64,000 bases of DNA, taken from the NCBI GenBank assembly GCA_031701365.1, contig GCA_031701365.1_4118.1. One strand, given 5' to 3'. The notes under the pieces were generated by a model that searched no databases, had not been told where the DNA came from, and saw nothing but the letters and a program-made list of their open reading frames with translations. The position numbers were made by a program, and so were the translations under genes. The DNA comes from Escherichia coli (lineage in GTDB: Bacteria > Pseudomonadota > Gammaproteobacteria > Enterobacterales > Enterobacteriaceae). Shown piece by piece: positions 1 through 64,000 of this stretch; positions within the stretch are counted from its first letter, which is position 1; each line of letters begins with the position of its first letter.

Positions 1-88
1 GTATTCCACGCAGTAAGTACGAAAAAAGTAGTTGCCATTGATAGTAAAGTACTGTAATATAGTTTCATTAACTCAAGGAGTCAATACA

Positions 89-673
89 ATGCGTAACTAT
101 ACTAAATTCATCCGTTCACTTCATGCAATGGAAACTAATAAAGAGATCCTTACAGCTTGTCGGTTAGCTGGTCTGGAGATCGTCGGTGCGGGTTCTTCCC
201 GTATTGTATTCGCTTTAAATGATCGGTTAGTGATTAAGGTCGCTAATAGTGATGCTGGCGTAGATCAAAATGAAACTGAATGTAAGGTATGGAATTTTTT
301 AGATTATGACCGTCCGCACCTTAAACAGTACTTTGCAAAGGTGCATATGCATTTATGCGATCCTGATAATCTGTTTATTGTTATGGATCGTTTGAGTATT
401 GCAAGCAAAGGTAGTGCAAAGCACATAACGGCCTGTAATGAATTAAAGTACAATGCTAAACGTAAAACTATTGAACGCCAACACCATTTTGCCGATGCAC
501 TACAACACGTCGATGATACATTATCAACACTAACGATCATTGATATCAGCAAGACGAACATAGGCCAGGATCGCAACGGCTTGATTAAAGTACTTGATTA
601 CGGTTTAACCCGCAATATCTGGAATCAGTACTATAAAAAGCGTGATGTAAAAACCGTAACAATAACACGATAA
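89..673 (+). CDS. putative protein kinase-like protein
   Basis: ORF 32-673; likely start ATG 89 after AAGGAG. Gly-rich loop GAGSSRIVF, VIKV lysine, DISKTNIGQD catalytic-loop-like and DYG (DFG-like) motifs. Confidence 0.45.
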   Translation: MRNYTKFIRSLHAMETNKEILTACRLAGLEIVGAGSSRIVFALNDRLVIKVANSDAGVDQNETECKVWNFLDYDRPHLKQYFAKVHMHLCDPDNLFIVMDRLSIASKGSAKHITACNELKYNAKRKTIERQHHFADALQHVDDTLSTLTIIDISKTNIGQDRNGLIKVLDYGLTRNIWNQYYKKRDVKTVTITR

Positions 674-687
674 AAAAGATTAAAAAA

Positions 688-716
688 GGGATTGACTCAG
701 GTCAGTCCCTTTGCTA
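688..716 (+). terminator. rho-independent terminator-like hairpin
   Basis: GGGATTGAC-tcag-GTCAGTCCC inverted repeat followed by T-rich tract. Confidence 0.5.
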
Positions 717-744
717 TTATATATTCATTGAGAGATAACTCACT

Positions 745-775
745 GACCCATAGGGTGCGGAAGTGTATCTATTAT
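745..775 (+). promoter_or_regulatory. conserved intergenic box, copy 1
   Basis: CCCATAGGGTGCGGAAGTGTATCT; near-identical copy at 2665-2690, each downstream of a hairpin and upstream of a promoter cassette. Confidence 0.4.
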
Positions 776-809
776 ATAAGTATTCAGTACTGAAAACTAT
801 TTTATAAAA

Positions 810-875
810 AGTACTTGCATTGTACTTAGAATCAAGTATAATGTTTTATATCGAGAGGGGGAAATGGTTCTCCCT
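810..875 (+). promoter_or_regulatory. PeSL-like cassette 1: early-type promoter plus 5-prime UTR stem-loop
   Basis: -35 TTGCAT 815-820, 16-bp spacer, -10 TATAAT 837-842; hairpin AGGGGGAA-atgg-TTCTCCCT 855-874 just upstream of RBS. Confidence 0.6.
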
Positions 876-896
876 GGTACATTAAGGAATAAAATC

Positions 897-1118
897 ATGA
901 CTACGATGACTTGCGTTCACGCTTCAAATCTTCTGAATGATGCAGCATTTAAAGCAGGTGAAGAATATCAATGCTATCGGGATGAAAATAAAAAAGTTTT
1001 CGTCGTTGATGCTAACGGTTTCCATATTGAATTACAATCCGGCTTCACTGGTGTTGATGGTAAATCAGTATGGGGCGTACAGGACGATAACGGTACATAT
1101 CATTTTAAACGTAATTAA
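897..1118 (+). CDS. hypothetical small early protein
   Basis: ORF 864-1118, start moved to ATG 897 after AAGGA RBS downstream of cassette 1. Confidence 0.6.
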   Translation: MTTMTCVHASNLLNDAAFKAGEEYQCYRDENKKVFVVDANGFHIELQSGFTGVDGKSVWGVQDDNGTYHFKRN

Positions 1119-1121
1119 GTA

Positions 1122-1180
1122 TTGACAAAGTATATCAGTACTGTATAATAGTTTACATCAAGGGGAGAATAGTTCTCCCC
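1122..1180 (+). promoter_or_regulatory. PeSL-like cassette 2
   Basis: -35 TTGACA 1122-1127, TG-extended -10 TATAAT 1144-1149; hairpin GGGGAGA-atagt-TCTCCCC 1162-1180. Confidence 0.6.
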
Positions 1181-1202
1181 ACCAATAAAAGGAAACAAAA
1201 TT

Positions 1203-1475
1203 ATGTCCAGCTACTCCGCTACTATGATTATTAAAGATATGAACGGTAATCCTACTTCTGCTGGTGGATCATTTGGTAACATTAACTTAGATGGTCGGTT
1301 ATCAATTGAATCAGCCATCAATGCCGCGAAAGAAGTTTTTAAGAATGAATGTACTGTAAGCAAGCTGGATTATATGGGCTTCGCTATCGAGAAAACTAAT
1401 CGTTTTGTGGACTACAAAAAACCACTGATGATCGATACTAACCTGAAAGCTAACGAAGTGGAATACTTATTATGA
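1203..1475 (+). CDS. hypothetical small early protein
   Basis: ORF with AAAGGA RBS; downstream of cassette 2. Confidence 0.65.
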   Translation: MSSYSATMIIKDMNGNPTSAGGSFGNINLDGRLSIESAINAAKEVFKNECTVSKLDYMGFAIEKTNRFVDYKKPLMIDTNLKANEVEYLL

Positions 1476-1663
1476 CAGTAGAAGAAGTTAAAAAAGTACT
1501 GGCAGTACTACGCTATCATAATCATTGTAAGGTGAAGAATGATCCTGATTATCTTGATTCATCGCTGGAAGAGGATACACTACAAGCAATAAGCCATATG
1601 CAAAAAATGCTTAAGCGTATGACCGAAAAGAATAGGCCGGACTATATAGGAAATAAAATTTAA
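1472..1663 (+). CDS. hypothetical small protein
   Basis: ORF whose start overlaps upstream stop (ATGA), translationally coupled. Confidence 0.55.
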   Translation: MTVEEVKKVLAVLRYHNHCKVKNDPDYLDSSLEEDTLQAISHMQKMLKRMTEKNRPDYIGNKI

Positions 1664-1670
1664 AAAGTAC

Positions 1671-1727
1671 TTGCATTGTAAGTAAAACAAAGTATAATGT
1701 TTTGCATAGGGGGAGATATCCTCCCCC
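1671..1727 (+). promoter_or_regulatory. PeSL-like cassette 3
   Basis: -35 TTGCAT 1671-1676, -10 TATAAT 1693-1698; hairpin GGGGGAG-atatc-CTCCCCC 1709-1727. Confidence 0.6.
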
Positions 1728-1746
1728 ACTAATAAGGAGTACTAAA

Positions 1747-1971
1747 ATGGCTAACTTTGATGAACTGATGCGGGAAGTAGCTACCCTGGCAGAAGAGAAG
1801 AAATCATTTGATTCTATCTATAACACCGCTTACAGTGATTCAGTACTGGCATGTACTCAGGATCAAAAAGATGAACTGATCGCCACCTATCATGAAGCAT
1901 GGAAGTATTACCGCCAATGGGAGAAAGAAGAAAGCGAGTCTACCATCAACGGCCTCAATAATCTAATCTAA
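1747..1971 (+). CDS. hypothetical small early protein
   Basis: ORF 1702-1971, start moved to ATG 1747 after AAGGAG RBS. Confidence 0.65.
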   Translation: MANFDELMREVATLAEEKKSFDSIYNTAYSDSVLACTQDQKDELIATYHEAWKYYRQWEKEESESTINGLNNLI

Positions 1972-2046
1972 AGTTTTATTTCAGTACTATTATCATAGCG
2001 TGATAGTACTGTTGTGATAACTTTACTAACTACAAGGGGAAACATA

Positions 2047-2304
2047 ATGGAACAGTTTAAAACGTATCGGGTAAATCCAATCGCCACAGCCTACGTAGAA
2101 GACCATAAAACATTACCAGTACAGACACCAATCAAAGGCCGTATCTATCGTGCTATGCAGTGGAATAACGCCTATAATGGCTATAAAGCGGTATCCGCTG
2201 CAATGTACTTAGGGGATGGCGAATGGTTTGATCCAAATAATCCTGGTGCACTCGATAGTACTGAAAAAATGAAATGGGCCGACTATATCGAAGATATCTC
2301 ATAA
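2047..2304 (+). CDS. hypothetical small protein (MYLGDGE motif)
   Basis: ORF 2014-2304, start at ATG 2047; shares MYLGDGE motif with ORF 21801-22109. Confidence 0.6.
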   Translation: MEQFKTYRVNPIATAYVEDHKTLPVQTPIKGRIYRAMQWNNAYNGYKAVSAAMYLGDGEWFDPNNPGALDSTEKMKWADYIEDIS

Positions 2305-2311
2305 AAACTAT

Positions 2312-2373
2312 TTGACAGTACTACAAGATAATGTATAATGTTTTACATAGAGCGGGGGAATAGTTCTCCCGCA
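2312..2373 (+). promoter_or_regulatory. PeSL-like cassette 4
   Basis: -35 TTGACA 2312-2317, TG-extended -10 TATAAT 2334-2339; imperfect hairpin GCGGGGGA..TCTCCCGC 2352-2373. Confidence 0.6.
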
Positions 2374-2392
2374 CCTTTAGGAGTAAAACATT

Positions 2393-2593
2393 ATGTCAAT
2401 CGCTAACGAATTGGTTGCAGTACTGAATGAAGCAAAAGCCAACTGCATCGATGTACAGATCAAAGAGCTTGGCAATGGCTTGATCGGCTGTACATGTTCA
2501 GTTCAAACGGCTACCGATTATCGGGAAGTGGAATCACTCGAATCACTGGTACGGTATATTAAAATCCTGGTAGAAGATTGGAGAATCATCTAA
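2393..2593 (+). CDS. hypothetical small early protein
   Basis: ORF with TAGGAG RBS downstream of cassette 4. Confidence 0.65.
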   Translation: MSIANELVAVLNEAKANCIDVQIKELGNGLIGCTCSVQTATDYREVESLESLVRYIKILVEDWRII

Positions 2594-2611
2594 CAAAAAA
2601 GAATAAAAAAA

Positions 2612-2640
2612 GGAGTTGACTTCGGTCCGCTCCTTTAGTA
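2612..2640 (+). terminator. terminator-like hairpin
   Basis: GGAGTTGAC-ttcg-GTCCGCTCC followed by TTT. Confidence 0.45.
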
Positions 2641-2664
2641 CTATATACGCATAGACAAAAACTA

Positions 2665-2690
2665 GCCCACAGGGTGCAGAGAAGTATCTG
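2665..2690 (+). promoter_or_regulatory. conserved intergenic box, copy 2
   Basis: CCCACAGGGTGCAGAGAAGTATCT, homologous to 745-775. Confidence 0.4.
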
Positions 2691-2766
2691 TAAGATAGTT
2701 AATAACGGTGAGTAACTATCTGCTGGTGGATGTAATTCCAGTACTCAAAACTATTTCAAAAAAGTA

Positions 2767-2830
2767 TTGACAAAGTATAGCAGTACTGCAATAATGTATC
2801 TCGTAGGGCGGCAATGGTGCGACGGCCCAC
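2767..2830 (+). promoter_or_regulatory. PeSL-like cassette 5
   Basis: -35 TTGACA 2767-2772, -10 AATAAT about 2790-2795; GC-rich imperfect hairpin GGGCGGC..GGCCC 2806-2828. Confidence 0.5.
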
Positions 2831-2848
2831 AAAGTTAGGAGCTTCATC

Positions 2849-3175
2849 ATGAGTACTTCAATCGCTATCGTTAAAGCTTTCATCCGTACCAATTTCGACC
2901 GCATTACTGTTGATGGTAATGATCGGGAAGTAGAATACTCTTTCATTGTTGCACAAACCGCAAACGGTGCACGCTATATCTTAAACGATAGTGAAGCTAA
3001 CCACTACTTCTATAATAAAGGATTACACTACATCCCTAGCGAAGTAGTCTACACTAAGATGAATAAGCTGGTAGACAAGATTAACGCTAAAGGTACTATC
3101 GATTTACAGTACTGGACCGAAACAGATCCAGAATACGGATCACATCGTTACCTGAATCCAGGTATTAAAATGTAA
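2849..3175 (+). CDS. hypothetical small early protein
   Basis: ORF with AGGAG RBS. Confidence 0.65.
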   Translation: MSTSIAIVKAFIRTNFDRITVDGNDREVEYSFIVAQTANGARYILNDSEANHYFYNKGLHYIPSEVVYTKMNKLVDKINAKGTIDLQYWTETDPEYGSHRYLNPGIKM

Positions 3176-3182
3176 AAAGTAC

Positions 3183-3245
3183 TTGCATAGTACTTAGAAT
3201 CAAGTATAATGTTTTACATAGAGAGGGGGAAATGGTTCTCCCTCC
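3183..3245 (+). promoter_or_regulatory. PeSL-like cassette 6, near-identical to cassette 1
   Basis: -35 TTGCAT 3183-3188, -10 TATAAT 3205-3210; hairpin AGGGGGAAATGGTTCTCCCT 3223-3242; about 70 bp nearly identical to 808-875. Confidence 0.6.
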
Positions 3246-3264
3246 TAAATTAAGGAGTTTTATC

Positions 3265-3666
3265 ATGACCTTCTCAATCACTTCCTTCGCTGACGTTTTA
3301 GTACTGGCTCGGACTTTTGGTAAAGATGCACTGGAGTACGCTGTAAGTAATGGCACTCTCCAACCGGAACAATGCCGCATCATTGGAAACTGTAAACGTT
3401 GGGCGGTATCCAATACTATTGCACTAGAAAACTTCAACGATGGTAACAATGAGTATTCAGTTGATGCAGTATTCGAAGCCGTTGATCTTGGCGGTATCTA
3501 TAACACTAACCTAAATGATGTGCGTATCGTTCGCACGGGGTTCGGTGCTTATGATGTATCTATCCGTGAAGCTATGAACACCGGATACATTAGTAAGGAC
3601 TTACTTGCTCACATCATGCAGCTATGGACGGAACGTAACGAAGCACGCACTATCTTAGGACTATAA
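3265..3666 (+). CDS. hypothetical protein
   Basis: ORF 3232-3666, start moved to ATG 3265 after AAGGAG RBS. Confidence 0.65.
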   Translation: MTFSITSFADVLVLARTFGKDALEYAVSNGTLQPEQCRIIGNCKRWAVSNTIALENFNDGNNEYSVDAVFEAVDLGGIYNTNLNDVRIVRTGFGAYDVSIREAMNTGYISKDLLAHIMQLWTERNEARTILGL

Positions 3667-3690
3667 GCATTACACATCACCAAACATCAT

Positions 3691-3710
3691 AGGCCGCTCT
3701 CTAGCGGCCT
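3691..3710 (+). terminator. palindromic hairpin, weak terminator candidate
   Basis: AGGCCGCT-ctct-AGCGGCCT; no clear U-tract. Confidence 0.35.
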
Positions 3711-3734
3711 TAACTATATCAGGAGGGCATACAT

Positions 3735-3944
3735 ATGTTCTATACAGTATACAGCGTTCTAGGTACGATTGCTGGCGTACATGATAACGTCGATGATGCT
3801 ATGCGTACAGTACTAACACAAGTCCCCCTCAAGCCTAAGACTGTTAAGCAGATGACAGCACGACTAACCAGGGCGGGCGATGGCGTGGAAGTATGGCAGG
3901 ACTACGGGGATACACAGATAATCGTTAGCGTAACGAAGGATTAA
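3735..3944 (+). CDS. hypothetical small protein
   Basis: ORF with AGGAGG RBS. Confidence 0.55.
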   Translation: MFYTVYSVLGTIAGVHDNVDDAMRTVLTQVPLKPKTVKQMTARLTRAGDGVEVWQDYGDTQIIVSVTKD

Positions 3945-4135
3945 TGCGTAAAGGGATCTAGTACTGATTCAGAAAAAAGTCAAGGCGTTTTTAAAATTAT
4001 GCGTTAAAAAAATGCATAGGTAATCCCTTGACTTTTTTGAAATAAAAGGGATTGGACTATGGCAAAATGCGTAGGGGGCTAAAGGGCGGGTAACCTTAGC
4101 GACTTCGATAAAGGGGTATTACGAATAAAATGTTA

Positions 4136-4163
4136 TTGACTTTTTATACAATTCATATATTAT
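4136..4163 (+). promoter_or_regulatory. sigma70-like promoter upstream of family A array
   Basis: -35 TTGACT 4136-4141, 16-bp spacer, -10 TATTAT 4158-4163. Confidence 0.45.
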
Positions 4164-4193
4164 ATGATTGATATTATTTTCAAGGGAGTCCCT

Positions 4194-4391
4194 ATGCGTA
4201 TTTTAACTCAAGCAGAACACCACGAAAGACTTATCAATAACATGGCTATGATAATGTATAAGTCACATGAACGTGGTATTGCCTATAAGCGTGAATTAAT
4301 TATGGCACTATTCATTGGAACTAACTTTCAGGAAAGGTATGTCAAGGATTGGATTTGGTATTTAATTGAAGATGTAACGAGTAAACTATGA
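4194..4391 (+). CDS. family A small protein 1
   Basis: C-terminal FIGTNFQERYV..IEDVTSKL; start moved to ATG 4194. Confidence 0.65.
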   Translation: MRILTQAEHHERLINNMAMIMYKSHERGIAYKRELIMALFIGTNFQERYVKDWIWYLIEDVTSKL

Positions 4392-4588
4392 AAATGCGTA
4401 AATTAACCGAAAAAGAATATCAATCACTGTTACGTAAAAACTACGTAAAGATTTACAATACAGACACACACGTAGAACGAATGGAGTTATACCTTTTGAT
4501 TACATTGGGAACTAACTATCAGGATGCATGGGTGATTCAATATATGGATGCATTGAAAAATGAAATATTGTCCACGAGGAAACAATGA
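4388..4588 (+). CDS. family A small protein 2
   Basis: LGTNYQDAWV motif; ATGA overlap with upstream stop. Confidence 0.65.
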   Translation: MKMRKLTEKEYQSLLRKNYVKIYNTDTHVERMELYLLITLGTNYQDAWVIQYMDALKNEILSTRKQ

Positions 4589-4794
4589 AAACTATAACAC
4601 GAACCCAATCATTCGGACTTATCTTGAAATACATGGACTTAATGGTGGATATCAGCAAAGACCTGCCTAAAACTGCAATTGAAGTTGCAAGAGCAGAGAT
4701 CCGCATGTTGGCTGTACTGAACACAAACCATCAGGAAGAGTATGTTGACGATTGGATTCGATTTTTAATAGAAGATATTAAGAGTAAACTATGA
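4585..4794 (+). CDS. family A small protein 3
   Basis: LNTNHQEEYV..IEDIKSKL. Confidence 0.65.
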   Translation: MKTITRTQSFGLILKYMDLMVDISKDLPKTAIEVARAEIRMLAVLNTNHQEEYVDDWIRFLIEDIKSKL

Positions 4795-5003
4795 TTATAT
4801 TAACACCTGAAGAATATAAGAAACGTTTTAAATCTGTCCAGGCTGAAATATTACTTATATACCTTTCAAATGCAGATCTTAACTTATCAAGGGTAATGGA
4901 GAAGGATTTACTTATGGGTGCATTTTTGGATACAGACTTTCAGGAGTATTATGTAGGAGAATACTTTATTGCACTTCAGAACCACATTAAGAGTAAACTA
5001 TGA
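4791..5003 (+). CDS. family A small protein 4
   Basis: LDTDFQEYYV..IKSKL. Confidence 0.65.
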   Translation: MIILTPEEYKKRFKSVQAEILLIYLSNADLNLSRVMEKDLLMGAFLDTDFQEYYVGEYFIALQNHIKSKL

Positions 5004-5215
5004 TTATTCTAGAAAAATCATATCAATATACTGAACGCATCGCTGCCAGACAACTTGAAATCCTCATAATATACGAAGAGACTTCTGATTTAAACTTAGC
5101 CGAGGTATTGGAAAATGAAATACTTTTGGGTGCATTCTTGGGAACAGACTATCAGGAGTATTATGAGGAAAAGTATTTGTCATCTCTTGAGAAATACGTC
5201 AGGAGCAAACTATGA
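5000..5215 (+). CDS. family A small protein 5
   Basis: LGTDYQEYYE..VRSKL. Confidence 0.65.
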   Translation: MIILEKSYQYTERIAARQLEILIIYEETSDLNLAEVLENEILLGAFLGTDYQEYYEEKYLSSLEKYVRSKL

Positions 5216-5439
5216 AACATTTAAGTAATATAGAGAAGAATAAAATTATCATTGCTGTAATAAACAAATATTTTACACTTCCACAAAAAGAATGTTTATC
5301 TATAAGGGAACACAGGATAAACACCACCGAGATTCGCATGTTGGCTGTACTGGGGACTAACTTCCAAGAAGGCTATGTTCATGAGCACATCGTTGCACTC
5401 ACTAATTACATAATGGACAAATGTAATGAACATCATTAA
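5212..5439 (+). CDS. family A small protein 6
   Basis: LGTNFQEGYV. Confidence 0.65.
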   Translation: MKHLSNIEKNKIIIAVINKYFTLPQKECLSIREHRINTTEIRMLAVLGTNFQEGYVHEHIVALTNYIMDKCNEHH

Positions 5440-5650
5440 TAACTTTGAATACGAGGCCCGTGCTAAGAGTGCCAGAAAAAAAGAGAACACCATTTACTTC
5501 ACTATGATGTACTTACAATGGACTGAGATTGAAGAAAAGGTTGCTGAAGTATGGATGTTGGAATTCATGGGGACGCAGTATCAGAATAGGTTTGCGGGTG
5601 AGTATATCAATGTTCTTATGAAACAAATAGAAAGAAAGGAAAAGAACTAA
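5426..5650 (+). CDS. family A small protein 7
   Basis: MGTQYQNRFA. Confidence 0.6.
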   Translation: MNIINNFEYEARAKSARKKENTIYFTMMYLQWTEIEEKVAEVWMLEFMGTQYQNRFAGEYINVLMKQIERKEKN

Positions 5651-5808
5651 TGGTTTTCATTAACATATCTGACCAACTCGATACTAAACTAAAAGTCGAG
5701 AAGAGTGAGGGATGGATGCTGTACTTTCTTGGAACTTCTCATCAGAATTTTTATATCCATGAACACATAGTTGCACTCACAAATCTAATAAGGGATAAAT
5801 GCAAATGA
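5650..5808 (+). CDS. family A small protein 8 (52 aa, not in ORF track)
   Basis: Hand-translated MVFINISDQLDTKLKVEKSEGWMLYFLGTSHQNFYIHEHIVALTNLIRDKCK; below track length cutoff. Confidence 0.55.
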   Translation: MVFINISDQLDTKLKVEKSEGWMLYFLGTSHQNFYIHEHIVALTNLIRDKCK

Positions 5809-6062
5809 AACACTTAACACAAGATGAATATTCACTTAGAATTCGAAAGCTCACCCCAGAAGCAAGAGTAATCTACGATGACGATGCACTTTCATGGAAC
5901 GAGATGAAAGTTAAAGTTCATGAGCTATGGTTGCTGTACTTTGTGGGAACCCAATATCAAGAGAAATATTGTACCGATTATCTTGAACAACTAATGGATC
6001 TTATACAGATAAAACTAAATGAACGAATTGTGGAAAAATATGAAAACTTTATCAAGCACTGA
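5799..6062 (+). CDS. family A small protein 9
   Basis: VGTQYQEKYC; C-terminal extension past usual IK.KL end. Confidence 0.6.
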   Translation: MQMKHLTQDEYSLRIRKLTPEARVIYDDDALSWNEMKVKVHELWLLYFVGTQYQEKYCTDYLEQLMDLIQIKLNERIVEKYENFIKH

Positions 6063-6291
6063 GTATCAAACTGCCCTCTTCTCCCTTCTAAACACTCTCC
6101 GCACGAACAATAAACTTTATAATTCCCGTGAAGCTGATATTGTCAACGGTGAACTTTATCTTATGAAATTCATTGGAACAAACTATCAAGATCTGTTCAT
6201 TCAACGATACCTGGCAGCATTGAGAAACGAAATATCAGATAAAACCCGCCAAGCCAGAAGAGAATGGAAGAAACAATGCGACAAAGACTAA
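6019..6291 (+). CDS. family A small protein 10
   Basis: IGTNYQDLFI; start uncertain (6019 or 6040). Confidence 0.55.
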   Translation: MNELWKNMKTLSSTEYQTALFSLLNTLRTNNKLYNSREADIVNGELYLMKFIGTNYQDLFIQRYLAALRNEISDKTRQARREWKKQCDKD

Positions 6292-6527
6292 ATCACAAAA
6301 TGTATTGTAAACTATTACAGAATCTGGGACAAAAACACTATGATACAGTATCTGAAATATTACCCTATGATATCATGCGTTTAATTCATAGTGAGGCAGA
6401 GATGCTTGTACTGATGACAGGCACTGATAAAACAGCAATTACCAAATCTATAGATATGTTCATCGATGCACACTGCCAACACATTAGAACCGAGATATGG
6501 AGACGTGAGAATGAAAATCCTGACTGA
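6264..6527 (+). CDS. family A-like small protein 11 (divergent)
   Basis: MTGTDKTAI in place of LGTNYQ; start uncertain. Confidence 0.45.
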   Translation: MEETMRQRLNHKMYCKLLQNLGQKHYDTVSEILPYDIMRLIHSEAEMLVLMTGTDKTAITKSIDMFIDAHCQHIRTEIWRRENENPD

Positions 6528-6726
6528 GCATGAGTATTACAATAGGTTAAGAACGATACAAGGAAAAGTCTCGTGGACTTTTTTAGATAATTCTATTGCA
6601 GAAGCGGACCGATGTGTTATAATAGCTGAAATGAAGCTATTACTCTTCATTGGGACAAACTATCAAAGTATCTACATAGACGCATGGTTAAGCAGCTTAC
6701 GTCTGAAGTCGGTGAGTTTAAAATGA
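6511..6726 (+). CDS. family A small protein 12
   Basis: IGTNYQSIYI; start ATG 6511 (MKILTEHEY). Confidence 0.6.
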   Translation: MKILTEHEYYNRLRTIQGKVSWTFLDNSIAEADRCVIIAEMKLLLFIGTNYQSIYIDAWLSSLRLKSVSLK

Positions 6727-6941
6727 GAAAATTAATAGGTTTCGAATATGTTAAGCTTCTACAAACCTGTGGAATCAGAAGGAGAATGATTCAAAAGGAT
6801 AAAAGAATTGCCGAAGAACGAAAGTATATAATGATAACTGAACTTTATGTCTTAACACTCTTAGGCACAAACTATCAACACACTTATGTAGACCTATGGA
6901 TCGATGCACTACAGAAAGAGGTTAAAAGTAAATGCAAATGA
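6723..6941 (+). CDS. family A small protein 13
   Basis: LGTNYQHTYV; ATGA overlap start 6723. Confidence 0.6.
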   Translation: MRKLIGFEYVKLLQTCGIRRRMIQKDKRIAEERKYIMITELYVLTLLGTNYQHTYVDLWIDALQKEVKSKCK

Positions 6942-7150
6942 TTAATTTAAGTAAAGACGAATTTTATGTTATACTGGCGAAAACTTATCCAGCACGTAAG
7001 GCCGTTTATGATAGTCACATTATTGAACCCTCAAAGAAGTTGATTTTAGTAAATGAGATAAAGATGCTTTCAGTCTTAGGAACAAACTATCAAGAGAATG
7101 CGGTACTGATGTTAATTGATGCCCTCCAGCGAGAGGTTAAACGTAAATGA
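6932..7150 (+). CDS. family A small protein 14
   Basis: LGTNYQENAV; N-terminus MQMINLSKDEF. Confidence 0.65.
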   Translation: MQMINLSKDEFYVILAKTYPARKAVYDSHIIEPSKKLILVNEIKMLSVLGTNYQENAVLMLIDALQREVKRK

Positions 7151-7392
7151 AAATGATTAATTTAACTTACCATGAATATCAAAAACGTTTAAATGCATCC
7201 AGAGATATAAGGATTCAAATATTCAATAACAAAAGATTGAAGCCTGATATCAGGAAAATCAAAATCATAGAAGCCGTGTTGTGCAACTTCCTAGGGACTA
7301 ACTATCAGGAAGGTAAGGTAGAAAACTATCTTATAGAACTCATGAATAGTATTGAAAATAAATGCGAGGATAATGATCATGAAAATGATTAA
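7147..7392 (+). CDS. family A small protein 15
   Basis: LGTNYQEGKV; N-terminus MKMINLTYHEY. Confidence 0.65.
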   Translation: MKMINLTYHEYQKRLNASRDIRIQIFNNKRLKPDIRKIKIIEAVLCNFLGTNYQEGKVENYLIELMNSIENKCEDNDHEND

Positions 7393-7642
7393 TTTAAGTA
7401 AAGATGAATATACCGAGCGTATGACAAAAAATACTCTTAAACGTAATACAATCTATCACAACCCAGAAATTCAACACAGTAAGAAAATGATTATGATACG
7501 TGAGTTAAAGATGGGTGTATTCTTAGGAACAAACTATCAAGAGATGGAAGTAAATCGCTTAATCGCGGAGTTACTAATGGAAATCAAAGGTAAGCTGTAC
7601 TTTTATCAAATGACCCGTCCACTAAGGTGTACTGATCGATGA
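7379..7642 (+). CDS. family A small protein 16
   Basis: LGTNYQEMEV; start 7379 (MKMINLSKDEY) by analogy with the junction at 7147. Confidence 0.6.
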   Translation: MKMINLSKDEYTERMTKNTLKRNTIYHNPEIQHSKKMIMIRELKMGVFLGTNYQEMEVNRLIAELLMEIKGKLYFYQMTRPLRCTDR

Positions 7643-7881
7643 ATATTGTGAATAACATCAGATTAGCAGAAAGATTTGATAGAATTGGGGAAGCACTGAG
7701 AAGATACGATAAAGAATATGGTCATTTGAGCTTTTCTATAGAAAAGAGATATGAACTTGAAGCAGAGTTTAAAATGCAGAGTCTCTTAGGCACACAGTAT
7801 CAAAACCAATATATTCAAACTTGGATTGATTGTTTAATCCAGACAATTTACGTAAGGAACATTAAATGCAAAATGAAATGA
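7639..7881 (+). CDS. family A small protein 17
   Basis: LGTQYQNQYI. Confidence 0.6.
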   Translation: MNIVNNIRLAERFDRIGEALRRYDKEYGHLSFSIEKRYELEAEFKMQSLLGTQYQNQYIQTWIDCLIQTIYVRNIKCKMK

Positions 7882-8111
7882 TATACTTAACATATAATGA
7901 ATACGTCGAGAGATTAGTTAGTGCCAAGAGATATACAAATCAACTTCCTCACAACCCAAACCAAACCCCAGAGGAAAAGAATGCGGAAGCTCTATTCCAA
8001 GCACTACCATACCTTCTTGGAACTGATAGGCAGGAGTATCACGTTGAACGTATAATTAAATCTCTTAAAATCACTATTAAGGAAAAGATACATGAAGCAC
8101 TTGACAGATGA
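7866..8111 (+). CDS. family A small protein 18
   Basis: LGTDRQEYHV. Confidence 0.6.
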   Translation: MQNEMIYLTYNEYVERLVSAKRYTNQLPHNPNQTPEEKNAEALFQALPYLLGTDRQEYHVERIIKSLKITIKEKIHEALDR

Positions 8112-8322
8112 TGAACATGGGCTTATAGTAATGGATGTAATCAACATCGAATACAAAAAGTTGATACGCTACCGTTGTTATGAAGATAAGCAACTAGTTC
8201 TAGCAGAACAGAAGTTGTTTCGACTCTTAAACACAAACTACCAAGCACAATACGAAGAATCGTATATGTACCTTTTGGCGAGGAAAGCAAAAAGAGATTA
8301 TGAAAATTTTAAGCAAAGGTGA
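8092..8322 (+). CDS. family A small protein 19
   Basis: LNTNYQAQYE. Confidence 0.6.
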   Translation: MKHLTDDEHGLIVMDVINIEYKKLIRYRCYEDKQLVLAEQKLFRLLNTNYQAQYEESYMYLLARKAKRDYENFKQR

Positions 8323-8521
8323 TTCAGTAATATTACTTATAGAGAGTTCAAGTAAATTCTTAAACATAACACTGTCTGATATAGATGAAGATGATAAAGA
8401 AGTACTGAGAGCAGATTTAAGAGTACTGTTGCATCTCGGAACAAACCTACAAGAAGAATATGTAGAGTACTACATTGATGAACTTAAAGAATCAGTACTG
8501 AGAAGATGCAAATGCGAATGA
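8300..8521 (+). CDS. family A small protein 20
   Basis: LGTNLQEEYV. Confidence 0.6.
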   Translation: MKILSKGDSVILLIESSSKFLNITLSDIDEDDKEVLRADLRVLLHLGTNLQEEYVEYYIDELKESVLRRCKCE

Positions 8522-8733
8522 TTACCGACGAAGAATACCTAACAATTATAAATGGATTGTTTTTGAAGTTGTTTGTTATTAACACATCAGATATACCAGA
8601 TATGGATAAAATTATTAAGAGAAATGAAATCTATGTTCTAGCTACCCTGGGAACTAACTATCAAGAATACGATATTAATGATTATATTAATACACTTAAA
8701 CGAGCGATTGAACTAAAATGCCAAAACCACTAG
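8506..8733 (+). CDS. family A small protein 21
   Basis: LGTNYQEYDI. Confidence 0.6.
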   Translation: MQMRMITDEEYLTIINGLFLKLFVINTSDIPDMDKIIKRNEIYVLATLGTNYQEYDINDYINTLKRAIELKCQNH

Positions 8734-8933
8734 GAACAGCAGAATACATTGAACTCATGGGATTACACTTCTCATCCTTTCAGAAACTTATGCGAGAATC
8801 AAAGAATGATTTAGAATATACCATCAGAGGTTCAGATTTAAGAATGCTTCTCACCCTAGACACAGATTCCCAAGAGCGTTTTGTCAATGAGCACATTAGA
8901 GCACTTTTAATGGAAATTAAAAGTAAACTATGA
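8718..8933 (+). CDS. family A small protein 22
   Basis: LDTDSQERFV..IKSKL. Confidence 0.6.
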   Translation: MPKPLGTAEYIELMGLHFSSFQKLMRESKNDLEYTIRGSDLRMLLTLDTDSQERFVNEHIRALLMEIKSKL

Positions 8934-9145
8934 AGATAATATCAAATCAAGAGTACTTGGCACTATTCAGAAAGAATAATCACAAATTTATGGCACTTGA
9001 TTCAAGAACTGATATAAGTGAACTTGAAAAAAATCTTTTGCGTTCAGAGATGATAGTACTGACACTCTTAGGAACACAGCATCAAGAAAGAACTGTTAAT
9101 TCACACATAGAAATACTTAAGAAGCTTATACAGGAAAAGTTATGA
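8930..9145 (+). CDS. family A small protein 23
   Basis: LGTQHQERTV. Confidence 0.6.
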   Translation: MKIISNQEYLALFRKNNHKFMALDSRTDISELEKNLLRSEMIVLTLLGTQHQERTVNSHIEILKKLIQEKL

Positions 9146-9363
9146 GAATCATAACACAACAAGATATTCTTAAGTTCACAAGGGTTCATGCATCTGAATT
9201 TGATGCTATATTATCAAAAAGTTACAACAACCCTTATACAGAAGATGTACACTACAATGAATTATGGATGTATATACTTTTAGGTACAGATCATCAAGAG
9301 CAAGCCGTACAGAGGTATTTGAGTGCTTTAAGTACTGCTACTGCTAATGGAGTATGTGTTTAA
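9142..9363 (+). CDS. family A small protein 24
   Basis: LGTDHQEQAV. Confidence 0.6.
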   Translation: MRIITQQDILKFTRVHASEFDAILSKSYNNPYTEDVHYNELWMYILLGTDHQEQAVQRYLSALSTATANGVCV

Positions 9364-9364
9364 T

Positions 9365-9607
9365 ATGAAAGTACTGACAGAATTAGAAATGTATCATAGA
9401 TTTAATAAGTACTATCATTTACTTAAACCTATACAGAGGATTAAGTGTCCCTTTGTAGTGAAACAGGTATTAATTTATGAGCATAAGTTATTTGTATCAT
9501 TAGGTACGAATGAACAAGAGTATTATTTGAAGTTGTACTTGATTACATTAATAGATTTAATTCACTATAAAACCAAACAAGCTAATAAAGAGAAATATGA
9601 AAACTAA
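9365..9607 (+). CDS. family A small protein 25
   Basis: LGTNEQEYYL; start ATG 9365 (MKVLTEL). Confidence 0.55.
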   Translation: MKVLTELEMYHRFNKYYHLLKPIQRIKCPFVVKQVLIYEHKLFVSLGTNEQEYYLKLYLITLIDLIHYKTKQANKEKYEN

Positions 9608-9941
9608 TATACAACTCAAGGTATATAAATCATTTGAACATACATATATCAAAAGTAGTCTATGTAGAGATGTAATGGATTACAAGGGTAAGCCATTCAC
9701 AATTACCTATGATTCTTATGTTAGTGATTTATATATATCATTTGTTAATTACGAAAATAAAATATACAAGCACGTTGATATTAAAGATTTAAGTACTTTA
9801 TCACCAGAGGAATACTTTCAGGAATCATTAGTATGGGATTTAGAGTTCCCTATGCCATTAGTACATAAGATGATAGTACTAATGAAAGAATCTAAACAGG
9901 AGCCTAATAGTGGTTATGAAGAACACATTATTGAGTATTAA
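9597..9941 (+). CDS. family B protein 1
   Basis: C-terminal EEYFQESLVWD. Confidence 0.6.
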   Translation: MKTNIQLKVYKSFEHTYIKSSLCRDVMDYKGKPFTITYDSYVSDLYISFVNYENKIYKHVDIKDLSTLSPEEYFQESLVWDLEFPMPLVHKMIVLMKESKQEPNSGYEEHIIEY

Positions 9942-9973
9942 GAGTTCTGATAGTACTGAGAGTACAAATGTTC

Positions 9974-10002
9974 TTGACAGTACTTTTCATTACTGATATA
10001 GT
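9974..10002 (+). promoter_or_regulatory. sigma70-like promoter
   Basis: -35 TTGACA 9974-9979, 17-bp spacer, -10 TATAGT 9997-10002. Confidence 0.45.
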
Positions 10003-10031
10003 GCACCAACGTTAATCATAGGGTACAGATT

Positions 10032-10277
10032 ATGTTAAAATTTTTAAATTTCCTTATCGTCTTGTGTATTGTTCTTGGAATTGCACCGTTTGTATTAGCG
10101 TATCTGGATTCAGATGAAATGCAGAAGATGAATTGCACAAAGACAGGACAGAGTAGAGAAGAGACGGTTATGATGCCTGTAACGGTTATTGTGAATAACA
10201 TACCAATTACGAACATGATTCCTACCCTAACGACAACGTACCAGTACTCTTGTACAGATGGAGAGAGGTGGAGATGA
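10032..10277 (+). CDS. hypothetical small membrane protein
   Basis: Hydrophobic N-terminal segment FLNFLIVLCIVLGIAPFVLAYL; weak RBS. Confidence 0.4.
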   Translation: MLKFLNFLIVLCIVLGIAPFVLAYLDSDEMQKMNCTKTGQSREETVMMPVTVIVNNIPITNMIPTLTTTYQYSCTDGERWR

Positions 10278-10594
10278 AATTTAATATAGCAAAAACATCT
10301 AATATATGTATATTTGGTTATGCCGAAGAGTTGGGTGATATTGACATTCTTTTGTACAAAAAGGATGGTGTTATGCATTTCAAGTACCAGGATGAAGAGG
10401 CAGACAATTATCCTTTACCTAATTTAGTACAAATGCAGGAAGAGGAATTATTCCAGTACAGCTTAGTATATGACATTGATATTTGCACGATGCCAGTACT
10501 AATTAATATTCAAAAAGTGATGCTCGATGTGTTTGATAGGCTAATACAAGGCACACAAGGAAGAACCATATATGTCAATGTACAAGACAATTAA
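10274..10594 (+). CDS. family B protein 2
   Basis: EELFQYSLVYD; start probably ATG 10274 (MKFNIAK). Confidence 0.6.
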   Translation: MKFNIAKTSNICIFGYAEELGDIDILLYKKDGVMHFKYQDEEADNYPLPNLVQMQEEELFQYSLVYDIDICTMPVLINIQKVMLDVFDRLIQGTQGRTIYVNVQDN

Positions 10595-10787
10595 TCAAGA
10601 ATGGAAGACCCAAAAGTACAGGGAATTCAGTACTAGTTTAACAAAAGATGCATTGAATTTAAAAAGAACAGAGTTTGATATGTTTATTTTTCTTGGAACA
10701 CGTTCCCAGGAACAATACATTCATTATTATATAAGTTCATTGCGAACGGAGATCGTATGCAAAACACAGGGTATTATAAAAAAGTAA
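10572..10787 (+). CDS. family A small protein 26 (displaced copy)
   Basis: LGTRSQEQYI. Confidence 0.55.
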   Translation: MSMYKTINQEWKTQKYREFSTSLTKDALNLKRTEFDMFIFLGTRSQEQYIHYYISSLRTEIVCKTQGIIKK

Positions 10788-11023
10788 ACCAATATTTGTA
10801 CGCTACAAAGTACAGGGATTTTTGTTTAAAGGGTGGTGATGAAGATTTTTCTTTGCGATTATCAGAATTTAATCTGTTATTTTATCTTGGTACATCGGAA
10901 CAAGAAGAAATGGCACAGAAATTTATCAAGCACCTTGAACAAAAAATTCATATGCAAATTTTGATGCTTAAGGTACATAATGAGATAAACAAATATGAAC
11001 CCAACAATAGTACAGGATCTTAA
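10757..11023 (+). CDS. family A small protein 27 (displaced copy)
   Basis: LGTSEQEEMA. Confidence 0.5.
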   Translation: MQNTGYYKKVNQYLYATKYRDFCLKGGDEDFSLRLSEFNLLFYLGTSEQEEMAQKFIKHLEQKIHMQILMLKVHNEINKYEPNNSTGS

Positions 11024-11384
11024 ACAAGTAATATTCCTTTTGAATACAAGAAGTGAAATGTATACAGAGTTTAAAGAGATTAATGCATTTTATCAGAATT
11101 TTGTAATTCAAGAGTTCAGTGATTTAATTACAGATGCATTATTTGAATTATCGGAAAAATACAAAGGAACAGAGTTCAGTGTTAAGAATGTATTACGTTC
11201 TTTATCAAAGCGTATAATAAAATTAGATCATTTTACATTTGACAATAAAGATTTATTCAGTCACAATCCAAGTACAGCTTTATATTTTATTCCTGATTCA
11301 GACAAAAATCATCCTATTCATTACGGATGGATTTTGTCGTACATAGTACAAGGAAAGGAGTATCCTATTAAATGGAACGATTAG
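10995..11384 (+). CDS. family B-like protein 3 (divergent)
   Basis: AFYQNFVIQE variant motif; placement in family tentative. Confidence 0.45.
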   Translation: MNPTIVQDLKQVIFLLNTRSEMYTEFKEINAFYQNFVIQEFSDLITDALFELSEKYKGTEFSVKNVLRSLSKRIIKLDHFTFDNKDLFSHNPSTALYFIPDSDKNHPIHYGWILSYIVQGKEYPIKWND

Positions 11385-11741
11385 GGCGATTAGATTATTA
11401 CACAATTAATACAAATTATTTGTTGCGTAATATAAAATCCGATTACAAAATATGGATAAAGAACAGAGATAGTATGTGTTATGAATTTTATTTAGATTAT
11501 GCCATCAAACGCTTTTTAAGAGAAGAACATTAATGCACACACCGCACAAAGAGCACACAGAGCACAAAAATACAAAAACGATAAATGTTTTAAATGATTC
11601 TTTATTGGTGAGTATAAATTTATATTATAAAATTCATTTAAATGGTGGTATTGAAAATTTTAGTTATTATTTGAGTACAATATCGCAAGAGCATTTAATA
11701 TACCAAGATCATTTATTGCACCCGAATCCATAAGGCGAATT

Positions 11742-12287
11742 ATGAATGAGATAGAATTATTAGCACACAAGATTAGTACAATAATGCTTATCCTAAATAA
11801 CAACCATCCTATATCGCAGATAGATGGAATCCTGAGTCAGAGGACAGGTGGTAGTTTATATTTGACATTAACAGAGGTTATCGCAAGGAATTACATTGAT
11901 ATTGAAATCGAGAACAGTGATGCATCAGGAAAGGTTGATGTAGGTGCATTAATCAGTTCAAATCCAGTATCAGCATCCCCATTGACCAAAGGTGTTAGTA
12001 CAGGATTCGAAGGGTATTTGTGGTACAATACCAATGATGATTATTTTATATATCAGCATTCCAATACAAATTATGATGAAGACAAATTTCAGTTCATAGA
12101 CCCTTATGATGAAGCTGAAGTATTTCAAAAATCATTAATCACAAAACCGCATGAGATGATGTATCTAATGTTATTCAGTACAATGCATTTGAATCCATTA
12201 ATTAAAGGTTTAAAATTTTATATTCAATTGAAATTAGTCCATGTAGTTTATGATTTATTAATGCAAGGATATAGTTATGAAGTATAA
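11742..12287 (+). CDS. family B protein 4
   Basis: AEVFQKSLITK. Confidence 0.6.
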   Translation: MNEIELLAHKISTIMLILNNNHPISQIDGILSQRTGGSLYLTLTEVIARNYIDIEIENSDASGKVDVGALISSNPVSASPLTKGVSTGFEGYLWYNTNDDYFIYQHSNTNYDEDKFQFIDPYDEAEVFQKSLITKPHEMMYLMLFSTMHLNPLIKGLKFYIQLKLVHVVYDLLMQGYSYEV

Positions 12288-12588
12288 AATGATGTATACC
12301 CCAGATATGATTTATGTTGAATTAGAAGATGATGACGATGGGTGGAATTTGATTTATTCAAGAAGTTCAGGTTGGTACATGGCACATTTAAATGATTCGA
12401 TAGTTACAGATTATTTTGTAGATTTCAATACATTATCCGATGAAGAATTGTTCCAACAGCAATTAGTAATTGACACGGGTGGTTATGATGTTTTATTATT
12501 AAAAAAGATACAGAAAGCTGTTATTGATTTTAAGCCCAAGATGTTGCAAAGGAAATATTATGACCTCGAAGTACCGTACCAGCAATGA
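12277..12588 (+). CDS. family B protein 5
   Basis: EELFQQQLVID. Confidence 0.6.
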   Translation: MKYKMMYTPDMIYVELEDDDDGWNLIYSRSSGWYMAHLNDSIVTDYFVDFNTLSDEELFQQQLVIDTGGYDVLLLKKIQKAVIDFKPKMLQRKYYDLEVPYQQ

Positions 12589-13126
12589 AATTCAGTACAC
12601 CTACGCTAATGCAATCATTATGGGACAAAAGTTAGCTTGTATTGTTGCAGCCTTATATAATGCCCAGAAATATCACAAGCGTCATTTCCACAAATGTATT
12701 GGTATTATTCCATCGAAGTACAATACATATATTGCGTGCACGAGTCATTTTGATAAACGATTCAATACACCTGATACCCCAAATGCCAGTAGTGTTATTG
12801 GTCTTTTGGATTTCGCACCTGGTGCTGTTATTGGAAAGAATGATTTAGAGTACGCATGGTATAATAAAAATGCACCGTTAGTAATGGTAAAATATGATAC
12901 AGAAACGAACAAAACAATAGAGTACAATACATATAAATCAGAGGAAGAATTTTTCCAAGGTTCATTGCTTGTGCCAGTGCGTTTGTTGTTTTATAATGTC
13001 CTTATTAGTACAGTACACAATAGTCCATTACACAAGAATCACAAAATTAATTTCAATTTTTGTGCTTATGCGATTGATGGTGTGTATGAGTGTTTAATGG
13101 AGGTATTGAGTTATGAAGCTGAATAA
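12560..13126 (+). CDS. family B protein 6
   Basis: EEFFQGSLLVP; start ATG 12560 after AAAGGA. Confidence 0.6.
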   Translation: MTSKYRTSNEIQYTYANAIIMGQKLACIVAALYNAQKYHKRHFHKCIGIIPSKYNTYIACTSHFDKRFNTPDTPNASSVIGLLDFAPGAVIGKNDLEYAWYNKNAPLVMVKYDTETNKTIEYNTYKSEEEFFQGSLLVPVRLLFYNVLISTVHNSPLHKNHKINFNFCAYAIDGVYECLMEVLSYEAE

Positions 13127-13454
13127 TACATTTGATATTAATAAGTTAAGAGAATGGTTTTATAGTATTGAAATTGAAGCCATCCCGTATCATAGATATG
13201 AACAATATAATTTAACCAGTATTGATATCAGTGAGTTGTACGCGTATTATCAAAGTGCATTAGAGATGCATAAGTTATTTTTGAGTACAGATTTTGTTCT
13301 AAATTACAATTTTGAGGAATTTAATAATTATAATTTAGTACAGAAATATGTAGTAGCAAAGTATATGTACCTTCAAGGAATTACAAGTAATTTGGAATTC
13401 AATACAGTCCTTGCTTTAGTTGAGGTAATTTTATGCAGTACATGTATGATTTAG
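13113..13454 (+). CDS. family B-like protein 7 (divergent)
   Basis: YAYYQSALEMH variant. Confidence 0.45.
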   Translation: MKLNNTFDINKLREWFYSIEIEAIPYHRYEQYNLTSIDISELYAYYQSALEMHKLFLSTDFVLNYNFEEFNNYNLVQKYVVAKYMYLQGITSNLEFNTVLALVEVILCSTCMI

Positions 13455-13939
13455 AGTTTAGTTTAGATGCTGCCTTTAAATTTGTTCACAAGATAGAAAC
13501 AATATACAGTACATTATGTGCAATAAAATCAGTAACAGAAGAGCTTGATGTTGGTGAAAAATATCAGGTATGGAATAATACATTTCTAAACAAAGAACGT
13601 TGCTCTACGGGGTTTAATATTTTAACATTTAATCCCAGCAATTGTTACCCAGAGAAGCATGAACGTTATCCGAATGACGACATGTGGTTTGATTACACAA
13701 AAGATGGTGATATGTCATCCCTTGTAGTTCCTGATGATTTTAATGCCGAAGATTTAACGGAAGAGTGGTGGTTTCAACAGAATTTAGTACACGATGATAT
13801 TGATTTATTTTTTTATGTAGTATTTAAAATGCTTTACCACAACAATATATTAAAAGATAGTGTGTTTTTTTCATGTCTATATATTGATGATTTGTACAAT
13901 GAAATCCAAATCAACATACCCAGAACGCCTGTATCGTAA
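13433..13939 (+). CDS. family B protein 8
   Basis: EEWWFQQNLVHD. Confidence 0.6.
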   Translation: MQYMYDLEFSLDAAFKFVHKIETIYSTLCAIKSVTEELDVGEKYQVWNNTFLNKERCSTGFNILTFNPSNCYPEKHERYPNDDMWFDYTKDGDMSSLVVPDDFNAEDLTEEWWFQQNLVHDDIDLFFYVVFKMLYHNNILKDSVFFSCLYIDDLYNEIQINIPRTPVS

Positions 13940-13964
13940 GATATGGGCTTTTTTCGTTTTGGTA

Positions 13965-13993
13965 TTGACAAAGAAGTGCAAAGCTGTTATCAT
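13965..13993 (+). promoter_or_regulatory. sigma70-like promoter
   Basis: -35 TTGACA 13965-13970, 17-bp spacer, -10 TATCAT. Confidence 0.4.
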
Positions 13994-14021
13994 GTGTAAT
14001 CATTTTAAAGGAGAACATATA

Positions 14022-14534
14022 GTGAGTTTCATAATCCCAAGTACATACGAAGATGCATCAAGTGCAGTTCATAAGATTCATTATATTTTTAATTTAATTA
14101 TTAGATCTGCAAAAATTAAAATGTATGCACCTCTTGTGACAAATAATCGAAATGAAGAAATTTTTATTAGCACAGACAAAATTATTTTTCCATATTTCAA
14201 TGAAGATAGATTGTGGTTCATACATTTAGCTGCATTACAAAAATATAAGATGTCAATTCGTAATAATTTGGATATACCGTTATATCATCCTGATATTGGA
14301 GAGGATGAATATTTTCAGTACAGTACAGTACACCGCCATGAAGATATCTTTGTTGCTATGCTTATTGCTAAATTGAATACCGTTGATTTGGAGCAGTACA
14401 AATACAATAATAAATCATGTAAGATCATAATCCCTGCATTCATAGCTCTTTATGATTATGTGGTGCATAACAAAAAAGATGATACATATGCTTTCAATGA
14501 AGAGTATTTGAATTTTTTTAAGGAGAACATATGA
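14022..14534 (+). CDS. family B protein 9 (GTG start)
   Basis: DEYFQYSTVHR; AAAGGAG RBS 8 nt upstream of in-frame GTG 14022; ORF track gives 13860. Confidence 0.55.
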   Translation: MSFIIPSTYEDASSAVHKIHYIFNLIIRSAKIKMYAPLVTNNRNEEIFISTDKIIFPYFNEDRLWFIHLAALQKYKMSIRNNLDIPLYHPDIGEDEYFQYSTVHRHEDIFVAMLIAKLNTVDLEQYKYNNKSCKIIIPAFIALYDYVVHNKKDDTYAFNEEYLNFFKENI

Positions 14535-15058
14535 GCAGTGAAGTGCTGAAATCAATGACATTCAATGAAATTGGTACATTTAAAGATAAGATCATTGATT
14601 GCATTGAATACATGATTTGTAGTAATATCGAAAGTATCGAGATATTTAACAAGACAAATCGCTCTTACCATATGATGTACATTGCAAACAATAATGGTAT
14701 CATTCCATTTATTTCGGATAGTACAATATGGTACGCATGTGATACGAAAAAAACCACAATAGGTTTACATTCATTTGAGACACATTATGATCTAATTATT
14801 CCTGAACATTGTATGCAAGAAGAAGAATATTTTCAAATGCAATGTATACATTCACCATTAGTGTTGTTTAGTTTATATATTATACCTTATATCACCAAAT
14901 GTGTTCATGAGAATAAAGCTCCGTGGAATCATGAATTTGTATCGTTGAAGTTATTGTATAATGTATTAGTAGAATATTATGATTACAGGCACAATGGTAC
15001 AATCAGTGATGTATGGGATTTTGAATCGCTAAGGGTGAAAACATACACAGGTGAATGA
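14531..15058 (+). CDS. family B protein 10
   Basis: EEYFQMQCIHS; AAGGAG RBS. Confidence 0.6.
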   Translation: MSSEVLKSMTFNEIGTFKDKIIDCIEYMICSNIESIEIFNKTNRSYHMMYIANNNGIIPFISDSTIWYACDTKKTTIGLHSFETHYDLIIPEHCMQEEEYFQMQCIHSPLVLFSLYIIPYITKCVHENKAPWNHEFVSLKLLYNVLVEYYDYRHNGTISDVWDFESLRVKTYTGE

Positions 15059-15674
15059 TATGACCAGAATTAAAATGTATGATTTGATGCAGTACAGTAA
15101 AATTGCCATTCCAGTGCTTAATAAAGTGCTGGATGCATTCATTGCCAAATACCCTGAGAATTCAGTGTTATGTATTCCATTTAGTGTTCCAGATAAAGAT
15201 GATATATTCCAAGTGAATGTCAGTACACGTGGTATTACATTGCAGCAGAAATACATGGATACGGAATATTATGGAATAAAGTTGGATTCAGTACAGGGTT
15301 CAAAATCAGCCTATGATTTTTTTGTTCCTAATAACATCGAGTCATGGGAAACAAACATTTCAAAGAAAGATGAAAATGATGTTCCTATTAGTGGTGTGTT
15401 CAACAATAAAGTTTTTTATTATTACGAAACCGACAAATTCCCTGAAGAGTTATATTACAATTCAGAAATGAATGAAGATGTAGATGCATTCATGTTTCAA
15501 TTATCTTTAGTACATGATATCATTGATGTTCAAGAGTTAAGAGCAGAAATCAATTTAGCTAAAGAGTTATCGGACATGCTGCCACCGTTTAGTATGCTTT
15601 TTTGTGAAGGAGGTTATTTTTCAAAAGAAGTGTTTGAACATTTCGTAGATGTTGTAAAAGGGTTGGATATATAG
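15051..15674 (+). CDS. family B protein 11
   Basis: DAFMFQLSLVHD. Confidence 0.6.
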   Translation: MNDMTRIKMYDLMQYSKIAIPVLNKVLDAFIAKYPENSVLCIPFSVPDKDDIFQVNVSTRGITLQQKYMDTEYYGIKLDSVQGSKSAYDFFVPNNIESWETNISKKDENDVPISGVFNNKVFYYYETDKFPEELYYNSEMNEDVDAFMFQLSLVHDIIDVQELRAEINLAKELSDMLPPFSMLFCEGGYFSKEVFEHFVDVVKGLDI

Positions 15675-15675
15675 T

Positions 15676-15870
15676 ATGCTTATAATTGATATTAAACAAA
15701 AATACCGTAAGTTTGATTGGTTCACCGATAGTTTCCAGCTTGAATTATTACATATGAATATCAGTGAAACATTATGTGCAGAAACACAAGATGAATTTGA
15801 TGATAGAGTGATGAACATAGTAATGCTTTCTTGCTTTAAACATTTTGGTTATTTTTTCGGGCAGAATTGA
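15676..15870 (+). CDS. hypothetical small protein (weak family B-like FQLELL)
   Basis: 64-aa ORF; ATGA-type junction. Confidence 0.4.
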   Translation: MLIIDIKQKYRKFDWFTDSFQLELLHMNISETLCAETQDEFDDRVMNIVMLSCFKHFGYFFGQN

Positions 15871-15877
15871 GGTAAAA

Positions 15878-16393
15878 ATGCATCAACACAAGCATCATTC
15901 ATATGATTTTGCAATTAACATTATGAAGTTTATTCGAGCGTTGGAGGATGGGAAGCTTAGTCATAAGTACAGGAAAGAGGGTAACAATTGGTTCAGAAAT
16001 GATTCCGAGTTCAGTTGTCATAAAATCGTGTATAGTAATCAGTACAGTGCCAATTACCTACAAGATGTAGTGATGTGTTTTGAATACGTGTTGCAGTTCA
16101 GGGGTTCAATCCAAGATGAGTTGATGGAGAACATGTACATCCGATACCTTCCAATGCTCAAAGATGAAAATGTATTATTAAATTCAATATATCAACGAGT
16201 TCGTGAAATAGAGTGCAGGGATATATTAGATACAGAAGAATCGTATTTCCAGCAATCCCTGATTTATTCACCTGATTTATTACAGGTACATAATTTGTTT
16301 AATACATTACGTCAGAACATCAGTACAGACATATTTTTGTCATTATCGGATTATGATACATTTGTCAAAGATTTAGAGGAAATAGGTTTATGA
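15878..16393 (+). CDS. family B protein 12
   Basis: ESYFQQSLIYS; start ATG 15878 after GAGG. Confidence 0.6.
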   Translation: MHQHKHHSYDFAINIMKFIRALEDGKLSHKYRKEGNNWFRNDSEFSCHKIVYSNQYSANYLQDVVMCFEYVLQFRGSIQDELMENMYIRYLPMLKDENVLLNSIYQRVREIECRDILDTEESYFQQSLIYSPDLLQVHNLFNTLRQNISTDIFLSLSDYDTFVKDLEEIGL

Positions 16394-16734
16394 GTAGATT
16401 TTCAGTTTATATAGTAAACGTCAGTAAAGATGGTAGTTTAATTGAATTTGATGTAGTTGATAACAATGATAATTCATATGGTATTAAGGTACAGGACAAT
16501 GATGTGCAGTTCAGTACAAGAACAAATTTTGAAAATCCAGTCCAAGTTCCTAATTTCATAGAAGATGAAGCAGCACGTTTCCAATACGAAACGGCATATG
16601 ACAATGTACATATGCATATTATTATGCAAACGAGTTTAGTTCAATTAGTTCCTTTGTTCAGACAAAATATATATGTACATGAAGTGTCGATTAATGGCAT
16701 TCAAAGTTCCGTTTTGTTCGATACAAATATGTAA
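16390..16734 (+). CDS. family B protein 13
   Basis: AARFQYETAYD. Confidence 0.55.
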   Translation: MSRFSVYIVNVSKDGSLIEFDVVDNNDNSYGIKVQDNDVQFSTRTNFENPVQVPNFIEDEAARFQYETAYDNVHMHIIMQTSLVQLVPLFRQNIYVHEVSINGIQSSVLFDTNM

Positions 16735-16744
16735 GGAAAGTACA

Positions 16745-17296
16745 ATGAGTTCAATGAGTTTATTAGATACATTAGAAAAAGACAGAAGTGCAATTAAGCG
16801 TTTAAAAGAGCAAGTACAAAAGATTGTATACAACGTTGATAAGTTTGAGGTTCCCGGAAGATTTGGTGATATTTCCCATACGGAGATCAAATCCCTTAAG
16901 TCAGATTTGTTGATTAAAAATAAAAATGGGTTGATTTTAGTTTTGAGTTCAGATATGATGGGGGCAACACATAGTTATAATGCCGTATCGGTGCGTTCCG
17001 AGTGTGAAGGTATATATCTATCACAGGGTTTCAATAGCGAGACACAGGTTTGTTTTTGTGATGCAGTACATGACCCTATGAAGTTCACGAGAAGTGAAGC
17101 CCAAGCGTTATTAGAGCTATCAGACGAGAGTTTGTTTCAGTACAGTACAATGTATGACAATGATAAGATTCGTTGTATGTACGCTGTAAAGCATTATACA
17201 CAGGAGTTTTCTGGATTTGCATACCTTTTAGTTAGAACCAATACCAGATATATTGATATGTTAGAAGATTACATCGATAAAGTTGTTAATGTATGA
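16745..17296 (+). CDS. family B protein 14
   Basis: ESLFQYSTMYD; start ATG 16745 after AAGGA. Confidence 0.6.
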   Translation: MSSMSLLDTLEKDRSAIKRLKEQVQKIVYNVDKFEVPGRFGDISHTEIKSLKSDLLIKNKNGLILVLSSDMMGATHSYNAVSVRSECEGIYLSQGFNSETQVCFCDAVHDPMKFTRSEAQALLELSDESLFQYSTMYDNDKIRCMYAVKHYTQEFSGFAYLLVRTNTRYIDMLEDYIDKVVNV

Positions 17297-17308
17297 TTTT
17301 GTGATGGG

Positions 17309-17488
17309 ATGATGCTAATGAAAGAGTTATTTGAAGATCAGTTCAATACATATGTGGATAATATTCTTTATTCCAGTCGTGCCAGTCAACGAGGAAATCG
17401 TGCTTACAATATTGATTACCTATTAGTGGTGCTGAGTTCACAGTACACCAATGCGGTACAAAGGGTTTATTATGAAAAGTGCAAGTAA
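17309..17488 (+). CDS. hypothetical small protein (59 aa, not in ORF track)
   Basis: Hand-translated MMLMKELFEDQF...VYYEKCK. Confidence 0.35.
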   Translation: MMLMKELFEDQFNTYVDNILYSSRASQRGNRAYNIDYLLVVLSSQYTNAVQRVYYEKCK

Positions 17489-17681
17489 TAGTGATATTGC
17501 AAAGGAGAAGTTTAAGTGCAGTTTAGATTACGGTTTAAATAATTTTCTTACATGCACAATGTACAGGGATGATGATTATGAACAATCCGTAATTTCGTTG
17601 CACAGATATTTCGAAATAATTTACGCAAGATATCTTAGAAGGTTAGATGGGATAGGGGATTGGAATTATGATTACGTTTGA
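17472..17681 (+). CDS. hypothetical small protein
   Basis: ORF 17451-17681; likely start ATG 17472. Confidence 0.4.
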   Translation: MKSASNSDIAKEKFKCSLDYGLNNFLTCTMYRDDDYEQSVISLHRYFEIIYARYLRRLDGIGDWNYDYV

Positions 17682-17892
17682 AGAGCCGGAAGTGGTATAT
17701 TGCTTTAGTGTGAAAGGTTTTGAATACATGATGGATTCGATTTTGAAGGATACATATTTGGTTCAGATTGCAGTTGCACATAATGCAGATAATGCATTAC
17801 AGCGAGTATTGAATATATACGAGAGGACGAGTCGAAGGCTTTGTGCAATGAAAAGGATTGAAGAAATAAAGGTTTCTAGGCTGAATAAATAG
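17668..17892 (+). CDS. hypothetical small protein
   Basis: ORF only. Confidence 0.4.
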   Translation: MITFEEPEVVYCFSVKGFEYMMDSILKDTYLVQIAVAHNADNALQRVLNIYERTSRRLCAMKRIEEIKVSRLNK

Positions 17893-18090
17893 AGACGTTT
17901 CATTTTGACAGGCCGCTGGAGGGGGTCAAAAAAATTTCCGCTGAAAAACATGCTAAGGTATATGTTTAATATAAAGTTTTATATTGTGTTTTTCAGAGTA
18001 CAGTTCATGTTTCCTTAAACAAAAAATACCCCGCCACCGAACGTGCTCTTTATATTGGAGTTTACCTTATTAATTATAGTAGAGATTGAG

Positions 18091-18468
18091 ATGGAAATAA
18101 AATATAATGAATTTTGTGCAAGGACATGGATGTACACTGGTGAGTTAGTTACGCACTCTAACTTATACAAGGGTGATTTAAACTACGCTAGGGACAAGAT
18201 TTTAAAGTACTGGAATGCTGACTTTTATTTGATGGATTTTAGTACTGGGTTTAGGGGTAAAGCAACCGAGATGTTGGACTATACAGTACTTGATGATGCT
18301 GCACTGTTTCAGGCGGCATTAGTATTTGATAAGAAGTACATCTGTACATTAGAAGAGATGATTGAATTACAGCGTAGAATTAAATGTATTCACAGGGAAT
18401 GTATAGATATCTGGTGCAGTACTGGTGAAGATGATTTTTGTAATCATTTCAATCTAGGGGAAGAGTGA
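18091..18468 (+). CDS. family B protein 15
   Basis: AALFQAALVFDKKYICTLEE; start ATG 18091. Confidence 0.6.
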   Translation: MEIKYNEFCARTWMYTGELVTHSNLYKGDLNYARDKILKYWNADFYLMDFSTGFRGKATEMLDYTVLDDAALFQAALVFDKKYICTLEEMIELQRRIKCIHRECIDIWCSTGEDDFCNHFNLGEE

Positions 18469-18824
18469 TGGAATTTGATTTTTTAATATCAGTACATTCT
18501 TTTAAGCACAGTTTTCAGTACTTTTGTAATTTAAACAAAGGTGATTTAATGCACAGTGCGAATGAGTATATTCATTACACTCAGGGTAAATTTACATTCA
18601 TTGATTACAGTTCATTACAGTATCCACACCAAGATATGCCGGACTATACATTAATGGATACCGCAGAACTATTCCAAGAATCATTAGTATTTGATAAGAA
18701 GTACATATGTACCTTTGAAGAAGTAATTGCTATACAAAATGAAATGAAGAAGTATGCTGCTTTGAATAAACCCAATGCAAGTATTAATCAAGAATACAAA
18801 TTCAATTTAGGAATTCAAGAATGA
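18465..18824 (+). CDS. family B protein 16
   Basis: AELFQESLVFDKKYICTFEE; close paralog of 18091-18468. Confidence 0.65.
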   Translation: MMEFDFLISVHSFKHSFQYFCNLNKGDLMHSANEYIHYTQGKFTFIDYSSLQYPHQDMPDYTLMDTAELFQESLVFDKKYICTFEEVIAIQNEMKKYAALNKPNASINQEYKFNLGIQE

Positions 18825-19180
18825 CATATGATTATTCTATGTACTATTATAAGTTACCTAAAGGATGGGACTTGTGCTGTAATCTTATTAAGGGAGACTC
18901 GGAACATGAGTTGAGTTTATATATGCACTACAAAGATTCTTGTTTTAAATTTATTCATGTATTACATGATGGCTATGACTATGAATCTGAGAGTCTCATA
19001 GATTATACAGTACTGGACGATGGTGAACTATTTCAGGAAGCATTAGTGTTTGATAAGAATAAGTACTCCTGTACATTTGAAGAAATGGTTTCTTTGCAAA
19101 ATGAAATGAAGAGATTTGAAAAAGAAAACGTATTTAATCCATCCCCATCAAGAACGAATAATTATTATTTCAATATATGA
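18821..19180 (+). CDS. family B protein 17
   Basis: GELFQEALVFDKNKYSCTFEE; close paralog. Confidence 0.65.
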   Translation: MTYDYSMYYYKLPKGWDLCCNLIKGDSEHELSLYMHYKDSCFKFIHVLHDGYDYESESLIDYTVLDDGELFQEALVFDKNKYSCTFEEMVSLQNEMKRFEKENVFNPSPSRTNNYYFNI

Positions 19181-19189
19181 GATTATAAA

Positions 19190-19660
19190 ATGACATTACA
19201 GAGTTCATTGGAAAAAGCAAAGAAGATTCATGAGTACATGAATATGGCAAAAGAAGGTTCAGTTTACGGTGTTTTCAAAGACACAAGTACTCAATATTAT
19301 GTACCGGATAACCTCCTTTATAATGACTGCTCAGATACAGAAACGTGCGTACTGGATACCGACCCTAATGATTATGAATGCTTCATTAATATGCATAATG
19401 AGTACATGGTCTATATTAATGATTCAGATACTATCTACAGTACTGACAGCGATTCCAATGACATTATAATTCCGAGTGAAGTACTGGAAGGTCCGTGGGA
19501 TAGTGAAGAGTATTACTTCCAACAAAGTACTGTATACGATAATGAAGTACTTGATGTTATTATAATTATGTGGTACTTTAAAAGTATTGGTTCTGGGAAC
19601 TTCTTTTTCGATTACAAATACGTAAAGAAAACTGTAGATAACGGTATTAACAGGGGTTAA
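19190..19660 (+). CDS. family B protein 18
   Basis: EEYYFQQSTVYD; N-terminus MTLQSSLEKAKKIHEY. Confidence 0.65.
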   Translation: MTLQSSLEKAKKIHEYMNMAKEGSVYGVFKDTSTQYYVPDNLLYNDCSDTETCVLDTDPNDYECFINMHNEYMVYINDSDTIYSTDSDSNDIIIPSEVLEGPWDSEEYYFQQSTVYDNEVLDVIIIMWYFKSIGSGNFFFDYKYVKKTVDNGINRG

Positions 19661-19661
19661 A

Positions 19662-20132
19662 ATGAGTTTAGAAAGAGCATTAGAGATTGCGAAGTTAATT
19701 GATTTATGCAGCAAAGAAATTGTATCAAATTGTCTCAATGGATATCTATTCAAGGAAGGTAAATCATATTGTCGAATGATATACGATGACAGTAGTGAAT
19801 ATATCCATATGTATGAAGAAAACTTAGATGATTCTGACATAGTACTCACAGGATGTGATGTTAATTTGGAAGATAATTACATGTACTTCTGCCGTGATGC
19901 TGATATTTTAATCCAAGATTCATTAATTCAAACAGGTGCACCAGAGGTATATCTTCCGTATTCAGTACTGGATAATAACTGGGGTAGTGAAGATTACTAT
20001 TTCCAGCAGAGTACTATATATAATGAAGATATACTTGACAAACTTGTTATTTCTTGGTACTTTCATAACACGGATTATAGTAGCTTCTACATAGACTTGG
20101 ATCTACTAAGAGTACTTAAAGAGGATATATGA
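19662..20132 (+). CDS. family B protein 19
   Basis: EDYYFQQSTIYN; N-terminus MSLERALEIAK. Confidence 0.65.
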   Translation: MSLERALEIAKLIDLCSKEIVSNCLNGYLFKEGKSYCRMIYDDSSEYIHMYEENLDDSDIVLTGCDVNLEDNYMYFCRDADILIQDSLIQTGAPEVYLPYSVLDNNWGSEDYYFQQSTIYNEDILDKLVISWYFHNTDYSSFYIDLDLLRVLKEDI

Positions 20133-20569
20133 GTTTAGAAAGAGCACTAGAACTAGCCAACAAAATACATCAGTACCATGATAAAATAAAAAGTGGGTTC
20201 TATGCTGATAAAGTACATGCATATGGGAATGAATATTATCTCACAGGAGTAAAGAGATACTCTAATGATATTTTACTTATGGGTCATGATAAAGACTATA
20301 CTATACAGTACTCTTCATGTAGTCAATATACTAGTTTTATGGTATATATTCCTGGTACTAAGATTACTTTTGACACATCAAATACACCTGTTGACTTCGG
20401 GGTACTTGATGGCCCGTGGGGTACTGAAGAGTATTACTTCCAACAGAGTCTCATTTTTAACCAAGAAATGCTTGATTCCTTGGTTGTGTTGTGGTACTTT
20501 AAGGAATTGAATTTTGAACCATTCTTTCTTGACTGGGGTTCATGTGAGTATTTAAGTTCAGGGGAATAA
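20129..20569 (+). CDS. family B protein 20
   Basis: EEYYFQQSLIFN; N-terminus MSLERALELANK. Confidence 0.65.
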   Translation: MSLERALELANKIHQYHDKIKSGFYADKVHAYGNEYYLTGVKRYSNDILLMGHDKDYTIQYSSCSQYTSFMVYIPGTKITFDTSNTPVDFGVLDGPWGTEEYYFQQSLIFNQEMLDSLVVLWYFKELNFEPFFLDWGSCEYLSSGE

Positions 20570-20571
20570 TA

Positions 20572-21060
20572 ATGTCATTACAAAGTGCATTGAAAGAAGC
20601 AAAGAAGATTCATGAGTACATGATTATGGTACAGGAAGGTTCAGTACCAGGTGTATACAAAACATCAGATACGGAATTCTTCGTTAAGGATAGAGATGAT
20701 TATGACGAATCAGAGGTATGTGCAGAAACATTAGTACTGCACACTGATACTGGTGACAGTGATAACTGTGAATATCATATGTACAACCAGTACATTAGTT
20801 ATTGCCGTAATGAAGATATTACCATCTACAACACAGATAGTGATGCTGATGACACTATCATTCCTTATTCAGTACTGGAAGGTCAGTGGGATAGTGAAGA
20901 ATATTACTTCCAGAATAGTACTATCTACAATGAAGAAGAACTGGATGTTATTGTGATTATGTGGTATTTCAAAAGTATTGACTCCAGTAGTTTCTATTTT
21001 GATTATGAATATGTAGAGAATACGATAGGAGAAGGTAATGTCATTACAAAGTGCTCTTGA
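20572..21060 (+). CDS. family B protein 21
   Basis: EEYYFQNSTIYN; N-terminus MSLQSALKEAKK. Confidence 0.65.
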   Translation: MSLQSALKEAKKIHEYMIMVQEGSVPGVYKTSDTEFFVKDRDDYDESEVCAETLVLHTDTGDSDNCEYHMYNQYISYCRNEDITIYNTDSDADDTIIPYSVLEGQWDSEEYYFQNSTIYNEEELDVIVIMWYFKSIDSSSFYFDYEYVENTIGEGNVITKCS

Positions 21061-21490
21061 AAAAGCAAAAGAACTACATGGATACGTTGAAGATATAAAG
21101 GCAGAAAAGTTCAAAGAAGTGTACAAAGCCGAGAACGGTAACTACTACAAAGATGAAATGTATAATAACTCCGTTGGAGTAAGGGTTATTCTTGGGTTGA
21201 ATTCCAATAGCCCAGTGTCGTATTCGGAATACAATAGAGATGCAGAATTCATTAGTTATGTTGAAAATGGTAGCATTCGTTTTATTAATAGACAAAAACC
21301 ATTAACATTGAATTGTGAAGTACTGAATGGTCCGTGGAATAGTGAAGAGTATTACTTCCAAAACAGTACTGTATATGATGATGAAGTACTTGAAGCATTA
21401 GTTATTATGTGGTACTTCAAGAGTGTTAGCTGTCCTCGATTTTATTTGGATTTCGAAGAACTTCGTAAAGATCCAGAAGGTATAGAATGA
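21038..21490 (+). CDS. family B protein 22
   Basis: EEYYFQNSTVYD; N-terminus MSLQSALEKAKE. Confidence 0.65.
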   Translation: MSLQSALEKAKELHGYVEDIKAEKFKEVYKAENGNYYKDEMYNNSVGVRVILGLNSNSPVSYSEYNRDAEFISYVENGSIRFINRQKPLTLNCEVLNGPWNSEEYYFQNSTVYDDEVLEALVIMWYFKSVSCPRFYLDFEELRKDPEGIE

Positions 21491-21801
21491 AAAACTTATT
21501 CAGTGTTCAGTACGTCCCTGGTGAAATTGGTTTATTATATCTATTTGACCATGATAATTCATTATTACTAGTAGTGAAGAAATGCCAAGCTAGTTCGTTT
21601 GTTGAATACATTCACGATAGTGAATACATTCCTGATTTCCTAGAGTGTGATTATCACGATGAACATGAATCATTTATTTTTCAGGAATCACTAGTATGGG
21701 ATAAATCGATCAACTTCTTTACGTTAATTGAATTACAAAAGCAGGTGAAGTATTATTGGGATTACTTAATTACACAGGATTACATTGAGATTGAAACATA
21801 A
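21487..21801 (+). CDS. family B protein 23
   Basis: ESFIFQESLVWD. Confidence 0.6.
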   Translation: MKNLFSVQYVPGEIGLLYLFDHDNSLLLVVKKCQASSFVEYIHDSEYIPDFLECDYHDEHESFIFQESLVWDKSINFFTLIELQKQVKYYWDYLITQDYIEIET

Positions 21802-22109
21802 TGACAAAAAATGAATTTGATTCACTTTGTACGGTTTATAATTCATTGACAGAAATACCTGACTTTATTAATTACATTTCAGCGTTAAATCATATTATGC
21901 ATAGTTTTGAACAATCGTTTGAAGAGAAATATGCAGGTAGAAAAGTTCTATGTCATATGTCAATGTACTTGGGAGATGGTGAGCCTTACACTACCAGTAC
22001 TACATGTGAAATAAAAAAATATAATATATTATTGGGCACAATAGAATTCACAGTATCCAATGGTGGTAGTTATATGTACTTTAGAGATGGAGTGGTTGAA
22101 TTATTATGA
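21801..22109 (+). CDS. hypothetical small protein (MYLGDGE motif)
   Basis: EEKYAGRKVLCHMSMYLGDGE; related to 2047-2304. Confidence 0.55.
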   Translation: MTKNEFDSLCTVYNSLTEIPDFINYISALNHIMHSFEQSFEEKYAGRKVLCHMSMYLGDGEPYTTSTTCEIKKYNILLGTIEFTVSNGGSYMYFRDGVVELL

Positions 22110-22555
22110 GTTACGAAAGTGCAATCAAGAAAGCAAATGATATTCTAAAAGTTGTTCAGTTCTTCAAAGAAAATCCTGAATACCTAGATGATGAAAACCA
22201 TGATCACGATGAGAGATTGAGAAGAAAAATTGTCTCTTTATTTGACACTAATGCGGATAATTATAGTCTAATTGAGTTAGCATACGATTATATTTCATTG
22301 AACCGAAACGGACATTTAGTTAATATAGAAAGACATGCGAGTGAAGAATCTTTTAAAATTTCAGACATTTTATCCCTGAGTACTGAAGAAGGGTACTTCC
22401 AGGGTAGTACTGTTTATGAACAAGGAACACTTGACAATCTATGCACATTCAGTGTAATATATCAGAAATCAGTACTGGATGTATTTTATCTTGACACTGC
22501 TGAACTGGATACACTAATCAATTTTGTTACTACTGAAGAGGCCACATTTGAGTGA
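22106..22555 (+). CDS. family B protein 24
   Basis: EEGYFQGSTVYE. Confidence 0.6.
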   Translation: MSYESAIKKANDILKVVQFFKENPEYLDDENHDHDERLRRKIVSLFDTNADNYSLIELAYDYISLNRNGHLVNIERHASEESFKISDILSLSTEEGYFQGSTVYEQGTLDNLCTFSVIYQKSVLDVFYLDTAELDTLINFVTTEEATFE

Positions 22556-23088
22556 TGAAAGTTAACATCAATGACTTTGATGCATTACAAGATTTATCAA
22601 AAAAGATTCGCATAATCGTACCAGTACTCAAAAAATGCAGTACTGGTTTAATTGATCCTAGTACTGTTGTTAATGAGAAGTACAATTTTCATCGTGTATT
22701 ACAGGGTACAGGTGCATTTCAGAAGTGTGATGTACGTGAGAAACACGTAATTGATACATCATTGTTTTCTATTGGTGCACCTGTGTCGAATAATTCTATT
22801 TTCCTGGATAACGCAGGAAATATTCAACAATTAACATTTAAGAAAAGGAAAAAGAACAATAACATTGGTGTGTACGCGATGAAGTGGGGTCAACCTGATT
22901 TGAAGCGTGAAATTCACATCCCTAAGTACAATTACAATGCATTTGACGAACAGTGTTTTCAACTATCGTGTACTGACCCTGACTATGCAATCATTCAGTT
23001 CTATATGGAATTGCAGATAGCATTTAACAGTAATTTATATATTAACTTGTTGGCAATGAACATCGATGAAGTATTCAAAAACATTTAA
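22552..23088 (+). CDS. family B protein 25
   Basis: DEQCFQLSCTDP. Confidence 0.55.
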   Translation: MMKVNINDFDALQDLSKKIRIIVPVLKKCSTGLIDPSTVVNEKYNFHRVLQGTGAFQKCDVREKHVIDTSLFSIGAPVSNNSIFLDNAGNIQQLTFKKRKKNNNIGVYAMKWGQPDLKREIHIPKYNYNAFDEQCFQLSCTDPDYAIIQFYMELQIAFNSNLYINLLAMNIDEVFKNI

Positions 23089-23284
23089 TCGAATTGAATA
23101 CATGAGAACTGTGAGTGCAGTGTGGGATATATGGTTCACTACTAAACCAAAAATGGATTACCATGACTTTAAGCTCTTGTTCTTCGTTGGCTCTAACAAA
23201 CAGGATGTTGCAATGAAGGGTTATATTCAGCACTTACAGGAACTAATTCAGAAGAGGGTTAATGAAAATAATAGACCAAGATGA
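23066..23284 (+). CDS. family A small protein 28 (displaced copy)
   Basis: VGSNKQDVAM. Confidence 0.5.
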   Translation: MKYSKTFNRIEYMRTVSAVWDIWFTTKPKMDYHDFKLLFFVGSNKQDVAMKGYIQHLQELIQKRVNENNRPR

Positions 23285-23453
23285 TATTGCTAAACTATTC
23301 AATATATATTCTACTAGAATGATGCAAACCGACTCATATGGTACGGAATTCAAAGAGTTGAAAGTACTGATGTACTTGGGAACCCAATATCAGGAACAAG
23401 TTATTTTGGAATATATTAATTCGTTGAAGAAGGATATCCGTTATGTACGATGA
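23262..23453 (+). CDS. family A small protein 29 (displaced copy)
   Basis: LGTQYQEQVI. Confidence 0.55.
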   Translation: MKIIDQDDIAKLFNIYSTRMMQTDSYGTEFKELKVLMYLGTQYQEQVILEYINSLKKDIRYVR

Positions 23454-24003
23454 TTTAGATCTTGCGTTTGAACGTATGGTAATTTTAATGCAATGTGCAG
23501 AAATGCATGAAACAATCCGTCGCACCAAAGGGATTGAATATACAAGTAAACTATTCTCATACGAAAGTCGTCGAGGGATGGATCATTTTTACTGCACTGA
23601 TTGTTCAAAGTTTTCAGTACTGAAATATTATCATCCTACTGTTTCCAATAATAGTTTAATATCCACATATGACGGTGATCTGTTTAGTGTAATGTATGAC
23701 ACATTACATCCATCAATTTCAATCTATAAAGATTGCGATAGTAGTTTATCGTATATAATTGAAGATTACTTATCTCCTAATACTGAAGAGAATATTTTTC
23801 AGAACAGTGTGTTGCATGATGAATTAAGTATAAAATGCATCTATATGTTCAATAAGTTAAAAGAGTACGCCGATAATAATTACTTCATTGATGATTTAGC
23901 GGTATTGTCTGTTTCCGTTTTTAATACAAATGATATTGATATGAAATACTATAATGAGATTTATAAAGTACATCATATGTATAAGGAACTATTATGTCAA
24001 TAA
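23443..24003 (+). CDS. family B protein 26
   Basis: EENIFQNSVLHD. Confidence 0.6.
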   Translation: MYDDLDLAFERMVILMQCAEMHETIRRTKGIEYTSKLFSYESRRGMDHFYCTDCSKFSVLKYYHPTVSNNSLISTYDGDLFSVMYDTLHPSISIYKDCDSSLSYIIEDYLSPNTEENIFQNSVLHDELSIKCIYMFNKLKEYADNNYFIDDLAVLSVSVFNTNDIDMKYYNEIYKVHHMYKELLCQ

Positions 24004-24596
24004 ATGCAAATAAATGTTGTAGTGCAGATGTGCATTTGTTTTTTAAGAAATTGGCAAATGATATTATATATATGCAGGAAATGATTTATCACAAACGAGC
24101 GGATTTAGAAAAAGCATTAGTACAGTTCTCATTTATGCTTGATGGTGATATATTTCTAGAGAGTGATGCATTGCGAATAGTATTAGACAAAAATGCTAAA
24201 AGATTTTTATTTCATGTAGATAATAAATTATGTTCCTCCGTATGTCGTACTTTTTATAATCGTGATTCGGACTTATATCAATTCCTTTATTCTAAAGGTG
24301 CAGTAGAAGCATCATATGGTGATGGTTATGCCCTAGGAAAGAGTATTCCATTTATGAAATCATTTAAAATAGAACACATCAGTACTGATGAAGATGCAAT
24401 GTTCACAAATGATATAACTATGGGACGTGAAGATGCAATGCGATATATTACAAATTCTATGTATACATTCTTTCAACGAACAGAATTTGATAATGTATAT
24501 ATATCAAATGTAAATATTTTCAATGACCTGTGTCAGTACTTGAGAAGTGTTTGTAATTTCGATGAAAGCTATTGTAAGCTATATACTGAGGTATAA
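23994..24596 (+). CDS. family B-like protein 27 (divergent)
   Basis: MYTFFQRTEFD variant. Confidence 0.45.
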   Translation: MSINANKCCSADVHLFFKKLANDIIYMQEMIYHKRADLEKALVQFSFMLDGDIFLESDALRIVLDKNAKRFLFHVDNKLCSSVCRTFYNRDSDLYQFLYSKGAVEASYGDGYALGKSIPFMKSFKIEHISTDEDAMFTNDITMGREDAMRYITNSMYTFFQRTEFDNVYISNVNIFNDLCQYLRSVCNFDESYCKLYTEV

Positions 24597-24601
24597 AACA
24601 A

Positions 24602-24964
24602 ATGAACACATTAAGTATTACATACTATACAACTAAAAAATTAGTTACTTGTTTAATATCTTTGAAGACAAACCATGATGATATGTTTGATATGGCTGCA
24701 TATGAATTAGAATTATCAGAAGATGGCTTCAAGAGCTATGAAGTATATAGCTATGTCCGTGAAGATGTAATTGACACTACACTAATGCAAGAGGATGAGT
24801 TATTCCAAGAAAGTTTAGTATGGGATAATAAGTACGATTGTAACTTTGATTTCTTATGTTTAATCCAGAAAGAAATGAAAAGAATCTTTGATAATTATCC
24901 AATCAAACGTTTCAGTACTGCACCTGAGCAATATAAAAGGATTATATTCACCTATGAAGATTGA
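24602..24964 (+). CDS. family B protein 28
   Basis: DELFQESLVWD. Confidence 0.6.
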   Translation: MNTLSITYYTTKKLVTCLISLKTNHDDMFDMAAYELELSEDGFKSYEVYSYVREDVIDTTLMQEDELFQESLVWDNKYDCNFDFLCLIQKEMKRIFDNYPIKRFSTAPEQYKRIIFTYED

Positions 24965-25331
24965 ATTTGAAGTTATTACATATAGTATAGGTGATGGTAT
25001 CCGTTGCTATGTACAAGCAAGGCATATGGTTCCTGATGATAAACTGTCACCAAAAAGCTTCTGTATCACACAAGATCTCTTAGATATCAACGGAGAGAAC
25101 AAGTACATATATTATCTTACTAAGGGTTATTGTAGTACACGTGGTTTTAATATTGTAGCTGTTTCTAGAGATGAAATTGATGATTTAACTGAGTACGGGG
25201 AAGAAGAGATGTTCCAGTACAGTACTGTTTTTAATGAACTGGATGTGTTTCTGTTACGAAAAATACAACACATTATGCAAGAATGTTTGCATCATAAGAG
25301 AGGTATGGTATGCGACGTGAATCTGAATTAG
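24954..25331 (+). CDS. family B protein 29
   Basis: EEMFQYSTVFN; start ATG 24954. Confidence 0.6.
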   Translation: MKIEFEVITYSIGDGIRCYVQARHMVPDDKLSPKSFCITQDLLDINGENKYIYYLTKGYCSTRGFNIVAVSRDEIDDLTEYGEEEMFQYSTVFNELDVFLLRKIQHIMQECLHHKRGMVCDVNLN

Positions 25332-25651
25332 TTAAAGTAATGTACGCTACTCATATTAAACTACTACTTGTTAAATTTGATTATAATAAAAAACATAATG
25401 ATTTCTATACTTTAATTCGTGATGAAAATACATTCTCCTTGCGATGCAACAATATACCCTTGAAGATAAATGATTTTACTTCACTTGACGAGGGGGAATT
25501 ATTTCAAGAATCATTAGTTTTTAATAGTAATATAAAAATTGATATAGAAGTTATTAAAAAATACCAGATTCTATTGAACAAAATTATGAATTGTTATCCA
25601 TGTGAAATAGGTGGTCATATGCAGTTCAAATCAAAAATGTATGAATTATGA
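25310..25651 (+). CDS. family B protein 30
   Basis: GELFQESLVFN. Confidence 0.6.
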   Translation: MRRESELVKVMYATHIKLLLVKFDYNKKHNDFYTLIRDENTFSLRCNNIPLKINDFTSLDEGELFQESLVFNSNIKIDIEVIKKYQILLNKIMNCYPCEIGGHMQFKSKMYEL

Positions 25652-25658
25652 GGTTTAT

Positions 25659-26195
25659 ATGTTAGATAAAAAAATGAACTCTGGAACCCAATATAATCAT
25701 CTTAAGTTGGATACATTCGAATCAGCTATCAGTACAGCACAAGATATAATTGATATTATCAAGTTCATTAAAGAAGATAAGTTCAAATGTTTGAAAATAC
25801 TAAATCGTTCAATGTACCGTGATAAAAATATTCATGTATCAGTACGTAGACCGAAAGATCAAGAAAGTGGGAGAGATTTCTATAACAACAGTGAGCAGTT
25901 CGAATGTGAATATGATCCAGAATTTAGAGGTGGTTTCATGTGTTACTGTATGAAGGATACCTCACACATTGAGATACGTTCATCGAAAGGTGGCATACGT
26001 ACATTAGAGTTTATTGATATAGTTTTAAATCAGGAATACTACTTTCAACTATCATTATTGTTTCCTGCATACGATTTAGGAGTTCTATTCATGTATAAGT
26101 ACTTTCATGAGCACTGGAATGAAGACTTCTATCTGGACTTAGAAGATTACCACTTAGTTTGGAAAGAAATGGTAAAACTTCGCAACCCATCTTGA
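25659..26195 (+). CDS. family B protein 31
   Basis: QEYYFQLSLLFP; start ATG 25659 after GAGG. Confidence 0.6.
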   Translation: MLDKKMNSGTQYNHLKLDTFESAISTAQDIIDIIKFIKEDKFKCLKILNRSMYRDKNIHVSVRRPKDQESGRDFYNNSEQFECEYDPEFRGGFMCYCMKDTSHIEIRSSKGGIRTLEFIDIVLNQEYYFQLSLLFPAYDLGVLFMYKYFHEHWNEDFYLDLEDYHLVWKEMVKLRNPS

Positions 26196-26254
26196 CACCC
26201 TCCGATTCTTTGTGATATAATCTCTTTATATTAATTGTAAAGGGTTATATCACA

Positions 26255-26731
26255 ATGTCCAAAGACCTATCATTTAGCAATGCACAAAAAATAGCAAAAG
26301 ACATTATCAGGGTTTATAAATTCCTTACAAATGTTACTGAAGATTTTTCCGTAGGCAAACATACAGTCAAAAAACGAAATGGATACCTTTCCTTTATGGA
26401 TGGGTTACTCTATAGTTCAGATGAATCAACTTGTAGTATTAGAGTGCTTGATGAAGTACCAAGTGGTGATTTTATTTCATACCATTTCCCAAGTTCAGAT
26501 AATTTCAAATACTACAATCATCATCTTATAAATGAAGGATTTGATACGGCTGAAATTAACACTGAAGAAGAGTTCTTCCAGTACAGTACTGTGTATCCAG
26601 AGAGGATTGTTTTCAGTTCAGTGATTTACACTGCCCTTAAAAATGAACTAAATTCAGATAGTGATCATTTCTACTTGGACCTGAACAATATCGATTGTAT
26701 TATTGAGTACCTGGAGAAAAATGGTTTATGA
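26255..26731 (+). CDS. family B protein 32
   Basis: EEFFQYSTVYP. Confidence 0.6.
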   Translation: MSKDLSFSNAQKIAKDIIRVYKFLTNVTEDFSVGKHTVKKRNGYLSFMDGLLYSSDESTCSIRVLDEVPSGDFISYHFPSSDNFKYYNHHLINEGFDTAEINTEEEFFQYSTVYPERIVFSSVIYTALKNELNSDSDHFYLDLNNIDCIIEYLEKNGL

Positions 26732-27222
26732 TTACTACAGAATATGATTACGATGGTGTTTTAGAATTTGCAGACAATATCTATCGCATTGCAAAGGAGT
26801 TCAGAAGTCCTGACCCATTTGGTGGTATGTTCGAATACGATGAGTTTAGTTCATCCAAAGGAAGACTTGCGTTTACTAATGTAAGAGGTAATCAAATCTA
26901 TGCCGAGTACTTTGATGACAATGACTTTCATTACAAAGCCGGATACATTTCATATTGCCCTGGGTCTGATTTGAAGATTAATATTGACAATTATAGAGAA
27001 GCAGTATTTGTTAAGTATGATGATTTAGTGTTCATGTCAGAGGAAATGTACTTTCAGGGTTCTTGTATTCATGATGTAAAAGTACTTAATGCTATGTTAT
27101 TTTATGGTGCACTACTTCATCATTACAAATACAAACAACGATTCTTTTTAGATTTAGTAGTATACTATAAATGCGTGGATTATTTGAATGCAAAATACGA
27201 CAACAATTCAGTACATGACTGA
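26728..27222 (+). CDS. family B protein 33
   Basis: EEMYFQGSCIHD. Confidence 0.6.
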   Translation: MITTEYDYDGVLEFADNIYRIAKEFRSPDPFGGMFEYDEFSSSKGRLAFTNVRGNQIYAEYFDDNDFHYKAGYISYCPGSDLKINIDNYREAVFVKYDDLVFMSEEMYFQGSCIHDVKVLNAMLFYGALLHHYKYKQRFFLDLVVYYKCVDYLNAKYDNNSVHD

Positions 27223-27550
27223 TGGTACTGAATACTTTGTTTCAAGATATGTAATCAACCACAACCATTATGTAACCTATATTCCAGAATACAATCAATT
27301 TTATATCCAGATTTATCAATATAATGGAAAGATAAATGATATATATTCAGAAATAAAAATCCCTGATTATAGTACTTTATCAGAAGAGGAATTGTTTCAG
27401 CAGAGCACTATCAGTACTGAAGATGTGTACGAAATAATGGAATACCAGAAGGTACTTAAACATTTTCATGAAGTACAGGATATACAAATAGATATTCTTA
27501 CTGCATGGAGTTATATCACACACGAGGTAAATTATGTTCGAAATGATTAA
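27215..27550 (+). CDS. family B protein 34
   Basis: EELFQQSTIST; start ATG 27215. Confidence 0.55.
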   Translation: MTDGTEYFVSRYVINHNHYVTYIPEYNQFYIQIYQYNGKINDIYSEIKIPDYSTLSEEELFQQSTISTEDVYEIMEYQKVLKHFHEVQDIQIDILTAWSYITHEVNYVRND

Positions 27551-27947
27551 AATTATACAACGATGTGTTGTTGACAAACACGGGATATATGGATATCGTT
27601 TAAGTGCTCCTATTGACAAAAATAAAACAACCTATGTAAGCTATAATGCTGTACAAGGATTTGATATATTCATTAGTACTAAAGTTCAAATCAAACAAGC
27701 TAAAGATGTGTCTATGATGACTCCTGAAGAGATATTTCAATACAGCTTAGTTCTGCCTACATGTATCGATTTACAACGTCTAGGAGCGATACAGAAGGTT
27801 TTACGCGAACATAAAGTACAACCCAATAAAGTTACACACCTTCCAGAAACATTCTTCAAAACAATAGAAGTAGAAACTCCTGATTATATGTTAAGTGATG
27901 ATGAGTACTACGAGAAACACTTCCCTGGTAAAGATTGGAGAGATTGA
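27534..27947 (+). CDS. family B protein 35
   Basis: EEIFQYSLVLP. Confidence 0.6.
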   Translation: MFEMIKIIQRCVVDKHGIYGYRLSAPIDKNKTTYVSYNAVQGFDIFISTKVQIKQAKDVSMMTPEEIFQYSLVLPTCIDLQRLGAIQKVLREHKVQPNKVTHLPETFFKTIEVETPDYMLSDDEYYEKHFPGKDWRD

Positions 27948-28438
27948 TGAACCGAAAGTACAGAGAAACTATGAAGTTTGCTAGGGAGTGTTTAGAAGTG
28001 TTTGAGTTCATCAATGCTCATAAAGATTTACTCCATAGATACATTGCAATCAGTGAGACAGATGACCATAGGTACATATGTTCTCGAATTCAAGATAAGA
28101 TATATAAGATTGTGTTCTCGGAAACATACACAGATACATCTAATTCACTATATGATTTTGCACGTACTGATTACGTTTCATACAAATCTTGGTCTGATAG
28201 TATTAAAATTGTGCACAAGCAAAATACATTTTATTCTTTTCTTACGGACATTTCCGAAGAAAGTTACTTTCAAAACAGTTTAATTTATACAGAAAAAGAA
28301 CTCAAAATGTTATATATTATGTCGTACTTTAAAAAGTACTGCAAATTTAATACATTATCTTTTGAGATTTCTGCAATGAAAGTATTCATTAAAAATGTAA
28401 AAGAATTAAAGAGGGCTTTTAATGTACATAGAAAATGA
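27935..28438 (+). CDS. family B protein 36
   Basis: EESYFQNSLIYT. Confidence 0.6.
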   Translation: MERLMNRKYRETMKFARECLEVFEFINAHKDLLHRYIAISETDDHRYICSRIQDKIYKIVFSETYTDTSNSLYDFARTDYVSYKSWSDSIKIVHKQNTFYSFLTDISEESYFQNSLIYTEKELKMLYIMSYFKKYCKFNTLSFEISAMKVFIKNVKELKRAFNVHRK

Positions 28439-28964
28439 GAATGTAAAATGCATTACTGAAATTTGTATAAAATTAATGAAAATTTTCATTAACCCAAAAT
28501 ACAAAAAACGTTCATTACATCATAATATTGATGAGCATTGTACCATTAATATACTAGGTAGTATTCTTGATGTAAAATATGATGGTAGAATGTTATTTGG
28601 CATAAGAGAAGAGAAAATAGATGATGCATTCTTTTCCTGTAAAGATAAATTTGAACCTTCTGATTATAAAGTAATTATTCGTGATGATAGCATCTACATT
28701 AGTAGTGATTATTCAAATTACTTCGATAAAATATACACTGAAAACGTTGACTACCATTATGAAATGATAGATTTACCAGTAACAGACATTGATATGGAGA
28801 GAATCAAATTTTCATTATCAGATAATGAGTACTTAGGTATACAAACATATTATTCACTACAAGGAAAGATTCCACCTGCTATGTATATAAGGATTGAGAT
28901 TGGTAATGTATTCAATGATAAGGTTATATCTATTGCTGATAAAATATTGAGGGTTGAATTATGA
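28422..28964 (+). CDS. family B-like protein 37 (divergent)
   Basis: Array position and size; motif degenerate (DNEYLGIQTYYS). Confidence 0.45.
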   Translation: MYIENENVKCITEICIKLMKIFINPKYKKRSLHHNIDEHCTINILGSILDVKYDGRMLFGIREEKIDDAFFSCKDKFEPSDYKVIIRDDSIYISSDYSNYFDKIYTENVDYHYEMIDLPVTDIDMERIKFSLSDNEYLGIQTYYSLQGKIPPAMYIRIEIGNVFNDKVISIADKILRVEL

Positions 28965-29524
28965 ATATCAATGATTACCAATTTCATAGGCTTGAATTTC
29001 GTCATTGTGTTGCATTTGCAAAAACATTGATGTGCATCATTGACACTCTTTCATCCAAACAATTTCGTAAGGATAATGATTTATTTCTGAAAAAAGGTCG
29101 TGTAACATCAACCGATATCGGTATTGAACTATTTGTTGATATCAGTGTTGATACCGGAGACAGTACAAGGGTTGGTTGTATAGGTCATATTGGTACACAT
29201 TGCTTCACATGGAATCCAAATACAAGTCAAGTACGAATTGATTATAGAAATTCACGTTGGGTTGATCTTAGTACTGAATCAGATTTAGAATCAGCTATGT
29301 TCCAGCTAAGTTTAATTCACAATCCTAATGAACTTCTTTACATTATTACTTTCAGTTATCTGTTACAAAACTACAATAAACCATCAGGTTTTTTTATAGA
29401 ATCAGATATAGATGAAATTATGGAAGAGATTCCCAGTTTAAAGGATATTCTGGAAGAAAAAGATTTCTATGAAGACTTCATAGATTTATACGACATGCAC
29501 TTGGAGTTATTTAAGAATGGATAA
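28961..29524 (+). CDS. family B protein 38
   Basis: SAMFQLSLIHN. Confidence 0.6.
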   Translation: MNINDYQFHRLEFRHCVAFAKTLMCIIDTLSSKQFRKDNDLFLKKGRVTSTDIGIELFVDISVDTGDSTRVGCIGHIGTHCFTWNPNTSQVRIDYRNSRWVDLSTESDLESAMFQLSLIHNPNELLYIITFSYLLQNYNKPSGFFIESDIDEIMEEIPSLKDILEEKDFYEDFIDLYDMHLELFKNG

Positions 29525-30035
29525 AGATGATATTCTAATTAGACTAATTAATAGTTTAATAAAGTTCTCAAATAATGATGTCGATACATACAAAGTGGGG
29601 GATATTGAATTTAAATCATTTGGTATGTACGGTGAGGATAAAACATATTATGCGTCAATGAAATTTCAAGATTTTCACGAGATGTTAATATCGTTATCAT
29701 ATGAAGATGTTGATCCAAGATGGAGTTCCAGTATTTCACTATCGAGAATGGTAATTCGTAGTAAGCATCGTTATATTTCGTCAAAGAATACTCCTAACTT
29801 GATTAATATTGTGTTGAATGAAAATACAAATCCCCTATCTAAACATGATATCGTACCGTTAACCGATGAAGTTCTTTTTCAATTGAGTACCATTTGTGAT
29901 GAAGATGTGATATCATGTATGAAAATTTATGAGAAGGTTGGGAGTGATATTCCCATGAACTATTACCTAACTATAGATGGAACGTACCTTCGAGATGAGG
30001 TTCTAGCGTACATTGACAGTGTTTTACCAAAATAA
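29517..30035 (+). CDS. family B protein 39
   Basis: EVLFQLSTICD. Confidence 0.6.
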   Translation: MDKDDILIRLINSLIKFSNNDVDTYKVGDIEFKSFGMYGEDKTYYASMKFQDFHEMLISLSYEDVDPRWSSSISLSRMVIRSKHRYISSKNTPNLINIVLNENTNPLSKHDIVPLTDEVLFQLSTICDEDVISCMKIYEKVGSDIPMNYYLTIDGTYLRDEVLAYIDSVLPK

Positions 30036-30058
30036 AGACCCGTATGGGTCTTTTTGTG
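30035..30058 (+). terminator. rho-independent terminator
   Basis: AAGACCC-gtat-GGGTCTT followed by TTTTGTGTTT. Confidence 0.65.
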
Positions 30059-30122
30059 TTTATGGCTTTACAAGAGCATTCAGGTGTGTTATACTTGATT
30101 TTAACTAGAGTTGGAGGAATCT

Positions 30123-30689
30123 ATGAGTACTGAATTAATTAAAGAAGTCACATTACTTCTGAAGCATTGTTTTAAGTTCATTCCTGATACTGGCTCACGC
30201 CAGTACATTAAAGTTAATGAGAAATATAACATCAATATCCTTGTATCTGAAACTGCGAGCAGTTATGCTAACATTGAGTTGGATTCTGAAGAAAAATATA
30301 CAGTATTACAAATCATAGCAGATGTACAACGTAAACAAGATTATCGTTCTTCATTTTACAACGATTATCTGTGTGTTTGCTCAAACTTCAGTGAGAATAA
30401 AATTGTGTATAAGAATTTATACACACATGAAGTGATTGATACATATAATTATAAAATTTCATCTGATGAATACAATGTTCTAATGTTCAACGCAAACCTT
30501 TTGTATGATGCCAGTACTGTACGCTGTTTAGAGTTAGCATATAAAATTCCAAAGATCATGGAAAGAAAAGATTTGATTCACTTTAAAACTATTTTAAAAT
30601 ACAGTACAAAAGAATTAGAGGATTTAGTACAGGCTCTTAAGAATTTCATTAATGAACATGTACCTGTTAAATTCGAGGATGCACAATGA
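30123..30689 (+). CDS. family B-like protein 40 (divergent)
   Basis: GGAGG RBS, start ATG 30123; motif degenerate. Confidence 0.5.
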   Translation: MSTELIKEVTLLLKHCFKFIPDTGSRQYIKVNEKYNINILVSETASSYANIELDSEEKYTVLQIIADVQRKQDYRSSFYNDYLCVCSNFSENKIVYKNLYTHEVIDTYNYKISSDEYNVLMFNANLLYDASTVRCLELAYKIPKIMERKDLIHFKTILKYSTKELEDLVQALKNFINEHVPVKFEDAQ

Positions 30690-31270
30690 ACCATATCAGA
30701 ACTAAAATTTTGAGACTCATGCATGACATTGCAGAACTTTCAGAGATTCATGACATTACGGAAATTGTTGAATTTGATAATTATCGACTGAAAATTGAAA
30801 ACAAATCCAAACATCGTTTTGGTTCAGTTCAGTTGGATGTATATAAAACTTATGAATTTTCTAAAAAAATTAAAAGTTCATGGGATACGATTACTATGTA
30901 CATTCGCACATCCAGAAATCGTGAACGTATTGGTTCTATTTCTTCTAATATGGTATTTGCGAATGCATTACATGAAAAAATGAATAAAATTGTAGAATCT
31001 GATTTCAGTGAAGATGATGGTTTTATTGGGTTGGATGTTCCACCAGAATTAGACCAAAGTGAAGATATTCGAGATGCATTCATTTTCCAGAAATCATTGT
31101 TGGACAATTACAAAGAATTCGAGTACTTAATGCTTTGTTACGATACTGCAAAAATTCTTGATTGTGGTGAACTAGTTATGTACAATGATTTTATCAATTG
31201 CAAGACTGATGTTCTGAATACACTACTTCAAAATATAGAATCTGTTAAGGAAAAATATGAACGCTTATAG
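30686..31270 (+). CDS. family B protein 41
   Basis: DAFIFQKSLLDN. Confidence 0.6.
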   Translation: MNHIRTKILRLMHDIAELSEIHDITEIVEFDNYRLKIENKSKHRFGSVQLDVYKTYEFSKKIKSSWDTITMYIRTSRNRERIGSISSNMVFANALHEKMNKIVESDFSEDDGFIGLDVPPELDQSEDIRDAFIFQKSLLDNYKEFEYLMLCYDTAKILDCGELVMYNDFINCKTDVLNTLLQNIESVKEKYERL

Positions 31271-31838
31271 TTATATGACAGAACGCCATCAGTTATTATA
31301 TGATATCAGTAAAAAAATGCTATCAATTGTTGGTAGTGCGAAAGAAATTGAAAAACAATATCTCATCCGTGATGTATCAATTTCATCTAAATGTTGGTCA
31401 AATGAATATTACGACCACGGTATTCTTACTATTTCTGGGGCCAGAAATATTTGTATTGTAAAAAATAAAAGTAAAAGTAATGAAGAGTGTGAGATTAGAA
31501 CCGATATACAAATTAAGGATGATGGAAGTTTTTCACATCACCCATTCCATATTAGTACTGTTGGTGTTTTATATAATATTAAAGTACTATTCGGTGATGA
31601 AGAGTATGTGTTAAAAGCTATCAATCCAGATTCAAGTACAGTTGAAGAAGAACTGTTCCAGATGAGCACTGTTATACCTGAAGAGGTTCTTAGTACTGTT
31701 GTTTTTTGTAGTTTAATTTATCATGAATACAAAAAGAACCAATTCGATTTCCACATTTTAGGAACGTACATCTTCAATACTTTGAATGTTGATCGTTTAA
31801 AAGCATTAAATGCAGCAATGGATAAGGTGCTACAATGA
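31257..31838 (+). CDS. family B protein 42
   Basis: EELFQMSTVIP. Confidence 0.6.
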   Translation: MNAYSYMTERHQLLYDISKKMLSIVGSAKEIEKQYLIRDVSISSKCWSNEYYDHGILTISGARNICIVKNKSKSNEECEIRTDIQIKDDGSFSHHPFHISTVGVLYNIKVLFGDEEYVLKAINPDSSTVEEELFQMSTVIPEEVLSTVVFCSLIYHEYKKNQFDFHILGTYIFNTLNVDRLKALNAAMDKVLQ

Positions 31839-32263
31839 CAAGAGATGATTGTTTGTACATATGGGATATAATTGAAACTACACTTTCAAATCCAGAAAAT
31901 TATAAAACAAAAAAAAGACAACGACACAAAATATGGATAGATTTGTTCGTTGAGGGCATACACGCAGTGACTATTTGGGATTCACCGAGGGCATCAGCAT
32001 CTACTCTATTGGACAATGAATGCATTGATTGCATTAATTCCACTTTTCATCTCTACGGTACTACATTTTTCGGTACATTTCTGGATATTGAAAGTAAAGA
32101 TGATATTGATTCACTTGCGTTACAATACCAAGTACTGTATAATACTAAATTAATTTACGATTTAGTACTAGCTTCTTATGTGTATAAATTAATGATGAAA
32201 TATAATCATATTTCTGTTTCAGTTTATACTAAGGATATTCTTTCATTAAGAGACAAAACATGA
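31835..32263 (+). CDS. family B-like protein 43 (divergent)
   Basis: DSLALQYQVLYN variant. Confidence 0.45.
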   Translation: MTRDDCLYIWDIIETTLSNPENYKTKKRQRHKIWIDLFVEGIHAVTIWDSPRASASTLLDNECIDCINSTFHLYGTTFFGTFLDIESKDDIDSLALQYQVLYNTKLIYDLVLASYVYKLMMKYNHISVSVYTKDILSLRDKT

Positions 32264-32769
32264 GTTTATTAAATGCACGCGAATTAGTTGAGATGTATGA
32301 GATTTTGTCTTCATATAAAAATTCTCATGGAGATGTGATTCTCGACAAAAAGTTCCATGTCAGTGTTGAACATATATCAAATATAGATATGATTTCTTTG
32401 GTGGAAAGTAATAAGTCAGGTCTTGAACGCGATATCATGCGTTTGATTTATATTCCCAAACCATCATATACTAATGATAGTTCAATTAGTAATGAGACAT
32501 TTATGTATAGTCCTGGTACGGATTCTACTATAGTATCGCTGTCCAATAAATCAATGGGTACTTTCCAATTCATCTATACCAGTACTGATAACATTGAAGA
32601 AATTGAATTTCAAAACAATACATTAAGTCCATGTAGTAGTGTTATAACCTTTATGTCATATCTATGGTCAACTAAAACAAGTGCTGTTGTATATAGTTCA
32701 AATTATACACAAGATAGTATTGTTGAATCATATAAAGTTCTAAAGGAATACTATGAAAATAACAAATGA
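32260..32769 (+). CDS. family B-like protein 44
   Basis: EEIEFQNNTLSP. Confidence 0.5.
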   Translation: MSLLNARELVEMYEILSSYKNSHGDVILDKKFHVSVEHISNIDMISLVESNKSGLERDIMRLIYIPKPSYTNDSSISNETFMYSPGTDSTIVSLSNKSMGTFQFIYTSTDNIEEIEFQNNTLSPCSSVITFMSYLWSTKTSAVVYSSNYTQDSIVESYKVLKEYYENNK

Positions 32770-33334
32770 TTTTATTAAAAGTGTAGTACACCCTATGCTT
32801 AGTATTATGAAAAAAATACAGAATCTACCGGAAGATAACGATTACAAGTTTAATCGTTTTGATTCAGATGTGTTTTGTATTGAAATTGAAATTAATAACA
32901 ATCGCAATTTACATTTAAAATTCAAAGAATCGTCAAGTCCGTACTACAACTTTGATATGAATTTTAAAATAGATACTGACATTGAAGAAAACGTAATATC
33001 AAATCATACTAGCAAAAATGGTTTTATGCATAGAACTACTATGTACAATAATAAAAATAGTATTATATCTAAATGGAATCATCAATTCACTAAAATTTGT
33101 GAAATTGAATATAGTGATTTTGGTGAAGAGAATTACTTTCAGTTAAGTACAATTCATGAACTTCCACCGTATGATTATGTTAAAACATGGTTTGATATTC
33201 ATAATATAATTGATGATGCAATCAAACTTCCATTTGGTGTGTCAATATCATATACTGCTCCTAAAACATTTGTTTTTACTGAAGATATGATTATGAAAAA
33301 GATATGGGCAATTATCCCACTTATGATGGATTAA
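32753..33334 (+). CDS. family B protein 45
   Basis: ENYFQLSTIHE. Confidence 0.6.
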   Translation: MKITNDFIKSVVHPMLSIMKKIQNLPEDNDYKFNRFDSDVFCIEIEINNNRNLHLKFKESSSPYYNFDMNFKIDTDIEENVISNHTSKNGFMHRTTMYNNKNSIISKWNHQFTKICEIEYSDFGEENYFQLSTIHELPPYDYVKTWFDIHNIIDDAIKLPFGVSISYTAPKTFVFTEDMIMKKIWAIIPLMMD

Positions 33335-33339
33335 ATTCG

Positions 33340-33366
33340 TACCAGGGGTTGACTCTGGTATTTTTG
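33340..33366 (+). terminator. rho-independent terminator
   Basis: TACCAG-gggttgact-CTGGTA followed by TTTTT. Confidence 0.6.
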
Positions 33367-33395
33367 TATGATACATTGTCCTAAAGGAGAATTTT

Positions 33396-33947
33396 ATGAA
33401 CTACAATCATGATCTTTTTACATTATGTGCATCCAAATGTGTTGATGGATGGACAGATAAAATCAATACCATAATTCATCGATATCTGGTCTTTAGTTCT
33501 CGTGCTCGAAGTGAGGGGGCTATGGATTTCAAATATACACTATCTATTGATGGTGTAACTATCCATGCAGACGAAGAACGTCTGAGCATTAATTTGTATG
33601 ATTCCTGTGTATTTGCTATTCACCAAAAGATGGGGAAAGGATGGGGTTGTAATAACATTAACTCAAAAGCTATCTTTTGGGTTGGTCACCACCAGACAGT
33701 ACTTGATCCTTCAATCAAATCTAATCTTTTAACCGACAACATCGTTTATGATTTAGCGTACCCTGAAGAACTACATTTCCAGTTGAGTACATTACATAAT
33801 TTGGCACACTACGATGATTGTTATAAAACATTAGAACTATGCCATTCCCTTGATCTTAAAGATAAATTGATACAAGTTTACCCTTCATTCTTTCATGAAG
33901 AAGTACAAAGTACACTAGATCATATTTTATATGGATACGATAAATGA
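33396..33947 (+). CDS. family B protein 46
   Basis: ELHFQLSTLHN; AAAGGAG RBS. Confidence 0.6.
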   Translation: MNYNHDLFTLCASKCVDGWTDKINTIIHRYLVFSSRARSEGAMDFKYTLSIDGVTIHADEERLSINLYDSCVFAIHQKMGKGWGCNNINSKAIFWVGHHQTVLDPSIKSNLLTDNIVYDLAYPEELHFQLSTLHNLAHYDDCYKTLELCHSLDLKDKLIQVYPSFFHEEVQSTLDHILYGYDK

Positions 33948-34546
33948 GAAAAAGTTATCAAGAAGCTATTGACTTAATTCGTGAAGTTATCAAGGTGGCT
34001 CCTGCTGCTATTGAGTTCAAGAAGTCCATATACAAGAAGTATGGTCCAATGTCGAGTATGTGCTTTCAAAAGAAACGTAGTGCATATACTACACAGTACT
34101 GGAATGATTCTATCATCCTGAGCAATGAGACTCAGCGTATTTTATCTCTAGAATCTGAACCTACTGATTACGGGGAAGGGAACATTTGTGTACCTGATTA
34201 TGATGAAATTAACTTCAACTGCGGTGATTTTGAAACAACATTATTACTTCATGAGGGTTATCCAGAAGGTGATGTATTAGCTGAGTACAATCCAAAAACT
34301 AAAATTCTCAAAAGTGGAATCCAGTTCACTATTAATAACAAAGATGATGTTCAAGCAGCACTGATGCAACTGAGTACAAGTGAACCTATCACTATTAGTG
34401 TAGAAGAGTTATGGGGAATTATTTCAGTACTCAATGAGTGCTACAAAGTAAAATCATTGCGTAAACACAGCATTATATTACATACCAATATGGCAAATAT
34501 AAAATGTAAGCACATTCAAGAAATGGTGGTTCCAGATGGACTTTAA
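33944..34546 (+). CDS. family B-like protein 47 (divergent)
   Basis: AALMQLSTSEP variant. Confidence 0.5.
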   Translation: MRKSYQEAIDLIREVIKVAPAAIEFKKSIYKKYGPMSSMCFQKKRSAYTTQYWNDSIILSNETQRILSLESEPTDYGEGNICVPDYDEINFNCGDFETTLLLHEGYPEGDVLAEYNPKTKILKSGIQFTINNKDDVQAALMQLSTSEPITISVEELWGIISVLNECYKVKSLRKHSIILHTNMANIKCKHIQEMVVPDGL

Positions 34547-35120
34547 AGAAATTGAAAGTAAATTAAAGTACTTCAAAGATATCAAACTTCTTTGGAAAAA
34601 GTATAAAGTTGATTACAATTTCAGTGATGATGAGACAATAAAATACATTGAGATTAATATCAAAATCAAGTTCAAGAATAATAATTATGGTGAAGTAACC
34701 TTAAATCATACTGGTATATCACTCAAGGACTATGATGGTACAACACTCGCATATTTTGACTTCACACCAGAACCAGGTGAAACACTACTTAGTGAGATAA
34801 ATTCCTATGACATGGAAGTGTTCGGCGGGAATCCGTTACTGTTCCGACTTTCTGAAGAGTGGAGTGAAGAGTACTACACTTACAAAGATGGTGTAGTACT
34901 TGACATTCATGGAGAAGTTGTGAATGACTTGGAAGAACGTTTGTTCCAAGAATTGTGTGTTTCAAATACTTCATATGCATACAATCATATCCTTGACATG
35001 TTTGATTTATATAGTAAAATAGATGCTGAAATGAAGGCACATGGTATTCATTACCTTACAATTAACGACTATGCTCAACTCGAAACCGCTGTGAAAGCAT
35101 TGACTAAAGTACTGAAATAG
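34536..35120 (+). CDS. family B protein 48
   Basis: ERLFQELCVSN. Confidence 0.55.
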   Translation: MDFKEIESKLKYFKDIKLLWKKYKVDYNFSDDETIKYIEINIKIKFKNNNYGEVTLNHTGISLKDYDGTTLAYFDFTPEPGETLLSEINSYDMEVFGGNPLLFRLSEEWSEEYYTYKDGVVLDIHGEVVNDLEERLFQELCVSNTSYAYNHILDMFDLYSKIDAEMKAHGIHYLTINDYAQLETAVKALTKVLK

Positions 35121-35129
35121 GAATGAAAT

Positions 35130-35543
35130 ATGAAACTGTATCATGCGAGTACTGTAAAAATTGATAACTTTTATATCCCGTATGGTGGTCTTCATATGGG
35201 AGGTAAACACAGTGCTTTGGAAGCTGCATTACGCAAGCTGAGAAGCCCACTGAACGTAGTAGACGCATGTACAGTATACTTGCATACCTTAGAAGTTGAT
35301 GTTGATAACGTGCTTCTGTGTGAAGATTTAGGCAGTGATGATGAGTGGCGTTCACTTATTGAGAATTGCACTGCTCAAGGTTATGATGCTGTTCAGTACA
35401 AAAATGACTACGAGCCTGATAATGTTCCTAGTTATATGATTTGGGATGCATCTAAAGTTCGCATCATTGAAGTTGATGCTATGCATATGGATGAAGCTGA
35501 AATAATTATCGAAGATTTTCTTGATGAATATGAAGGTGTATAA
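35130..35543 (+). CDS. hypothetical protein (not family B)
   Basis: 137-aa ORF MKLYHASTVKID..., acidic C-terminus; no family motif. Confidence 0.55.
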   Translation: MKLYHASTVKIDNFYIPYGGLHMGGKHSALEAALRKLRSPLNVVDACTVYLHTLEVDVDNVLLCEDLGSDDEWRSLIENCTAQGYDAVQYKNDYEPDNVPSYMIWDASKVRIIEVDAMHMDEAEIIIEDFLDEYEGV

Positions 35544-36079
35544 TGACTGACCCGATGGTAGCACTGGCACGTACTAAGTTACTATTAAAGATTGGTGAGA
35601 TTTTTACGGTTCTTCTGTCCAATAATATTGATATTACTGAGCTAGATATTAAGCAACCGTGGGAAGTGACTATGTTCTCGGCGTTCCACCGATTGTCATA
35701 TAAAGGTGAAAGTGTTCTTGATTTTAACCCTAAAGCAAAATTCATAGATTATGCTGCGTTGTACAGAGAGTTGCACCGAAATATTTATTCCGGTTGTATA
35801 ACCAATAACTTCAAAGAAATTAAAGTTCAAACTGCATCACATGAGTTCAATGATTTACTTTATCCAGAATTTAATCTAACTGAAGAATTACTCTTTCAGT
35901 ACTCGTTAATTCTCACAAATCTCGAAACGTTAGAGTACTACAAAGAGTTAGTAGATATTTTTATGAATACACGACTTTCAAAAGATATTGTGATATTCTG
36001 GTATACAGAGCATGTTACGGAGGAATTGCTTACTGAATTTCTTCTAAATATGACAGCTATAAAGGAGAAGTTATGTTAG
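35543..36079 (+). CDS. family B protein 49
   Basis: ELLFQYSLILT. Confidence 0.6.
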   Translation: MTDPMVALARTKLLLKIGEIFTVLLSNNIDITELDIKQPWEVTMFSAFHRLSYKGESVLDFNPKAKFIDYAALYRELHRNIYSGCITNNFKEIKVQTASHEFNDLLYPEFNLTEELLFQYSLILTNLETLEYYKELVDIFMNTRLSKDIVIFWYTEHVTEELLTEFLLNMTAIKEKLC

Positions 36080-36546
36080 ATATTTTAGGAAACATTGATA
36101 CTGCAAATTATTTTATCCAGGACGCACTGTTCAATACAGTTCAACATGGATTAGAAGTTCGTCATAACGTTTACCAAGGTGATGGTTATTTCGTTGATAT
36201 TGTTGAGGCACGAAAGAATACGTTTAATGTTAACATTACAACACTGGGTAGACAGAACATTGCACGAATTTTAGTAAGTAAAGATGAAATTGTATTGAGA
36301 TACAGTGCTAAGTTTATGTTGACTTATAAGAAAAAAACTGATATGTTCAGTACTAATTTATTTGATGAGCCATTTGACCTTGAAGATATTGAAGCTACTT
36401 TCTTTACTCAAAGTACTATGGTAAAATACACTGATGTTCAATTTTCTGCTGATGTAATGTCAGAAACATTACAAATGATCAAGGTATTATTTTATGCATT
36501 TGAGCAATTTAGAGAAGAAAGAAACAAGGTTAACAACCACAGATGA
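36073..36546 (+). CDS. family B-like protein 50
   Basis: EATFFTQSTMVK variant. Confidence 0.5.
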   Translation: MLDILGNIDTANYFIQDALFNTVQHGLEVRHNVYQGDGYFVDIVEARKNTFNVNITTLGRQNIARILVSKDEIVLRYSAKFMLTYKKKTDMFSTNLFDEPFDLEDIEATFFTQSTMVKYTDVQFSADVMSETLQMIKVLFYAFEQFREERNKVNNHR

Positions 36547-36907
36547 ACTAATAGAGGCGATCACTAAGGAGTCAAAATACCACAAAGGGATTCGTCTATA
36601 TTTTATAGATATTGGTTCAATGGAAGGCATATACATTTATGGTTCACAATCTTTATCTTATGATGTAATGCCAAAAAAACATGTAAAAATCTTTTTAGGT
36701 TCAGATAAAAAAACTTTCTTGACAATTAATGATAAAAACGTTATTATGAATTCGTTGGGTCATGATAAGGTGGAAATTGATCTAAACACACTGGAGGATA
36801 TTGATTTTTTTCAATACGAGTGTTTAGGTGTTGACTTACATGGCATTAGTAGCGATATGATAAAATCATTAATCAAATATTTCGAAGGTGTTCATAAATG
36901 TATCTAA
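36494..36907 (+). CDS. family B-like protein 51
   Basis: DIDFFQYECLGVD; start uncertain. Confidence 0.45.
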   Translation: MHLSNLEKKETRLTTTDELIEAITKESKYHKGIRLYFIDIGSMEGIYIYGSQSLSYDVMPKKHVKIFLGSDKKTFLTINDKNVIMNSLGHDKVEIDLNTLEDIDFFQYECLGVDLHGISSDMIKSLIKYFEGVHKCI

Positions 36908-37395
36908 CTAAATCAATGAAAAATTCATTTGATAAAATCAAGAGTTGTCTTGATGGGGAAAATATTACAAGTGTTACACAAACTGCTGACCAAATTCAAA
37001 GCAGTTCAAGTGATTGTACTGTTATTTTAGGTTTACATAGTCTACGTTTATCAATAGTAAATAATATTGACAACACTGCTATTGTAATCACACCATGCAA
37101 TATTCAAAATGAGAATGGTGTATATCTTCATCACATGGGAACAGTATTTCATATTTTCAATACAAACGAAAACATTGTTAAGGAATACAAATCTCTTAAT
37201 ATTGATTCAGGTGAATTATTTCAAATGAGTACTTTGTACTCATGTAATTTCACAGATACTTCATGCATTTTGCCATTTTTCTTGGAAATTATTAAGAAAA
37301 TGGAAAATTTAAAACGTGAATACAATAAAGAAATGGTTCCTGAAGCTATATTAAATATTACTAATGCTATAGAGAAGTATAATGCAGTGACTTAA
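36898..37395 (+). CDS. family B protein 52
   Basis: GELFQMSTLYS. Confidence 0.6.
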   Translation: MYLTKSMKNSFDKIKSCLDGENITSVTQTADQIQSSSSDCTVILGLHSLRLSIVNNIDNTAIVITPCNIQNENGVYLHHMGTVFHIFNTNENIVKEYKSLNIDSGELFQMSTLYSCNFTDTSCILPFFLEIIKKMENLKREYNKEMVPEAILNITNAIEKYNAVT

Positions 37396-37437
37396 TAAAA
37401 ACGCACATGGAGTGCATTAGAAGATCAAGGATAGATC

Positions 37438-37911
37438 ATGGAGATTAAAACTGTTGAAAATGGGAAAATTGATGACATTTTAGAGTTGGACGCATTCAAA
37501 GTTCATGATATAATGTTTAATGTGAAGGACATTATTCAATGTCTATTTTTGTGTAGCAAGACAATGCATGATTTTTTTCACAACCCAAATACTAACGTTT
37601 TTATACTAACAATCAGTACTGAAAACTCGTTTATCATGGGTATGCCTATGAGTACAAATGAACAATATATTGATTGTGTTATTCGTAATAACGATAGTAT
37701 TACGCCACAATCTGAAGTACGTAAAAAGAAAAACACCTACACAATCAAAGATGATAAAATTATGATGTGCTGTAGTAAAGGGTTTATATTAGATAATTTT
37801 ATCGTCAAAGACAGTTATCACGACTTTAAAGTGTCTGAAAATCAATCCAATGTAGTTCTTTATGCGAGTGACATAGAAAGTCTAACAGTTAAAGATCCCA
37901 GTTTGGAGTAA
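37438..37911 (+). CDS. hypothetical protein
   Basis: 157-aa ORF with GGA RBS. Confidence 0.55.
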   Translation: MEIKTVENGKIDDILELDAFKVHDIMFNVKDIIQCLFLCSKTMHDFFHNPNTNVFILTISTENSFIMGMPMSTNEQYIDCVIRNNDSITPQSEVRKKKNTYTIKDDKIMMCCSKGFILDNFIVKDSYHDFKVSENQSNVVLYASDIESLTVKDPSLE

Positions 37912-37913
37912 GT

Positions 37914-38045
37914 ATGGCTAAGAAAGTAAACAATTTCGTACAGAAACACATGAATGAGTTTAACAAGCCTCAGACACATGTGGATCGTAAAAAAGAAATG
38001 AAAAATGGTAAAGTAAAACACAAGTCGAGATTTATTCTCGACTAA
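37914..38045 (+). CDS. hypothetical small basic protein (43 aa, not in ORF track)
   Basis: Hand-translated MAKKVNNFVQKHMNEFNKPQTHVDRKKEMKNGKVKHKSRFILD; GGAG 6 nt upstream. Confidence 0.4.
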   Translation: MAKKVNNFVQKHMNEFNKPQTHVDRKKEMKNGKVKHKSRFILD

Positions 38046-38074
38046 TTTTTTGTCTAAATTTATGAGGATTGTAT

Positions 38075-38923
38075 ATGTTAGATATTTCAGATTTTCTTAA
38101 TTTTAAAAAGTATTCAGTACTTGAACATATCAACGAATTTCTGAATTCTACTACACCATTTGGTATCAGTACATCAGATGCATACGATGGATATACAATC
38201 TTCCCATACAATGACTTTCAAATTTCCGTCAAAAAAGGTTTTACAAAAGAAGTTGCAATTCGTGATGTAGTAATGTATAGCGATTCTTCTATTTCTTACT
38301 GTCATGACGTGAACAAGTTTGAATCTCTTTCAACACCTAATTGTTCATACTACAAATCCCATGACACGATGATGTATAAAGAACAACATATTAATGGTGT
38401 TTCGTTCTATAAAACTAGCAGTGATAAATCATATACATCTAGAGATGATTTTGGAAAATACACATGTACTATGCACACGGATAATGAAAAAACAAATTAC
38501 ACTCATTCATTCGAGTCCAAATTCCAAGAGAGTGAAGTTTCAAATATCACTATACAAGAACAGGTTTCAGAAGGCATTGTATATCGTAGTACTGCATTCT
38601 TTCGCATGAAAGATATTGCCACAGGCAGACCAATGATGTACAATATTGACATATACATGAAAGGTGATATATCCGAAGTAGTGATTAGTACTGGTTATCG
38701 TGAAAAATATACAGTTACAATGGAATCACCAGATGCATCATTAGTTCACCTCTTTAACAATTTATATACATTCCAATTCGAACTTAGTTTCGATCCAAAT
38801 GAATATCAAATATTTGATATATTAAAAAGTAATATTATTAATAAGTTAGAATATTACTACAAGTTAGGTGGTAAGATGTGCATAGTTAATACTATGTTAC
38901 ATAACATAAAAGAAACATTATAA
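38075..38923 (+). CDS. hypothetical protein
   Basis: ORF 38069-38923, start ATG 38075 after GAGG; possible family B-like YTFQFELSFD. Confidence 0.6.
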   Translation: MLDISDFLNFKKYSVLEHINEFLNSTTPFGISTSDAYDGYTIFPYNDFQISVKKGFTKEVAIRDVVMYSDSSISYCHDVNKFESLSTPNCSYYKSHDTMMYKEQHINGVSFYKTSSDKSYTSRDDFGKYTCTMHTDNEKTNYTHSFESKFQESEVSNITIQEQVSEGIVYRSTAFFRMKDIATGRPMMYNIDIYMKGDISEVVISTGYREKYTVTMESPDASLVHLFNNLYTFQFELSFDPNEYQIFDILKSNIINKLEYYYKLGGKMCIVNTMLHNIKETL

Positions 38924-38939
38924 ATCTGGAGGATTTGGT

Positions 38940-39233
38940 ATGGATACTAAATTCAAAATTATTTTTAAAACTAAGCCGTATATTCCACATACAGCAGAAC
39001 GTTTTATACCACATGGTGCTGAGGAAATTATTCACCAAGATGGTACTAAGTTATACCTTGTTCCTTGTTCTTATGAACGTGCAGTAGAAATGTTACTAAT
39101 GAATGCTAGACTATGCAAAAACAAGTACATTAGTTACCTATACAATGAACATATTTTAGATTTCAATGATGAAAATATGTTCATTCTAGCAATTGAGGAT
39201 TTTGATAACTGGTACAATATTATTAAAATCTAA
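38940..39233 (+). CDS. hypothetical protein
   Basis: ORF with GGAGG RBS. Confidence 0.6.
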   Translation: MDTKFKIIFKTKPYIPHTAERFIPHGAEEIIHQDGTKLYLVPCSYERAVEMLLMNARLCKNKYISYLYNEHILDFNDENMFILAIEDFDNWYNIIKI

Positions 39234-39242
39234 TGAAAATAA

Positions 39243-39289
39243 TGTGAACATATTAGATTCTTGTGATATAATGTTCACATCTTTTTTTG
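39243..39289 (+). terminator. hairpin with U-tract; loop contains a TATAAT
   Basis: 9-bp inverted repeat TGTGAACAT / ATGTTCACA, 19-nt loop TTGTGATATAAT, followed by TCTTTTTTT. Confidence 0.45.
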
Positions 39290-39304
39290 ATAACGGAGAT
39301 ATAG

Positions 39305-39691
39305 ATGAATACAAGTTCAGTCCTAAAAGCAATTGGTGGTGTTTTACTCATTGAAGTAAAAGGTGAGCCAAAGCTATGCTGTTTAGAAGATATGAAGAAT
39401 ACAAAACACTTCAGTACTGGTCAGATTTTCAATGCCATTCGTATTCTAAATGACAAATCCATTGCTGATTATGGAAAAGTTTGGCCTGTATATCAAAATG
39501 CTGATGGTGATATCAGTACTGATTGGAAAACAATTGAGGCGGTACGACAAAGTTGTGAGAGTGATTGGGACTTCATTGTTGAAGTTTGTGATCAACTACA
39601 AGAAGATGTTCCAGAAATTGTTGAACGAAAAGAAGTTCTAGCACGACTTGAAAAATTCCGTCACGGAACACTACAGTATGACACAATCTAA
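39305..39691 (+). CDS. hypothetical protein
   Basis: ORF with GGAG RBS. Confidence 0.6.
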   Translation: MNTSSVLKAIGGVLLIEVKGEPKLCCLEDMKNTKHFSTGQIFNAIRILNDKSIADYGKVWPVYQNADGDISTDWKTIEAVRQSCESDWDFIVEVCDQLQEDVPEIVERKEVLARLEKFRHGTLQYDTI

Positions 39692-39740
39692 TCTGCTTAT
39701 TAAAAATATCTAATTAACATTATATAAAAGGAATTTAAAA

Positions 39741-40046
39741 ATGGAAGACAATGGAATGAAATTTGATATGTTTGAAGGTGTACCAGAGTTCGATTTCAAC
39801 AAACTTGAAGAAGGTGAGGAATCAGAACTAGTTAGTGTTACACTTAAAGCAGATTCTAAAAAGAAATATTCATCATCAGTACGTTCACGTTCACAAGAAG
39901 AATACGAAACATTTATTGAAAGTATTCATTATGAAACATTCCATCACGCAGATGGAACTCCATATGAAGTACGTGTAACAGTACTGAAGCCTGAAGTAAA
40001 TCCAATGGAAAATCTACGTCCTGTTTACTGCTGGGCAAGTCACTAA
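39741..40046 (+). CDS. hypothetical protein
   Basis: ORF with AAAGGA RBS. Confidence 0.6.
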   Translation: MEDNGMKFDMFEGVPEFDFNKLEEGEESELVSVTLKADSKKKYSSSVRSRSQEEYETFIESIHYETFHHADGTPYEVRVTVLKPEVNPMENLRPVYCWASH

Positions 40047-40054
40047 TAAACCAA

Positions 40055-40086
40055 AGGACGGGATTTGTTATCTCGTCCTTTTTTTG
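40055..40086 (+). terminator. rho-independent terminator
   Basis: AGGACG-loop-CGTCCT followed by TTTTTTT. Confidence 0.65.
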
Positions 40087-40097
40087 TCTGGAGATGT

Positions 40098-40952
40098 ATG
40101 AAACTTTATCTAATCGTTGACTACAATAAGGATTATGCTGGTAACTTCACCGAAGATTCGGATGGATATTGCACATCGACTAATGTCAATGTACGTAGCA
40201 GTAGTGCTCATGAACATGAATCTTGTAAAAATCTAAAAGATTTTATCGCATACCGAGCATTTGAAAAGAACTTCTGCCGCAGTAGATATTCGAAGTTTGA
40301 GTACCCGTTAATTGATGTTCCTGATGATTTAATGTTCCAGTTAATGCTGACTGGAGTTCAAGATTATGATTACATAGCGTATAATCATATTACTAAGAAA
40401 ATTTATATTGGTACATCATCACATGACACTTCTATGTATGCATCATGCCCAGATGATCGAATGAATGATAGAAAATCATACTATAGTGGGTCAGTTGGTT
40501 TAAATGATTCATTAAATAAAAATTCATTCTTTGAGTATGTTTATGATTACCATCATGAGAAAAAAGAACGTGAAGATTACTGTATAGCAATTGATAGTAC
40601 TAATGGTTATGAAGACGTGAAAGAAGCACTTATGCCGTACATTATTGAAAAGTACTACAAAGATTTTCAGTACTGTAGTAATTTTCTAATCAGAAATTCT
40701 ATTATAATCGGTCGCCAATCTAGTGCATACTCTCAGTACTACAACGATTCACCAGTAGCATCGGCAAATGAAATGTGTGATATTTTACAAATTCCACGTG
40801 AAGATATGACATTTATTTTTACGTCTTTTATTGAAGATGATGAGTTGTATATTAAAAATAAACACCGTTTCATGCCAAGCAAGATTGAGGTTATTCGAAG
40901 TTTTAGTGTTGATATACTAACAAATTTCACAGAAAAAACCGAATATAACTGA
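40098..40952 (+). CDS. hypothetical protein
   Basis: ORF 40065-40952, start ATG 40098 after GGAGA; family B-like DDLMFQLMLTGV. Confidence 0.6.
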   Translation: MKLYLIVDYNKDYAGNFTEDSDGYCTSTNVNVRSSSAHEHESCKNLKDFIAYRAFEKNFCRSRYSKFEYPLIDVPDDLMFQLMLTGVQDYDYIAYNHITKKIYIGTSSHDTSMYASCPDDRMNDRKSYYSGSVGLNDSLNKNSFFEYVYDYHHEKKEREDYCIAIDSTNGYEDVKEALMPYIIEKYYKDFQYCSNFLIRNSIIIGRQSSAYSQYYNDSPVASANEMCDILQIPREDMTFIFTSFIEDDELYIKNKHRFMPSKIEVIRSFSVDILTNFTEKTEYN

Positions 40953-40981
40953 GACAAATGATAAGTTAATGATATAATATA

Positions 40982-41015
40982 AGGTGACAACATAATATGT
41001 TAGTCACCTTTTTTA
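40982..41015 (+). terminator. rho-independent terminator
   Basis: AGGTGAC-loop-GTCACCT followed by TTTTTT. Confidence 0.65.
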
Positions 41016-41629
41016 ATCCTGAAAGGTTCCCATAAGGAAATGATTAAAAGCCTAATCCACTCGAAAATGTAGAGGGTAGATGAGTAGTCCTTTCAGTACG
41101 AACAGCAGATGAAACCCGTTAGATGATGGCATAGTTTGAACCACTCACGGCAATGCGGCTGTATAAAGAACTCCAATAGGATAAAGAGAGTTCCTCGATA
41201 GACATATAAGGATCGCACCTTACCAATTATCTAAGGGAGATTTCATAAGAAATATGCGGTCGGAATTATACAATATAGTTGCGTCCAAATTTTGTGAAAT
41301 CAAATACAAGTACTGGTCATATGGTATTTGTATTATGTGTCGGGATGTTTAAGACCGACGACCGTTGCTACAAGAACCGCGATAGAGAGAAACAGAGCAA
41401 CCCGCTTTCGTCTCGTAAGAGAATTCGTGATATGAACTATGTGAAGGCCACCAGCGTCAAATTTTTTTGTTCTTTCCCCTGCGGGGGGATGAAATATGCT
41501 CAAGCAAACCCCGTCAATATTAATTAAAAGAAAATAGTACTTGTAGAATTAAACATGCGTAGCATGATAATTCTACTGATGTTGATGCAATCAACGTCAC
41601 GTATATTCATTGATGTTTCCATAGGAATA

Positions 41630-42175
41630 ATGATGGCATTTATTAGAAAAGAAAAAACTGTTACTTATAAAACTTTGAATTTTGATGATTGCATTAATCA
41701 ATCACAAGACGAAGATATCTTTACTGGATATGTGGTTATTAAAGAAAAAGGATGCATTTCTTATATAAAGGAATTACAAAATGGAATTGAAGTGACTTCA
41801 GTTAAATTACTTCCTACTCAAAAACCAACAATATCAAAAGCCCAGTATGGTAATTATTTTGAAGAAAGATATAGTAATAATTCAATAAGTGTTAAGGCTC
41901 ATATTATTAAAGGAGAACTAGAAGGAGAATATAGAAAATACAACCCACAAGGAAAATGTGTTTGGGTTAAATACTTCAATTCAGGATATGATGTAACATC
42001 TGAAATTATAGAATTCTTGGGTTTAAAATGTACCCCTGAGACTATTCATGATTACAAGTTCAATACTGAAGAAGAGTTTAATCTGATGATGCGTTACGGT
42101 TCACATTTTAAATTTTTATATGAATATAACATTGACAGTAGTACTTTTGATAAGATAGTACACAACTGTCTCTAA
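41630..42175 (+). CDS. hypothetical protein, possibly MORN-repeat-like
   Basis: ORF 41555-42175, start ATG 41630 after AGGA; repeats such as GEYRKYNPQGKCVWVKYFNSG. Confidence 0.45.
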   Translation: MMAFIRKEKTVTYKTLNFDDCINQSQDEDIFTGYVVIKEKGCISYIKELQNGIEVTSVKLLPTQKPTISKAQYGNYFEERYSNNSISVKAHIIKGELEGEYRKYNPQGKCVWVKYFNSGYDVTSEIIEFLGLKCTPETIHDYKFNTEEEFNLMMRYGSHFKFLYEYNIDSSTFDKIVHNCL

Positions 42176-42191
42176 CAAAAGGAATTATATA

Positions 42192-42713
42192 ATGTCGAAG
42201 AAGGATGCTTCGAAAAAACATTCAGTACATTTCAGTACTGGAAAGGACAACTGGACAACTCCCAAAGATTTCTTTGAAGATTTGGATGAGTTATGGGGAT
42301 TTACACTTGATGCTGCTTGTGTTGATGAGACTGCATTGTGTGATAACTATTTTACACCTGATGATAATTCTCTTGAACAAGACTGGGGAAAAAATATTGT
42401 TTGGTTAAATCCCCCATATAGTGATTTAAAAACTTGGTTAGCCAAGGCAGTAGATGCGTATAATAAAGGTGCTACAGTACTGATTCTAGTACCATCCAGG
42501 ACTGATACAATAGCATTTCAGGAATATGCAGCCAAAATATGTGATTGTATTTGTTTTATCAAAGGTAGATTACGTTTTGGTATTCCAGAAGAACCTGATA
42601 AGAAAACAGATTCAGCACCATTTCCTTCGTGTCTTATAGTCCTTGATAAGTACCTCACTACTGCTAAAATTAATTATCTTAAATCTCTCGGATTGGTGAT
42701 GAAGAATCTATGA
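42192..42713 (+). CDS. phage Dam-type DNA N6-adenine methyltransferase
   Basis: DNWTTP, FTLDAAC and NPPYS motifs typical of the small phage N6-adenine MTase family. Confidence 0.75.
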   Translation: MSKKDASKKHSVHFSTGKDNWTTPKDFFEDLDELWGFTLDAACVDETALCDNYFTPDDNSLEQDWGKNIVWLNPPYSDLKTWLAKAVDAYNKGATVLILVPSRTDTIAFQEYAAKICDCICFIKGRLRFGIPEEPDKKTDSAPFPSCLIVLDKYLTTAKINYLKSLGLVMKNL

Positions 42714-43243
42714 AAGAAACATGTGTATTAACGTTTGGTCGTATTAATCCTGTACATCGTGGACATGGTTTAGTTTTTGAAAAGGCCAAAACATTACAAG
42801 AACAGTACAATGCTGATTTAAAAATATATCTAAGCACCAGTACTGACAATATAAAAAACCCACTCCCACCTGAACTAAAAATGTATTATACAGAGGGATT
42901 CTATCCTTCAGTGCAAGAGAACATCTACACAGAAGACAATCTATTTGATATAATGAGAGAACTGGATGGAAAGTACTTAGATGTTCTTTTCATTTGTGGT
43001 TCTGACCGTATTGATTCTTTTCAAAAAACTCTTGACATGTACAATGGTAAGTTGTATAATTTTTGTAGTATAAAAGCAATTCAGGCAGGTATTGACCGTA
43101 ATGTAAGTCAATATAGCTCAACACAAATGCGTAACTTCGCAAAAAATGAAGATTTTGATAGTTTTCGTGAGTTTTTACCTGGAAATGACGAGGACTTAAA
43201 AATACAATTATTTGAAGACGTTATAAAATACATGAGGAAATAA
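42710..43243 (+). CDS. HxGH-motif nucleotidyltransferase (adenylyl/cytidylyltransferase-like)
   Basis: N-terminal TFGRINPVHRGH (HxGH); about 177 aa. Confidence 0.6.
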   Translation: MKETCVLTFGRINPVHRGHGLVFEKAKTLQEQYNADLKIYLSTSTDNIKNPLPPELKMYYTEGFYPSVQENIYTEDNLFDIMRELDGKYLDVLFICGSDRIDSFQKTLDMYNGKLYNFCSIKAIQAGIDRNVSQYSSTQMRNFAKNEDFDSFREFLPGNDEDLKIQLFEDVIKYMRK

Positions 43244-43245
43244 TT

Positions 43246-43539
43246 ATGTCAGTACTGTTCAAAACCAATCCAGTACTTTGGGATCAAAATGAGCAATCAG
43301 GATTTCGTTCCATCCATGTTGAATACAAAGGTAATACTGTAGTTGCAATTATTGCTAACAAAACTCTAGGAAACTGGACTGCACAGGTTGTTCCTATGGG
43401 ATATTCTTACACATCTGATGAGGTACAATTCTTGGCTGAACTATATCGCCAAGTGCCGTTTATCATTAATGTACTAGAAGGTAATGATACATTATCACAT
43501 GCAGATGTGATTAATTTTCTTGGAAACTTGCATGTGTGA
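43246..43539 (+). CDS. hypothetical protein
   Basis: ORF only. Confidence 0.55.
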   Translation: MSVLFKTNPVLWDQNEQSGFRSIHVEYKGNTVVAIIANKTLGNWTAQVVPMGYSYTSDEVQFLAELYRQVPFIINVLEGNDTLSHADVINFLGNLHV

Positions 43540-43819
43540 TGAAATAAATCTTACAGGATATTTTTTACAAGAATCAATGATTAAATTTAGTGAAAAATTT
43601 TCAGTACTGGATGGTATCGAAATGTGGCATGTCAAACCACTGTTCCACACTTTCAGTAAAGAGCACAAAATGTTATTGACTGAAGCGAGTAAATCAAATA
43701 ACATATGTGAAATCAAAATTGGTGTAAATGTCTATAAAGGGATGGTTATCTTTTTTGACAATAACAGCAACTACTTTTATATTGTTAAGGAGCATTACGT
43801 TGACAAATACAAATACTAA
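43520..43819 (+). CDS. hypothetical protein
   Basis: ORF; start uncertain. Confidence 0.45.
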   Translation: METCMCDEINLTGYFLQESMIKFSEKFSVLDGIEMWHVKPLFHTFSKEHKMLLTEASKSNNICEIKIGVNVYKGMVIFFDNNSNYFYIVKEHYVDKYKY

Positions 43820-44414
43820 TACATACTTCCGTTATCTTCGCTTAGGTCTTTCCCTACGTCCGATCCGTGGAAAGTGCGATTCACTCGCTGATCTTGACTA
43901 TGCATATGCATTACATCATGAAGGTGTACAGTATGTATTGGGTGATTATGGTGAATTTGAAGAAACAAATGACAGTACTGGAATTAATGCTGGTGTAGAA
44001 AATCTTAACAACATTGCTAACAGTTCTCGCCATGACATTGTGTTACAGATTCAAAACTTTATTGAGCAGCACACAGGTAAACGTGTTTGGTGCTATGTCG
44101 GTACTGATGCACAAATGTCAATTTCATTCGGTAACGATGAAGGATATGTTGCACAGCTTATTATGGATTTTGAATCTGAAGAGAAGTTTTTAGAATTCAA
44201 AGAAAAGATTATTCAGTCACTTGTTGATATGGGTATCCCCGAAGATAAAATGCCAGAAGTTCAAAACATTGATGAATTTGTTTTGATTCCATCTGATGAG
44301 AAATATGATGCAATGTTTACTGCCCTTAATATTCCAGGAGTTATTGTGGAGTACTTTGATGATGGTGATGATAGTATCTATATCGATCTAGATGACGATG
44401 ACGACGATGAATAA
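43800..44414 (+). CDS. hypothetical protein with poly-Asp C-terminus
   Basis: ORF 43728-44414; proposed TTG start 43800 after AAGGAG; ends DLDDDDDDE. Confidence 0.5.
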   Translation: MTNTNTNTYFRYLRLGLSLRPIRGKCDSLADLDYAYALHHEGVQYVLGDYGEFEETNDSTGINAGVENLNNIANSSRHDIVLQIQNFIEQHTGKRVWCYVGTDAQMSISFGNDEGYVAQLIMDFESEEKFLEFKEKIIQSLVDMGIPEDKMPEVQNIDEFVLIPSDEKYDAMFTALNIPGVIVEYFDDGDDSIYIDLDDDDDDE

Positions 44415-44420
44415 TGTACA

Positions 44421-44449
44421 TAGCCCGACATAAGTTCGGGCTATTTTTG
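44421..44449 (+). terminator. rho-independent terminator
   Basis: TAGCCCGA-cataagt-TCGGGCTA followed by TTTTTGT. Confidence 0.7.
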
Positions 44450-44460
44450 TAAGGGGATAT

Positions 44461-44736
44461 ATGAATTATAAAGTTCTACAATATACATACAGTGTTTTGT
44501 TTGATTTACATCACAATGGAAGATATCTCAATACAATACGAGAAAACACATTCACTCATACTATCTGGATTAATCACTTAATAATGATACGTGAATATTT
44601 TGTTAATAGTGAGATAATCATTCGTGGTAAAAAACATAAGATAGAACAAGTTAATAGTTTTGGTGGTAAATTAGTACTATCATTTATAGATAGTAATACT
44701 AATGAAAGATATAGTATAGATTTGGTGGACATATGA
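44461..44736 (+). CDS. family C small protein 1
   Basis: N-terminal YKVLQYTYSVLFDL. Confidence 0.6.
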   Translation: MNYKVLQYTYSVLFDLHHNGRYLNTIRENTFTHTIWINHLIMIREYFVNSEIIIRGKKHKIEQVNSFGGKLVLSFIDSNTNERYSIDLVDI

Positions 44737-44999
44737 ATTATAAAGATTTCCTACTAACATACAAGATTATTCGAGATTTAGCACACGACAATGATAGCCC
44801 TAGTCTAGAAGACACATGCACTGAAATGATTCATACGATTCGTGGTAAGATTAAAAAAAAATTCAGTACTGTTATTATTGGTGATGACCATGCAGAATTT
44901 TCTGATATAATCATTAGACGTGATGGTAAAGTTGAGGTTCAGTACTACACTGATTTTGGATTTACCAGTATTCCGTTGGAGATATTCCCTTGGGATTAA
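44733..44999 (+). CDS. family C small protein 2
   Basis: YKDFLLTYKIIRDL. Confidence 0.6.
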   Translation: MNYKDFLLTYKIIRDLAHDNDSPSLEDTCTEMIHTIRGKIKKKFSTVIIGDDHAEFSDIIIRRDGKVEVQYYTDFGFTSIPLEIFPWD

Positions 45000-45301
45000 A
45001 TTTAAATGATATACAATTCACTTATAAGATCCTATATGATTTGTATGATGTATACCTTGTTAGTAACAAAATAGGTTCACATAACCCATACAAAGAACAA
45101 CCATTTATTGATTTATATATTGAGTACTTAGATTCAGTAGGTGAATATATAAAAAAGAATTACAGTACTTTTATCGACGGAAATGATATATTCGAGTTCT
45201 CTGGAGTTAAATCATACAATGGGATTATCCATGTTGAATTTCTTGAAATAACCGATAGGGGATTTATCGAGATTAAAGTTGTGAAGTTGGTGAATTTATA
45301 A
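44990..45301 (+). CDS. family C small protein 3
   Basis: LNDIQFTYKILYDLYD; start uncertain (track implies non-ATG start). Confidence 0.5.
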   Translation: MGLNLNDIQFTYKILYDLYDVYLVSNKIGSHNPYKEQPFIDLYIEYLDSVGEYIKKNYSTFIDGNDIFEFSGVKSYNGIIHVEFLEITDRGFIEIKVVKLVNL

Positions 45302-45311
45302 GAGGTTACAT

Positions 45312-45623
45312 ATGTTATTAAATGATATACAATTCACATACAAATTTTTGTATATCCAATACGCTACGGTTGATGCTGGAGAATATCTCTACGGTGAAAT
45401 CTATCGTTCGGTATGGATAAAGTTTTTGGATGAATTACATGAATATTACCATGATTTGTGTATAGTTCGTGATAATAAAATATACAAATTCCGCGATATT
45501 GTTAGTCATAGCGGTAAGCTACGATTGGAATTAAGTACTGATAGTGATGTTGATTGGATTGGTGTAAATTTACTGGAGTTGGAGAATGAAAAACAACTTA
45601 AAGGAAATACAAGTATTTTATAA
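45312..45623 (+). CDS. family C small protein 4
   Basis: MLLNDIQFTYKFLY. Confidence 0.6.
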   Translation: MLLNDIQFTYKFLYIQYATVDAGEYLYGEIYRSVWIKFLDELHEYYHDLCIVRDNKIYKFRDIVSHSGKLRLELSTDSDVDWIGVNLLELENEKQLKGNTSIL

Positions 45624-45870
45624 ATTCTTATACTTGTCATATGTAAAAGATGAGTACTATGAAAGTGTGTATTATTTTTTATGGCAACATTACCGTACTA
45701 TAGTAAGAGATTTATATATAGGAAAATCTATCATATCCAATGGTGAAAGATGTATATGTACTGATGTTGTTAGTTTTAATGGTTCTTTAACACTGTGTTT
45801 CAGATGCGATAATAATAGTGGGTCATTTTCATTAAACGTATATCAGTTAGAAGGAATAAATTTTGAATAA
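45586..45870 (+). CDS. family C small protein 5
   Basis: LKEIQVFYKFLYLSY. Confidence 0.55.
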   Translation: MKNNLKEIQVFYKFLYLSYVKDEYYESVYYFLWQHYRTIVRDLYIGKSIISNGERCICTDVVSFNGSLTLCFRCDNNSGSFSLNVYQLEGINFE

Positions 45871-46063
45871 ATGTCCATATTGTAACAGTACTCAATTAGC
45901 TCGTTTCCGTTTAGATTCAGACTGGGCGACGGGTGCTGGTGATTTCTTCCCTATCAATGATGATGCAGAATACACCGAAGAACAACACAAAGATTTTGAT
46001 AAATCATGGCGACCTGACATTGAGTGCATTTATTGCCTTAATTGTGAGCGTGTTCATGACTAA
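45863..46063 (+). CDS. small zinc-ribbon protein
   Basis: CPYC...CIYCLNC cysteine pairs. Confidence 0.5.
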   Translation: MNKCPYCNSTQLARFRLDSDWATGAGDFFPINDDAEYTEEQHKDFDKSWRPDIECIYCLNCERVHD

Positions 46064-46319
46064 AGCTGAACTAATAGTTCATACATATAAAATGATATCA
46101 AGTACTGAGTTATCATATAGTGCAGATAATCCAGTACTGGATTATTTTGTTGAATTATTGAAAGAGCATTATATTGGTAAATCACTGATTCTTAATAATA
46201 TTAATTTCACGGTAAAGGATGTAGCACCTGGAAAAAACGTACTAATAGTATGTGTTACTTCATCTGATAACCCAGTATACCCAATATCAATAATTTTTGA
46301 GATATTAGGAGATTTATGA
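46057..46319 (+). CDS. family C-like small protein 6
   Basis: ORF 45933-46319, start ATG 46057 (MTKAELIVHTYKMIS). Confidence 0.45.
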
Positions 46320-46606
46320 ATATCATTTTAATGCAGAAAACATATGCTATATTGGTGAAAGATTATTCCATTACTTTCGATTCACAAGAAAGTGCTCTAC
46401 ATAACCTATACAAAAACGTAACACAAGAATACAGAAATATGTTTTCTGACTTAGTAGTAGGAAGGTATTTCAGTACTAGAAAATACCCAAAACTTCAAAT
46501 AGTTGATGTTTCTTTTTATTTCAATGGTCATATTACTATTCATAGTTTAGACCAAGATTCAACAACGTACTTAAACTTTTCATTTGATGAGGTAACATTT
46601 TTATGA
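46316..46606 (+). CDS. family C-like small protein 7
   Basis: MNIILMQKTYAILVKDY. Confidence 0.5.
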   Translation: MNIILMQKTYAILVKDYSITFDSQESALHNLYKNVTQEYRNMFSDLVVGRYFSTRKYPKLQIVDVSFYFNGHITIHSLDQDSTTYLNFSFDEVTFL

Positions 46607-46785
46607 GAACAGTATTTTTTATCTGGAGTCTTTTTTCATTGGCAGTACTGACAGTTTCAGGTGCTTATTCATTTTTAACAATGAACACATGGTATGTTAA
46701 TTTACTATTCCCAATTGTTGGTGTTGGTTTAGGATTTACTTTACATAGTGTATGTAAGGATTACAATGACAAATACAACAAATGA
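46603..46785 (+). CDS. small membrane protein
   Basis: Two hydrophobic segments (FFIWSLFSLAVLTV, LLFPIVGVGLGFTL). Confidence 0.5.
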   Translation: MRTVFFIWSLFSLAVLTVSGAYSFLTMNTWYVNLLFPIVGVGLGFTLHSVCKDYNDKYNK

Positions 46786-47050
46786 AGTTCTTATTGCTGA
46801 AACAATGAAGATGATTTACTTTATTACTACGGCACAGGATTTGTCTTATCCAGTAAAATCGTTACTTAGGTCAATGTATCTTGATATTGTAAAAGAATAT
46901 TATAAATCTAAACACAGAAGCATTATTAGTGTTTATCGTGATTATGAAAGGATTCGTATTTTATTCTGGAACAAGAATCGAGTACGTTCTGAATGTGATC
47001 TAGTAGATTTTAAATTAGAGAATCTTTATTGCTATAAACAGGGACAATAG
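46766..47050 (+). CDS. family C-like small protein 8
   Basis: ORF 46748-47050, start ATG 46766 after AAGGA. Confidence 0.5.
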   Translation: MTNTTNEVLIAETMKMIYFITTAQDLSYPVKSLLRSMYLDIVKEYYKSKHRSIISVYRDYERIRILFWNKNRVRSECDLVDFKLENLYCYKQGQ

Positions 47051-47108
47051 TCTAATTCATGATATAATAATGGGTAAGGAACAATAATTAACACAAGGAG
47101 TGTGTGAA

Positions 47109-47837
47109 ATGCTTGACCGTATCCGTTTCGCTACAGAGATGGCGAATGAATTAAACATGGCAAATTTCCAAATGTTAACATCAGTAATGGCTGAACATGC
47201 ATGTGCTTATTCTGTAAGTGGTGTGCAGTGTGGTCAGGAGAATATGTTAGCAGATGTTTATAGTGAAGTACAAAGTAAGCAATATAGTGTAAAGACATAT
47301 AAGGATAAGTTTGTTAGTCTTTATATGAACGAAGATATTGCCGAAGACCGCAAATTCACTGATTTTATTATTGAACGCCGAGTATCAGGTGTATCTAATC
47401 CTAATGCATCAAGCGATGAAGTTTTTGCAGAAGTACTGAAAGATATATACGAAAATGAATTAAAAAGTAAGAATCATTACAATGTACGTGAAACTAACAC
47501 AGTGCTCTTGGGATATGATGAAGACGAAGAATACTATTATTTTCGTATGACTGAAGTTCCTTTTGAATACAAATCTCCATATACAACTACAGTGAAAGAA
47601 TTTACTGAAAAAAGTAAAAACTTTATGAAGCATGAAGGAAATCGTTGTAGTATAAATGGTTATGACGAAAATGGCATTCACATTTATGAATGGGTTCACC
47701 CAAATTGTCAGACATACACTCGTTGCTTGAAAAAACGTTATAATTTAGAAGAGCATGAATCATTCTATTTTAAAGTTAAGAAGCAAGGTTATACTCGCCC
47801 CGCCGATTCTGAATTGATGGGTATGATATATTTCTAA
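47109..47837 (+). CDS. hypothetical protein
   Basis: ORF 47100-47837, start ATG 47109 after AAGGAG. Confidence 0.65.
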   Translation: MLDRIRFATEMANELNMANFQMLTSVMAEHACAYSVSGVQCGQENMLADVYSEVQSKQYSVKTYKDKFVSLYMNEDIAEDRKFTDFIIERRVSGVSNPNASSDEVFAEVLKDIYENELKSKNHYNVRETNTVLLGYDEDEEYYYFRMTEVPFEYKSPYTTTVKEFTEKSKNFMKHEGNRCSINGYDENGIHIYEWVHPNCQTYTRCLKKRYNLEEHESFYFKVKKQGYTRPADSELMGMIYF

Positions 47838-47847
47838 GGAAACTGCT

Positions 47848-48129
47848 ATGGATTTTTATCTACACACATGGACATACGAACAATATATTACATTATATCT
47901 TGAAATTATTAACACAGAACCTAGGTGTGGTTGTTGGTTCGCAGATATCATAAAAGAGTATGCGGACGAATTTGAGTTCGTGTATCTTGGTACTGATATA
48001 TTTGTAAAAAGTGTAGGTAAAACCGGACGAATCACTGATATAGATTACGACACTGTTAGTGTGAATTTCTATGTTGATTTTCCTGATGCTGGCGTTGATG
48101 GTGTATATTGTCTTTATGAAATAATTTAA
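47848..48129 (+). CDS. hypothetical protein
   Basis: ORF only. Confidence 0.55.
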   Translation: MDFYLHTWTYEQYITLYLEIINTEPRCGCWFADIIKEYADEFEFVYLGTDIFVKSVGKTGRITDIDYDTVSVNFYVDFPDAGVDGVYCLYEII

Positions 48130-48136
48130 ATTTTTA

Positions 48137-48161
48137 GGCCAGCGTTTGCTGGTCTTTTTTC
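48137..48161 (+). terminator. rho-independent terminator
   Basis: GGCCAGC-gttt-GCTGGTC followed by TTTTTT. Confidence 0.7.
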
Positions 48162-48173
48162 GCAGGTACAAAG

Positions 48174-48476
48174 ATGTTCAGTATAGATTTAATTAACAGT
48201 ACTATCAAAATGTTGGCAGATTTGGTGAGACAATCCAATGGAACTTTATATTCTGCAATGTATAAAATGTTTGACCGATATATCAAGGATTGTAACATAT
48301 CATTATATGGACTTGCTGTTGATATAGACGATTACTATGGAATTAATACTTCATATAAAACAGGAATTTTAATTGGTATTAATATAAAGATGGGGTATTT
48401 CCCTTATTACTGTATAGGATTACCAGATAATACTTTGGTAGAATATCCAGCCAGTACTATAAAAATAAGAGGATAA
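48174..48476 (+). CDS. hypothetical protein
   Basis: ORF only. Confidence 0.55.
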   Translation: MFSIDLINSTIKMLADLVRQSNGTLYSAMYKMFDRYIKDCNISLYGLAVDIDDYYGINTSYKTGILIGINIKMGYFPYYCIGLPDNTLVEYPASTIKIRG

Positions 48477-48483
48477 AACTAAA

Positions 48484-49062
48484 ATGAATGTATTAGAATT
48501 AAGTACTAAGCTGATTACTATGCGTAACGAGTGGTACGATTGGTTTTATAATGGTACTGATATGGATTTTTCAAAATATCCATTTATGGAATCAGGATGT
48601 GATGCAAGATACCGCTGGTTGAGCAAAGATTGTTCTGGTTTACATATTCTAGTTGACGATAGTGGTCAGGGAATTATAAAAGATTTACTTCAAGTTGAAC
48701 AACTCGTCCATGATAATTGGTGTGATAACGATCCATACCTTGGAAATATGATTTATGTAAGTGAAGATGATTGCATATTCGTTATCCAGCGTCATGGTAA
48801 TTCTATGTTTTATGTAGCAGACAGCAGTACTCCAGAAGGTGCAGCAGCCGATGGTCTTATGCCTAAGATTGATATATTGGAATTTGGATTACCTGAGCAC
48901 TTCCAGATTAGTACTTTATACGATATTCCACCACTTGAGTTCTTTGAAGAATTTAAATTGTACTACAATGATCTTCAAAAATTGAGTACTGAGAGTCGCC
49001 TTGAAATAACCGTCAAGTACATGGACGGAACGAAATTAACCGATACGGGGATAGAATTTTGA
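48484..49062 (+). CDS. hypothetical protein with family B-like motif
   Basis: EHFQISTLYD. Confidence 0.6.
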   Translation: MNVLELSTKLITMRNEWYDWFYNGTDMDFSKYPFMESGCDARYRWLSKDCSGLHILVDDSGQGIIKDLLQVEQLVHDNWCDNDPYLGNMIYVSEDDCIFVIQRHGNSMFYVADSSTPEGAAADGLMPKIDILEFGLPEHFQISTLYDIPPLEFFEEFKLYYNDLQKLSTESRLEITVKYMDGTKLTDTGIEF

Positions 49063-49748
49063 TTAAAGATTTAGATAGAATTTTATATGTACTAAGGGGT
49101 GTAATTACATTACATCCACAAATCAATCGAATTGAAAGTACATTTCAGTTGGAGTCAAGAGAAACTCCATATTCACATATATCAAATGTAGTTGGTTCAC
49201 TCAGTACTGAAGACTCGTCTTACGATATTTGTGTATGTGAAGTTCAACCAAGTTCGGATCTTGGATTTGCTATTTTTGATAAAGAACAAAATCTCATTAG
49301 TATGTTTCAGTGCAATAATCCTTTTTGGAAAACATGCCTGTATCCAGAGTGGGCTATGCTTGATCCAACCAAGAGTACCATTAAAGTTTATGACTCTAAA
49401 AATGATGAAGTCGCTATTGATTTGGATGAGTCAATGTCAGAGGAAGAACACTTTCAGCTAATGATGATGCGTGCTATGCCTGAGTACAATGCAATGATTA
49501 ACACTGTGCAATACATTAAGGATACTATGCCATCATTGCGTACACATGAGTTTTGTCATCCTGTATTGTATGAACATTTGGATTTAGATTTCAGTACTAT
49601 TAAATTCAAAGATAGTATTATAAAATATATTCAAGAAAATGTTAAATTTAATTTCATTAGTACTATGAACAATAATCCAAAAACGAATTTTAGGCATCAG
49701 TACAATGAATCTTTTTCTAATGGTCGTGATACCAGTTGGTGGAAATAA
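49059..49748 (+). CDS. hypothetical protein with family B-like motif
   Basis: EEEHFQLMMMRA. Confidence 0.55.
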   Translation: MIKDLDRILYVLRGVITLHPQINRIESTFQLESRETPYSHISNVVGSLSTEDSSYDICVCEVQPSSDLGFAIFDKEQNLISMFQCNNPFWKTCLYPEWAMLDPTKSTIKVYDSKNDEVAIDLDESMSEEEHFQLMMMRAMPEYNAMINTVQYIKDTMPSLRTHEFCHPVLYEHLDLDFSTIKFKDSIIKYIQENVKFNFISTMNNNPKTNFRHQYNESFSNGRDTSWWK

Positions 49749-49749
49749 C

Positions 49750-50013
49750 ATGAATATCCAAGATAGATTACAATTACTGTACACACTTGAACAGGCTGCT
49801 TTTGAACTTGTTCGAAAAATATCAGATGAACTACCTAAAGGAACTAAAGTTCGTGTACGTGAGATGAATTATTTTTCTGGAGTAATTGAAGAACAAGTAC
49901 TAACAGTGAATAAAGTAACATACTATGAATCTGAGTTGTCTATTCAGTGTGAATCGGATGATGGATTAATATCATATTATGGAACTGATGTAGATATAGA
50001 GGTAATAAAATGA
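49750..50013 (+). CDS. family D-like small protein
   Basis: ORF 49705-50013, start ATG 49750; SDELPKGTKVRV. Confidence 0.5.
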   Translation: MNIQDRLQLLYTLEQAAFELVRKISDELPKGTKVRVREMNYFSGVIEEQVLTVNKVTYYESELSIQCESDDGLISYYGTDVDIEVIK

Positions 50014-51152
50014 CCCTTTTACAAATATATGAAGATTTAATGCACTTATGTAATACAAACGATGCATTCTTTTATGTGGATCATAAAAGTCCTGCTGGTG
50101 GCACGTATCGTGTATTCAGTTATCGCCTAGCATCATACACTGATTTCATGCAACCAAATGCGTTGGAAACCCGTGGCTCTATGTGGGAAATTGATGAAGA
50201 AGGTGACATGATACGTTGTGCAGCACGTACAATGAAAAAGTTCTTCAATGCTTACGAGAATCCTGCTACAATGTTCCCTGCTAACACCACATGCGATGAC
50301 ATTGCGGTCGTGATGCCTAAGTTGGATGGTTCGATTATCAGTACTTATCGTGATAATGATGGTGAGATTCGTTGTAAATCACATACTGCATTGTATTCTG
50401 ACCATGCGATTAACAGTACTCGACTTATTAACGAGAACCAGAATTTGTATCAGTACATCGACGAAGCGGAACGTTTAGGTTACACAGTTAATATGGAGTA
50501 TACAAGCCCAGAGTACCGAATTGTATTACCATATCAGGTAGAACAACTGTTTGTACTGAACGTTCGACATCGTGTGAGTGGTGAGTTGCTATGTGGTAAA
50601 GCACTACGTGATAAGTTTCCATGTCTTGCACAGTACAGTACTAATATGACCGGAAAAGATATTCATCACACTTTTCCGGTACGAAATACCTTCCGTGAAA
50701 GCGTGGAGGAAGTTCATAAAATGCTTGATATTGAGGGTTTTGTGTGCATCCTAAATAATGGGACAATGTGTAAAATAAAAACTGACTGGTACAGTTCATT
50801 ACATCTTACAAAAGATAGTATTATTATTGATTCTCATTTATATGAAGCCGTATTAAATGGTTCAAGTGATGATTTAAAACAATTGTTCAGTACTGATGAA
50901 TATGCTATGCAAAAGATATTAAGAATGGAACATTTGGTATTTTCGTGCTATAATGCATTACAAGATGAAGTAGAAAGCTTCGTCAAGGAACACAAGCACT
51001 TGGAGCGAAAGGAATTCGCAATGAAGGTTCAGGAGTGTTTAACTAATGAACTGAATCGTCAGGGCTTGGCCTTTGCAATGTATAACAATAAGAAAGTTGA
51101 TTACAAAGAGACTCTTATAAAATACATGAAAATTGTACTAAAGGATTTTTAG
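50010..51152 (+). CDS. rnlA: RNA ligase 1 (T4 Rnl1 homolog)
   Basis: Recalled alignment to T4 Rnl1 over N-terminal region (FFY..D, GxxYRxFSY, ALExRG, MPKLDGS), including lysine-nucleotidyltransferase KxDG motif. Confidence 0.9.
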   Translation: MTLLQIYEDLMHLCNTNDAFFYVDHKSPAGGTYRVFSYRLASYTDFMQPNALETRGSMWEIDEEGDMIRCAARTMKKFFNAYENPATMFPANTTCDDIAVVMPKLDGSIISTYRDNDGEIRCKSHTALYSDHAINSTRLINENQNLYQYIDEAERLGYTVNMEYTSPEYRIVLPYQVEQLFVLNVRHRVSGELLCGKALRDKFPCLAQYSTNMTGKDIHHTFPVRNTFRESVEEVHKMLDIEGFVCILNNGTMCKIKTDWYSSLHLTKDSIIIDSHLYEAVLNGSSDDLKQLFSTDEYAMQKILRMEHLVFSCYNALQDEVESFVKEHKHLERKEFAMKVQECLTNELNRQGLAFAMYNNKKVDYKETLIKYMKIVLKDF

Positions 51153-51182
51153 TACTATCTAGCCTAAGCACAAGGAGAAGTG

Positions 51183-51437
51183 ATGGCTAAACCTAAGTAT
51201 AAAAATGACGGTTCCCTTTCTCCGACTGAGTTCAGGAAAATACAAGAAGAAATCGATGAATTACAGCACAAACGCTCAATGAAAGGTGTGAAGATAAGTA
51301 AGAAACGAATCGAGAATACCTTCGGATGTAGTAGTACTGAATACAAGAAGAAAAGGAAACCAAAAGGTGTTAAGCCGAGAATACATGATGTAACTCGCTA
51401 TACATCGAAACGTGAAAATAAATTTGATCCACTATAA
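51183..51437 (+). CDS. hypothetical basic protein
   Basis: ORF 51180-51437, ATG 51183 after AAGGAG; Lys/Arg-rich. Confidence 0.55.
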   Translation: MAKPKYKNDGSLSPTEFRKIQEEIDELQHKRSMKGVKISKKRIENTFGCSSTEYKKKRKPKGVKPRIHDVTRYTSKRENKFDPL

Positions 51438-51446
51438 GGAGTTCAT

Positions 51447-51677
51447 ATGAAAGTTGAAGTTCAGCATAGTATTGTTCAGGATATGTCAGTAGTTAAATTT
51501 CTTTCTCTGAAAGATTACTTCAGATGTATCAAGTTCCTAGAAGAATCTCAATTACAGTGGACCCCATTAAAGTACAGTTCATCCAATGATACAGCTAGTA
51601 TTCGTTGTGATGAATCTGTACTTGTGAAAATCTCCAAACGATTTGGAGTAGGAAAAGTTAATGAGCACAGTAAGTGA
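51447..51677 (+). CDS. hypothetical small protein
   Basis: ORF with AAGGAG RBS. Confidence 0.55.
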   Translation: MKVEVQHSIVQDMSVVKFLSLKDYFRCIKFLEESQLQWTPLKYSSSNDTASIRCDESVLVKISKRFGVGKVNEHSK

Positions 51678-51915
51678 CCTAAAATACTACAACAAAACTG
51701 CGGATACGTTTATTACTCATTTATATGAAGAATTTAGTCGTATCCGTAAGGAATATACAGGTAAATGTATTTTATATAGTTCTTATCATAGTGGTGGAAT
51801 TGAAAGTGCTTACATTACTAAAGTGAAGTTTTCTGATGACTATCAATTACTCTTTGAATTAGATGATTGTTTCGTTATTGAAGCTTGTTTGATAGTGGAT
51901 GTTCTAGATAATTGA
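51661..51915 (+). CDS. family D-like small protein
   Basis: RKEYTGKCILY. Confidence 0.5.
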   Translation: MSTVSDLKYYNKTADTFITHLYEEFSRIRKEYTGKCILYSSYHSGGIESAYITKVKFSDDYQLLFELDDCFVIEACLIVDVLDN

Positions 51916-51921
51916 GGACAT

Positions 51922-52236
51922 ATGAATAAAGAACTTGCATTTGAGAGGATCGAAAAGTTAAAGTACATTGAAAAGGAACTAATAGAATCTGTCGAATCAA
52001 TGGTCGAAGATTACGTTTTCGATTTTAAGAAAACATTGATTGGATGTAAAGTTAAATGCTGGGATCATACAATCAGAGAATGGTTCAGTACTATAATTCT
52101 TGATGTTAAAGTATCGCGTACTGCTATTGGTAATTTAGTAAATGGTGAATGCTTTGTATACACTGAATACAATAACGGAACAAGAAACCTTTCAAGAGGA
52201 TGGCACAAACTCGAAGATGTAGAATTCATTGAGTAA
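51922..52236 (+). CDS. family D-like small protein
   Basis: KKTLIGCKVKCW. Confidence 0.5.
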   Translation: MNKELAFERIEKLKYIEKELIESVESMVEDYVFDFKKTLIGCKVKCWDHTIREWFSTIILDVKVSRTAIGNLVNGECFVYTEYNNGTRNLSRGWHKLEDVEFIE

Positions 52237-52248
52237 CAAGGAGTAATA

Positions 52249-53181
52249 ATGCCAACTATTACACTAACAGTTGGATTACCTGGGTGTGGAAAAACCACAT
52301 GGGCAGTTCAAGAAATTAAAAATGCCAAATCGAAGACTATCAACATTAACCGTGATGACATTCGAGAATCAATGGCAGGGTCACATGATGCATACAAATT
52401 CAACGACGCTAATGAGCAGTACGTAACTAAAATGCAGTTCAGTGCAGCAAATTCAGCAGCAGAGAATGGTTGGAACATCATTGTGTCCGATACGAACCTT
52501 AAACAACATTTCCGTGATGAATGGAAACGTTGGGCTAAAGATAATGAATACGACTACAAAGAAAAGAACTTCTACGAAGATTTTGTACCGAATGAAGATC
52601 GTGGTGCAGATGTTCATGTTTTCTTTAAGATTAAAGAGTTCGTAAAACTTTGTAAGAAACGTAACCTCATGCGTGAGCGTTCAGTACAAGATAATATCAT
52701 TGACACTATGGCAGATACGTACTATTATAGTAAGGCCATGCACATTGGTTACTATGGTAATTCACGAGAAGCTGCTATCATCGTTGATATCGATGGAACT
52801 CTTGCTCATAAATGGGGGCGTAACCCGTTCGATGAAAGTACTGTTCTTCAGGATACACCTGATGAAGAAGTTATTTTGTCTATTATCGCTGAAGCAGTTT
52901 TTCATAAACGCAAGATTATCGTCATGAGTGGGCGTACTGAAGGGTGTCGTGCTGATACCGAACAGTGGCTTAAGAATTGGGGTGTTCCTTACGATGCATT
53001 GTTTATGCGAGATATCGATGATAAACGTCCTGATGATGTTGTAAAATTCGACCTGTACATGAAAAATGTGGTTGATCATTACGATGTTAAAAAGGTATAT
53101 GATGACCGAGCACAAGTCGTATTCATGTGGCGTAAGCTACTTGGCTTGAAAGTTTTTCAAGTTGCAGAAGGAAATTTCTAA
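52249..53181 (+). CDS. pseT: polynucleotide 5-prime kinase / 3-prime phosphatase (T4 Pnk homolog)
   Basis: P-loop GLPGCGKTTWA and INRDD kinase motifs; HAD phosphatase DIDGTLA motif; C-terminal WQVAxGxF as in T4 Pnk. Confidence 0.9.
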   Translation: MPTITLTVGLPGCGKTTWAVQEIKNAKSKTININRDDIRESMAGSHDAYKFNDANEQYVTKMQFSAANSAAENGWNIIVSDTNLKQHFRDEWKRWAKDNEYDYKEKNFYEDFVPNEDRGADVHVFFKIKEFVKLCKKRNLMRERSVQDNIIDTMADTYYYSKAMHIGYYGNSREAAIIVDIDGTLAHKWGRNPFDESTVLQDTPDEEVILSIIAEAVFHKRKIIVMSGRTEGCRADTEQWLKNWGVPYDALFMRDIDDKRPDDVVKFDLYMKNVVDHYDVKKVYDDRAQVVFMWRKLLGLKVFQVAEGNF

Positions 53182-53186
53182 TACAA

Positions 53187-53218
53187 AAGGGATCATATGT
53201 TGGTCCCTTTTTCTTTTA
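53187..53218 (+). terminator. rho-independent terminator
   Basis: AAGGGATCA-tatgt-TGGTCCCTT followed by TTTCTTTT. Confidence 0.65.
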
Positions 53219-53406
53219 AGGTATATTATAATGAATGTAAAAACACAGATGTTGTTACAAAAAGAATACTTAGAAAATATAGAAATGTTCTATAGATTGT
53301 CTTTATACGAAAATAAAGATAAAAAATATAACTTTTCTAAACAACTAAACACAAGTACTAATGATTATCTATTTTCATCAATGTTTTATGTGAGAGGTTT
53401 ATTATA

Positions 53407-53667
53407 ATGGATAAATTTCACACAGATATAACACAGATAGGTAATCTTATCAATAGTCTAATTACTGATTTAGAAGAAAAGTATTTAGGTCGAAATGTAT
53501 ACGTAGAAATGTATGAAACATATGGTGTTATTGATATGATTTATTACAGTGCATTGAAGTGTGAAATACGTTTAACAGTATGTTTGTTTGAAAAAAATAC
53601 ATTCAACAGAAGTACTGCAATTCGCCAAGTTGGAGTTGATGATATAGAATTATACGAGGAACAATGA
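53407..53667 (+). CDS. family D-like small protein
   Basis: DLEEKYLGRNVYV. Confidence 0.55.
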   Translation: MDKFHTDITQIGNLINSLITDLEEKYLGRNVYVEMYETYGVIDMIYYSALKCEIRLTVCLFEKNTFNRSTAIRQVGVDDIELYEEQ

Positions 53668-53918
53668 TGTTTGAGCAGGACTTAGAGATATTCAAAAGTC
53701 ATATTGATTACTTGACTATATTAGAAAATGATTTAACTACAAAGTACAAAGGTATTCGTGTTCTGTGCTGGTATGATGATTGGGATTATAAACGTGAACT
53801 CACTATTGATCGAATTTATTTCAGTGACGGTGTACTAAATGTACATGGTGTAAATGATTTTGGTCATTCATATACATATTCTAATAATGCTAAATTTAAA
53901 AGGATCTACAATGAATGA
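53664..53918 (+). CDS. family D-like small protein
   Basis: DLTTKYKGIRVLC. Confidence 0.55.
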   Translation: MMFEQDLEIFKSHIDYLTILENDLTTKYKGIRVLCWYDDWDYKRELTIDRIYFSDGVLNVHGVNDFGHSYTYSNNAKFKRIYNE

Positions 53919-54213
53919 ATATTATCATAATTTATTCGATTACATAAAACTAATAGATGATCTTTCTTTTGAATTTCTCAGTACTGAAAAAGTTCTTGAA
54001 CCTCTCTATTATGATTGTATTAGTTCACTATCTTTAGATGAAAAAGAGATATTATCAAATAATTTACCGTCAACCGTCTGTGTAATCAATGGTTCCAAGG
54101 CTGTGGTGTCTGAGGTTAATTTTCATAAATCACTTAATACAATTGTTTACAAGTTCGATAACACTTGGTTTAATCATGTAACTAGTAATATTAAATCTGT
54201 GAGATTTTTATGA
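53911..54213 (+). CDS. hypothetical small protein
   Basis: ORF 53854-54213, start ATG 53911 after AAGGA. Confidence 0.5.
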   Translation: MNEYYHNLFDYIKLIDDLSFEFLSTEKVLEPLYYDCISSLSLDEKEILSNNLPSTVCVINGSKAVVSEVNFHKSLNTIVYKFDNTWFNHVTSNIKSVRFL

Positions 54214-54506
54214 ATATAAAAAAATTATTTGAACAAGTAAATTTATTGTACTGGTGTTCAGACGGTTCAGATAAGGAATATAGTGAAGTTTATTTAGAAC
54301 TGTTTAGAACTGAAATTCATTATATTCGAAGATACTTAATTGATAACAAAACTAAAGTACAAGTAAGATACCATAATGGTACTTTAAAGGATGGTATAAT
54401 TATTGGATTGATAGTTGCACGATGGTCTAGTAATATTAAAGTTGCAGTAAGATTAATGTCTGATGATGGTGTCTACACAATAGAAGCTAGTGAGATTATA
54501 TATTAA
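54210..54506 (+). CDS. hypothetical small protein
   Basis: ORF; ATGA overlap. Confidence 0.5.
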   Translation: MNIKKLFEQVNLLYWCSDGSDKEYSEVYLELFRTEIHYIRRYLIDNKTKVQVRYHNGTLKDGIIIGLIVARWSSNIKVAVRLMSDDGVYTIEASEIIY

Positions 54507-54812
54507 ATGGATATACAAACATTCAATAAGCTAAAGTACTATGATAATGGTTTTGCATTAATAATTAACGAACTTGATGGGATACCATACGAATATCATA
54601 ATCAATTAATGAAGATAGTAAAATGTATATGTGAAGAATTAAAAAGTATGTTTAAAAATGAATATGTTTATGATTTAGGTAATAGTAGCAAAAAACTATA
54701 CATAAAGAAATTCTGGGGAACGCATTGTGGTTTAATGGTCGATTTAGGTTTAAGTTTAGACGATAATTCTGAATCATGTTCATTATATATAGATGAAATG
54801 CGAATATCATGA
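54507..54812 (+). CDS. hypothetical small protein
   Basis: ORF. Confidence 0.5.
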   Translation: MDIQTFNKLKYYDNGFALIINELDGIPYEYHNQLMKIVKCICEELKSMFKNEYVYDLGNSSKKLYIKKFWGTHCGLMVDLGLSLDDNSESCSLYIDEMRIS

Positions 54813-54869
54813 GACGTATCAGAATTCGGTGATATAATTTGATTACATCACCAATGTGGAGAAGTTGAA

Positions 54870-55196
54870 GTGAATGGTTCGTTTTTAACAATTTTAGAAA
54901 AGACATCCGAGATGCTTTCTAGTTCGTTAATGCACATTTTCAGTACTAATAATTTATACAATACCCAGGTGTTAGATTCAATTAGTAATAACTATGTGGT
55001 AAGTATATCTGATGAAATATGTCCATTTAATGCGTATACGAATTATAGTGTAGAAGAGTTTCATATATCCGAGATTCGATGTGGTTTTGGTGCTTGGTTA
55101 GTTCTAAATGAACGTTCAGGGACGTCTTTATACATCGAAGAAATTGATAAATTTATATACAAAGGAGTAGAATATGTTAACCCCAATCATTCTTAG
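54870..55196 (+). CDS. hypothetical protein
   Basis: ORF; start uncertain. Confidence 0.45.
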   Translation: MNGSFLTILEKTSEMLSSSLMHIFSTNNLYNTQVLDSISNNYVVSISDEICPFNAYTNYSVEEFHISEIRCGFGAWLVLNERSGTSLYIEEIDKFIYKGVEYVNPNHS

Positions 55197-55803
55197 CAGT
55201 GCATATGTAATCGGTATTATTATTTCTGGTATGCTTGCATATAACTATAACAGAAGTGTTATAGGTTATGTAGTACTTGGTACAGTACTAAGTCCAGTGA
55301 TTGCTATTGGTCTTCTTGTTATGCTAGGTGAGAAAAATACAAGCTTCTTTATTACTAAAGAACTTGATAAAATCACCCCAGCACCAGAAACAGTTATTCC
55401 AGAAGTTAAAGAAGAAGTTAAAGAAGTTGAAGTTCAAATGCAAGTTAAAGTGTATAATACACTTGAAGAAACTGACCCTAAAGTTGTAGTGAATGTAGTT
55501 CCAGTCGTTGAAGAGGTGAAACCAAAAGCTCCTAAAGTACAGAAAAATACTAAAACTGCAAAGAAAGCTCGTTACACTAAAGGTAAGAACAAAGGTAAAT
55601 CTAAGGATGAACCACAACTAGGTGTTCATGACCATACTGCACAAATTGCAACGGCAGCGACCGCAGCAGCAATCGTAACATCACCAATCTACAACAATGA
55701 TGATTACAGTGATTATAGCCGTCACAGCAGTTCTTCCTCTGATTCTTGTTCCTATGATAGCTCTAGTTCTGATTCAAGTTCATCTTCTGGAAGTTGTGAT
55801 TAA
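55174..55803 (+). CDS. membrane protein with charged repeat region and Ser/Asp-rich tail
   Basis: Two N-terminal hydrophobic helices, KEEVKEV/KPKAPK charged segment, C-terminal SSSSSDSCSYDSSSSDSSSSSGSCD. Confidence 0.6.
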   Translation: MLTPIILSSAYVIGIIISGMLAYNYNRSVIGYVVLGTVLSPVIAIGLLVMLGEKNTSFFITKELDKITPAPETVIPEVKEEVKEVEVQMQVKVYNTLEETDPKVVVNVVPVVEEVKPKAPKVQKNTKTAKKARYTKGKNKGKSKDEPQLGVHDHTAQIATAATAAAIVTSPIYNNDDYSDYSRHSSSSSDSCSYDSSSSDSSSSSGSCD

Positions 55804-56132
55804 TGTCAATGAAACCACTAATTCAACATAATATTTTTTATAGGTCATTATTCAAAATTCAAGATGATTTTTATCAGACGTTGAGTAATGATCTTATAGG
55901 TAAAACTGTACGATATTCGGAACAATACATCAAACGTATGACAAGTCAGTATATTGACCCTGAATACGAATACGACATTGAACACATTAATCCCAATACT
56001 AGAATGAAAATCATTGAGATATTTAAGAATGGGAGAACTATAGGTGCTGAAATTGAGTACTTGAATTGTGATTGTTACATAGATACAGAGTTGAGTTTGG
56101 ATTATCTTGTTTTAGTGGATGATGAGGAATAA
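55803..56132 (+). CDS. family D-like small protein
   Basis: SNDLIGKTVRY. Confidence 0.5.
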   Translation: MSMKPLIQHNIFYRSLFKIQDDFYQTLSNDLIGKTVRYSEQYIKRMTSQYIDPEYEYDIEHINPNTRMKIIEIFKNGRTIGAEIEYLNCDCYIDTELSLDYLVLVDDEE

Positions 56133-56134
56133 TT

Positions 56135-56350
56135 ATGATAACATTTTTCGCAATATATGGATTTGTAGCATTTGTTACATTTATAACCAACTTTCTAGTA
56201 CTTAATTGGGGTTGTTTTAAAGATGAAATCATGATTATCATGAATCTCCAAACAGCAGCACTGATGGCTATTATTTGGCCTGTAACGTTAGTATATATTT
56301 TTATTTCACTTACCCAAGATATTATTAACAAATATAAGAGAAAGAAATAA
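56135..56350 (+). CDS. small membrane protein
   Basis: Two hydrophobic segments (FFAIYGFVAFVTFITNFLVL, ALMAIIWPVTLVYIFI). Confidence 0.55.
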   Translation: MITFFAIYGFVAFVTFITNFLVLNWGCFKDEIMIIMNLQTAALMAIIWPVTLVYIFISLTQDIINKYKRKK

Positions 56351-56601
56351 TGTTCAACAACGACTTATCACATTTGCGATATCTTATGTCTTTGGCTGAT
56401 GATTTTATAAATGATCTGAAGCCAAAATATATTGGTCAAGAAGTACGATTAATAAACTCCAGAGGGTATGGAAAATATATTATTACTGATATGTATATTA
56501 GTGGTGGTGAATGGCGTTTTAAAATTAATACTTATCTTAAAGATGGTTCTTTTGCTGGAACACAAGTTACTAAACACACTAATATTATATGGTTGGAGTA
56601 A
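56350..56601 (+). CDS. family D-like small protein
   Basis: DLKPKYIGQEVRL. Confidence 0.55.
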   Translation: MFNNDLSHLRYLMSLADDFINDLKPKYIGQEVRLINSRGYGKYIITDMYISGGEWRFKINTYLKDGSFAGTQVTKHTNIIWLE

Positions 56602-56603
56602 TA

Positions 56604-57347
56604 ATGAAACATTTCTTAGAAGTAACCGTACCTGATGATAAAGATTTATACATTGTAGGTGATTTGCATGGTAATGGTAAACTATGGGATGCTACAGTGA
56701 AAGAATTTGGTATTACACACAATGATTATGTTTTCAGTGTAGGTGATATTATCGACCGTGGAGAACAAAATTCAAAGCTCCTTTTTGAATTTTTGTTCGG
56801 AGAAAATCGTTACATGATTGCGGGTAATCATGAGATGATGTGCGTTGATTCGGAAACACTTCGAGATTGGTATCATTGTTGGATAAGTAATGGTGGTGAT
56901 AAATTCCTTGATGAAGTTGGAGGAACAGGCATTCAATTCTTTCGTCAGTACTTAAAAGATCTCCCTATGATTATCCAAATCAATCACCGAGGCTTGAAGA
57001 TTGGGTTAGTTCATGCTGGAGTTCCGTTGGAATATACAACATGGGAACGATTTGTTAATGGGACAAAATCACTTAGTGCTGATATAATTGATAAGTGCTT
57101 GTGGGATAGGAAAACATTCGATTATTGTAGAACGAATAATACCTATTATGCACCTAAGTTAGATGGAGTGCATTGTGTCTTTAGTGGACATACAGCAGTT
57201 ACTGATCCACTCATTTATGGTAATCGCATTTGGATTGATAGTCAATTCTTGACGGGTGACTTAACTCTCGCTACTCCACAAAGTGGTGGGATGAGATACT
57301 TACGTAAAGAAAAAGATGAGTACTCATTCAATCGTTTCAAAAGGTAA
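56604..57347 (+). CDS. Ser/Thr protein phosphatase (PPP/lambda-phosphatase-type metallophosphatase)
   Basis: GDLHG, GDxxDRG and GNHE motifs; ORF 56589 with start ATG 56604 after GGAG. Confidence 0.8.
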   Translation: MKHFLEVTVPDDKDLYIVGDLHGNGKLWDATVKEFGITHNDYVFSVGDIIDRGEQNSKLLFEFLFGENRYMIAGNHEMMCVDSETLRDWYHCWISNGGDKFLDEVGGTGIQFFRQYLKDLPMIIQINHRGLKIGLVHAGVPLEYTTWERFVNGTKSLSADIIDKCLWDRKTFDYCRTNNTYYAPKLDGVHCVFSGHTAVTDPLIYGNRIWIDSQFLTGDLTLATPQSGGMRYLRKEKDEYSFNRFKR

Positions 57348-57352
57348 TAATT

Positions 57353-57622
57353 ATGCATGATGAAGTTAAAAAATATTTGAATGATAGATATATTATGAAA
57401 AAATCTATTAATTCTATCCTAAAAGATCATGCTAATCAAATACGTGAGATTCTATCAAATAAACTTATTGGTTGTTCAGTTGAGTTCAATTACAAAAAGA
57501 ATGTAGTGAAGATTGGAGTTATTAAACGTGTAGTTGCTGTTTATGACCAAAATGTATATGTTGAAATTGAATATGATGGTAAATTATCACAATTAAGTAC
57601 TGAAGATTTAACATTTTTATAA
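57353..57622 (+). CDS. family D-like small protein
   Basis: SNKLIGCSVEF. Confidence 0.5.
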   Translation: MHDEVKKYLNDRYIMKKSINSILKDHANQIREILSNKLIGCSVEFNYKKNVVKIGVIKRVVAVYDQNVYVEIEYDGKLSQLSTEDLTFL

Positions 57623-57632
57623 GGAAATAGAA

Positions 57633-57860
57633 ATGAAAGTAATTCAAGTTATGGTAGAAAAATACCAAACTGAAGATGGTCGTATTTTTGATTCAGCTAA
57701 ACAAGCTGAACACCATGAACGTATTATTTCGGGTGCACGTAAAGTGTGTCCTACATGTAGTGGAACACAACAAGTACCGTCAGAAGATTACCGCAGCTTT
57801 TATGCTTGTCCACACTGTGATGGGAAAGGCTATGTAGAAAAACAAGAGGTATGGAAATGA
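57633..57860 (+). CDS. small zinc-finger protein (DnaJ-type CxxCxGxG-like)
   Basis: CPTCSGTQ and CPHCDGKG motifs. Confidence 0.6.
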   Translation: MKVIQVMVEKYQTEDGRIFDSAKQAEHHERIISGARKVCPTCSGTQQVPSEDYRSFYACPHCDGKGYVEKQEVWK

Positions 57861-58270
57861 AATTGTATTGCTTAACTAATATGTACTGTCAAGGTGTCCA
57901 AGCTGGTATTCAAGCATTCCATGCTGGTGTTAAACTAATTAAAGAATATGAAGGTACTGCTTTCAGTACTATTATTGATGAATGGTACTATGAACACGAA
58001 ACTATTGTAGTACTAAATGCTGGTGGACATGATAAATTAAATTCTTATTATAACAACCTTAGCAAACAGGGGAAAGTTCCGTTTGCCAAATTCAATGAAG
58101 CTGGGTTGAATGATGCTATTACCTGTGTAGCAGTACTGTGTACGTCTGAAATGATTGAAGACATGGCTGTTATGCGTATGAATCTTCCTGCTGGTGATCA
58201 ACTAATGCAAGTAAAATATGGTGCATTGTTTGACACACTAAAAGCAATCAGTACAATGAGGACTATTTGA
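57857..58270 (+). CDS. hypothetical protein
   Basis: ORF 57851-58270; ATGA overlap start 57857. Confidence 0.55.
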   Translation: MKLYCLTNMYCQGVQAGIQAFHAGVKLIKEYEGTAFSTIIDEWYYEHETIVVLNAGGHDKLNSYYNNLSKQGKVPFAKFNEAGLNDAITCVAVLCTSEMIEDMAVMRMNLPAGDQLMQVKYGALFDTLKAISTMRTI

Positions 58271-59469
58271 TGGATTTTCCAGAGAAGTTATTTGTTGCAC
58301 GTTCCTATGTAAACCACAACCAAGTTGATGGTTTTATTATCGATGCAACAAAATCACATACAAAAGCGTTTGAAACAAAGAAAGAGAGAGCAGAGTACTG
58401 GGCAAAGAAGAACAATCTTCCATCGTTATATATTGACAACGTTCCAACTACTGGATTTTGTGTAGTTGATAAATTAACAATTCATGCACGAGAAACATAT
58501 TTCACAATCCGTCACCCAGAAGGATTTGAATTTATGATTAGTGCCAAAAACATGAATGATTTAATTATCAATAACGATATAATCAAAGGTGTTTTTGTAG
58601 ACCCAATGTTTTTCAACAATAACTTAGAATTAATTAATGGTAAAACAAAAACATTTGCTAAGTTAGTTGAAAAAGAAAATAAAAAAGAACAACAAAAAGA
58701 AACTGTAGCAGGTCTTAAAGTTGGTGATGGTTTCACGTATCTCAAAGAAGATTACTATTACTGCGGTAAAGTACATGCAATTTGTATAAAGAAAACTAAA
58801 GAATTTGCATACCCCGACAAAAGTTCTGTTTATCATTTACTTTTTAACAGTACTCGTGGAACTTATGCATTGAATCAACGTTTGGATAATTACAATCTTG
58901 AACCTCGTGCACTCTTGAATAAGAAGACTACGGCAGATGAAGAAATTAAACTTGCTAATGAATTTTGGCAAAGCTATAGAACAAACAGACATAACCCATT
59001 AGGTGAATCTAACATTCCAGTACTGGTACACAATAAATCATTTAAAGCAAAAGACCTAAAAATTAAATATGAAGAAATAAATGTTGATGATCTTATGAAT
59101 AATGGACGTTTCAACGAGAACGTACCATTTATGACTAAAGATAATGAACAATCTTATCGCGTATTTTTTGGTGTAAGTAATAATACAACACGTAGTTATT
59201 ATGGACGTAGCGGGGATTATAATATTCATTATAATGATAAATTTGAACGCTTTAGTGCATACCCAGTTCAAATTGATGATAATGGAATTATGTCAATGGA
59301 TGTTGATATTAATGAGCACACATCATTTAGTACATGGAACGGTTATCGTTCACCATTCTTTCCACCAAATGAACGAAAAACATCAAGTTCTCGTTACTAC
59401 CAAGATAAGCCGTGTCACGTTCAACTATCAATTAGTAATCCACTTTATATTGGAAAGTATTATCTATAA
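58270..59469 (+). CDS. hypothetical protein (399 aa)
   Basis: ORF 58267-59469; ATG 58270 overlapping upstream stop. Confidence 0.65.
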   Translation: MDFPEKLFVARSYVNHNQVDGFIIDATKSHTKAFETKKERAEYWAKKNNLPSLYIDNVPTTGFCVVDKLTIHARETYFTIRHPEGFEFMISAKNMNDLIINNDIIKGVFVDPMFFNNNLELINGKTKTFAKLVEKENKKEQQKETVAGLKVGDGFTYLKEDYYYCGKVHAICIKKTKEFAYPDKSSVYHLLFNSTRGTYALNQRLDNYNLEPRALLNKKTTADEEIKLANEFWQSYRTNRHNPLGESNIPVLVHNKSFKAKDLKIKYEEINVDDLMNNGRFNENVPFMTKDNEQSYRVFFGVSNNTTRSYYGRSGDYNIHYNDKFERFSAYPVQIDDNGIMSMDVDINEHTSFSTWNGYRSPFFPPNERKTSSSRYYQDKPCHVQLSISNPLYIGKYYL

Positions 59470-59480
59470 AGGAATATACA

Positions 59481-60899
59481 ATGAGCATTTTAGCAATTCT
59501 TGAAAGCATTAAAAATACTAGCAGTACTCTAGGCAAAAAAGCTATTCTTGAACAAAATAAAGATAATGTAACTTTGCAAAAAGTACTGAAATATACACTC
59601 GATCCTAGTATTGTAAGTGGGTATAAAAAGCTACCAGACGCTGATAACGTGTATCAACATATGACATTGGATGAAGCTATTGATAAACTAGAATGCATCT
59701 ATAAGCGTGCATTGACGGGACATACAGGGCGTGATTTCATTGCTTCAGTACTAGGTAGTGTGAGTCCAGATGATGCTGAAGTTCTTCGTAAGATGCTTAC
59801 AAAGAACTTAGATTGTGGTATTCAAGAAAAGAACTGCAATGATGTATTTGGTAAAGGATTTATTAAAGATGAACCATATATGCGTTGTTCTTTGCTTGAT
59901 AAAAAGACTGTTAAGAACATCAACTTCAAAGGTCATGGTTATGCTGTCTCCGAGGTCAAGATGGATGGTCAGTACTTAAACCATGTAGTCATTAATGGTG
60001 CTCTTACCTCTTCCTCCCGTAATGGTAAACTATATGACTTCTTAGGTTGTCGTGATGGTGAGATGGCAGGTCTTGCACATCAAATTCAAATGAATGATGA
60101 ACGTTTTAGTAGTGGTGTCGTCTTTATGGGTGAAGGTCTAGTACTTGATAATGACGGTGAAACTATTCTTCCACGAACAACTGGTAATGGTATCATTCAG
60201 AAGGCTGGTAAAGATAGTATTAGTCAGAATGAAGCAATGCGTACTGTATTTGTACTATGGGATGTTGTTCCGTATGATGCATTCTGTGAAGGTACATGGA
60301 ATGTAAAACGTAAAGAACGTCGCGAACTTCTTGAATCTGCCATCAATGTATTGGGTAGTGATTTTGTACGTATGGTGAAATACCGTAAGGTTCAAAACAT
60401 TAAAGAAGCATTTGAGTACAATAACGAACTCATGGTTCAGGGTGAAGAAGGATCAGTACTGAAATGTGAAGATGGTATCTGGAAATCACATACATCTCCT
60501 AAGCAGTTGAAAGTAAAACTAAAAATGCAATTGGATTTGCGTATTGTTGGTTTCAACGAAGGTGAAGGTAAGCGTAAAGGTTCACTTGGTTCTTTACAAC
60601 TTGAAAGTGCATGTGGCACACTGAAGGTAAATGTAGGAACAGGTATTAAAGAGAAAGATGCAGAGTGGACGTTCAAAACCATTTGGGAACGAATGCAAGA
60701 ACTAATTGGTAAAGTCGTTACCGTTGAGTGCAATGAGATTGTAATCGACAAGCGTACAGGTGAACCATCACTATTTTTACCAGTGTTTATTGAATTTAGA
60801 TTTGACAAGAACACATGTGACGATTATACTCGTATTTTAGAAATTCGTGATAGTGCTGTTGAGGTATTCTCGAACAGTATCATTGAAGCACTTAGCTAA
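59481..60899 (+). CDS. ATP-dependent DNA ligase (T4 gp30 homolog)
   Basis: N-terminus aligns with T4 DNA ligase as recalled (GxKAILEQNKDN), adenylation-site KMDGQ (KxDG) and further T4-ligase-like blocks. Confidence 0.9.
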   Translation: MSILAILESIKNTSSTLGKKAILEQNKDNVTLQKVLKYTLDPSIVSGYKKLPDADNVYQHMTLDEAIDKLECIYKRALTGHTGRDFIASVLGSVSPDDAEVLRKMLTKNLDCGIQEKNCNDVFGKGFIKDEPYMRCSLLDKKTVKNINFKGHGYAVSEVKMDGQYLNHVVINGALTSSSRNGKLYDFLGCRDGEMAGLAHQIQMNDERFSSGVVFMGEGLVLDNDGETILPRTTGNGIIQKAGKDSISQNEAMRTVFVLWDVVPYDAFCEGTWNVKRKERRELLESAINVLGSDFVRMVKYRKVQNIKEAFEYNNELMVQGEEGSVLKCEDGIWKSHTSPKQLKVKLKMQLDLRIVGFNEGEGKRKGSLGSLQLESACGTLKVNVGTGIKEKDAEWTFKTIWERMQELIGKVVTVECNEIVIDKRTGEPSLFLPVFIEFRFDKNTCDDYTRILEIRDSAVEVFSNSIIEALS

Positions 60900-60918
60900 T
60901 CATTTATTGGAGGTAATT

Positions 60919-61710
60919 ATGAAATTTGTTGTAACATCTGACGTACACGGTGGAACTGATTACCTCCATAGCGGTGATTACAGTGATGTAGTACTGATCA
61001 TTGCTGGTGACTTTGATGAAGTTAAACGCAGTCGTTATCGTACTGGGATCGAAGAACTGTGTAAGCAGTTCTATAAGGTAGTACTGGTTCCAGGAAATCA
61101 CGAATACTACGGTTCCAATATCCAAAAGACGCATCAAGTACTATCCAATATGCAGGATGAGATTCCTAATTTTATCTTTTTGCAAAACAAATTTGTATGG
61201 CTGGATGGAGTACTGCTTGTTGGTAGTACTCTGTGGACAGACTTCGATAAAGGTAATTCTTTGACGAAGTTTGATGCTCGTCAGAAGATGAACGATTACA
61301 AACATATCCGTCATGGAACAACATCAGAGCCTTGGCGTAAGAAACTGACACCTGATGATACTGAGTTTATGCATCACAAAGATAAACAATTTATCAAAAA
61401 TTCTATTGACACAGTTCGCTTTATGCATGATAATGATTTCAAGGTCATCGTGATTACTCATCACGCACCAAGTTATCAAAGTGTTTCACCAAAATATAAA
61501 AATGATTCACTAAATGGTTGTTACTGTTCCGATATGGATCAGTACATTGAAGATTTGGGTGCTGATGTTTGGATTCATGGTCATGTTCATAGTAGCTTTG
61601 ACTACCACATTGGTAAGACACGTATCATTTGTAATCCACGAGGCTATGAATCGTATAGTGGAGCTTGTGAGAATTTTGATTACAATCCTAAATTTGTATT
61701 TGAAATTTAA
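60919..61710 (+). CDS. metallophosphoesterase (calcineurin-like)
   Basis: SDVHG, GDFDE, GNHEYYG and GHVH motifs; ORF 60847 with start ATG 60919 after GGAGG. Confidence 0.8.
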   Translation: MKFVVTSDVHGGTDYLHSGDYSDVVLIIAGDFDEVKRSRYRTGIEELCKQFYKVVLVPGNHEYYGSNIQKTHQVLSNMQDEIPNFIFLQNKFVWLDGVLLVGSTLWTDFDKGNSLTKFDARQKMNDYKHIRHGTTSEPWRKKLTPDDTEFMHHKDKQFIKNSIDTVRFMHDNDFKVIVITHHAPSYQSVSPKYKNDSLNGCYCSDMDQYIEDLGADVWIHGHVHSSFDYHIGKTRIICNPRGYESYSGACENFDYNPKFVFEI

Positions 61711-61722
61711 TGTGAGGATACA

Positions 61723-62106
61723 GTGTCATTGATTTATTTTGAACTACCAGAATATACCAATTATCCAAGCCGAGTTATTTGCTCAGTTTATAGTAATGCA
61801 TATCATCACTTGTTAGTGAATAGTAATAAAGCTGTGCATTATTATCGAAATAAAGAACCACGTACATTAAAGAATCGTTATGGTTTTGACCCAACTAACA
61901 CTGAAGTTGAACTCTGTGATCTGTTTGGGGAAGTAATGGTGGTGTTGAAACGAGATATTCATCTTTTCCATACATACAAACTTAATCAGTACTTTATGGA
62001 AACACTGTCTATACGTTCCCATGCTCCGATGATTAAAGTTGATTTGAATTTTGTTGATGATAAATTGAAATATGATTTCATAAATTCACTTGTTTATTTG
62101 GAGTAA
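61723..62106 (+). CDS. hypothetical protein
   Basis: ORF with probable GTG start after GAGG. Confidence 0.5.
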   Translation: MSLIYFELPEYTNYPSRVICSVYSNAYHHLLVNSNKAVHYYRNKEPRTLKNRYGFDPTNTEVELCDLFGEVMVVLKRDIHLFHTYKLNQYFMETLSIRSHAPMIKVDLNFVDDKLKYDFINSLVYLE

Positions 62107-62107
62107 T

Positions 62108-62512
62108 ATGAATATACGTTCAGTACGAATATTTTCATTTGTTGATATGAATGAAAAACACTCTTATGTGTTTGAAACTGTCAATAAGTTAAATCCTCAT
62201 ACGGCAAAAATGATTGAAACCATGAAGATCTTGAGTTTGCATATAGAAGTTTACTATCTTCATGACGATTCTGTTTTTGTATATGATGATGGATGGTATG
62301 ACGGTGTGTTTTATGATGACATTAGCACTACTGCTGATTACTACTTTCTAGTGAGTAACCCACTATTCAGTACTAAAACTTTGTTTGACATTACCGATAC
62401 AAGCGTGTATGATACAAGTCATGTTGAGTTACTTAAGTTTGATCCAGTATTATTCAACAAAGAAACGGCGTATTGGATGACTGATTTCTTTTCAAATATT
62501 CCAGTAAAATAG
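62108..62512 (+). CDS. hypothetical protein
   Basis: ORF 62090-62512, start ATG 62108 after GGAG. Confidence 0.55.
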   Translation: MNIRSVRIFSFVDMNEKHSYVFETVNKLNPHTAKMIETMKILSLHIEVYYLHDDSVFVYDDGWYDGVFYDDISTTADYYFLVSNPLFSTKTLFDITDTSVYDTSHVELLKFDPVLFNKETAYWMTDFFSNIPVK

Positions 62513-62513
62513 T

Positions 62514-62542
62514 TTGGACATTTTAAATCTTAGTGATATAAT
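62514..62542 (+). promoter_or_regulatory. sigma70-like promoter upstream of clpP-like gene
   Basis: -35 TTGGAC 62514-62519, 17-bp spacer, -10 TATAAT 62537-62542. Confidence 0.5.
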
Positions 62543-62576
62543 ACTCACTACAACGAAATAATAGAGGAAATTAACA

Positions 62577-63272
62577 ATGGTTGAACAATTCATGTTTGGT
62601 GGTTATGCTAATGGCGAAGTACGTAACATTTCTATTCCTTACGTAGTTGAGAAAGTTAATGGTTCAGAACGTACATATGATCTAGCATCTCGTATGATGC
62701 AAGACCGTATCATTTTCCTTGATACTGATTTCAATGATCAAATGGCACATATCATCAAACAACAATTGGTGTGGTTAGACTCACAAGGTGATTCCCCTAT
62801 TACATTCTACATTAGTTCACCAGGTGGTTCAGTACACGCAGGTTTGGGTATTGCAGACGTTGCTAAGTCTTGTATTTCCCCAATCCGCACTGTAGTTATG
62901 GGTTATGCGGCATCAATGGGTTGCTATACACAATCTGTTATTGGAACTAAAGGTTTCCGTTTAGGTGGTAAACGCTCATACTTCATGTGTCACCAAGTAA
63001 GTTCTGGTACACAAGGTCTAATTACAGACCAGAAGATTTCCCTACAACATTCTGATGCACTGAATACATTGTTGACCAAAGAAATTGCAGAAGCAGTAGG
63101 CGTATCACATGAACAATTACTAAAAGATGCTGACCGCGATTTGTGGTTAAATGCAGAAGAAGCACTTGAATATGGTGAACATGGTTTCATTGATGGTATT
63201 ATTCTTGGACCACGTAACGAAGAAGGCAAGTACTTAGTTAAGCGTCGCGGCGGTGTGGAAGAGTGGGTGTAA
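62577..63272 (+). CDS. clpP: ClpP-like serine protease (peptidase S14)
   Basis: SPGGSV, GYAASMG (catalytic Ser), MCHQ (His) and DADRDLWLNAEEALEYG matching bacterial ClpP blocks. Confidence 0.85.
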   Translation: MVEQFMFGGYANGEVRNISIPYVVEKVNGSERTYDLASRMMQDRIIFLDTDFNDQMAHIIKQQLVWLDSQGDSPITFYISSPGGSVHAGLGIADVAKSCISPIRTVVMGYAASMGCYTQSVIGTKGFRLGGKRSYFMCHQVSSGTQGLITDQKISLQHSDALNTLLTKEIAEAVGVSHEQLLKDADRDLWLNAEEALEYGEHGFIDGIILGPRNEEGKYLVKRRGGVEEWV

Positions 63273-63320
63273 GATAGATTTTGATGCCTCAATATGGGGC
63301 ATCATCTTTGTGGAGATTAT

Positions 63321-63611
63321 ATGAAAGTACTAGTACGTAATAATACGGAAGTAGCAAATGTATTAGAAGATTCCGATTTTATTAATGTTGCGTTCGATCA
63401 AATTAGTGCAGTAGCACTTGAGTTAAAAAATGTGGATGAATCTGAGCGTGTACTAAATGGTTTTGCAATTGTACTTGAATTAATGAAAGAAGTACTAATT
63501 AAAAAGAACATTAATCCAGTTGATGCGGTTCAACATGCAGAAGCTGTGCGTAAAGAACACGGTACATTCTCTGACAAAAAATACATTCAAACTGATGAGG
63601 TAAAAGAATAA
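63321..63611 (+). CDS. hypothetical protein
   Basis: ORF 63294-63611, start ATG 63321 after GGAG. Confidence 0.55.
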   Translation: MKVLVRNNTEVANVLEDSDFINVAFDQISAVALELKNVDESERVLNGFAIVLELMKEVLIKKNINPVDAVQHAEAVRKEHGTFSDKKYIQTDEVKE

Positions 63612-63612
63612 T

Positions 63613-64000
63613 ATGTCCAATGCACAATATAAAGATGGTTATGACGCATACAAAGCAAAAGTAGTTCTAAGTGCTGAACAGCTAAAAATGCAGCATCCAT
63701 TATATCGTCAGGGCTATCGTGCAGCACAAGCAGAAGCAATGAAGAAAAATAATGTAACTTTCCCTACTACGCTATATGATATTCCAAAACGTCCACACAT
63801 TTTTAAAGCTGAATGGACTGATATTATGGCAGCGACAAAGCGTCCACGTTTTGCTAAATTACACACCGATGAAGGTCGCTGGTTGCTAATGGGGATTATG
63901 AAAGCAGTTGAGAATCAATCTCATAAGATTGTTCGTTATAAAGATGTTGTTGCTATGGTTGATAAAGCATTTGACCTTGTACTTCAATATGGTTATGATG
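63613..64000 (+). CDS. hypothetical protein (3-prime partial, runs off window)
   Basis: ATG 63613 after GAGG; open to window end in hand translation. Confidence 0.55.
   Translation, partial: MSNAQYKDGYDAYKAKVVLSAEQLKMQHPLYRQGYRAAQAEAMKKNNVTFPTTLYDIPKRPHIFKAEWTDIMAATKRPRFAKLHTDEGRWLLMGIMKAVENQSHKIVRYKDVVAMVDKAFDLVLQYGYD

Follow-up and report, generated by a model that had tools for sequence, protein, structure and literature searches.

The highly iterated palindromes of cyanobacteria, HIP1 (GCGATCGC) and others, are the closest known analogue of the AGTACT palindrome described here in a phage. Chi, DNA uptake sequences and KOPS are likewise carried genome-wide as many weakly selected copies, whose density is kept while positions turn over, and such distributed signals obey local orientation rules near a special point, as when KOPS converge on dif. 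HIP palindromes are 10-300 times over-represented, occur at about one copy per gene or denser in all frames and in intergenic DNA, and are conserved beyond background, so their copies are maintained by selection (PMC5861425).

The window, which is the whole stretch of 64,000 nt that was analysed, comes from an Asteriusvirus, an E. coli jumbo phage of the 121Q/PBECO4 type. AGTACT is a positively selected DNA-level signal in this phage, and codon artefact, repeat element and promoter part were excluded. The features referred to below are as follows.

1..64000, no strand: dispersed AGTACT palindrome, 200 copies, extended consensus TTC-AGTACT-GAA
1..3965, no strand: early region rich in AGTACT, with 27 sites (6.8 per kb) and promoter cassettes of the sigma-70 type
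1122..1149, + strand: example promoter TTGACA-16-TATAAT, with AGTACT in the spacer immediately before the -10
3966..8400, + strand: island 1, AGTACT-free, an array of tiny phrog_4148 paralogues
8401..10634, no strand: region B, flanked by the two islands, with 16 complete AGTACT (7.2 per kb); the mirror symmetry is centred here
9974-10002: strong promoter in region B, TTGACAGTACT...TATAGT
10635..18135, + strand: island 2, ACT-free, with genes of the same EExFQxSLVxD paralogue family as its flanks
18206..64000, no strand: region C, 157 AGTACT, 3.4 per kb
42192..42713, + strand: orphan Dam-family (PF05869) DNA N6-adenine methyltransferase, adjoining a cytidylyltransferase-like gene
50010-51152, in region C: rnlA, 4 AGTACT
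59481-60899, in region C: DNA ligase, 6 AGTACT
about 60919-61710, in region C: phosphoesterase, 5 AGTACT

Excess, placement and conservation of AGTACT

Exact counting gave 200 copies of AGTACT across the window, compared with 17.2 +/- 4.2 (largest 30) in dinucleotide-preserving shuffles, and 0 of 100 shuffles reached 200. The over-representation claimed by the first-pass annotation is thus borne out at about ten times chance (200 against about 17), and its local counts of about 25 in the first 4 kb and about 23 between 18.0 and 22.0 kb were close to the exact 27 and 24. Markov expectations of orders 0, 1, 2 and 3 were 21, 17, 38 and 77, AGTACT headed the z-score ranking of 6-mers in the window, and CAGTACTG was found 44 times with 0.7 expected. 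In coding sequence, 173 copies were observed, while a within-gene synonymous-codon shuffle that kept protein and codon usage gave 47.6 +/- 5.6 (maximum 64 of 300 shuffles) and a codon-order shuffle 21.8 +/- 4.6. Since these codon-aware shuffles stay far below 173, the frequency does not fall within a codon- and dinucleotide-aware expectation, the outcome which that annotation had named as fatal to its claim.

The 348 kb genome of 121Q carries 903 AGTACT with 100 expected. The density in the phage is about 50-fold above that of one sampled stretch of host DNA, a contrast that fits 'self-marking'. The enrichment had been assigned to the window from 1 to 64000; the excess stands, while an even spread does not, as two stretches (3966-8400 and 10635-18205) are free of sites and 18206-64000 has only 3.4 per kb where 1-3965 and 8401-10634 have about 7.

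Six-base palindromes are otherwise avoided by the phage, 26 of them having 0 copies where together about 85 would be expected, and GATC occurs 0.5 times as often as expected. E. coli Chi forms a separate excess in 121Q (29 copies, 2.5 expected).

The AGTACT consensus is two-fold symmetric over 8-12 bp, with C at -1 and G at +1 in about 45% of copies. Flank information is about 0 beyond +/-3 and a longer surrounding repeat is absent, so a dispersed repeat or mobile mini-element was rejected; the repeat families of region B also have little in common beyond AGTACT and its near flanks. Sites lie in all three reading frames, as had been claimed (77/38/57 for frames 0/1/2, with 27 intergenic or at gene edges), as well as in the conserved genes named at that time (4 in rnlA, 6 in DNA ligase and 5 in phosphoesterase) and in and around the -35/-10 elements of the early promoter cassettes. 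A sigma-70 promoter element was nevertheless rejected, because the position relative to -35 and -10 varies from the spacer, to over the -35, to upstream of it, and because 86% of copies are inside coding sequence instead of mostly upstream of genes. Besides the spacer site of the example promoter, AGTACT lies over or just upstream of the -35 in other cassettes (2312 and 9974; AAAAGTACTTGCAT at 815, 1671 and 3183). Over short ranges, sites were spaced a little more evenly than chance would give (CV 0.83-0.92), and the spacing showed no helical period.

The pressure for AGTACT bends both codon choice and dipeptide content. The motif is used to write 56% of Ser-Thr positions, 36% of [KQE]-Tyr-[T..] positions and 44% of [..A]-Val-Leu positions, with 9-13% expected, and the peptide words ST, VL and [KQE]Y[FLSYCW] are 1.6-1.8-fold over-represented in turn; the reversed controls TS and LV stay at chance level. 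In the comparison of the window with Ecwhy_1, at 84% identity, 80% of AGTACT sites are conserved against 43% for all hexamers, and divergence at third codon positions is 7% within the motif but 28% elsewhere, which points to selection acting on single copies. AGTACT is also the top 6-mer in RaK2, GAP32 and PHA46, where it is 10-18 times enriched. Of the positions compared across genera, PHA46 has 6 of 29 in common with the window and GAP32 4 of 14; density is kept while positions slowly turn over. The signal is present in the four enterobacterial genera sampled, and enrichment is absent in PA5oct, the Pseudomonas relative. The first-pass annotation was therefore right to see a selected DNA-level signal, given the symmetric consensus, the codon-aware nulls, the 36-56% of usable positions realised and the conservation at synonymous sites; it missed the strand-polar AGTACT-free islands.

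Two strand-polar islands

By homology to fEgEco12, window 1..3965 would be the distal part of a direct terminal repeat of about 21 kb. The repeat boundary of fEgEco12 was mapped experimentally (PMC13070987), and homology at 87% identity, as distinct from measurement in the window phage, places the inner boundary at about window 4090, where the island pair begins.

In island 1, both AGTACT and AGTAC have 0 copies (3.5 expected). Nine of its 11 GTAC lie within [CGT]GTACT, 8 of these being TGTACT (1.0 expected), so half-sites are on the top strand only. In island 2, ACT is completely absent from the + strand, which is the coding strand, across 7.5 kb, where about 130 are expected from the window-wide rate of one ACT per 58 nt. 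The loss covers all three frames and the intergenic parts; TCT is also reduced, CCT and GCT are normal, and AGT is normal on the + strand (198). AGTACA, which is TGTACT on the bottom strand, occurs there at 5.2 per kb in all frames, and the bottom-strand density of GTACT (5.5 per kb) resembles that of region C (5.8 per kb). No other ACT-free stretch of 7.5 kb exists in the 348 kb 121Q genome. This stretch is retained in Ecwhy_1, fEgEco12, Sharanji and PBECO4, although divergence reaches about 20%, and it is decaying in ph0011.

The polarity of island 1 mirrors that of island 2, with identical transcription direction in both, although the mirror is imperfect, as island 1 bans a 5-mer and not a 3-mer. 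This polarity suggests a reader of single strands over a simple duplex-binding protein.

A proposed strand-reading enzyme and its rivals

We tentatively favour, at somewhat less than an even chance, the reading that AGTACT is a highly iterated DNA-level 'self' palindrome (2-7 per kb) of enterobacterial RaK2-like jumbo phages, which a replication or recombination enzyme reads strand by strand. The recognised unit would be the strand-specific half 5'-GTACT-3' with an ACT core, and the palindrome would be two such halves overlapped on opposite strands. Most of the genome would then offer the half-site on both strands and the islands on one strand only, with opposite polarity around the 2.2 kb centre, the larger island having even bare ACT purged from one strand. 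Such a pattern would fit the two lagging-strand templates of a bubble opening at this centre, and it is on this match that a phage replication or recombination enzyme acting on single strands is proposed as the reader. A primase-type initiator with an ACT core, or a ssDNA-specific nuclease, might serve, and the motif would be harmful only where a strand must remain long, intact and single-stranded. That the palindrome and the ACT-free islands form one system, with a phage enzyme reading ACT or GTACT on single strands, sites dense enough to distinguish phage from host DNA (about 50-fold against one host sample), and sites forbidden on the bubble strands just inside the terminal repeat, is possible, if rather doubtful. 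If true, sequence alone would map an origin of replication or of terminal-repeat duplication in a phage of 350 kb and would uncover self-recognition by sequence density, which would be new in kind.

Primases of the DnaG type and that of T7 initiate at trinucleotides of the template with a cryptic 3' base (PMC2910064, PMC2532735), and ACT purged while GTACT is enriched per strand would be compatible with a primase site. The annotation and Pfam scans gave no pointer to the reader protein, no iterons or other origin hallmarks were found in region B, and GC skew follows transcription only. Against a single reader, bare ACT occurs at 19 per kb, and if it had enough activity to be purged, it is hard to see why extra strong sites should be needed elsewhere; enrichment and purge may therefore stem from two different readers. 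Outside the islands, single-strand half-sites are only about 2-4 times enriched, compared with 12 times for the palindrome, which additive half-site binding of a dimeric duplex-binding protein would explain equally well.

Such an abundant dimeric phage protein, acting for example as genome organiser, silencer of early promoters for host RNA polymerase, or packaging or condensation factor, is itself a rather unlikely explanation. A consensus of 12 bp with two-fold symmetry is what helix-turn-helix dimers typically recognise, the palindrome is enriched by about the square of the half-site enrichment, density peaks in the early promoter region with sites overlapping -35 elements and spacers, and the closest variant permitted in island 2, CAGTACAG, keeps both flanks. 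However, TGTACT and AGTACA are the same site for a symmetric dimer, so its binding cannot explain the use of one variant per island; the purge of every ACT is not explained either, and no candidate protein was found. Somewhat unlikely, too, is a HIP-type epigenetic mark, in which AGTACT or its GTAC core would be the target of an orphan phage methyltransferase marking phage DNA, for protection from host ScaI/Eco255I-type or phage nucleases or for methyl-dependent packaging, repair or recombination. The PF05869 enzyme encoded in the window is a candidate modifier with a syntenic homologue annotated or detected in 121Q, PBECO4, Ecwhy_1, PHA46, GAP32 and CBB, and C5 methyltransferases are present besides it in Pfam scans. 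Its wider family, however, whose members are usually taken to be GATC methylases, is spread over many phage groups. The strong avoidance of other palindromes, 26 being at 0, means that one enriched ten-fold probably needs protection. RaK2, which has two methyltransferases, has DNA reportedly cut only by methylation-insensitive enzymes (PMC3622015, data not shown there), and cyanobacterial HIPs co-occur with cognate orphan methyltransferases (PMC4390886). Methylating a target gives by itself no reason for its enrichment, and the strand-polar islands and the ACT purge are left without reason.

At the RNA level, AGUACU in transcripts could be a site of processing or decay, and island 2 would yield transcripts that lack ACU and thereby escape an endoribonuclease cutting at ACU, in analogy to the ACA-less and GCU-less mRNAs of the MazF and MqsR toxins. 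The absence of ACT from the mRNA-sense strand of island 2, in every frame and between genes, and the partial loss of TCT but not of CCT or GCT, agree with this, and trinucleotide specificity is typical of mRNA interferases (PMC12151602). This reading is disfavoured and improbable, as symmetric flanks (C at -1, G at +1) are expected of duplex DNA and not of RNA, and island 1 shares the transcription direction yet has the opposite strand polarity; one cut in a polycistronic mRNA of redundant paralogues would also seem too cheap for an absolute purge. The literature search found no ACU-only RNase, ChpB cutting ACA, ACG and ACU. Neutral molecular drive, by which very-short-patch-like or biased repair, or gene conversion, would turn near-matches into a functionless AGTACT, has been proposed for HIP1 (PMC4390886), and deamination-type neighbours are mildly low against the synonymous-shuffle expectation (AATACT 0.69 times, z = -2.6; AGTATT 0.88 times, not significant). 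It is highly improbable here: the coding excess in region C (146 against 37.7 expected, about +108) dwarfs the neighbour deficit (about -18), most one-base neighbours reach or exceed their expectation, the amino-acid content is shifted in favour of the motif, sites are spaced more evenly than at random, and the islands show suppression that is local and strand-specific within a single genome, which a repair bias acting genome-wide would not predict. The host nucleoid-occlusion protein SlmA, whose site GTGAGTACTCAC has the same core, so that the phage could exploit it against cell division by hijack or titration, is scarcely credible as the reader. The core hexamer is identical, SlmA antagonises FtsZ only when bound to its DNA site and has a recognition helix conserved in Gram-negative and gamma-proteobacteria (PMC3020112), and the motif is absent from PA5oct. 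SlmA requires, however, G1, T2, a purine at position 3, A4 and G5 in both halves of its 12-bp palindromic site (PMC3020112), and the corresponding flanks GTR and YAC are depleted 1.6-3 times around AGTACT, with 11/9 observed against 31.8/28.5 from background or 17.7/14.7 from position-wise frequencies. In every genus no flanks are rarer than G at -1 and C at +1, and the full site has 0 copies in 348 kb; identity with the SlmA site is largely refuted by these flank statistics.

Comparison with known systems

The phage palindrome is like HIP1 in its at least ten-fold excess, its occurrence in all frames and in non-coding DNA, the lack of a longer repeat and conservation beyond background. Orphan methyltransferases are found in cyanobacterial genomes with HIPs (PMC4390886) and in the phage alike, the phage enzyme being a candidate. 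Unlike HIP1, AGTACT is an AT-rich hexamer with weak outer positions, belongs to a phage clade rather than a cellular chromosome, and comes with strand-polar islands and a trinucleotide purge, neither of which is described in the HIP1 papers cited. The sequences of Chi, DNA uptake signals and KOPS are asymmetric, with a skew over the whole genome, whereas AGTACT is usually palindromic and polar only in the two islands.

The SlmA site shares its central hexamer and its 12-bp dyad layout with the phage motif (PMC3020112). It differs in the outer positions that SlmA requires, which are depleted in the phage. To our knowledge, no primase site is over-represented in palindromic form or purged from a single strand over a region. 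Primase sites, such as the T7 5'-GTC-3' extended to (G/T)(G/T)GTC and the trinucleotides of bacterial DnaG (PMC2910064, PMC2532735, PMC12839067), do combine a one-strand trinucleotide core with an extended preferred context, which would match a 3-mer purge together with 5-6-mer enrichment.

The ACT-free stretch shares the absence of a 3-nt word from the mRNA strand with toxin-immune transcripts, while a polarity following transcription and a known cognate RNase were not found. In T7, all EcoP15I sites are in one orientation, and the first-step-transfer DNA of T5 is without EcoRI sites. Avoidance of ACA, giving ACA-less mRNAs, is described for MazF (PMC12151602). As in these cases, complete local absence or single orientation of a short word indicates strong selection against an enzyme target. 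What sets the phage apart is that the purged word makes up half of a motif under positive selection elsewhere in its genome, and that the purge is mirror-symmetric about a point.

Excess of AGTACT and its sequence anatomy

The window comes from an Asteriusvirus, a jumbo phage of E. coli of about 350 kb in the RaK2-like group, with a GC content of 33% and nearly all genes on the + strand. AGTACT was the most deviant 6-mer of the window, with 200 copies against 17.2 ± 4.2 (maximum 30) in dinucleotide-preserving shuffles. The exact counting against Markov expectation called for in the first-pass annotation gave 200 against 21, 17, 38 and 77 at orders 0, 1, 2 and 3. The over-representation claimed there was thus confirmed, together with its local counts (27 sites in 0-4 kb and 24 in 18-22 kb) and the use of all three reading frames (77, 38 and 57 sites in frames 0, 1 and 2). 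The GTAC core was found 537 times (189 expected), and the extended palindrome CAGTACTG, whose hemi-site version is CAGTACAG, 44 times (0.7 expected).

The excess went beyond codon-aware nulls. Coding sequence, defined by greedy ORF calls made in this analysis, held 173 copies, against 47.6 ± 5.6 after within-gene synonymous codon shuffling and 21.8 ± 4.6 after codon-order shuffling. In 50 kb of E. coli K-12, sampled to estimate host density, there were 3 copies (0.06 per kb), whereas the phage had 2.6-3.1 per kb. Avoidance of palindromes is a textbook trait of phages. In the window 26 other hexamer palindromes had no copy, with about 85 expected in sum, GCGC was absent (27 expected) and GATC stood at half of expectation (108 against 217).

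Density was roughly equal in non-coding (4.0 per kb) and coding (3.0 per kb) DNA. The flanks were two-fold symmetric, about 45% of copies having C at -1 and G at +1. TTC...GAA was the most frequent extension and further out there was zero information, therefore the motif is not a dispersed repeat. Its place in early promoter cassettes varied (overlapping the -35, a short way upstream of it, or within the spacer ahead of the -10), and with such varied placement it is not a core promoter element. AGTACT is a selected, symmetric signal at the DNA level.

The pressure is so strong that it shapes proteins. Ser-Thr dipeptides were written AGTACT in 56% of cases (13% expected), and the same spelling was used at 36% of [KQE]-Tyr-[T-initial codon] and 44% of [A-final codon]-Val-Leu positions. 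The peptides which AGTACT can encode were themselves 1.6-1.8x over-represented, with the reversed controls TS and LV at chance. AGU was the commonest Ser codon (36%), partly because of the motif, and a tRNA-Ser that reads AGU (anticodon ACU) was identified in phage 121Q (75464-75555, or 25464-25555 of its segment L002) and confirmed by ARAGORN. Outside the islands described below, AGTACA exceeded TGTACT genome-wide; this was rejected as a signal since it tracks the coding strand in both gene orientations, and is probably a codon effect.

Distribution and turnover among jumbo phages

Positions 50-62 kb of the window shared 99.2% identity with 121Q and about 95-96% with PBECO4, phAPEC6 and Sharanji; variability was greater in the first 20 kb. 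In addition, about 190 bp (1472-1663) matched unrelated coliphages of about 135 kb (ECP26 / EduardKellenberger type) at 87-88% identity, a sign that the early region may have undergone recent exchange. The whole 121Q genome carried 903 AGTACT (100 expected). They were spread throughout, structural genes of both strands included, and were densest at 130-155 kb (5-8 per kb).

In samples of 41-50 kb, AGTACT was also the top 6-mer of Klebsiella phage RaK2 (119 against 12 expected), Cronobacter phage GAP32 (253 against 14) and Salmonella phage PHA46 (112 against 12). The same sampling showed depletion in the Pseudomonas relative PA5oct (3 against 14 expected). The 100-150 kb segment of PA5oct (L015) had an excess of the reverse-complement pair TGCAGA / TCTGCA (about 4x) and of CTGCAG (3x), which could represent another signal of this type. 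The preferred outer bases were C/G in Asteriusvirus, and A or C at -1 with T or G at +1 in GAP32 (L009) and PHA46 (L010). Such differences between genera would fit drift, from one phage lineage to the next, in the specificity of a reader, that is, of a factor recognising the motif.

Between the window and Ecwhy_1 (84% identity), 80% of AGTACT were intact compared with 43% of all same-frame hexamers, and third-codon-position divergence was 7% inside AGTACT and 28% outside. Both gain and loss were seen, with 97 sites common to three genomes and 24 and 31 lineage-specific. Across genera, where synonymous sites are near saturation, 20-30% of positions coincided and density was retained. In four genome segments the spacing was slightly more even than random (CV 0.83-0.92), with no helical or codon periodicity found, and the depletion of one-base neighbours was too small to feed the excess. 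Together, conservation, turnover with kept density, spacing and neighbour counts indicate that AGTACT consists of many copies, each weakly selected, of a DNA-level signal, and that its reader is encoded by, or tied to, this phage clade.

Strand-specific islands and the terminal repeat

Two stretches of the window, islands 1 and 2, were without any AGTACT:

3966-8400: island 1, the mirror image of island 2
8401-10634: region B, with full palindromes at 7 per kb
about 10635-18135, + strand: island 2, with zero ACT
18206-64000: region C, the part after island 2

Island 2 corresponded to 161804-169313 of 121Q, 12850-20687 of the related sequence L011 and 29020-37311 of phage fEgEco12 (L017). ACT was missing in every frame and in intergenic parts, while elsewhere it occurred every 58 nt and the next longest gap was 494 nt. 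Its reverse complement AGT was normal (n=198), TCT was down to 0.3-0.6x, and CCT and GCT were normal. Across the 348 kb genome of 121Q no second stretch of this kind was present, whichever 3- or 4-mer was considered, and island 2 is an unusually sharp signature.

AGTACA stood in for AGTACT in three frames and between genes, which ruled out synonymous relics. Its density (5.2 per kb) equalled that of AGTACT and AGTACA combined in region C, therefore GTACT on the bottom strand was unchanged (5.5 per kb in island 2 against 5.8 in region C). A mutational conversion of ACT was rejected because several replacements, not one, were found (ACA +6, ATT +6 and GCT +2 per kb). Island 2 is not a recent import, since the EExFQxSLVxD motif is common to island and flank genes and the base composition is that of region C. 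A very large family of highly diverged paralogues, 100-225 aa long, was encoded at about 9000-38000 of the window; its members had only an acidic patch and an FQxSLVxD motif in common and no Pfam match. Overlapping tandem half-sites CAGTACAGTACAGTACA at 14317-14332 and 17139-17149 encoded the conserved FQYST(V/M) of this family.

The purge was kept in 121Q and Sharanji, over 8.3 kb in fEgEco12, over 7.8 kb in Ecwhy_1, where identity is only about 80%, and in as much of PBECO4 as was sampled. It was decaying in ph0011, with 21 ACT in 7 kb, six of them already inside AGTACT; island 1 of this phage had regained sites too. No ACT-free stretch was found in the 41-50 kb sampled from each of GAP32, RaK2 and PHA46.

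In island 1, AGTAC was absent (3.5 expected) and AGTACA had no copy, while nine of the 11 GTAC lay in [CGT]GTACT, eight of these as TGTACT (1.0 expected) in several frames. This island contained about 25 overlapping tiny paralogues (phrog_4148). The half-sites of the two islands converged across region B. Both islands are transcribed in the same direction with opposite polarity, therefore the polarity is a property of DNA and not of mRNA. The suppression of AGTACT is thus local, strand-specific and mirror-symmetric, and reaches the trinucleotide level. Iterons or an obvious unwinding element were not found in region B, and GC skew tracked transcription only.

PhageTerm together with restriction digests confirmed direct terminal repeats of 20,993 bp in fEgEco12 (PMC13070987). 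The repeat in the fEgEco12 record was the AGTACT-dense early region (138 sites in 21 kb), and island 1 started at the inner boundary of the repeat (L017 20993). By homology, this boundary would fall at about 4090 of the window, where GC changed from about 0.40 to 0.34 and AGTACT from about 7 to 0 per kb. A terminal repeat at 31-18580, obtained when the GenBank start of Sharanji was taken as a PhageTerm terminus, was overruled by the digest-confirmed termini of fEgEco12. E. coli Chi (GCTGGTGG) was about 10x over-represented in 121Q (18 + 11 copies against 1.5 + 1.0 expected) and occurred in the window at 1260, 2722, 50094 and 58019 (+) and 41448 (-). Nine Chi in the same orientation clustered in the early / terminal-repeat region (121Q 136-154 kb), in varied contexts.

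Candidate readers and the nearest known system

We infer that the reader recognises GTACT (core ACT), a strand-specific half which the palindrome puts on both strands. If a bubble opened in region B, its two lagging-strand templates would be the purged strands, bottom to the left of this region and top to the right. An absolute purge means a high cost per site, which would fit damage to, or priming on, a strand that has to stay long, intact and single-stranded; a cut in the polycistronic mRNA of redundant paralogues would fit it less well. Primases are single-strand enzymes with a trinucleotide core and an extended preferred context (PMC2910064, PMC2532735, PMC12839067), and some ssDNA nucleases are of the same type. 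Our best guess, held tentatively, is that the reader is a replication or recombination enzyme of the phage. The main weakness is that with bare ACT active, extra strong sites are hard to explain, and the positive and negative pressures may come from different readers. No ScaI-like nuclease and no protein of TetR or MazF type came up when 18 window proteins, together with 10 candidates from 121Q (nucleases, methyltransferases or DNA-binding proteins), were scanned with Pfam and PHROG.

A methyl mark on AGTACT is rather doubtful: a conserved PF05869 methyltransferase (window 42192-42713) is a candidate modifier, a C5 methyltransferase is also encoded, RaK2 DNA appears methylated (PMC3622015) and highly iterated palindromes accompany orphan methyltransferases (PMC4390886), but the strand polarity would be left unexplained. 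The symmetry of the motif and its overlap with promoters would suit a dimeric protein bound to the duplex; such a protein could not distinguish TGTACT from AGTACA, and this reading is unlikely. Reading of AGUACU in RNA is disfavoured by the symmetric flanks and island 1, and a repair drive creating the excess is likewise disfavoured, being contradicted by neighbour counts, peptide effects and the islands. The site of SlmA, GTGAGTACTCAC, has the same core as the phage motif (PMC3020112), which raised the possibility that SlmA is hijacked. This was rejected, because the required outer bases (GTR / YAC) were depleted 1.6-3x at AGTACT in 121Q and the window, with no full site in 348 kb. G at -1 and C at +1 were the rarest flanks in every genus, and the depletion may reflect active avoidance of SlmA binding.

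A ten-fold palindrome excess kept up by selection in phage genera whose hosts belong to four genera implies an important, undescribed factor. For the replication or recombination enzyme favoured here, as for any reader, the search is confined to about 600 phage genes, and in one sub-lineage, ph0011, the constraint is being partly lost. The ACT-free stretch of 7.5-8.3 kb on one strand is directly testable and may locate the replication start of these jumbo phages or their zone of terminal-repeat processing.

Full-text literature searches returned no paper linking AGTACT to these jumbo phages, and we cannot match the strand-polar, ACT-free island to any described system. The closest known kind is the cyanobacterial highly iterated palindrome HIP1, three defining features of which were tested here and all found in AGTACT. 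We file AGTACT as an iterated palindrome like HIP1, but in a virus. In cyanobacteria HIP1 has stood as an unsolved question for some 30 years, and the phage motif gives it a small, tractable viral counterpart.

Follow-up and report, generated by a model that had tools for sequence, protein, structure and literature searches.

What does the first gene of this stretch of DNA encode, and if the product is a kinase, as its motifs suggest, how is it related to gp0.7 of phage T7 (T7K)? The window analysed here, that is the whole stretch of 64,000 nucleotides from an Escherichia coli assembly, comes from a relative of phage 121Q (Asteriusvirus), a jumbo coliphage. Over the first 3 kb, the window shares 95.6% identity with Escherichia phage 121Q (348 kb) and ∼89% with PBECO4, slurp01, JP4 and others. 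A protein 100% identical to the kinase-like protein is found in an E. coli assembly on a contig of 347,166 bp, which is evidently a phage genome. Orthologues of the gene include gp308 of 121Q, gp063 of Sharanji (WNN14351.1) and gp043 of Muenster.

An earlier note had tentatively called a kinase-like gene at the left edge of the window, and this call has held up: the reading frame is confirmed, and homologues, fold and conserved motif residues all support it. Read from the sequence, the frame extends from an ATG at 89-91 to a TAA at 671-673, and it is preceded by a Shine-Dalgarno sequence (Table 1). A longer version of the frame starting with TTG (32-673) was considered and rejected, as it overlaps the stop codon of the upstream gene (55-57) and the orthologues are all annotated from the ATG. 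Comparison with the 121Q and Sharanji orthologues gives a dN/dS of 0.18-0.22, which marks the frame as a genuine gene kept by purifying selection.

Table 1. Features of the kinase-like gene and its surroundings (positions in the window)
Feature	Position	Strand	Basis or remark
3' end of upstream gene (121Q gp307 homologue)	1..57	+	cut by window edge; 31 nt before kinase ATG
Shine-Dalgarno AAGGAG	75..80	+	8 nt 5' of ATG; read from sequence
Minimal protein-kinase-like protein gene, 194 aa	89..673	+	ORF, orthologues, PHROG 4301, dN/dS, PDB profile, AlphaFold2, Foldseek
Gly-rich loop GAGSSRIVF, residues 33-41	185..211	+	beta1-beta2 turn in model; aligns with MKK7 GSGTCGQV
VIKV, residues 48-51, strand beta3	230..241	+	candidate ATP-anchoring K50 at nt 236-238
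Helix C start GVDQNETE, residues G57-E64	257..280	+	signature G57-x-x-Q60-N61-x-x-E64; model helix 55-73
Catalytic-loop equivalent DISKTNIGQD, residues 152-161	542..571	+	alignment with MKK4, MKK7, T7K
DYG, DFG-equivalent, residues 170-172	596..604	+	D170 candidate Mg-binding aspartate; 22 residues, then end of protein
12-bp hairpin	685..712	+	12 nt after stop codon; dG -18.5 kcal/mol, z -4.5
Promoter-like TTGACT-17-TATTAT	692-720	+	overlaps hairpin 685-712

The gene belongs to a family for which all the contexts looked at are large phages. Using tblastn, homologues of the protein were found in 60 of 50,697 phage records. Among the matches listed, 59 of these records are 310-386 kb long and one, from a Klebsiella phage, is 52 kb. 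The hosts are Escherichia and Salmonella for the Asteriusvirus phages, Klebsiella for RaK2, K64-1 and Muenster, and Salmonella for Munch and 7t3, with Erwinia, Xanthomonas, Yersinia and Pectobacterium as further hosts. When 1.84 billion cluster representatives were searched exhaustively with a profile, the matches numbered at least 173 at E≤1e-10 and 1,886 at E≤1e-3. Most of the matches listed are 180-280 aa long, and the two distant family contexts that were looked at are both large-phage contigs. Some members have two to four tandem modules within one polypeptide; one with four modules (P0023) is found on a 4.8-kb contig, where the context is uninformative. In the family databases, the protein falls into PHROG 4301, for which no function is assigned, with a significant match over most of its length (E 1.6e-39, residues 1-191 versus profile positions 11-188 of 225). 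No Pfam family claims the protein or its relatives (in a library without the T7K model PF27024), and a search of NCBIfam gave no match.

Evidence for kinase homology depends on whether a single sequence or a profile is used. With the single sequence, Pfam Pkinase is matched at E 0.085 and 12.7 bits, which is below the gathering cut-off of 31.7, and the protein is thus not a member of PF00069 by this threshold. A phmmer search of the PDB gives MKK4 at a sub-threshold E of 0.45. These weak matches are almost all to kinases, and in them the catalytic loop and the DFG region are aligned residue for residue. A profile made from 10 homologues matches MKK7 in the PDB at E 2.8e-5; it has 442 matches at E≤10, and protein kinases make up 58 of 60 among the matches listed. 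A deeper family profile matches MKK4 at E 2.2e-5. Members of the family reach Pfam Pkinase at up to E 5.7e-6 (best score 26.4 bits; 5 of 55 members at E≤0.01), and nothing unrelated is matched consistently. There are also weak Pfam matches of family members to ABC1, YrbL-PhoP_reg and AceK, which at the level of sequence confirm the superfamily only.

Conservation was counted in an alignment of 55 diverse homologues, which are 18-49% identical to the query except for one close orthologue at 87%. Seven residues (R38, K50, G57, Q60, E64, D170 and G172) are invariant in this alignment, and four more (A52, N61, D152 and G159) are nearly so. As far as sequence can tell, this is the canonical catalytic set of kinases together with a family-specific triad, R38/Q60/N61. 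In the Gly-rich loop, G33 is found in 40/55 sequences, G35 in 48/55 and S36 in 49/55. The third position of this loop is normally a Gly in canonical kinases; here it is occupied by R38, which does not vary in the family (55/55). K50 is present in all 55 sequences, lies on a strand of the model (47-52), and aligns with the lysine of the PKC-theta 'IK' and of the T7K VIKV. At the start of helix C, G57, Q60 and E64 are each found in 55/55 and N61 in 52/55. E64 is the candidate partner of K50, and the i, i+3, i+4, i+7 spacing would put G57, Q60, N61 and E64 on the same face of the helix.

The second half of the motif set is equally recognisable. In the catalytic-loop equivalent, D152 and G159 are each conserved in 54/55 sequences, with D152 as the candidate catalytic base and N157 as a candidate metal ligand. 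The segment D152-N157 aligns residue for residue with D-I-K-P-S-N of MKK4/MKK7 and with DMHSGN of T7K. Close relatives all have N157; among distant members its column is not fixed in the 55-member alignment, and these often have the Asn one residue later, according to the HMM consensus and a regex count. Unlike typical Ser/Thr kinases, the protein has no lysine at D+2, and K155, at D+3, is variable in the family. In the DYG motif, D170 and G172 are found in 55/55 sequences and the middle residue is Y171 in 43/55 and F in 9/55, giving D[YF]G in 52/55. DYG aligns with the DFG of MKK4, MKK7 and PKC-theta, and D170 with the Asp of the T7K DPV motif. The protein thus has the nucleotide-binding and catalytic residue set of the protein-kinase-like (PKL) superfamily. 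In a larger set of 264 family sequences, the N-terminal signature is present in 255 and the C-terminal one in 243. The median length in this set is 221 aa and the median stretch beyond D[YF]G is 15 residues, and for this reason the short form can be taken as the family norm and not as a truncation artefact.

An AlphaFold2 model based on the 55-sequence alignment has a pLDDT of 94.4 and a pTM of 0.89; one from a shallow alignment of 10 sequences (pLDDT 56.5) was discarded. The model is a bilobal kinase fold of the PKL superfamily. Two helices (4-12 and 17-26) are followed by strands beta1-beta3 (30-34, 38-42 and 47-52), helix C (55-73), a short helix (76-81) and a strand (96-100). The N-lobe is five-stranded and contains the Gly-loop, K50 and helix C with E64. 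The C-lobe is reduced and has only helices D and E (108-120 and 129-145), the catalytic loop (152-157), short strands at 158-160 and 166-168, DYG (170-172) and a last helix (175-193) of lower confidence. The model has no counterpart of the activation segment, the APE motif or helices F-I, and subdomains VIII-XI are not found. Foldseek searches of the PDB give Lpg2603, PRPK, APH(2'') and NleH2 at E ∼1e-4 with a TMq of at most 0.48. In BFVD, the RaK2 orthologue comes first (TM 0.86), followed by many phage entries named 'protein kinase'. The earlier note had been based on the order of GAGSSRIVF, VIKV, a helix segment, DISKTNIGQD and DYG, and had suggested fold prediction as a check, with the lack of a kinase-like fold as an argument against its reading. 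All of these motifs are at the expected places and their residues are constants of the family; AlphaFold2 and Foldseek both find the fold, and the kinase interpretation therefore stands.

How does such a small protein compare with known kinases? The eukaryotic-type kinases (PF00069; the best matches being MKK7, MKK4, PKC-theta, BTK and PknB) share the bilobal fold with it and have the Gly-loop, the beta3 Lys, the helix-C Glu, D-x-x-x-x-N and D-[FY]-G in the same order. The kinase-like protein differs from them in having neither the His-Arg before D152 nor the D+2 Lys, and in its shorter beta2-beta3 hairpin, where the Lys comes 15 residues after the second Gly versus 20 in MKK7. A parallel in architecture is found in OspG and NleH1/2 (Shigella and EPEC/EHEC), which have the same minimal kinase fold without subdomains VIII-XI; OspG and NleH are active kinases even though they miss these subdomains (PMC12756638). 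The NleH2 kinase domain is matched by Foldseek at E 4.7e-4 (TM 0.39/0.45). OspG can depend for its activity on binding E2∼Ub, a partner from the host, and the kinase-like protein might plausibly work in the same way. This is an architectural analogy: sequence and profile searches of the PDB showed no specific relation to OspG/NleH beyond the superfamily. OspG and NleH are type III secreted effectors with eukaryotic cells as their place of action, whereas the kinase-like protein comes from a phage and would act in the bacterium. For Rio1/Rio2, Bud32/PRPK, Lpg2603, APH(2''), Ark1/ArkI and SAICAR synthetase there is no sequence-level match above noise, and their C-terminal elements and substrates differ.

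The comparison with T7K needs more care. T7K phosphorylates host proteins broadly and disarms defences (PMC13645617). The two proteins have the same order of motifs, and they can be aligned in register from the Gly-loop, 'AG[LF]xxxGxG', via VIKV and D-x-x-x-x-N to the metal-binding Asp. Both are phage-encoded from near the end of the genome, in an early region read by host RNA polymerase (in the present case, the timing is a prediction). Both are short kinase-like domains with little kinase sequence after the DFG-equivalent, and in T7K, the autophosphorylation sites directly follow this motif (PMC13645617). In structural terms, T7-type phage kinases are at least as close as any solved kinase (Foldseek in BFVD, E ∼2e-6, TMq 0.53-0.59). 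There are clear differences, too. The hallmark of T7K is DPV/DP, whereas here it is DYG, and the family's own signature, GSSR ... K-x-A-x-N-x-x-G-x-x-QN-x-x-E, is absent from T7K. T7K members in the Autographiviridae have a C-terminal shut-off/DNA-binding domain, whereas the kinase-like protein consists of the kinase module only; jumbo-phage homologues of T7K also lack this domain (PMC13645617). A blastp comparison of T7K with the kinase-like protein is not significant (E 1.8), the family profile reaches the single T7K sequence at E 0.024, and in hhalign the family aligns with T7K over 138 columns, which begin at the Gly-loop and end at the metal-binding Asp, with 74% probability and E 2.8e-5. 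Judged by these comparisons, the likeness to T7K is at the level of the superfamily and no closer than that to eukaryotic-type kinases.

It is worth noting that T7K homologues with the 'DP' motif have been reported in the jumbo phages Munch and G17 (PMC13645617), and one could assume that the gene described here is one of them. This is not the case. The jumbo-phage T7K homologue of that report corresponds to gp144 of Sharanji (WNN14432.1, 224 aa, with 'ITDPLS'), a separate gene, which matches T7K at E 3.5e-8 in blastp and gives no match to the kinase-like protein (E 0.045). In the Sharanji paper itself, the T7K homologue is given as WNN14432.1, while WNN14351.1 is listed as 'another protein kinase' without an assigned function, and we could confirm the latter as the orthologue of the present gene. 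As gp144 is distinct from the kinase-like gene, Asteriusviruses carry two different minimal kinases. Within the window there is no counterpart of gp144. T7K has a weak tblastn match at 45709-45849 (E 0.16); the genes at this place belong to a family of small paralogues, and the match was rejected as noise.

The position of the gene gives some indication of when it may be expressed. Upstream lies the homologue of 121Q gp307, for which the PHROG search gave no match, and with only 31 nt between the two genes, co-transcription is likely. A promoter of its own is doubtful for the kinase-like gene: the weak sigma-70-like site TTGCCA-17-TAATAT at 32-60 has 9/12 matches and lies inside the upstream gene. 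In 121Q, the nearest sigma-70-like sites upstream precede gp306 and gp307. The hairpin downstream of the gene, a 28-nt element that is present twice in 121Q, probably marks the end of the transcription unit, although its tail is not a clean U-tract and its role as a terminator is for that reason a prediction. The kinase-like gene is probably the last one in a short operon that begins before gp306 or gp307 and ends at this hairpin.

On a larger scale, the gene is part of the terminal repeat in related phages. In vB_Ec-M-J the orthologue (16690-17274) is within the annotated direct terminal repeat (1-21525), and in the Klebsiella phage Muenster the homologue (17325-17909) is within a terminal repeat of 20,030 bp (1-20030). 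In 10 records among the matches listed, the gene is found in two places, as expected when the terminal repeat is written out at both ends. The neighbouring genes are small, nine of them match PHROGs without an assigned function, and many have a consensus sigma-70-type promoter in front of them. The coding strand has 55 sigma-70-like sites, the other strand 22, and shuffled sequences 28±5. The corresponding region of 121Q has 24 such sites versus 12.4±3.6 in shuffles, including four perfect ones (12/12) just upstream. PA5oct, a relative of 121Q and RaK2, is reported to rely on host RNA polymerase (PMC7318152). The location in the direct terminal repeat and the sigma-70-type promoters together suggest early expression driven by the host polymerase, which is a reasonable inference from position and consensus promoter matches only.

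From the residues and the model, a possible mechanism can be outlined. Mg-ATP would be bound between the lobes by the Gly-loop, the K50-E64 pair, N157 and D170, and the gamma-phosphate would be moved to a hydroxyl group of the substrate with D152 acting as the base. R38, Q60 and N61 may lock helix C in its active position. Without an activation segment, the enzyme is probably not regulated by activation-loop phosphorylation, and it is likely to be constitutively active or else to be activated by a partner protein, in the way that E2∼Ub activates OspG. As subdomains VIII-XI, which dock the substrate, are missing, the choice of substrate may be loose or directed by a partner. The gene is probably transcribed early, by the host RNA polymerase, and its product would most likely phosphorylate proteins of the host, perhaps also of the phage. 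Such phosphorylation may help to take over the cell or to blunt its defences, as that by T7K does, even though T7K is of a different family. We predict with high confidence that the protein has the kinase fold and works as an enzyme that uses ATP. The fuller reading, in which a catalytically competent minimal kinase of the PKL superfamily acts on proteins and serves in takeover or anti-defence, we see as evenly balanced.

The alternative that survives best keeps the active phosphotransferase with its kinase fold and changes the substrate, from a protein to a small molecule (an antibiotic, nucleotide, sugar or lipid precursor) or to RNA. A model for this are the archaeal Ark1/ArkI proteins, which have 173-216 aa and of which Ark1 is called an RNA kinase in PDB entry 8yv5. 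APH(2'') and SAICAR synthase are high in the Foldseek results, every peptide-docking subdomain of eukaryotic-type protein kinases is missing, and the absent D+2 Lys also fits. However, the profiles favour protein kinases (MKK4, MKK6, MKK7, PKC-theta, BTK) over APH and other small-molecule kinases. APH enzymes bind their drug through a helical subdomain, and this subdomain is absent here. The minimal kinases of the same size, OspG and NleH, are protein kinases, and so is T7K. The PHROG search of the neighbours found no genes of nucleotide or RNA metabolism adjoining the kinase-like gene, only PHROGs without assigned functions. We therefore consider a non-protein substrate possible but rather unlikely.

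A different chemistry on the same fold, such as AMPylation or another transfer of nucleotidyl or other groups, is known in principle: SelO and SidJ-type enzymes use the kinase fold in this way. Here, R38, Q60 and N61 would hold the nucleotide in a non-canonical manner, and it is true that these residues are conserved like catalytic ones and have no counterpart in canonical kinases. But no residue of the canonical set (K, E, D...N, DxG) is missing, and the set aligns with that of ordinary kinases, and searches of Pfam, PDB profiles and Foldseek gave no SelO-, SidJ- or Fic-like matches, which makes this explanation improbable. Somewhat less probable still is a pseudokinase or scaffold that has no catalytic role and binds a nucleotide or a protein of the host, for instance to inhibit a host factor. 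Pseudokinases typically lose at least one of K, D and DFG, whereas in this family the catalytic residues are all kept over the wide range of identities given above, which is the pattern of an enzyme. What speaks for a scaffold is the very reduced fold, and that NleH also has kinase-independent binding, as in its interaction with RPS3 (PMC12756638). Chance motifs in a non-functional ORF, which one might suspect from single-sequence matches that are all above E 0.04 (Pfam and PDB), can be dismissed as already refuted by the profile E of ∼2e-5, the confident fold, the good Shine-Dalgarno sequence, the homologues in phage records and sequence clusters and the dN/dS of ∼0.2.

The kinase-like nature of the protein has already been recorded, both in the Sharanji paper and in several GenBank entries, and what we describe is a putative phage-encoded minimal protein kinase that is an uncharacterised member of its kind. 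The orthologues of Turkey5 and Turkey3 are deposited as 'serine/threonine-protein kinase', that of ph0011 as 'protein kinase domain-containing protein', and those of Munch, SE_PL, K64-1 and Muenster as 'putative protein kinase', with the entry for Muenster gp043 citing an HHpred match to 6J5T_M at 99.9%. Most records, including 121Q gp308 and PBECO4, still have it as 'hypothetical'. A literature search found no assay or other experimental work on the protein, and no paper that mentions PHROG 4301.

Phage kinases have recently been shown to be broad weapons against host defence in the case of T7K, and the same work leaves open the function and promiscuity of the jumbo-phage kinases (PMC13645617). 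Jumbo phages of the 121Q/RaK2 type carry a second, unrelated minimal kinase beside the T7K homologue. A second kinase of broad specificity in the same phages would be redundant, and the need for one is not obvious. It is possible, though in our view unlikely, that the large phage-borne family of ∼200-aa minimal kinases, distinct from T7K and with the present protein as its founding example, differs in its class of substrate or its chemistry from the promiscuous protein phosphorylation of T7K. If that were so, the protein could have one particular target in the host, act on RNA or nucleotides, or be a switch that a partner activates, and takeover and anti-defence would be shared out between the two kinases that a phage carries. 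Should the protein prove to be an ordinary protein kinase made early in infection, the gain in practice would be a better annotation of the 'hypothetical' records. With its 194 aa, the protein is among the smallest with a complete catalytic set of kinases, which makes it convenient for asking what a minimal kinase core does.

Directly 3' of the kinase gene, the window carries four copies of a promoter and 5'-UTR module on the + strand. In the promoter part, TTGACA or TTGCAT is separated from TATAAT by a spacer of 16-17 nt. A conserved hairpin, GGGGAGAA...TTCTCCCC, comes next, followed by the ribosome-binding site and start codon (ATG) of a small gene. In two copies the hairpin folds much better than shuffled sequences (z -2.9 and -4.5), and the hairpins could act in the stability or regulation of early mRNAs. 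Another repeated element follows the kinase gene, consisting of a 28-nt hairpin, AAAGGGATTGACTCnGGTCAGTCCCTTT, and then GCTATTATAT. This is a terminator-like stem in which a promoter-like TTGACT-17-TATTAT site is embedded, and further copies of the hairpin are found in the genome of phage 121Q. Across the whole window, sigma-70-like promoter matches have a strong + strand bias (55 on the + strand vs 22 on the other, with 28+-5 in shuffles). The complete 64 kb contains no tRNA genes.

Small paralogous genes also form two tandem arrays in the window. In the 121Q record the first array runs on for dozens of genes, and several products of the second have an N-terminal DIQFTYK(I/F)LY-like motif in common.

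Repeated elements, gene arrays and the separate kinase homologue, with their positions
Feature	Location	Strand	Remarks
28-nt hairpin with following sequence	window 685-720		
Promoter/5'-UTR module copy	window 814-880	+	
Promoter/5'-UTR module copy	window 1122-1182	+	
Promoter/5'-UTR module copy	window 2312-2372	+	
Promoter/5'-UTR module copy	window 3180-3245	+	
First paralogue array	window 4164-5215 and onward		products ~66-75 aa, ending ...IEDxxSKL or similar
Second paralogue array	window 44990-46606		products ~94-128 aa
Further copies of 28-nt hairpin	121Q (L001) 3387-3414, 6685-6712		
Sharanji gp144 (WNN14432.1)	Sharanji record (L004) 21183-21857, outside the window		224-aa T7-kinase homologue

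In the related phage vB_Ec-M-J, the direct terminal repeat is annotated at 1-21525 and the kinase gene lies at 16690. By extrapolation from collinearity with that genome, the phage's direct terminal repeat would be expected to take in the left ~5 kb of the window and to have its boundary near window position 4900 (left part ~1-4900). The protein identical to the window's kinase product (P0001) is on record as 'hypothetical protein QPL51_04540 [Escherichia coli]'. It comes from a contig of 347,166 bp, meaning that a jumbo-phage genome is found here within a bacterial assembly, a phenomenon already remarked on for these phages (PMC13645617).

In 20 members of the wider kinase family, the N-terminal signature of the ~200-aa minimal-kinase module is repeated in tandem two to four times within a single polypeptide of 419-969 aa, and in most of them there are matching copies of the C-terminal signature too. 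These are the metagenomic proteins P0022, P0023 (from L009, a short contig of 4.8 kb), P0027, P0030, P0034 and P0035, as well as 14 others. In the BFVD structure library, the kinase model has two matches from Pectobacterium phage CBB, A0A1L2CVG3 and A0A1L2CVI5 (E 2e-9 and 3e-9). This phage seems to carry two structurally similar members of the fold family, pointing to paralogues inside a single jumbo phage. Asteriusviruses additionally encode a separate homologue of the T7 kinase, represented by Sharanji gp144, which matches T7 gp0.7 by blastp (3.5e-8) and has the motifs DIHSSN ... ITDPLS. There are thus two unrelated minimal kinases in these phages.

Follow-up and report, generated by a model that had tools for sequence, protein, structure and literature searches.

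A repeated PeSL-like terminator/promoter cassette with a candidate small-RNA or leader module in the terminal repeat of RaK2-like jumbo phages

The closest described counterparts of the locus analyzed here are the PeSL (promoter-early stem-loop) cassettes of T4-like phages (Arbiol et al. 2010, PMC2839356; Comeau et al. 2014, PMC4122927). These are intergenic units that directly follow an upstream stop codon in AT-rich DNA, combine a strong sigma-70-type promoter with a GC-rich stem-loop able to overlap the -35 element, and are repeated many times among the small ORFan genes of a plastic early region; each ends where the next gene begins, with its Shine-Dalgarno (SD) sequence and start codon. 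Recombination or mini-circle formation between copies is a further PeSL trait. Promoter-proximal RNAs with one or two small hairpins plus a conserved sequence are found in the early regions of phages with terminator-separated genes, namely, lambda nut (boxA plus boxB) and HK022 put, and there are phage small RNAs with promoters and terminators of their own (for example, lambda OOP, P4 CI, and P1 C4) as well as multicopy sibling sRNAs in bacteria. In the Pseudomonas jumbo phage PA5oct, highly expressed noncoding RNAs (ncRNAs) that are abundant from early infection are encoded in the long direct terminal repeat (PMC7318152).

The window, a 64-kb stretch of DNA, covers the end of an Asteriusvirus jumbo phage genome that carries the terminal repeat (96% identity to phage 121Q). 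A sequence-only reading had proposed two look-alike intergenic elements in it, at 681 to 780 and 2600 to 2700, each with a terminator-like hairpin followed about 30 bp later by a nearly identical box, and both were found at those places with a hairpin and a box each. The box of copy A (CCCATAGGGTGCGGAAGTGTATCT, 747 to 770) and that of copy B (CCCACAGGGTGCAGAGAAGTATCT, 2666 to 2689) are identical at 19 of 24 positions, with a single Y as the sole difference among the first 12, and lie 34 nt and 29 nt past their respective hairpins. The surrounding ~100-nt stretches align at 70 to 71% identity (E = 3e-6 to 3e-8), a degenerate 15-mer of the box occurs exactly twice in the 64 kb, and none of 100 shuffles reached the window's count of five box matches at ≤3 mismatches. 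When the window was scored with a covariance model built without either of its copies, copy A (match at 717 to 773) reached 74.5 bits (E = 1e-16) and copy B (2641 to 2692) reached 38.4 bits (E = 6e-7), with the next-best match at 18.6 bits. The window therefore holds exactly two cassette copies, and their likeness is far beyond chance. The best reading of each is a PeSL-like terminator/promoter cassette joined to a new small-RNA or leader module. The features of copy A are as follows.

89-673, + strand: upstream gene (stop codon 671-673, before the hairpin)
685-712, + strand: terminator-like hairpin, stem AAAGGGATTGAC / GTCAGTCCCTTT, loop TCAG, with an A-run before it and TTTGCTATTAT after it
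692-720, + strand: predicted sigma-70 promoter, -35 TTGACT at 692-697 in the 5' arm of the hairpin, -10 TATTAT at 715-720
near 727, + strand: predicted transcription start (promoter scan)
727-773, + strand: predicted transcribed module (covariance-model match, P1/P2 pair counts)
729-742, + strand: hairpin P1, TGAG 729-732 / CTCA 739-742, loop AGATAA 733-738
743-745, + strand: linker CTG
746-756, + strand: hairpin P2, A746-CCC749 / GGG753-T756, loop ATA 750-752
757-772, + strand: 3' part of the module, GC 757-758, purine-rich GGAAG 759-763, tail TGTATCTAT 764-772
774-814, + strand: A/T-rich stretch with palindrome TTCAGTACTGAA, leading into the upstream region of the next promoter
815-842, + strand: second, "regular" early promoter, TTGCAT-16-TATAAT, serving gene 897-1118
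~856-875, + strand: 5'-UTR hairpin after promoter 815-842

Copy B, whose module belongs to a shorter class, has these features.

2393-2593, + strand: upstream gene (stop codon 2591-2593, before the hairpin)
2609-2636, + strand: terminator-like hairpin, stem AAGGAGTTGAC / GTCCGCTCCTT with one mismatch, loop TTCG
2616-2644, + strand: predicted sigma-70 promoter, -35 TTGACT at 2616-2621, 17-bp spacer, -10 TACTAT at 2639-2644
near 2651, + strand: predicted transcription start (promoter scan)
2651-2691, + strand: predicted transcribed module, short class (covariance-model match)
2652-2664, + strand: minimal P1, TAG 2652-2654 / CTA 2662-2664, loop ACAAAAA
2665-2675, + strand: P2, G2665-CCC2668 / GGG2672-T2675, loop ACA, present in the minimum free energy (MFE) fold
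directly after P2, + strand: 3' part of the module, GC, then a purine-rich tail with the end GTATCTGT
2693-2721, + strand: 9-bp hairpin found in copy B only, AGATAGTTA 2693-2701 / TAACTATCT 2713-2721
2722-2729, + strand: Chi site GCTGGTGG, directly 3' of that hairpin
2767-2795, + strand: next regular early promoter, TTGACA-17-AATAAT with TG, serving gene 2849-3175

The hairpin of copy A has 12 bp, folds at -18.5 kcal/mol (z = -5.8), and was detected by a terminator scan (5/8 T); its orthologue is labeled "terminator" in the annotation of phage UE-S1. That of copy B folds at -14.4 kcal/mol (z = -4.1), has a cUUCGg-type loop but a weaker tail (UUUAGUACUAU) than copy A, and carries the same label in the UE-S1 and G17 annotations. 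A GC-rich hairpin followed directly by a U-rich tract, past a stop codon, marks an intrinsic terminator; in line with the sequence-only reading, the hairpins are plausibly terminators, and they also supply the -35 region of the cassette's own promoter. That reading had missed the sigma-70 promoter, whose -35 falls within the hairpin and which precedes the box, as well as a small covarying hairpin just 5' of the box and the compensatory differences between the terminator stems of copies A and B (GGGA/TCCC versus GGAG/CTCC).

Both copies combine a -35 element, a spacer within 16 to 18 bp, and a -10 element with A2 and T6, as in sigma-70 (RpoD-type) early promoters. The promoter scan gave copy A, with a 17-bp spacer and an extended -10 (TG at 712-713), 10 of 12 consensus matches and copy B, which is also supported by the family alignment, 9 of 12; both are thus predicted to be near-consensus sigma-70 early promoters. 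A/T-rich, TATA-like DNA after the box, the last part of the proposed element, is present in copy A (774-814), where it is 96% conserved within Asteriusvirus, but family-wide conservation is absent, the stretch being unconserved across genera. It fits neither a conserved -10 nor the late motif of T4, TATAAATA, and folding revealed no convincing terminator in 774-814, only a weak hairpin. In copy B, the region 2693-2729 is 97% conserved in Asteriusvirus, and orthologue similarity breaks right past it, most BLAST alignments ending at query position 137 (window position 2730). With a P1 of just 3 bp and an average conservation of 83%, copy B may be a decaying member of its family.

That family is large. 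A profile search of 379 kb of related loci, drawn from Escherichia, Klebsiella, and uncultured jumbo-phage contigs, found 76 distinct copies, and the covariance model gave 93 matches. Each Asteriusvirus terminal repeat contains five copies (BLAST placements go from 5 to 10 where a record holds both repeat copies), and Klebsiella phage K64-1 carries nine distinct copies within 18 kb, so the further genome copies by which the sequence-only reading could be checked do exist. BLAST matches extended to 68 phage records with hosts from eight enterobacterial genera (Escherichia, Klebsiella, Salmonella, Cronobacter, Erwinia, Yersinia, Pectobacterium, and Serratia); the module appears to be common to phages of all eight, with structure examined in the Escherichia, Klebsiella, and uncultured contigs and membership of the other genera given by the BLAST match. 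Among six Asteriusvirus genomes, the copy A module is 98.7% identical, whereas the overall figure and that of the adjacent gene are both 88%. Regex matches in 44- to 55-kb contigs (L003 and others) looked on inspection like reverse-transcriptase coding sequence and were therefore set aside as chance.

The promoter stands at a fixed distance from the module in all 76 family members, with 25 to 29 nt between -10 and box, or 20 to 22 nt in the short class. The first three positions of the -35 are T, T, and G in 75/76 copies, followed by A (69/76) and C (68/76), and A2 and T6 of the -10 are invariant (76/76). The spacer is 17 bp in 57 copies, an extended -10 TG is present in 48, and the mean is 10.2 of 12 consensus matches; a terminator-like hairpin spans the -35 in 41 of the 76 relatives.

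Database searches placed the module in no known class. Against Rfam 15, the window had no match at the gathering score and region 600-2900 had none at E up to 5, and the related loci gave only subthreshold generic-hairpin (miRNA) matches. ARAGORN found no tRNA or tmRNA in the window, no similarity to the module was detected in 5,426 E. coli genomes, the proteins flanking the copies had no Pfam domains, and the searchable literature contained no paper with the box sequence or an account of the cassette.

The module (~45 nt) runs from P1 through a 3- to 4-nt linker and P2 (R-CCC-AYA-GGG-U) to GC, a purine-rich stretch of five bases, and the tail UAUCU. At the P1 position, over 20 complementary stems of different sequence occur, all four pairs show double compensatory changes with three to five pair types each, and 95% of P1 cells are paired, compared with 73% in shuffles (0/500 shuffles reached 95%) and 21 to 61% in slid controls. 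The four top pairs by mutual information across the whole alignment are the P1 pairs, and in an alignment-free test the mean folding energy of the family lies 12 standard deviations below that of dinucleotide shuffles. This covariation is strong, and P1 is an RNA structure. Given that the antisense strand of the P1 region folds as well as the sense strand, it is the promoter and the G-U pairs that assign the strand. P2 is almost invariant, and its pairing is backed by few changes only; these comprise tri- and tetraloops, A-U or G-U at the base, and one C-G to U-A swap, a pattern that suits RNA better than a dimeric DNA site. The general idea of a conserved noncoding regulatory or small-RNA element is thus borne out by further copies and covariation.

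Several other identities were considered for the module and rejected. The family alignment contains no conserved open reading frame (ORF) in the module and has in-frame stops; a small ORF through the box (GTG-nnn-nnn-TGT-ATC-TAT) is interrupted by such stops (GTG CCG TAG in K64-1 at 14343), lacks usable SD spacing, and shows nonperiodic conservation. The MFE fold of copy A pairs the P1 loop (AGAUA) with the UAUCU tail, which would make a pseudoknot or alternative helix; this was rejected family-wide, because most loop classes (GCGAAA, AGAACAA) are noncomplementary and loop and tail do not covary. The residues of a hammerhead-like self-cleaving ribozyme (CUGA...GAA in copy A) are unconserved, with no Rfam match, and resemblances to CsrA sites, dif/Xer sites, CRISPR repeats, and ToxI, judged by eye, fell on variable positions or had core mismatches.

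The genomic contexts of the copies bear on what the module does. Thirty-three of the 76 have no gene to serve, since 13 are followed by an intrinsic terminator and 20 form convergent pairs, and a function of the RNA itself is therefore favored. Several copies are antisense to gene arrays that lie uniformly on the + strand. The convergent pairs are mostly spaced at a fixed 68 nt; the "long hairpin RNA" of some relatives is two such convergent units, and its extended stem is not selected, because the variable parts of the arms are no more alike (0.57) than those of unrelated units (0.59). All five Asteriusvirus copies, A and B included, are codirectional with the genes and have no terminator, and each window copy has a second promoter and small ORFan genes within 45 to 80 nt, the copy A promoter standing in tandem with that at 815-842. 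For the window copies, a purely cis-acting leader is locally just as good a reading. Module targets sought by duplex energy on both strands of the window were no better than those of shuffled queries, and LexA-type boxes in the window occurred at chance level only.

We consider that the following account has about an even chance of being correct: every copy forms a complete early transcription cassette in itself, and its selected product is an RNA acting as a handle or decoy. The hairpin would stop transcription of the upstream gene, and its 5' arm would simultaneously serve as the -35 of the sigma-70 promoter, from which host RNA polymerase would begin ~7 nt past the -10. The first 45 to 50 nt transcribed would comprise P1 with its variable stem and purine-rich loop, the linker, P2, GC, the purines, and the UAUCU tail. 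This RNA, with a predicted start site, 3' end, and abundance, would be made in bulk right after infection from five to more than 10 gene copies. We infer that the promoters fire and that the RNA acts in trans, where it would be bound mainly via P2 by a phage or host factor. It may take two forms, namely, a stand-alone small RNA of ~100 to 180 nt in relatives whose copies have terminators or form convergent pairs and the 5' end of read-through early transcripts at both window copies.

Units with a terminator, as seen in relatives, resemble the genes of phage and sibling sRNAs. They would yield ~100-nt RNAs from several near-identical genes per genome, each RNA starting with a hairpin, exposing a conserved stretch, and continuing through an AU-rich part into a Rho-independent terminator. 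Unlike those sRNAs, the window copies have no terminator, target complementarity was not found, and there is no similarity to C4 or any other Rfam family. Of the traits of Hfq-type sRNAs, the promoter and a conserved stretch are present, and a terminator past the box occurs in 13/76 copies and in neither window copy. The ncRNAs of PA5oct, a distantly related jumbo phage, are likewise encoded in the terminal repeat, but they are 236 to 451 nt long and single copy, and kinship was rejected since they match the unit in neither sequence nor structure.

It is also conceivable, albeit unlikely, that the module works in cis, as a leader altering either the transcript or the polymerase that makes it, in the manner of lambda nut or HK022 put. 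On its own or together with a phage protein, the nascent P1-P2 RNA would drive read-through of the early-array terminators, or a 5'-end P1 would shield the transcript from RNase E. The module does start 2 to 5 nt past the predicted start, always directly behind a strong promoter; P1, a 3- to 5-bp hairpin with purine-rich loops (GCGAAA, AGAUAA, AGAACAA), is like lambda boxB in size and loop; and units recur every three to six genes, with the window copies upstream of arrays of short genes that each have their own hairpin. However, 33 units are without a downstream gene (terminator within ~45 nt, or a convergent pair), and several units oppose their flanking genes, where read-through would yield antisense RNA. 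A lambda-type nut has a CGCTCTTA-like boxA and then a boxB hairpin with a GNRA-like pentaloop, whereas the units have no boxA-like sequence, place the hairpin before the linear box, have loops of 6 to 8 nt, and share no sequence or Rfam similarity with nut or put. No N-like or Q-like partner was found, and we know of no N-like protein for these units.

Two further explanations are improbable. In the first, the box is a DNA operator bound by a phage or host protein ~20 to 45 nt past the predicted start, forming a roadblock that shuts very strong early promoters, with the convergent pairs as double operators. The box is indeed the most invariant part, its CCC-N3-GGG is partly palindromic, the pairs mostly keep their 68-nt spacing, and function independent of orientation would be expected, as is seen. 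Yet a P2 spacer of 3 or 4 nt and a foot pair of A-T or G-T break the DNA symmetry, the remainder of the box is nonpalindromic, and compensatory changes in the adjoining P1 would be meaningless for a duplex DNA site. In the second, which we regard as equally doubtful, the cassette is purely a PeSL-type shuffling device, a composite of terminator and promoter that, as in T4-like phages, is a homology patch for recombination between gene modules and whose transcribed part is kept by gene conversion rather than by function. The hairpin over the -35, the AT-rich setting past a stop codon, and the ORFan neighbors fit the PeSL description, as do the ordinary early cassettes of the window, which consist of promoter, 5'-UTR hairpin, SD, and ATG; indels and the similarity break at 2730 lie beside copy B among Asteriusvirus genomes, and Chi sites adjoin some copies. 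Gene conversion, however, would homogenize whole copies, whereas within one genome the P1 stems all differ yet remain complementary and the box is fixed; the box is also conserved across genera at ~75% overall DNA identity. Furthermore, the units lack the terminal SD and start codon of PeSLs and carry instead a conserved noncoding two-hairpin module of ~45 nt, which is followed by a second promoter (815-842 and 2767-2795 in the window), a terminator, or an inverted partner.

The T4 oriF and oriG origins and the T7 primary origin are models for replication primed by a promoter transcript, and a promoter followed by an A/T-rich stretch within a terminal repeat recalls them, the transcript forming an R-loop in the DNA past the box. 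Such an origin-type element is very improbable here given that five to more than 10 copies cluster within 10 to 20 kb, that bidirectional priming would call for a geometry other than the convergent one, and that the A/T-rich part is unconserved across the family. A MotA box, (a/t)(a/t)(a/t)TGCTT(t/c)A, lies near -30, 11 to 13 bp upstream of a TAnnnT -10, and replaces the -35. The proposal that box and A/T-rich stretch form a MotA-type middle promoter can scarcely be sustained, since the TTTGCT just 5' of the copy A -10 abuts it, no TGCTT stands at -30, both copies have TTGACT as a -35 with 17-bp spacing (and nearly all 76 relatives a canonical one), and the box comes ~20 to 45 nt after the predicted start. 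In published surveys of its promoters, this phage group has RpoD-like promoters, a TGAAACG-type promoter, and ATAAATA late promoters, MotA boxes not being among them. Middle promoters of this type also call for phage-encoded MotA and AsiA; for the related phage CBB, the published survey lists a gp55-like factor and an additional sigma factor, with MotA unmentioned.

The novelty lies in an RNA module conserved in sequence and structure, with its own consensus promoter, repeated many times through the first-expressed terminal repeat and early region of RaK2-like jumbo phages, and absent from Rfam and from genome annotations. To our knowledge, very few phage-encoded regulatory RNAs are known, and the early regions of jumbo phages are almost wholly unannotated. 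The covariance model can be used to annotate the family, and the cassette offers a compact synthetic-biology part with terminator and promoter on the same bases. It also gives access to early host takeover, through a defined target that is easy to mutate, in a group with several phage-therapy candidates. We tentatively suggest that the units could be abundant immediate-early phage RNA genes, 5 to 20 per infecting genome because both terminal repeats carry them, whose invariant P2 captures a specific host protein (for example, a regulator that binds RNA, a ribonuclease, or a defense component that senses RNA), or which reprogram RNA polymerase without protein in a put-like manner. If true, this would represent a new class of RNA-based host-takeover device in RaK2-like jumbo phages.

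The sequence-only reading had described two intergenic elements, each with a hairpin followed by a similar box, and both exist as described; the 24-nt boxes are identical at 19 of 24 positions. The degenerate core of the box occurs exactly twice in the 64 kb, and no shuffle reached its near-match count. The two stretches of ~100 nt (copies A and B) align at 70 to 71% identity (E = 3e-6 to 3e-8), the hairpins are very stable (-18.5 kcal/mol, z = -5.8 in copy A; -14.4 kcal/mol, z = -4.1 in copy B), and the differences between their stems are compensatory. Absent from that reading was a predicted sigma-70 promoter between hairpin and box, whose -35 element sits in the hairpin's 5' arm in both copies.

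Features of the two copies in the window
685-712, plus strand, copy A hairpin
692-697 and 715-720, plus strand, copy A sigma-70 promoter predicted from sequence (-35 TTGACT, 17-bp spacer, -10 TATTAT, extended -10 TG)
747-770, plus strand, copy A box
2609-2636, plus strand, copy B hairpin
2616-2621 and 2639-2644, plus strand, copy B sigma-70 promoter predicted from sequence (-35 TTGACT, 17-bp spacer, -10 TACTAT)
2666-2689, plus strand, copy B box

Since the promoter lies upstream of the box, the box would fall inside the transcribed region, ~20 to 45 nt past the predicted start; this and every other statement about transcription here is inferred from sequence. The idea that the element is a MotA-type middle promoter is contradicted by the sequence.

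The two copies belong to a large family. With copy A as the query, BLAST matched 370 places across 68 phage records. Sorted by the first word of the organism name, the records belong to Escherichia (33), Klebsiella (10), Salmonella (8), Erwinia (7), Yersinia (4), and Pectobacterium, Cronobacter and Serratia (2 each). An Asteriusvirus genome has 4 to 5 places, a number that rises to 10 if the record contains both terminal repeats. Loci from eight jumbo-phage contigs (345 to 378 kb) and one 109-kb fragment were added by a pattern scan of IMG/VR, and a profile search of the 379 kb of collected related loci identified 76 distinct copies. When a covariance model was trained on 16 copies, with the window copies excluded, it gave 93 hits, and within the window it picked out the two known sites alone (74.5 and 38.4 bits; next hit, 18.6 bits). 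The unit was not found in the distantly related Pseudomonas phage PA5oct or in E. coli genomes.

The promoter matches the consensus at a mean of 10.2 of 12 positions across the 76 copies. The first three -35 positions are T, T and G in 75 copies, followed by A in 69 and C in 68; A2 and T6 of the -10 element are present in all 76, the spacer is 17 bp in 57, and 48 have the extended -10 TG. The box begins 25 to 29 nt from the -10 element, or 20 to 22 nt in the copies of a short class, copy B among them. A strong hairpin spans the -35 element in 41 of 76 copies, and the hairpin-less copies nonetheless retain promoter and box; the conserved unit is therefore a promoter plus a transcribed module, not a terminator. 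The 5' half of this unit fits the published description of the promoter-early stem-loop (PeSL) cassette of T4-like phages, a composite terminator/promoter whose stem-loop may overlap the -35 element, whereas the 3' half lies outside that description and matched nothing in Rfam or in the papers searched.

The module is predicted to contain two hairpins. The 5'-proximal one, P1, has more than 20 different stems in which complementarity is kept (e.g., TGAG/CTCA, GACG/CGTC, TGGC/GCCG and AGACA/TGTCT) and purine-rich loops (GCGAAA, GAGAAA, AGAUAA and AGAACAA). Compensatory double changes were found in all four P1 pairs in a model-guided alignment that is biased toward the modelled structure; the raw stem list, the mutual-information ranking and the shuffle test are less circular. 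P1 cells were paired in 95% of cases, versus 73% in shuffles (0 of 500 this high) and 21 to 61% when the partners were slid as a control, and the four P1 pairs were the top four in mutual information over the whole alignment. The alignment-free test placed the family mean folding energy 12 standard deviations below shuffles. The mini-hairpin P2 (R-CCC-AYA-GGG-U) is almost invariant: its loop may have three or four nucleotides, its basal pair may be A-U or G-U, and a C-G pair is replaced by U-A once. Family similarity ends downstream of the UAUCU tail, and no conserved ORF through the module was found across the family copies. Module A shows 98.7% identity across six Asteriusvirus genomes, compared with 88% for the whole region and 87.7% for the adjacent gene; copy B is conserved at the average level (83%).

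The window units, like every Asteriusvirus copy, run in the same direction as the genes, and a second, ordinary early promoter follows each window copy within 45 to 80 nt (815-842 and 2767-2795). Across the family, 22 of 76 copies have another promoter downstream, 13 have an intrinsic terminator ~45 nt from the box start, 20 lie in convergent pairs, and 21 have an unclear context. Given the terminator-type and convergent copies, no fewer than 43% of units lack a gene that they could serve. Klebsiella phage K64-1 and several uncultured relatives keep the genes on a single strand throughout, with units in both orientations every 3 to 6 genes. Apparent "long hairpin" copies proved to be two facing units whose box starts are in most cases exactly 68 nt apart and whose variable parts do not co-evolve (identity, 0.57 versus 0.59). 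Convergent pairs spaced 79 to 86 nt carry a Fur-box-like palindrome in the spacer (GAGAATGATAATCATTT or AATGATTCTCATT; collected loci L001 ~11350-11372, L034 ~6090, L004 ~1290 and L008 ~350). A LexA-box-like palindrome, TACTGTACATAAAAACAGTA, lies downstream of some terminator-type units in relatives (L009 ~5400 and L027 ~4470, after units 5438- and 4508-); such palindromes are not above chance in the window.

Window positions 1-3300 share 95.9% identity with Escherichia phage 121Q and ~89% with PBECO4 and about 20 further Asteriusvirus jumbo phages (348 to 386 kb). The right physical end of phage fEgEco12 was determined by PhageTerm and restriction digests, and its direct terminal repeat is 20,993 bp. 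The alignment of this mapped terminus, which is also the boundary of the 21-kb repeat, extends to window position 4096 (4096/4097, ...GGGCGGGTAACCT / TAGCGACTTCG...), and both units therefore lie in the repeat's final 4 kb. They are 3.35 and 1.43 kb from that end, toward which both are predicted to be transcribed, and all five units in the last 12.7 kb of fEgEco12 are oriented toward the genome end. The terminal-repeat genes here are small plus-strand ORFans with no Pfam domains. Just inside the unique region, adjoining the repeat boundary, 4164-5215 holds a tandem array of five paralogous genes (66 to 75 aa; overlapping stop/start codons) with a common C-terminal pattern, ...T(N/D)(F/Y/H)Q(E/D)xYV...SKL.

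E. coli Chi sites are strongly over-represented and strand biased, with five in the window versus ~0.3 expected.

Chi sites in the window
1260-1267, 2722-2729, 50094-50101 and 58019-58026, plus strand, Chi (GCTGGTGG)
41448-41455, minus strand, Chi (GCTGGTGG)

In fEgEco12, the 12.7 kb leading up to the mapped end contain eight, all in a single orientation and none reversed, and 206 kb of related early-region loci has 81 versus ~1 expected. By textbook Chi polarity, the orientation seen is the one that RecBCD would recognise on entry from that DNA end, and the excess and orientation suggest end protection. One Chi site lies directly 3' of copy B, and others lie within promoter spacers of related units. 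Past the copy B site, Asteriusvirus similarity drops to 16 to 48% per 10-nt bin across 2730-2766 and is restored at the next promoter (2767), with most BLAST alignments stopping at 2730; this segment may be a recombination junction.

Other repeats were also apparent. The palindrome AGTACT occurs 200 times in the window versus 17 expected (e.g., 786, 810, 1137, 1983, 2005, 2740 and 2782), and CAGTACTG occurs 44 times versus 0.7. AGTACT adjoins -35 (GTACTTGACA) and -10 (CAGTACTGnTATAAT) boxes and frequently forms inverted pairs, and no copy falls in the 4-8-kb or 12-16-kb bins. It could serve for factor binding or as a modification site; GATC is scarcer than expected (108 versus 217). Upstream of almost every small gene in 800-3260 lies a second, PeSL-like cassette, in which the stem-loop is 3' of the -10 box: AAAAAGTACTTGCAT-N16-TATAATGTTTTAYATAGAG, a 5'-UTR hairpin (GGGGGAAnnGTTCTCCC, -11 to -16 kcal/mol), AAGGAG and ATG (-10 boxes at 837, 1693, 2334 and 3205; variants at 1144 and 2790). 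ORF callers push gene starts upstream into these hairpins or the unit region (window 864-1118 and 3232-3666; 942-1298 in the UE-S1 locus L041, where CDS UES1_266 reaches into the unit region), and Shine-Dalgarno sequences support window starts at 897 and 3265. Units in public records carry no annotation or fall under "hypothetical protein."

Covariation, tolerance of loop length and G-U pairs point to a module that would function as RNA. No target or partner was found by window complementarity or in E. coli genomes. A cis-acting 5' leader would fit the read-through window copies equally well; the gene-less contexts and high copy number point to an RNA product that would work on its own.
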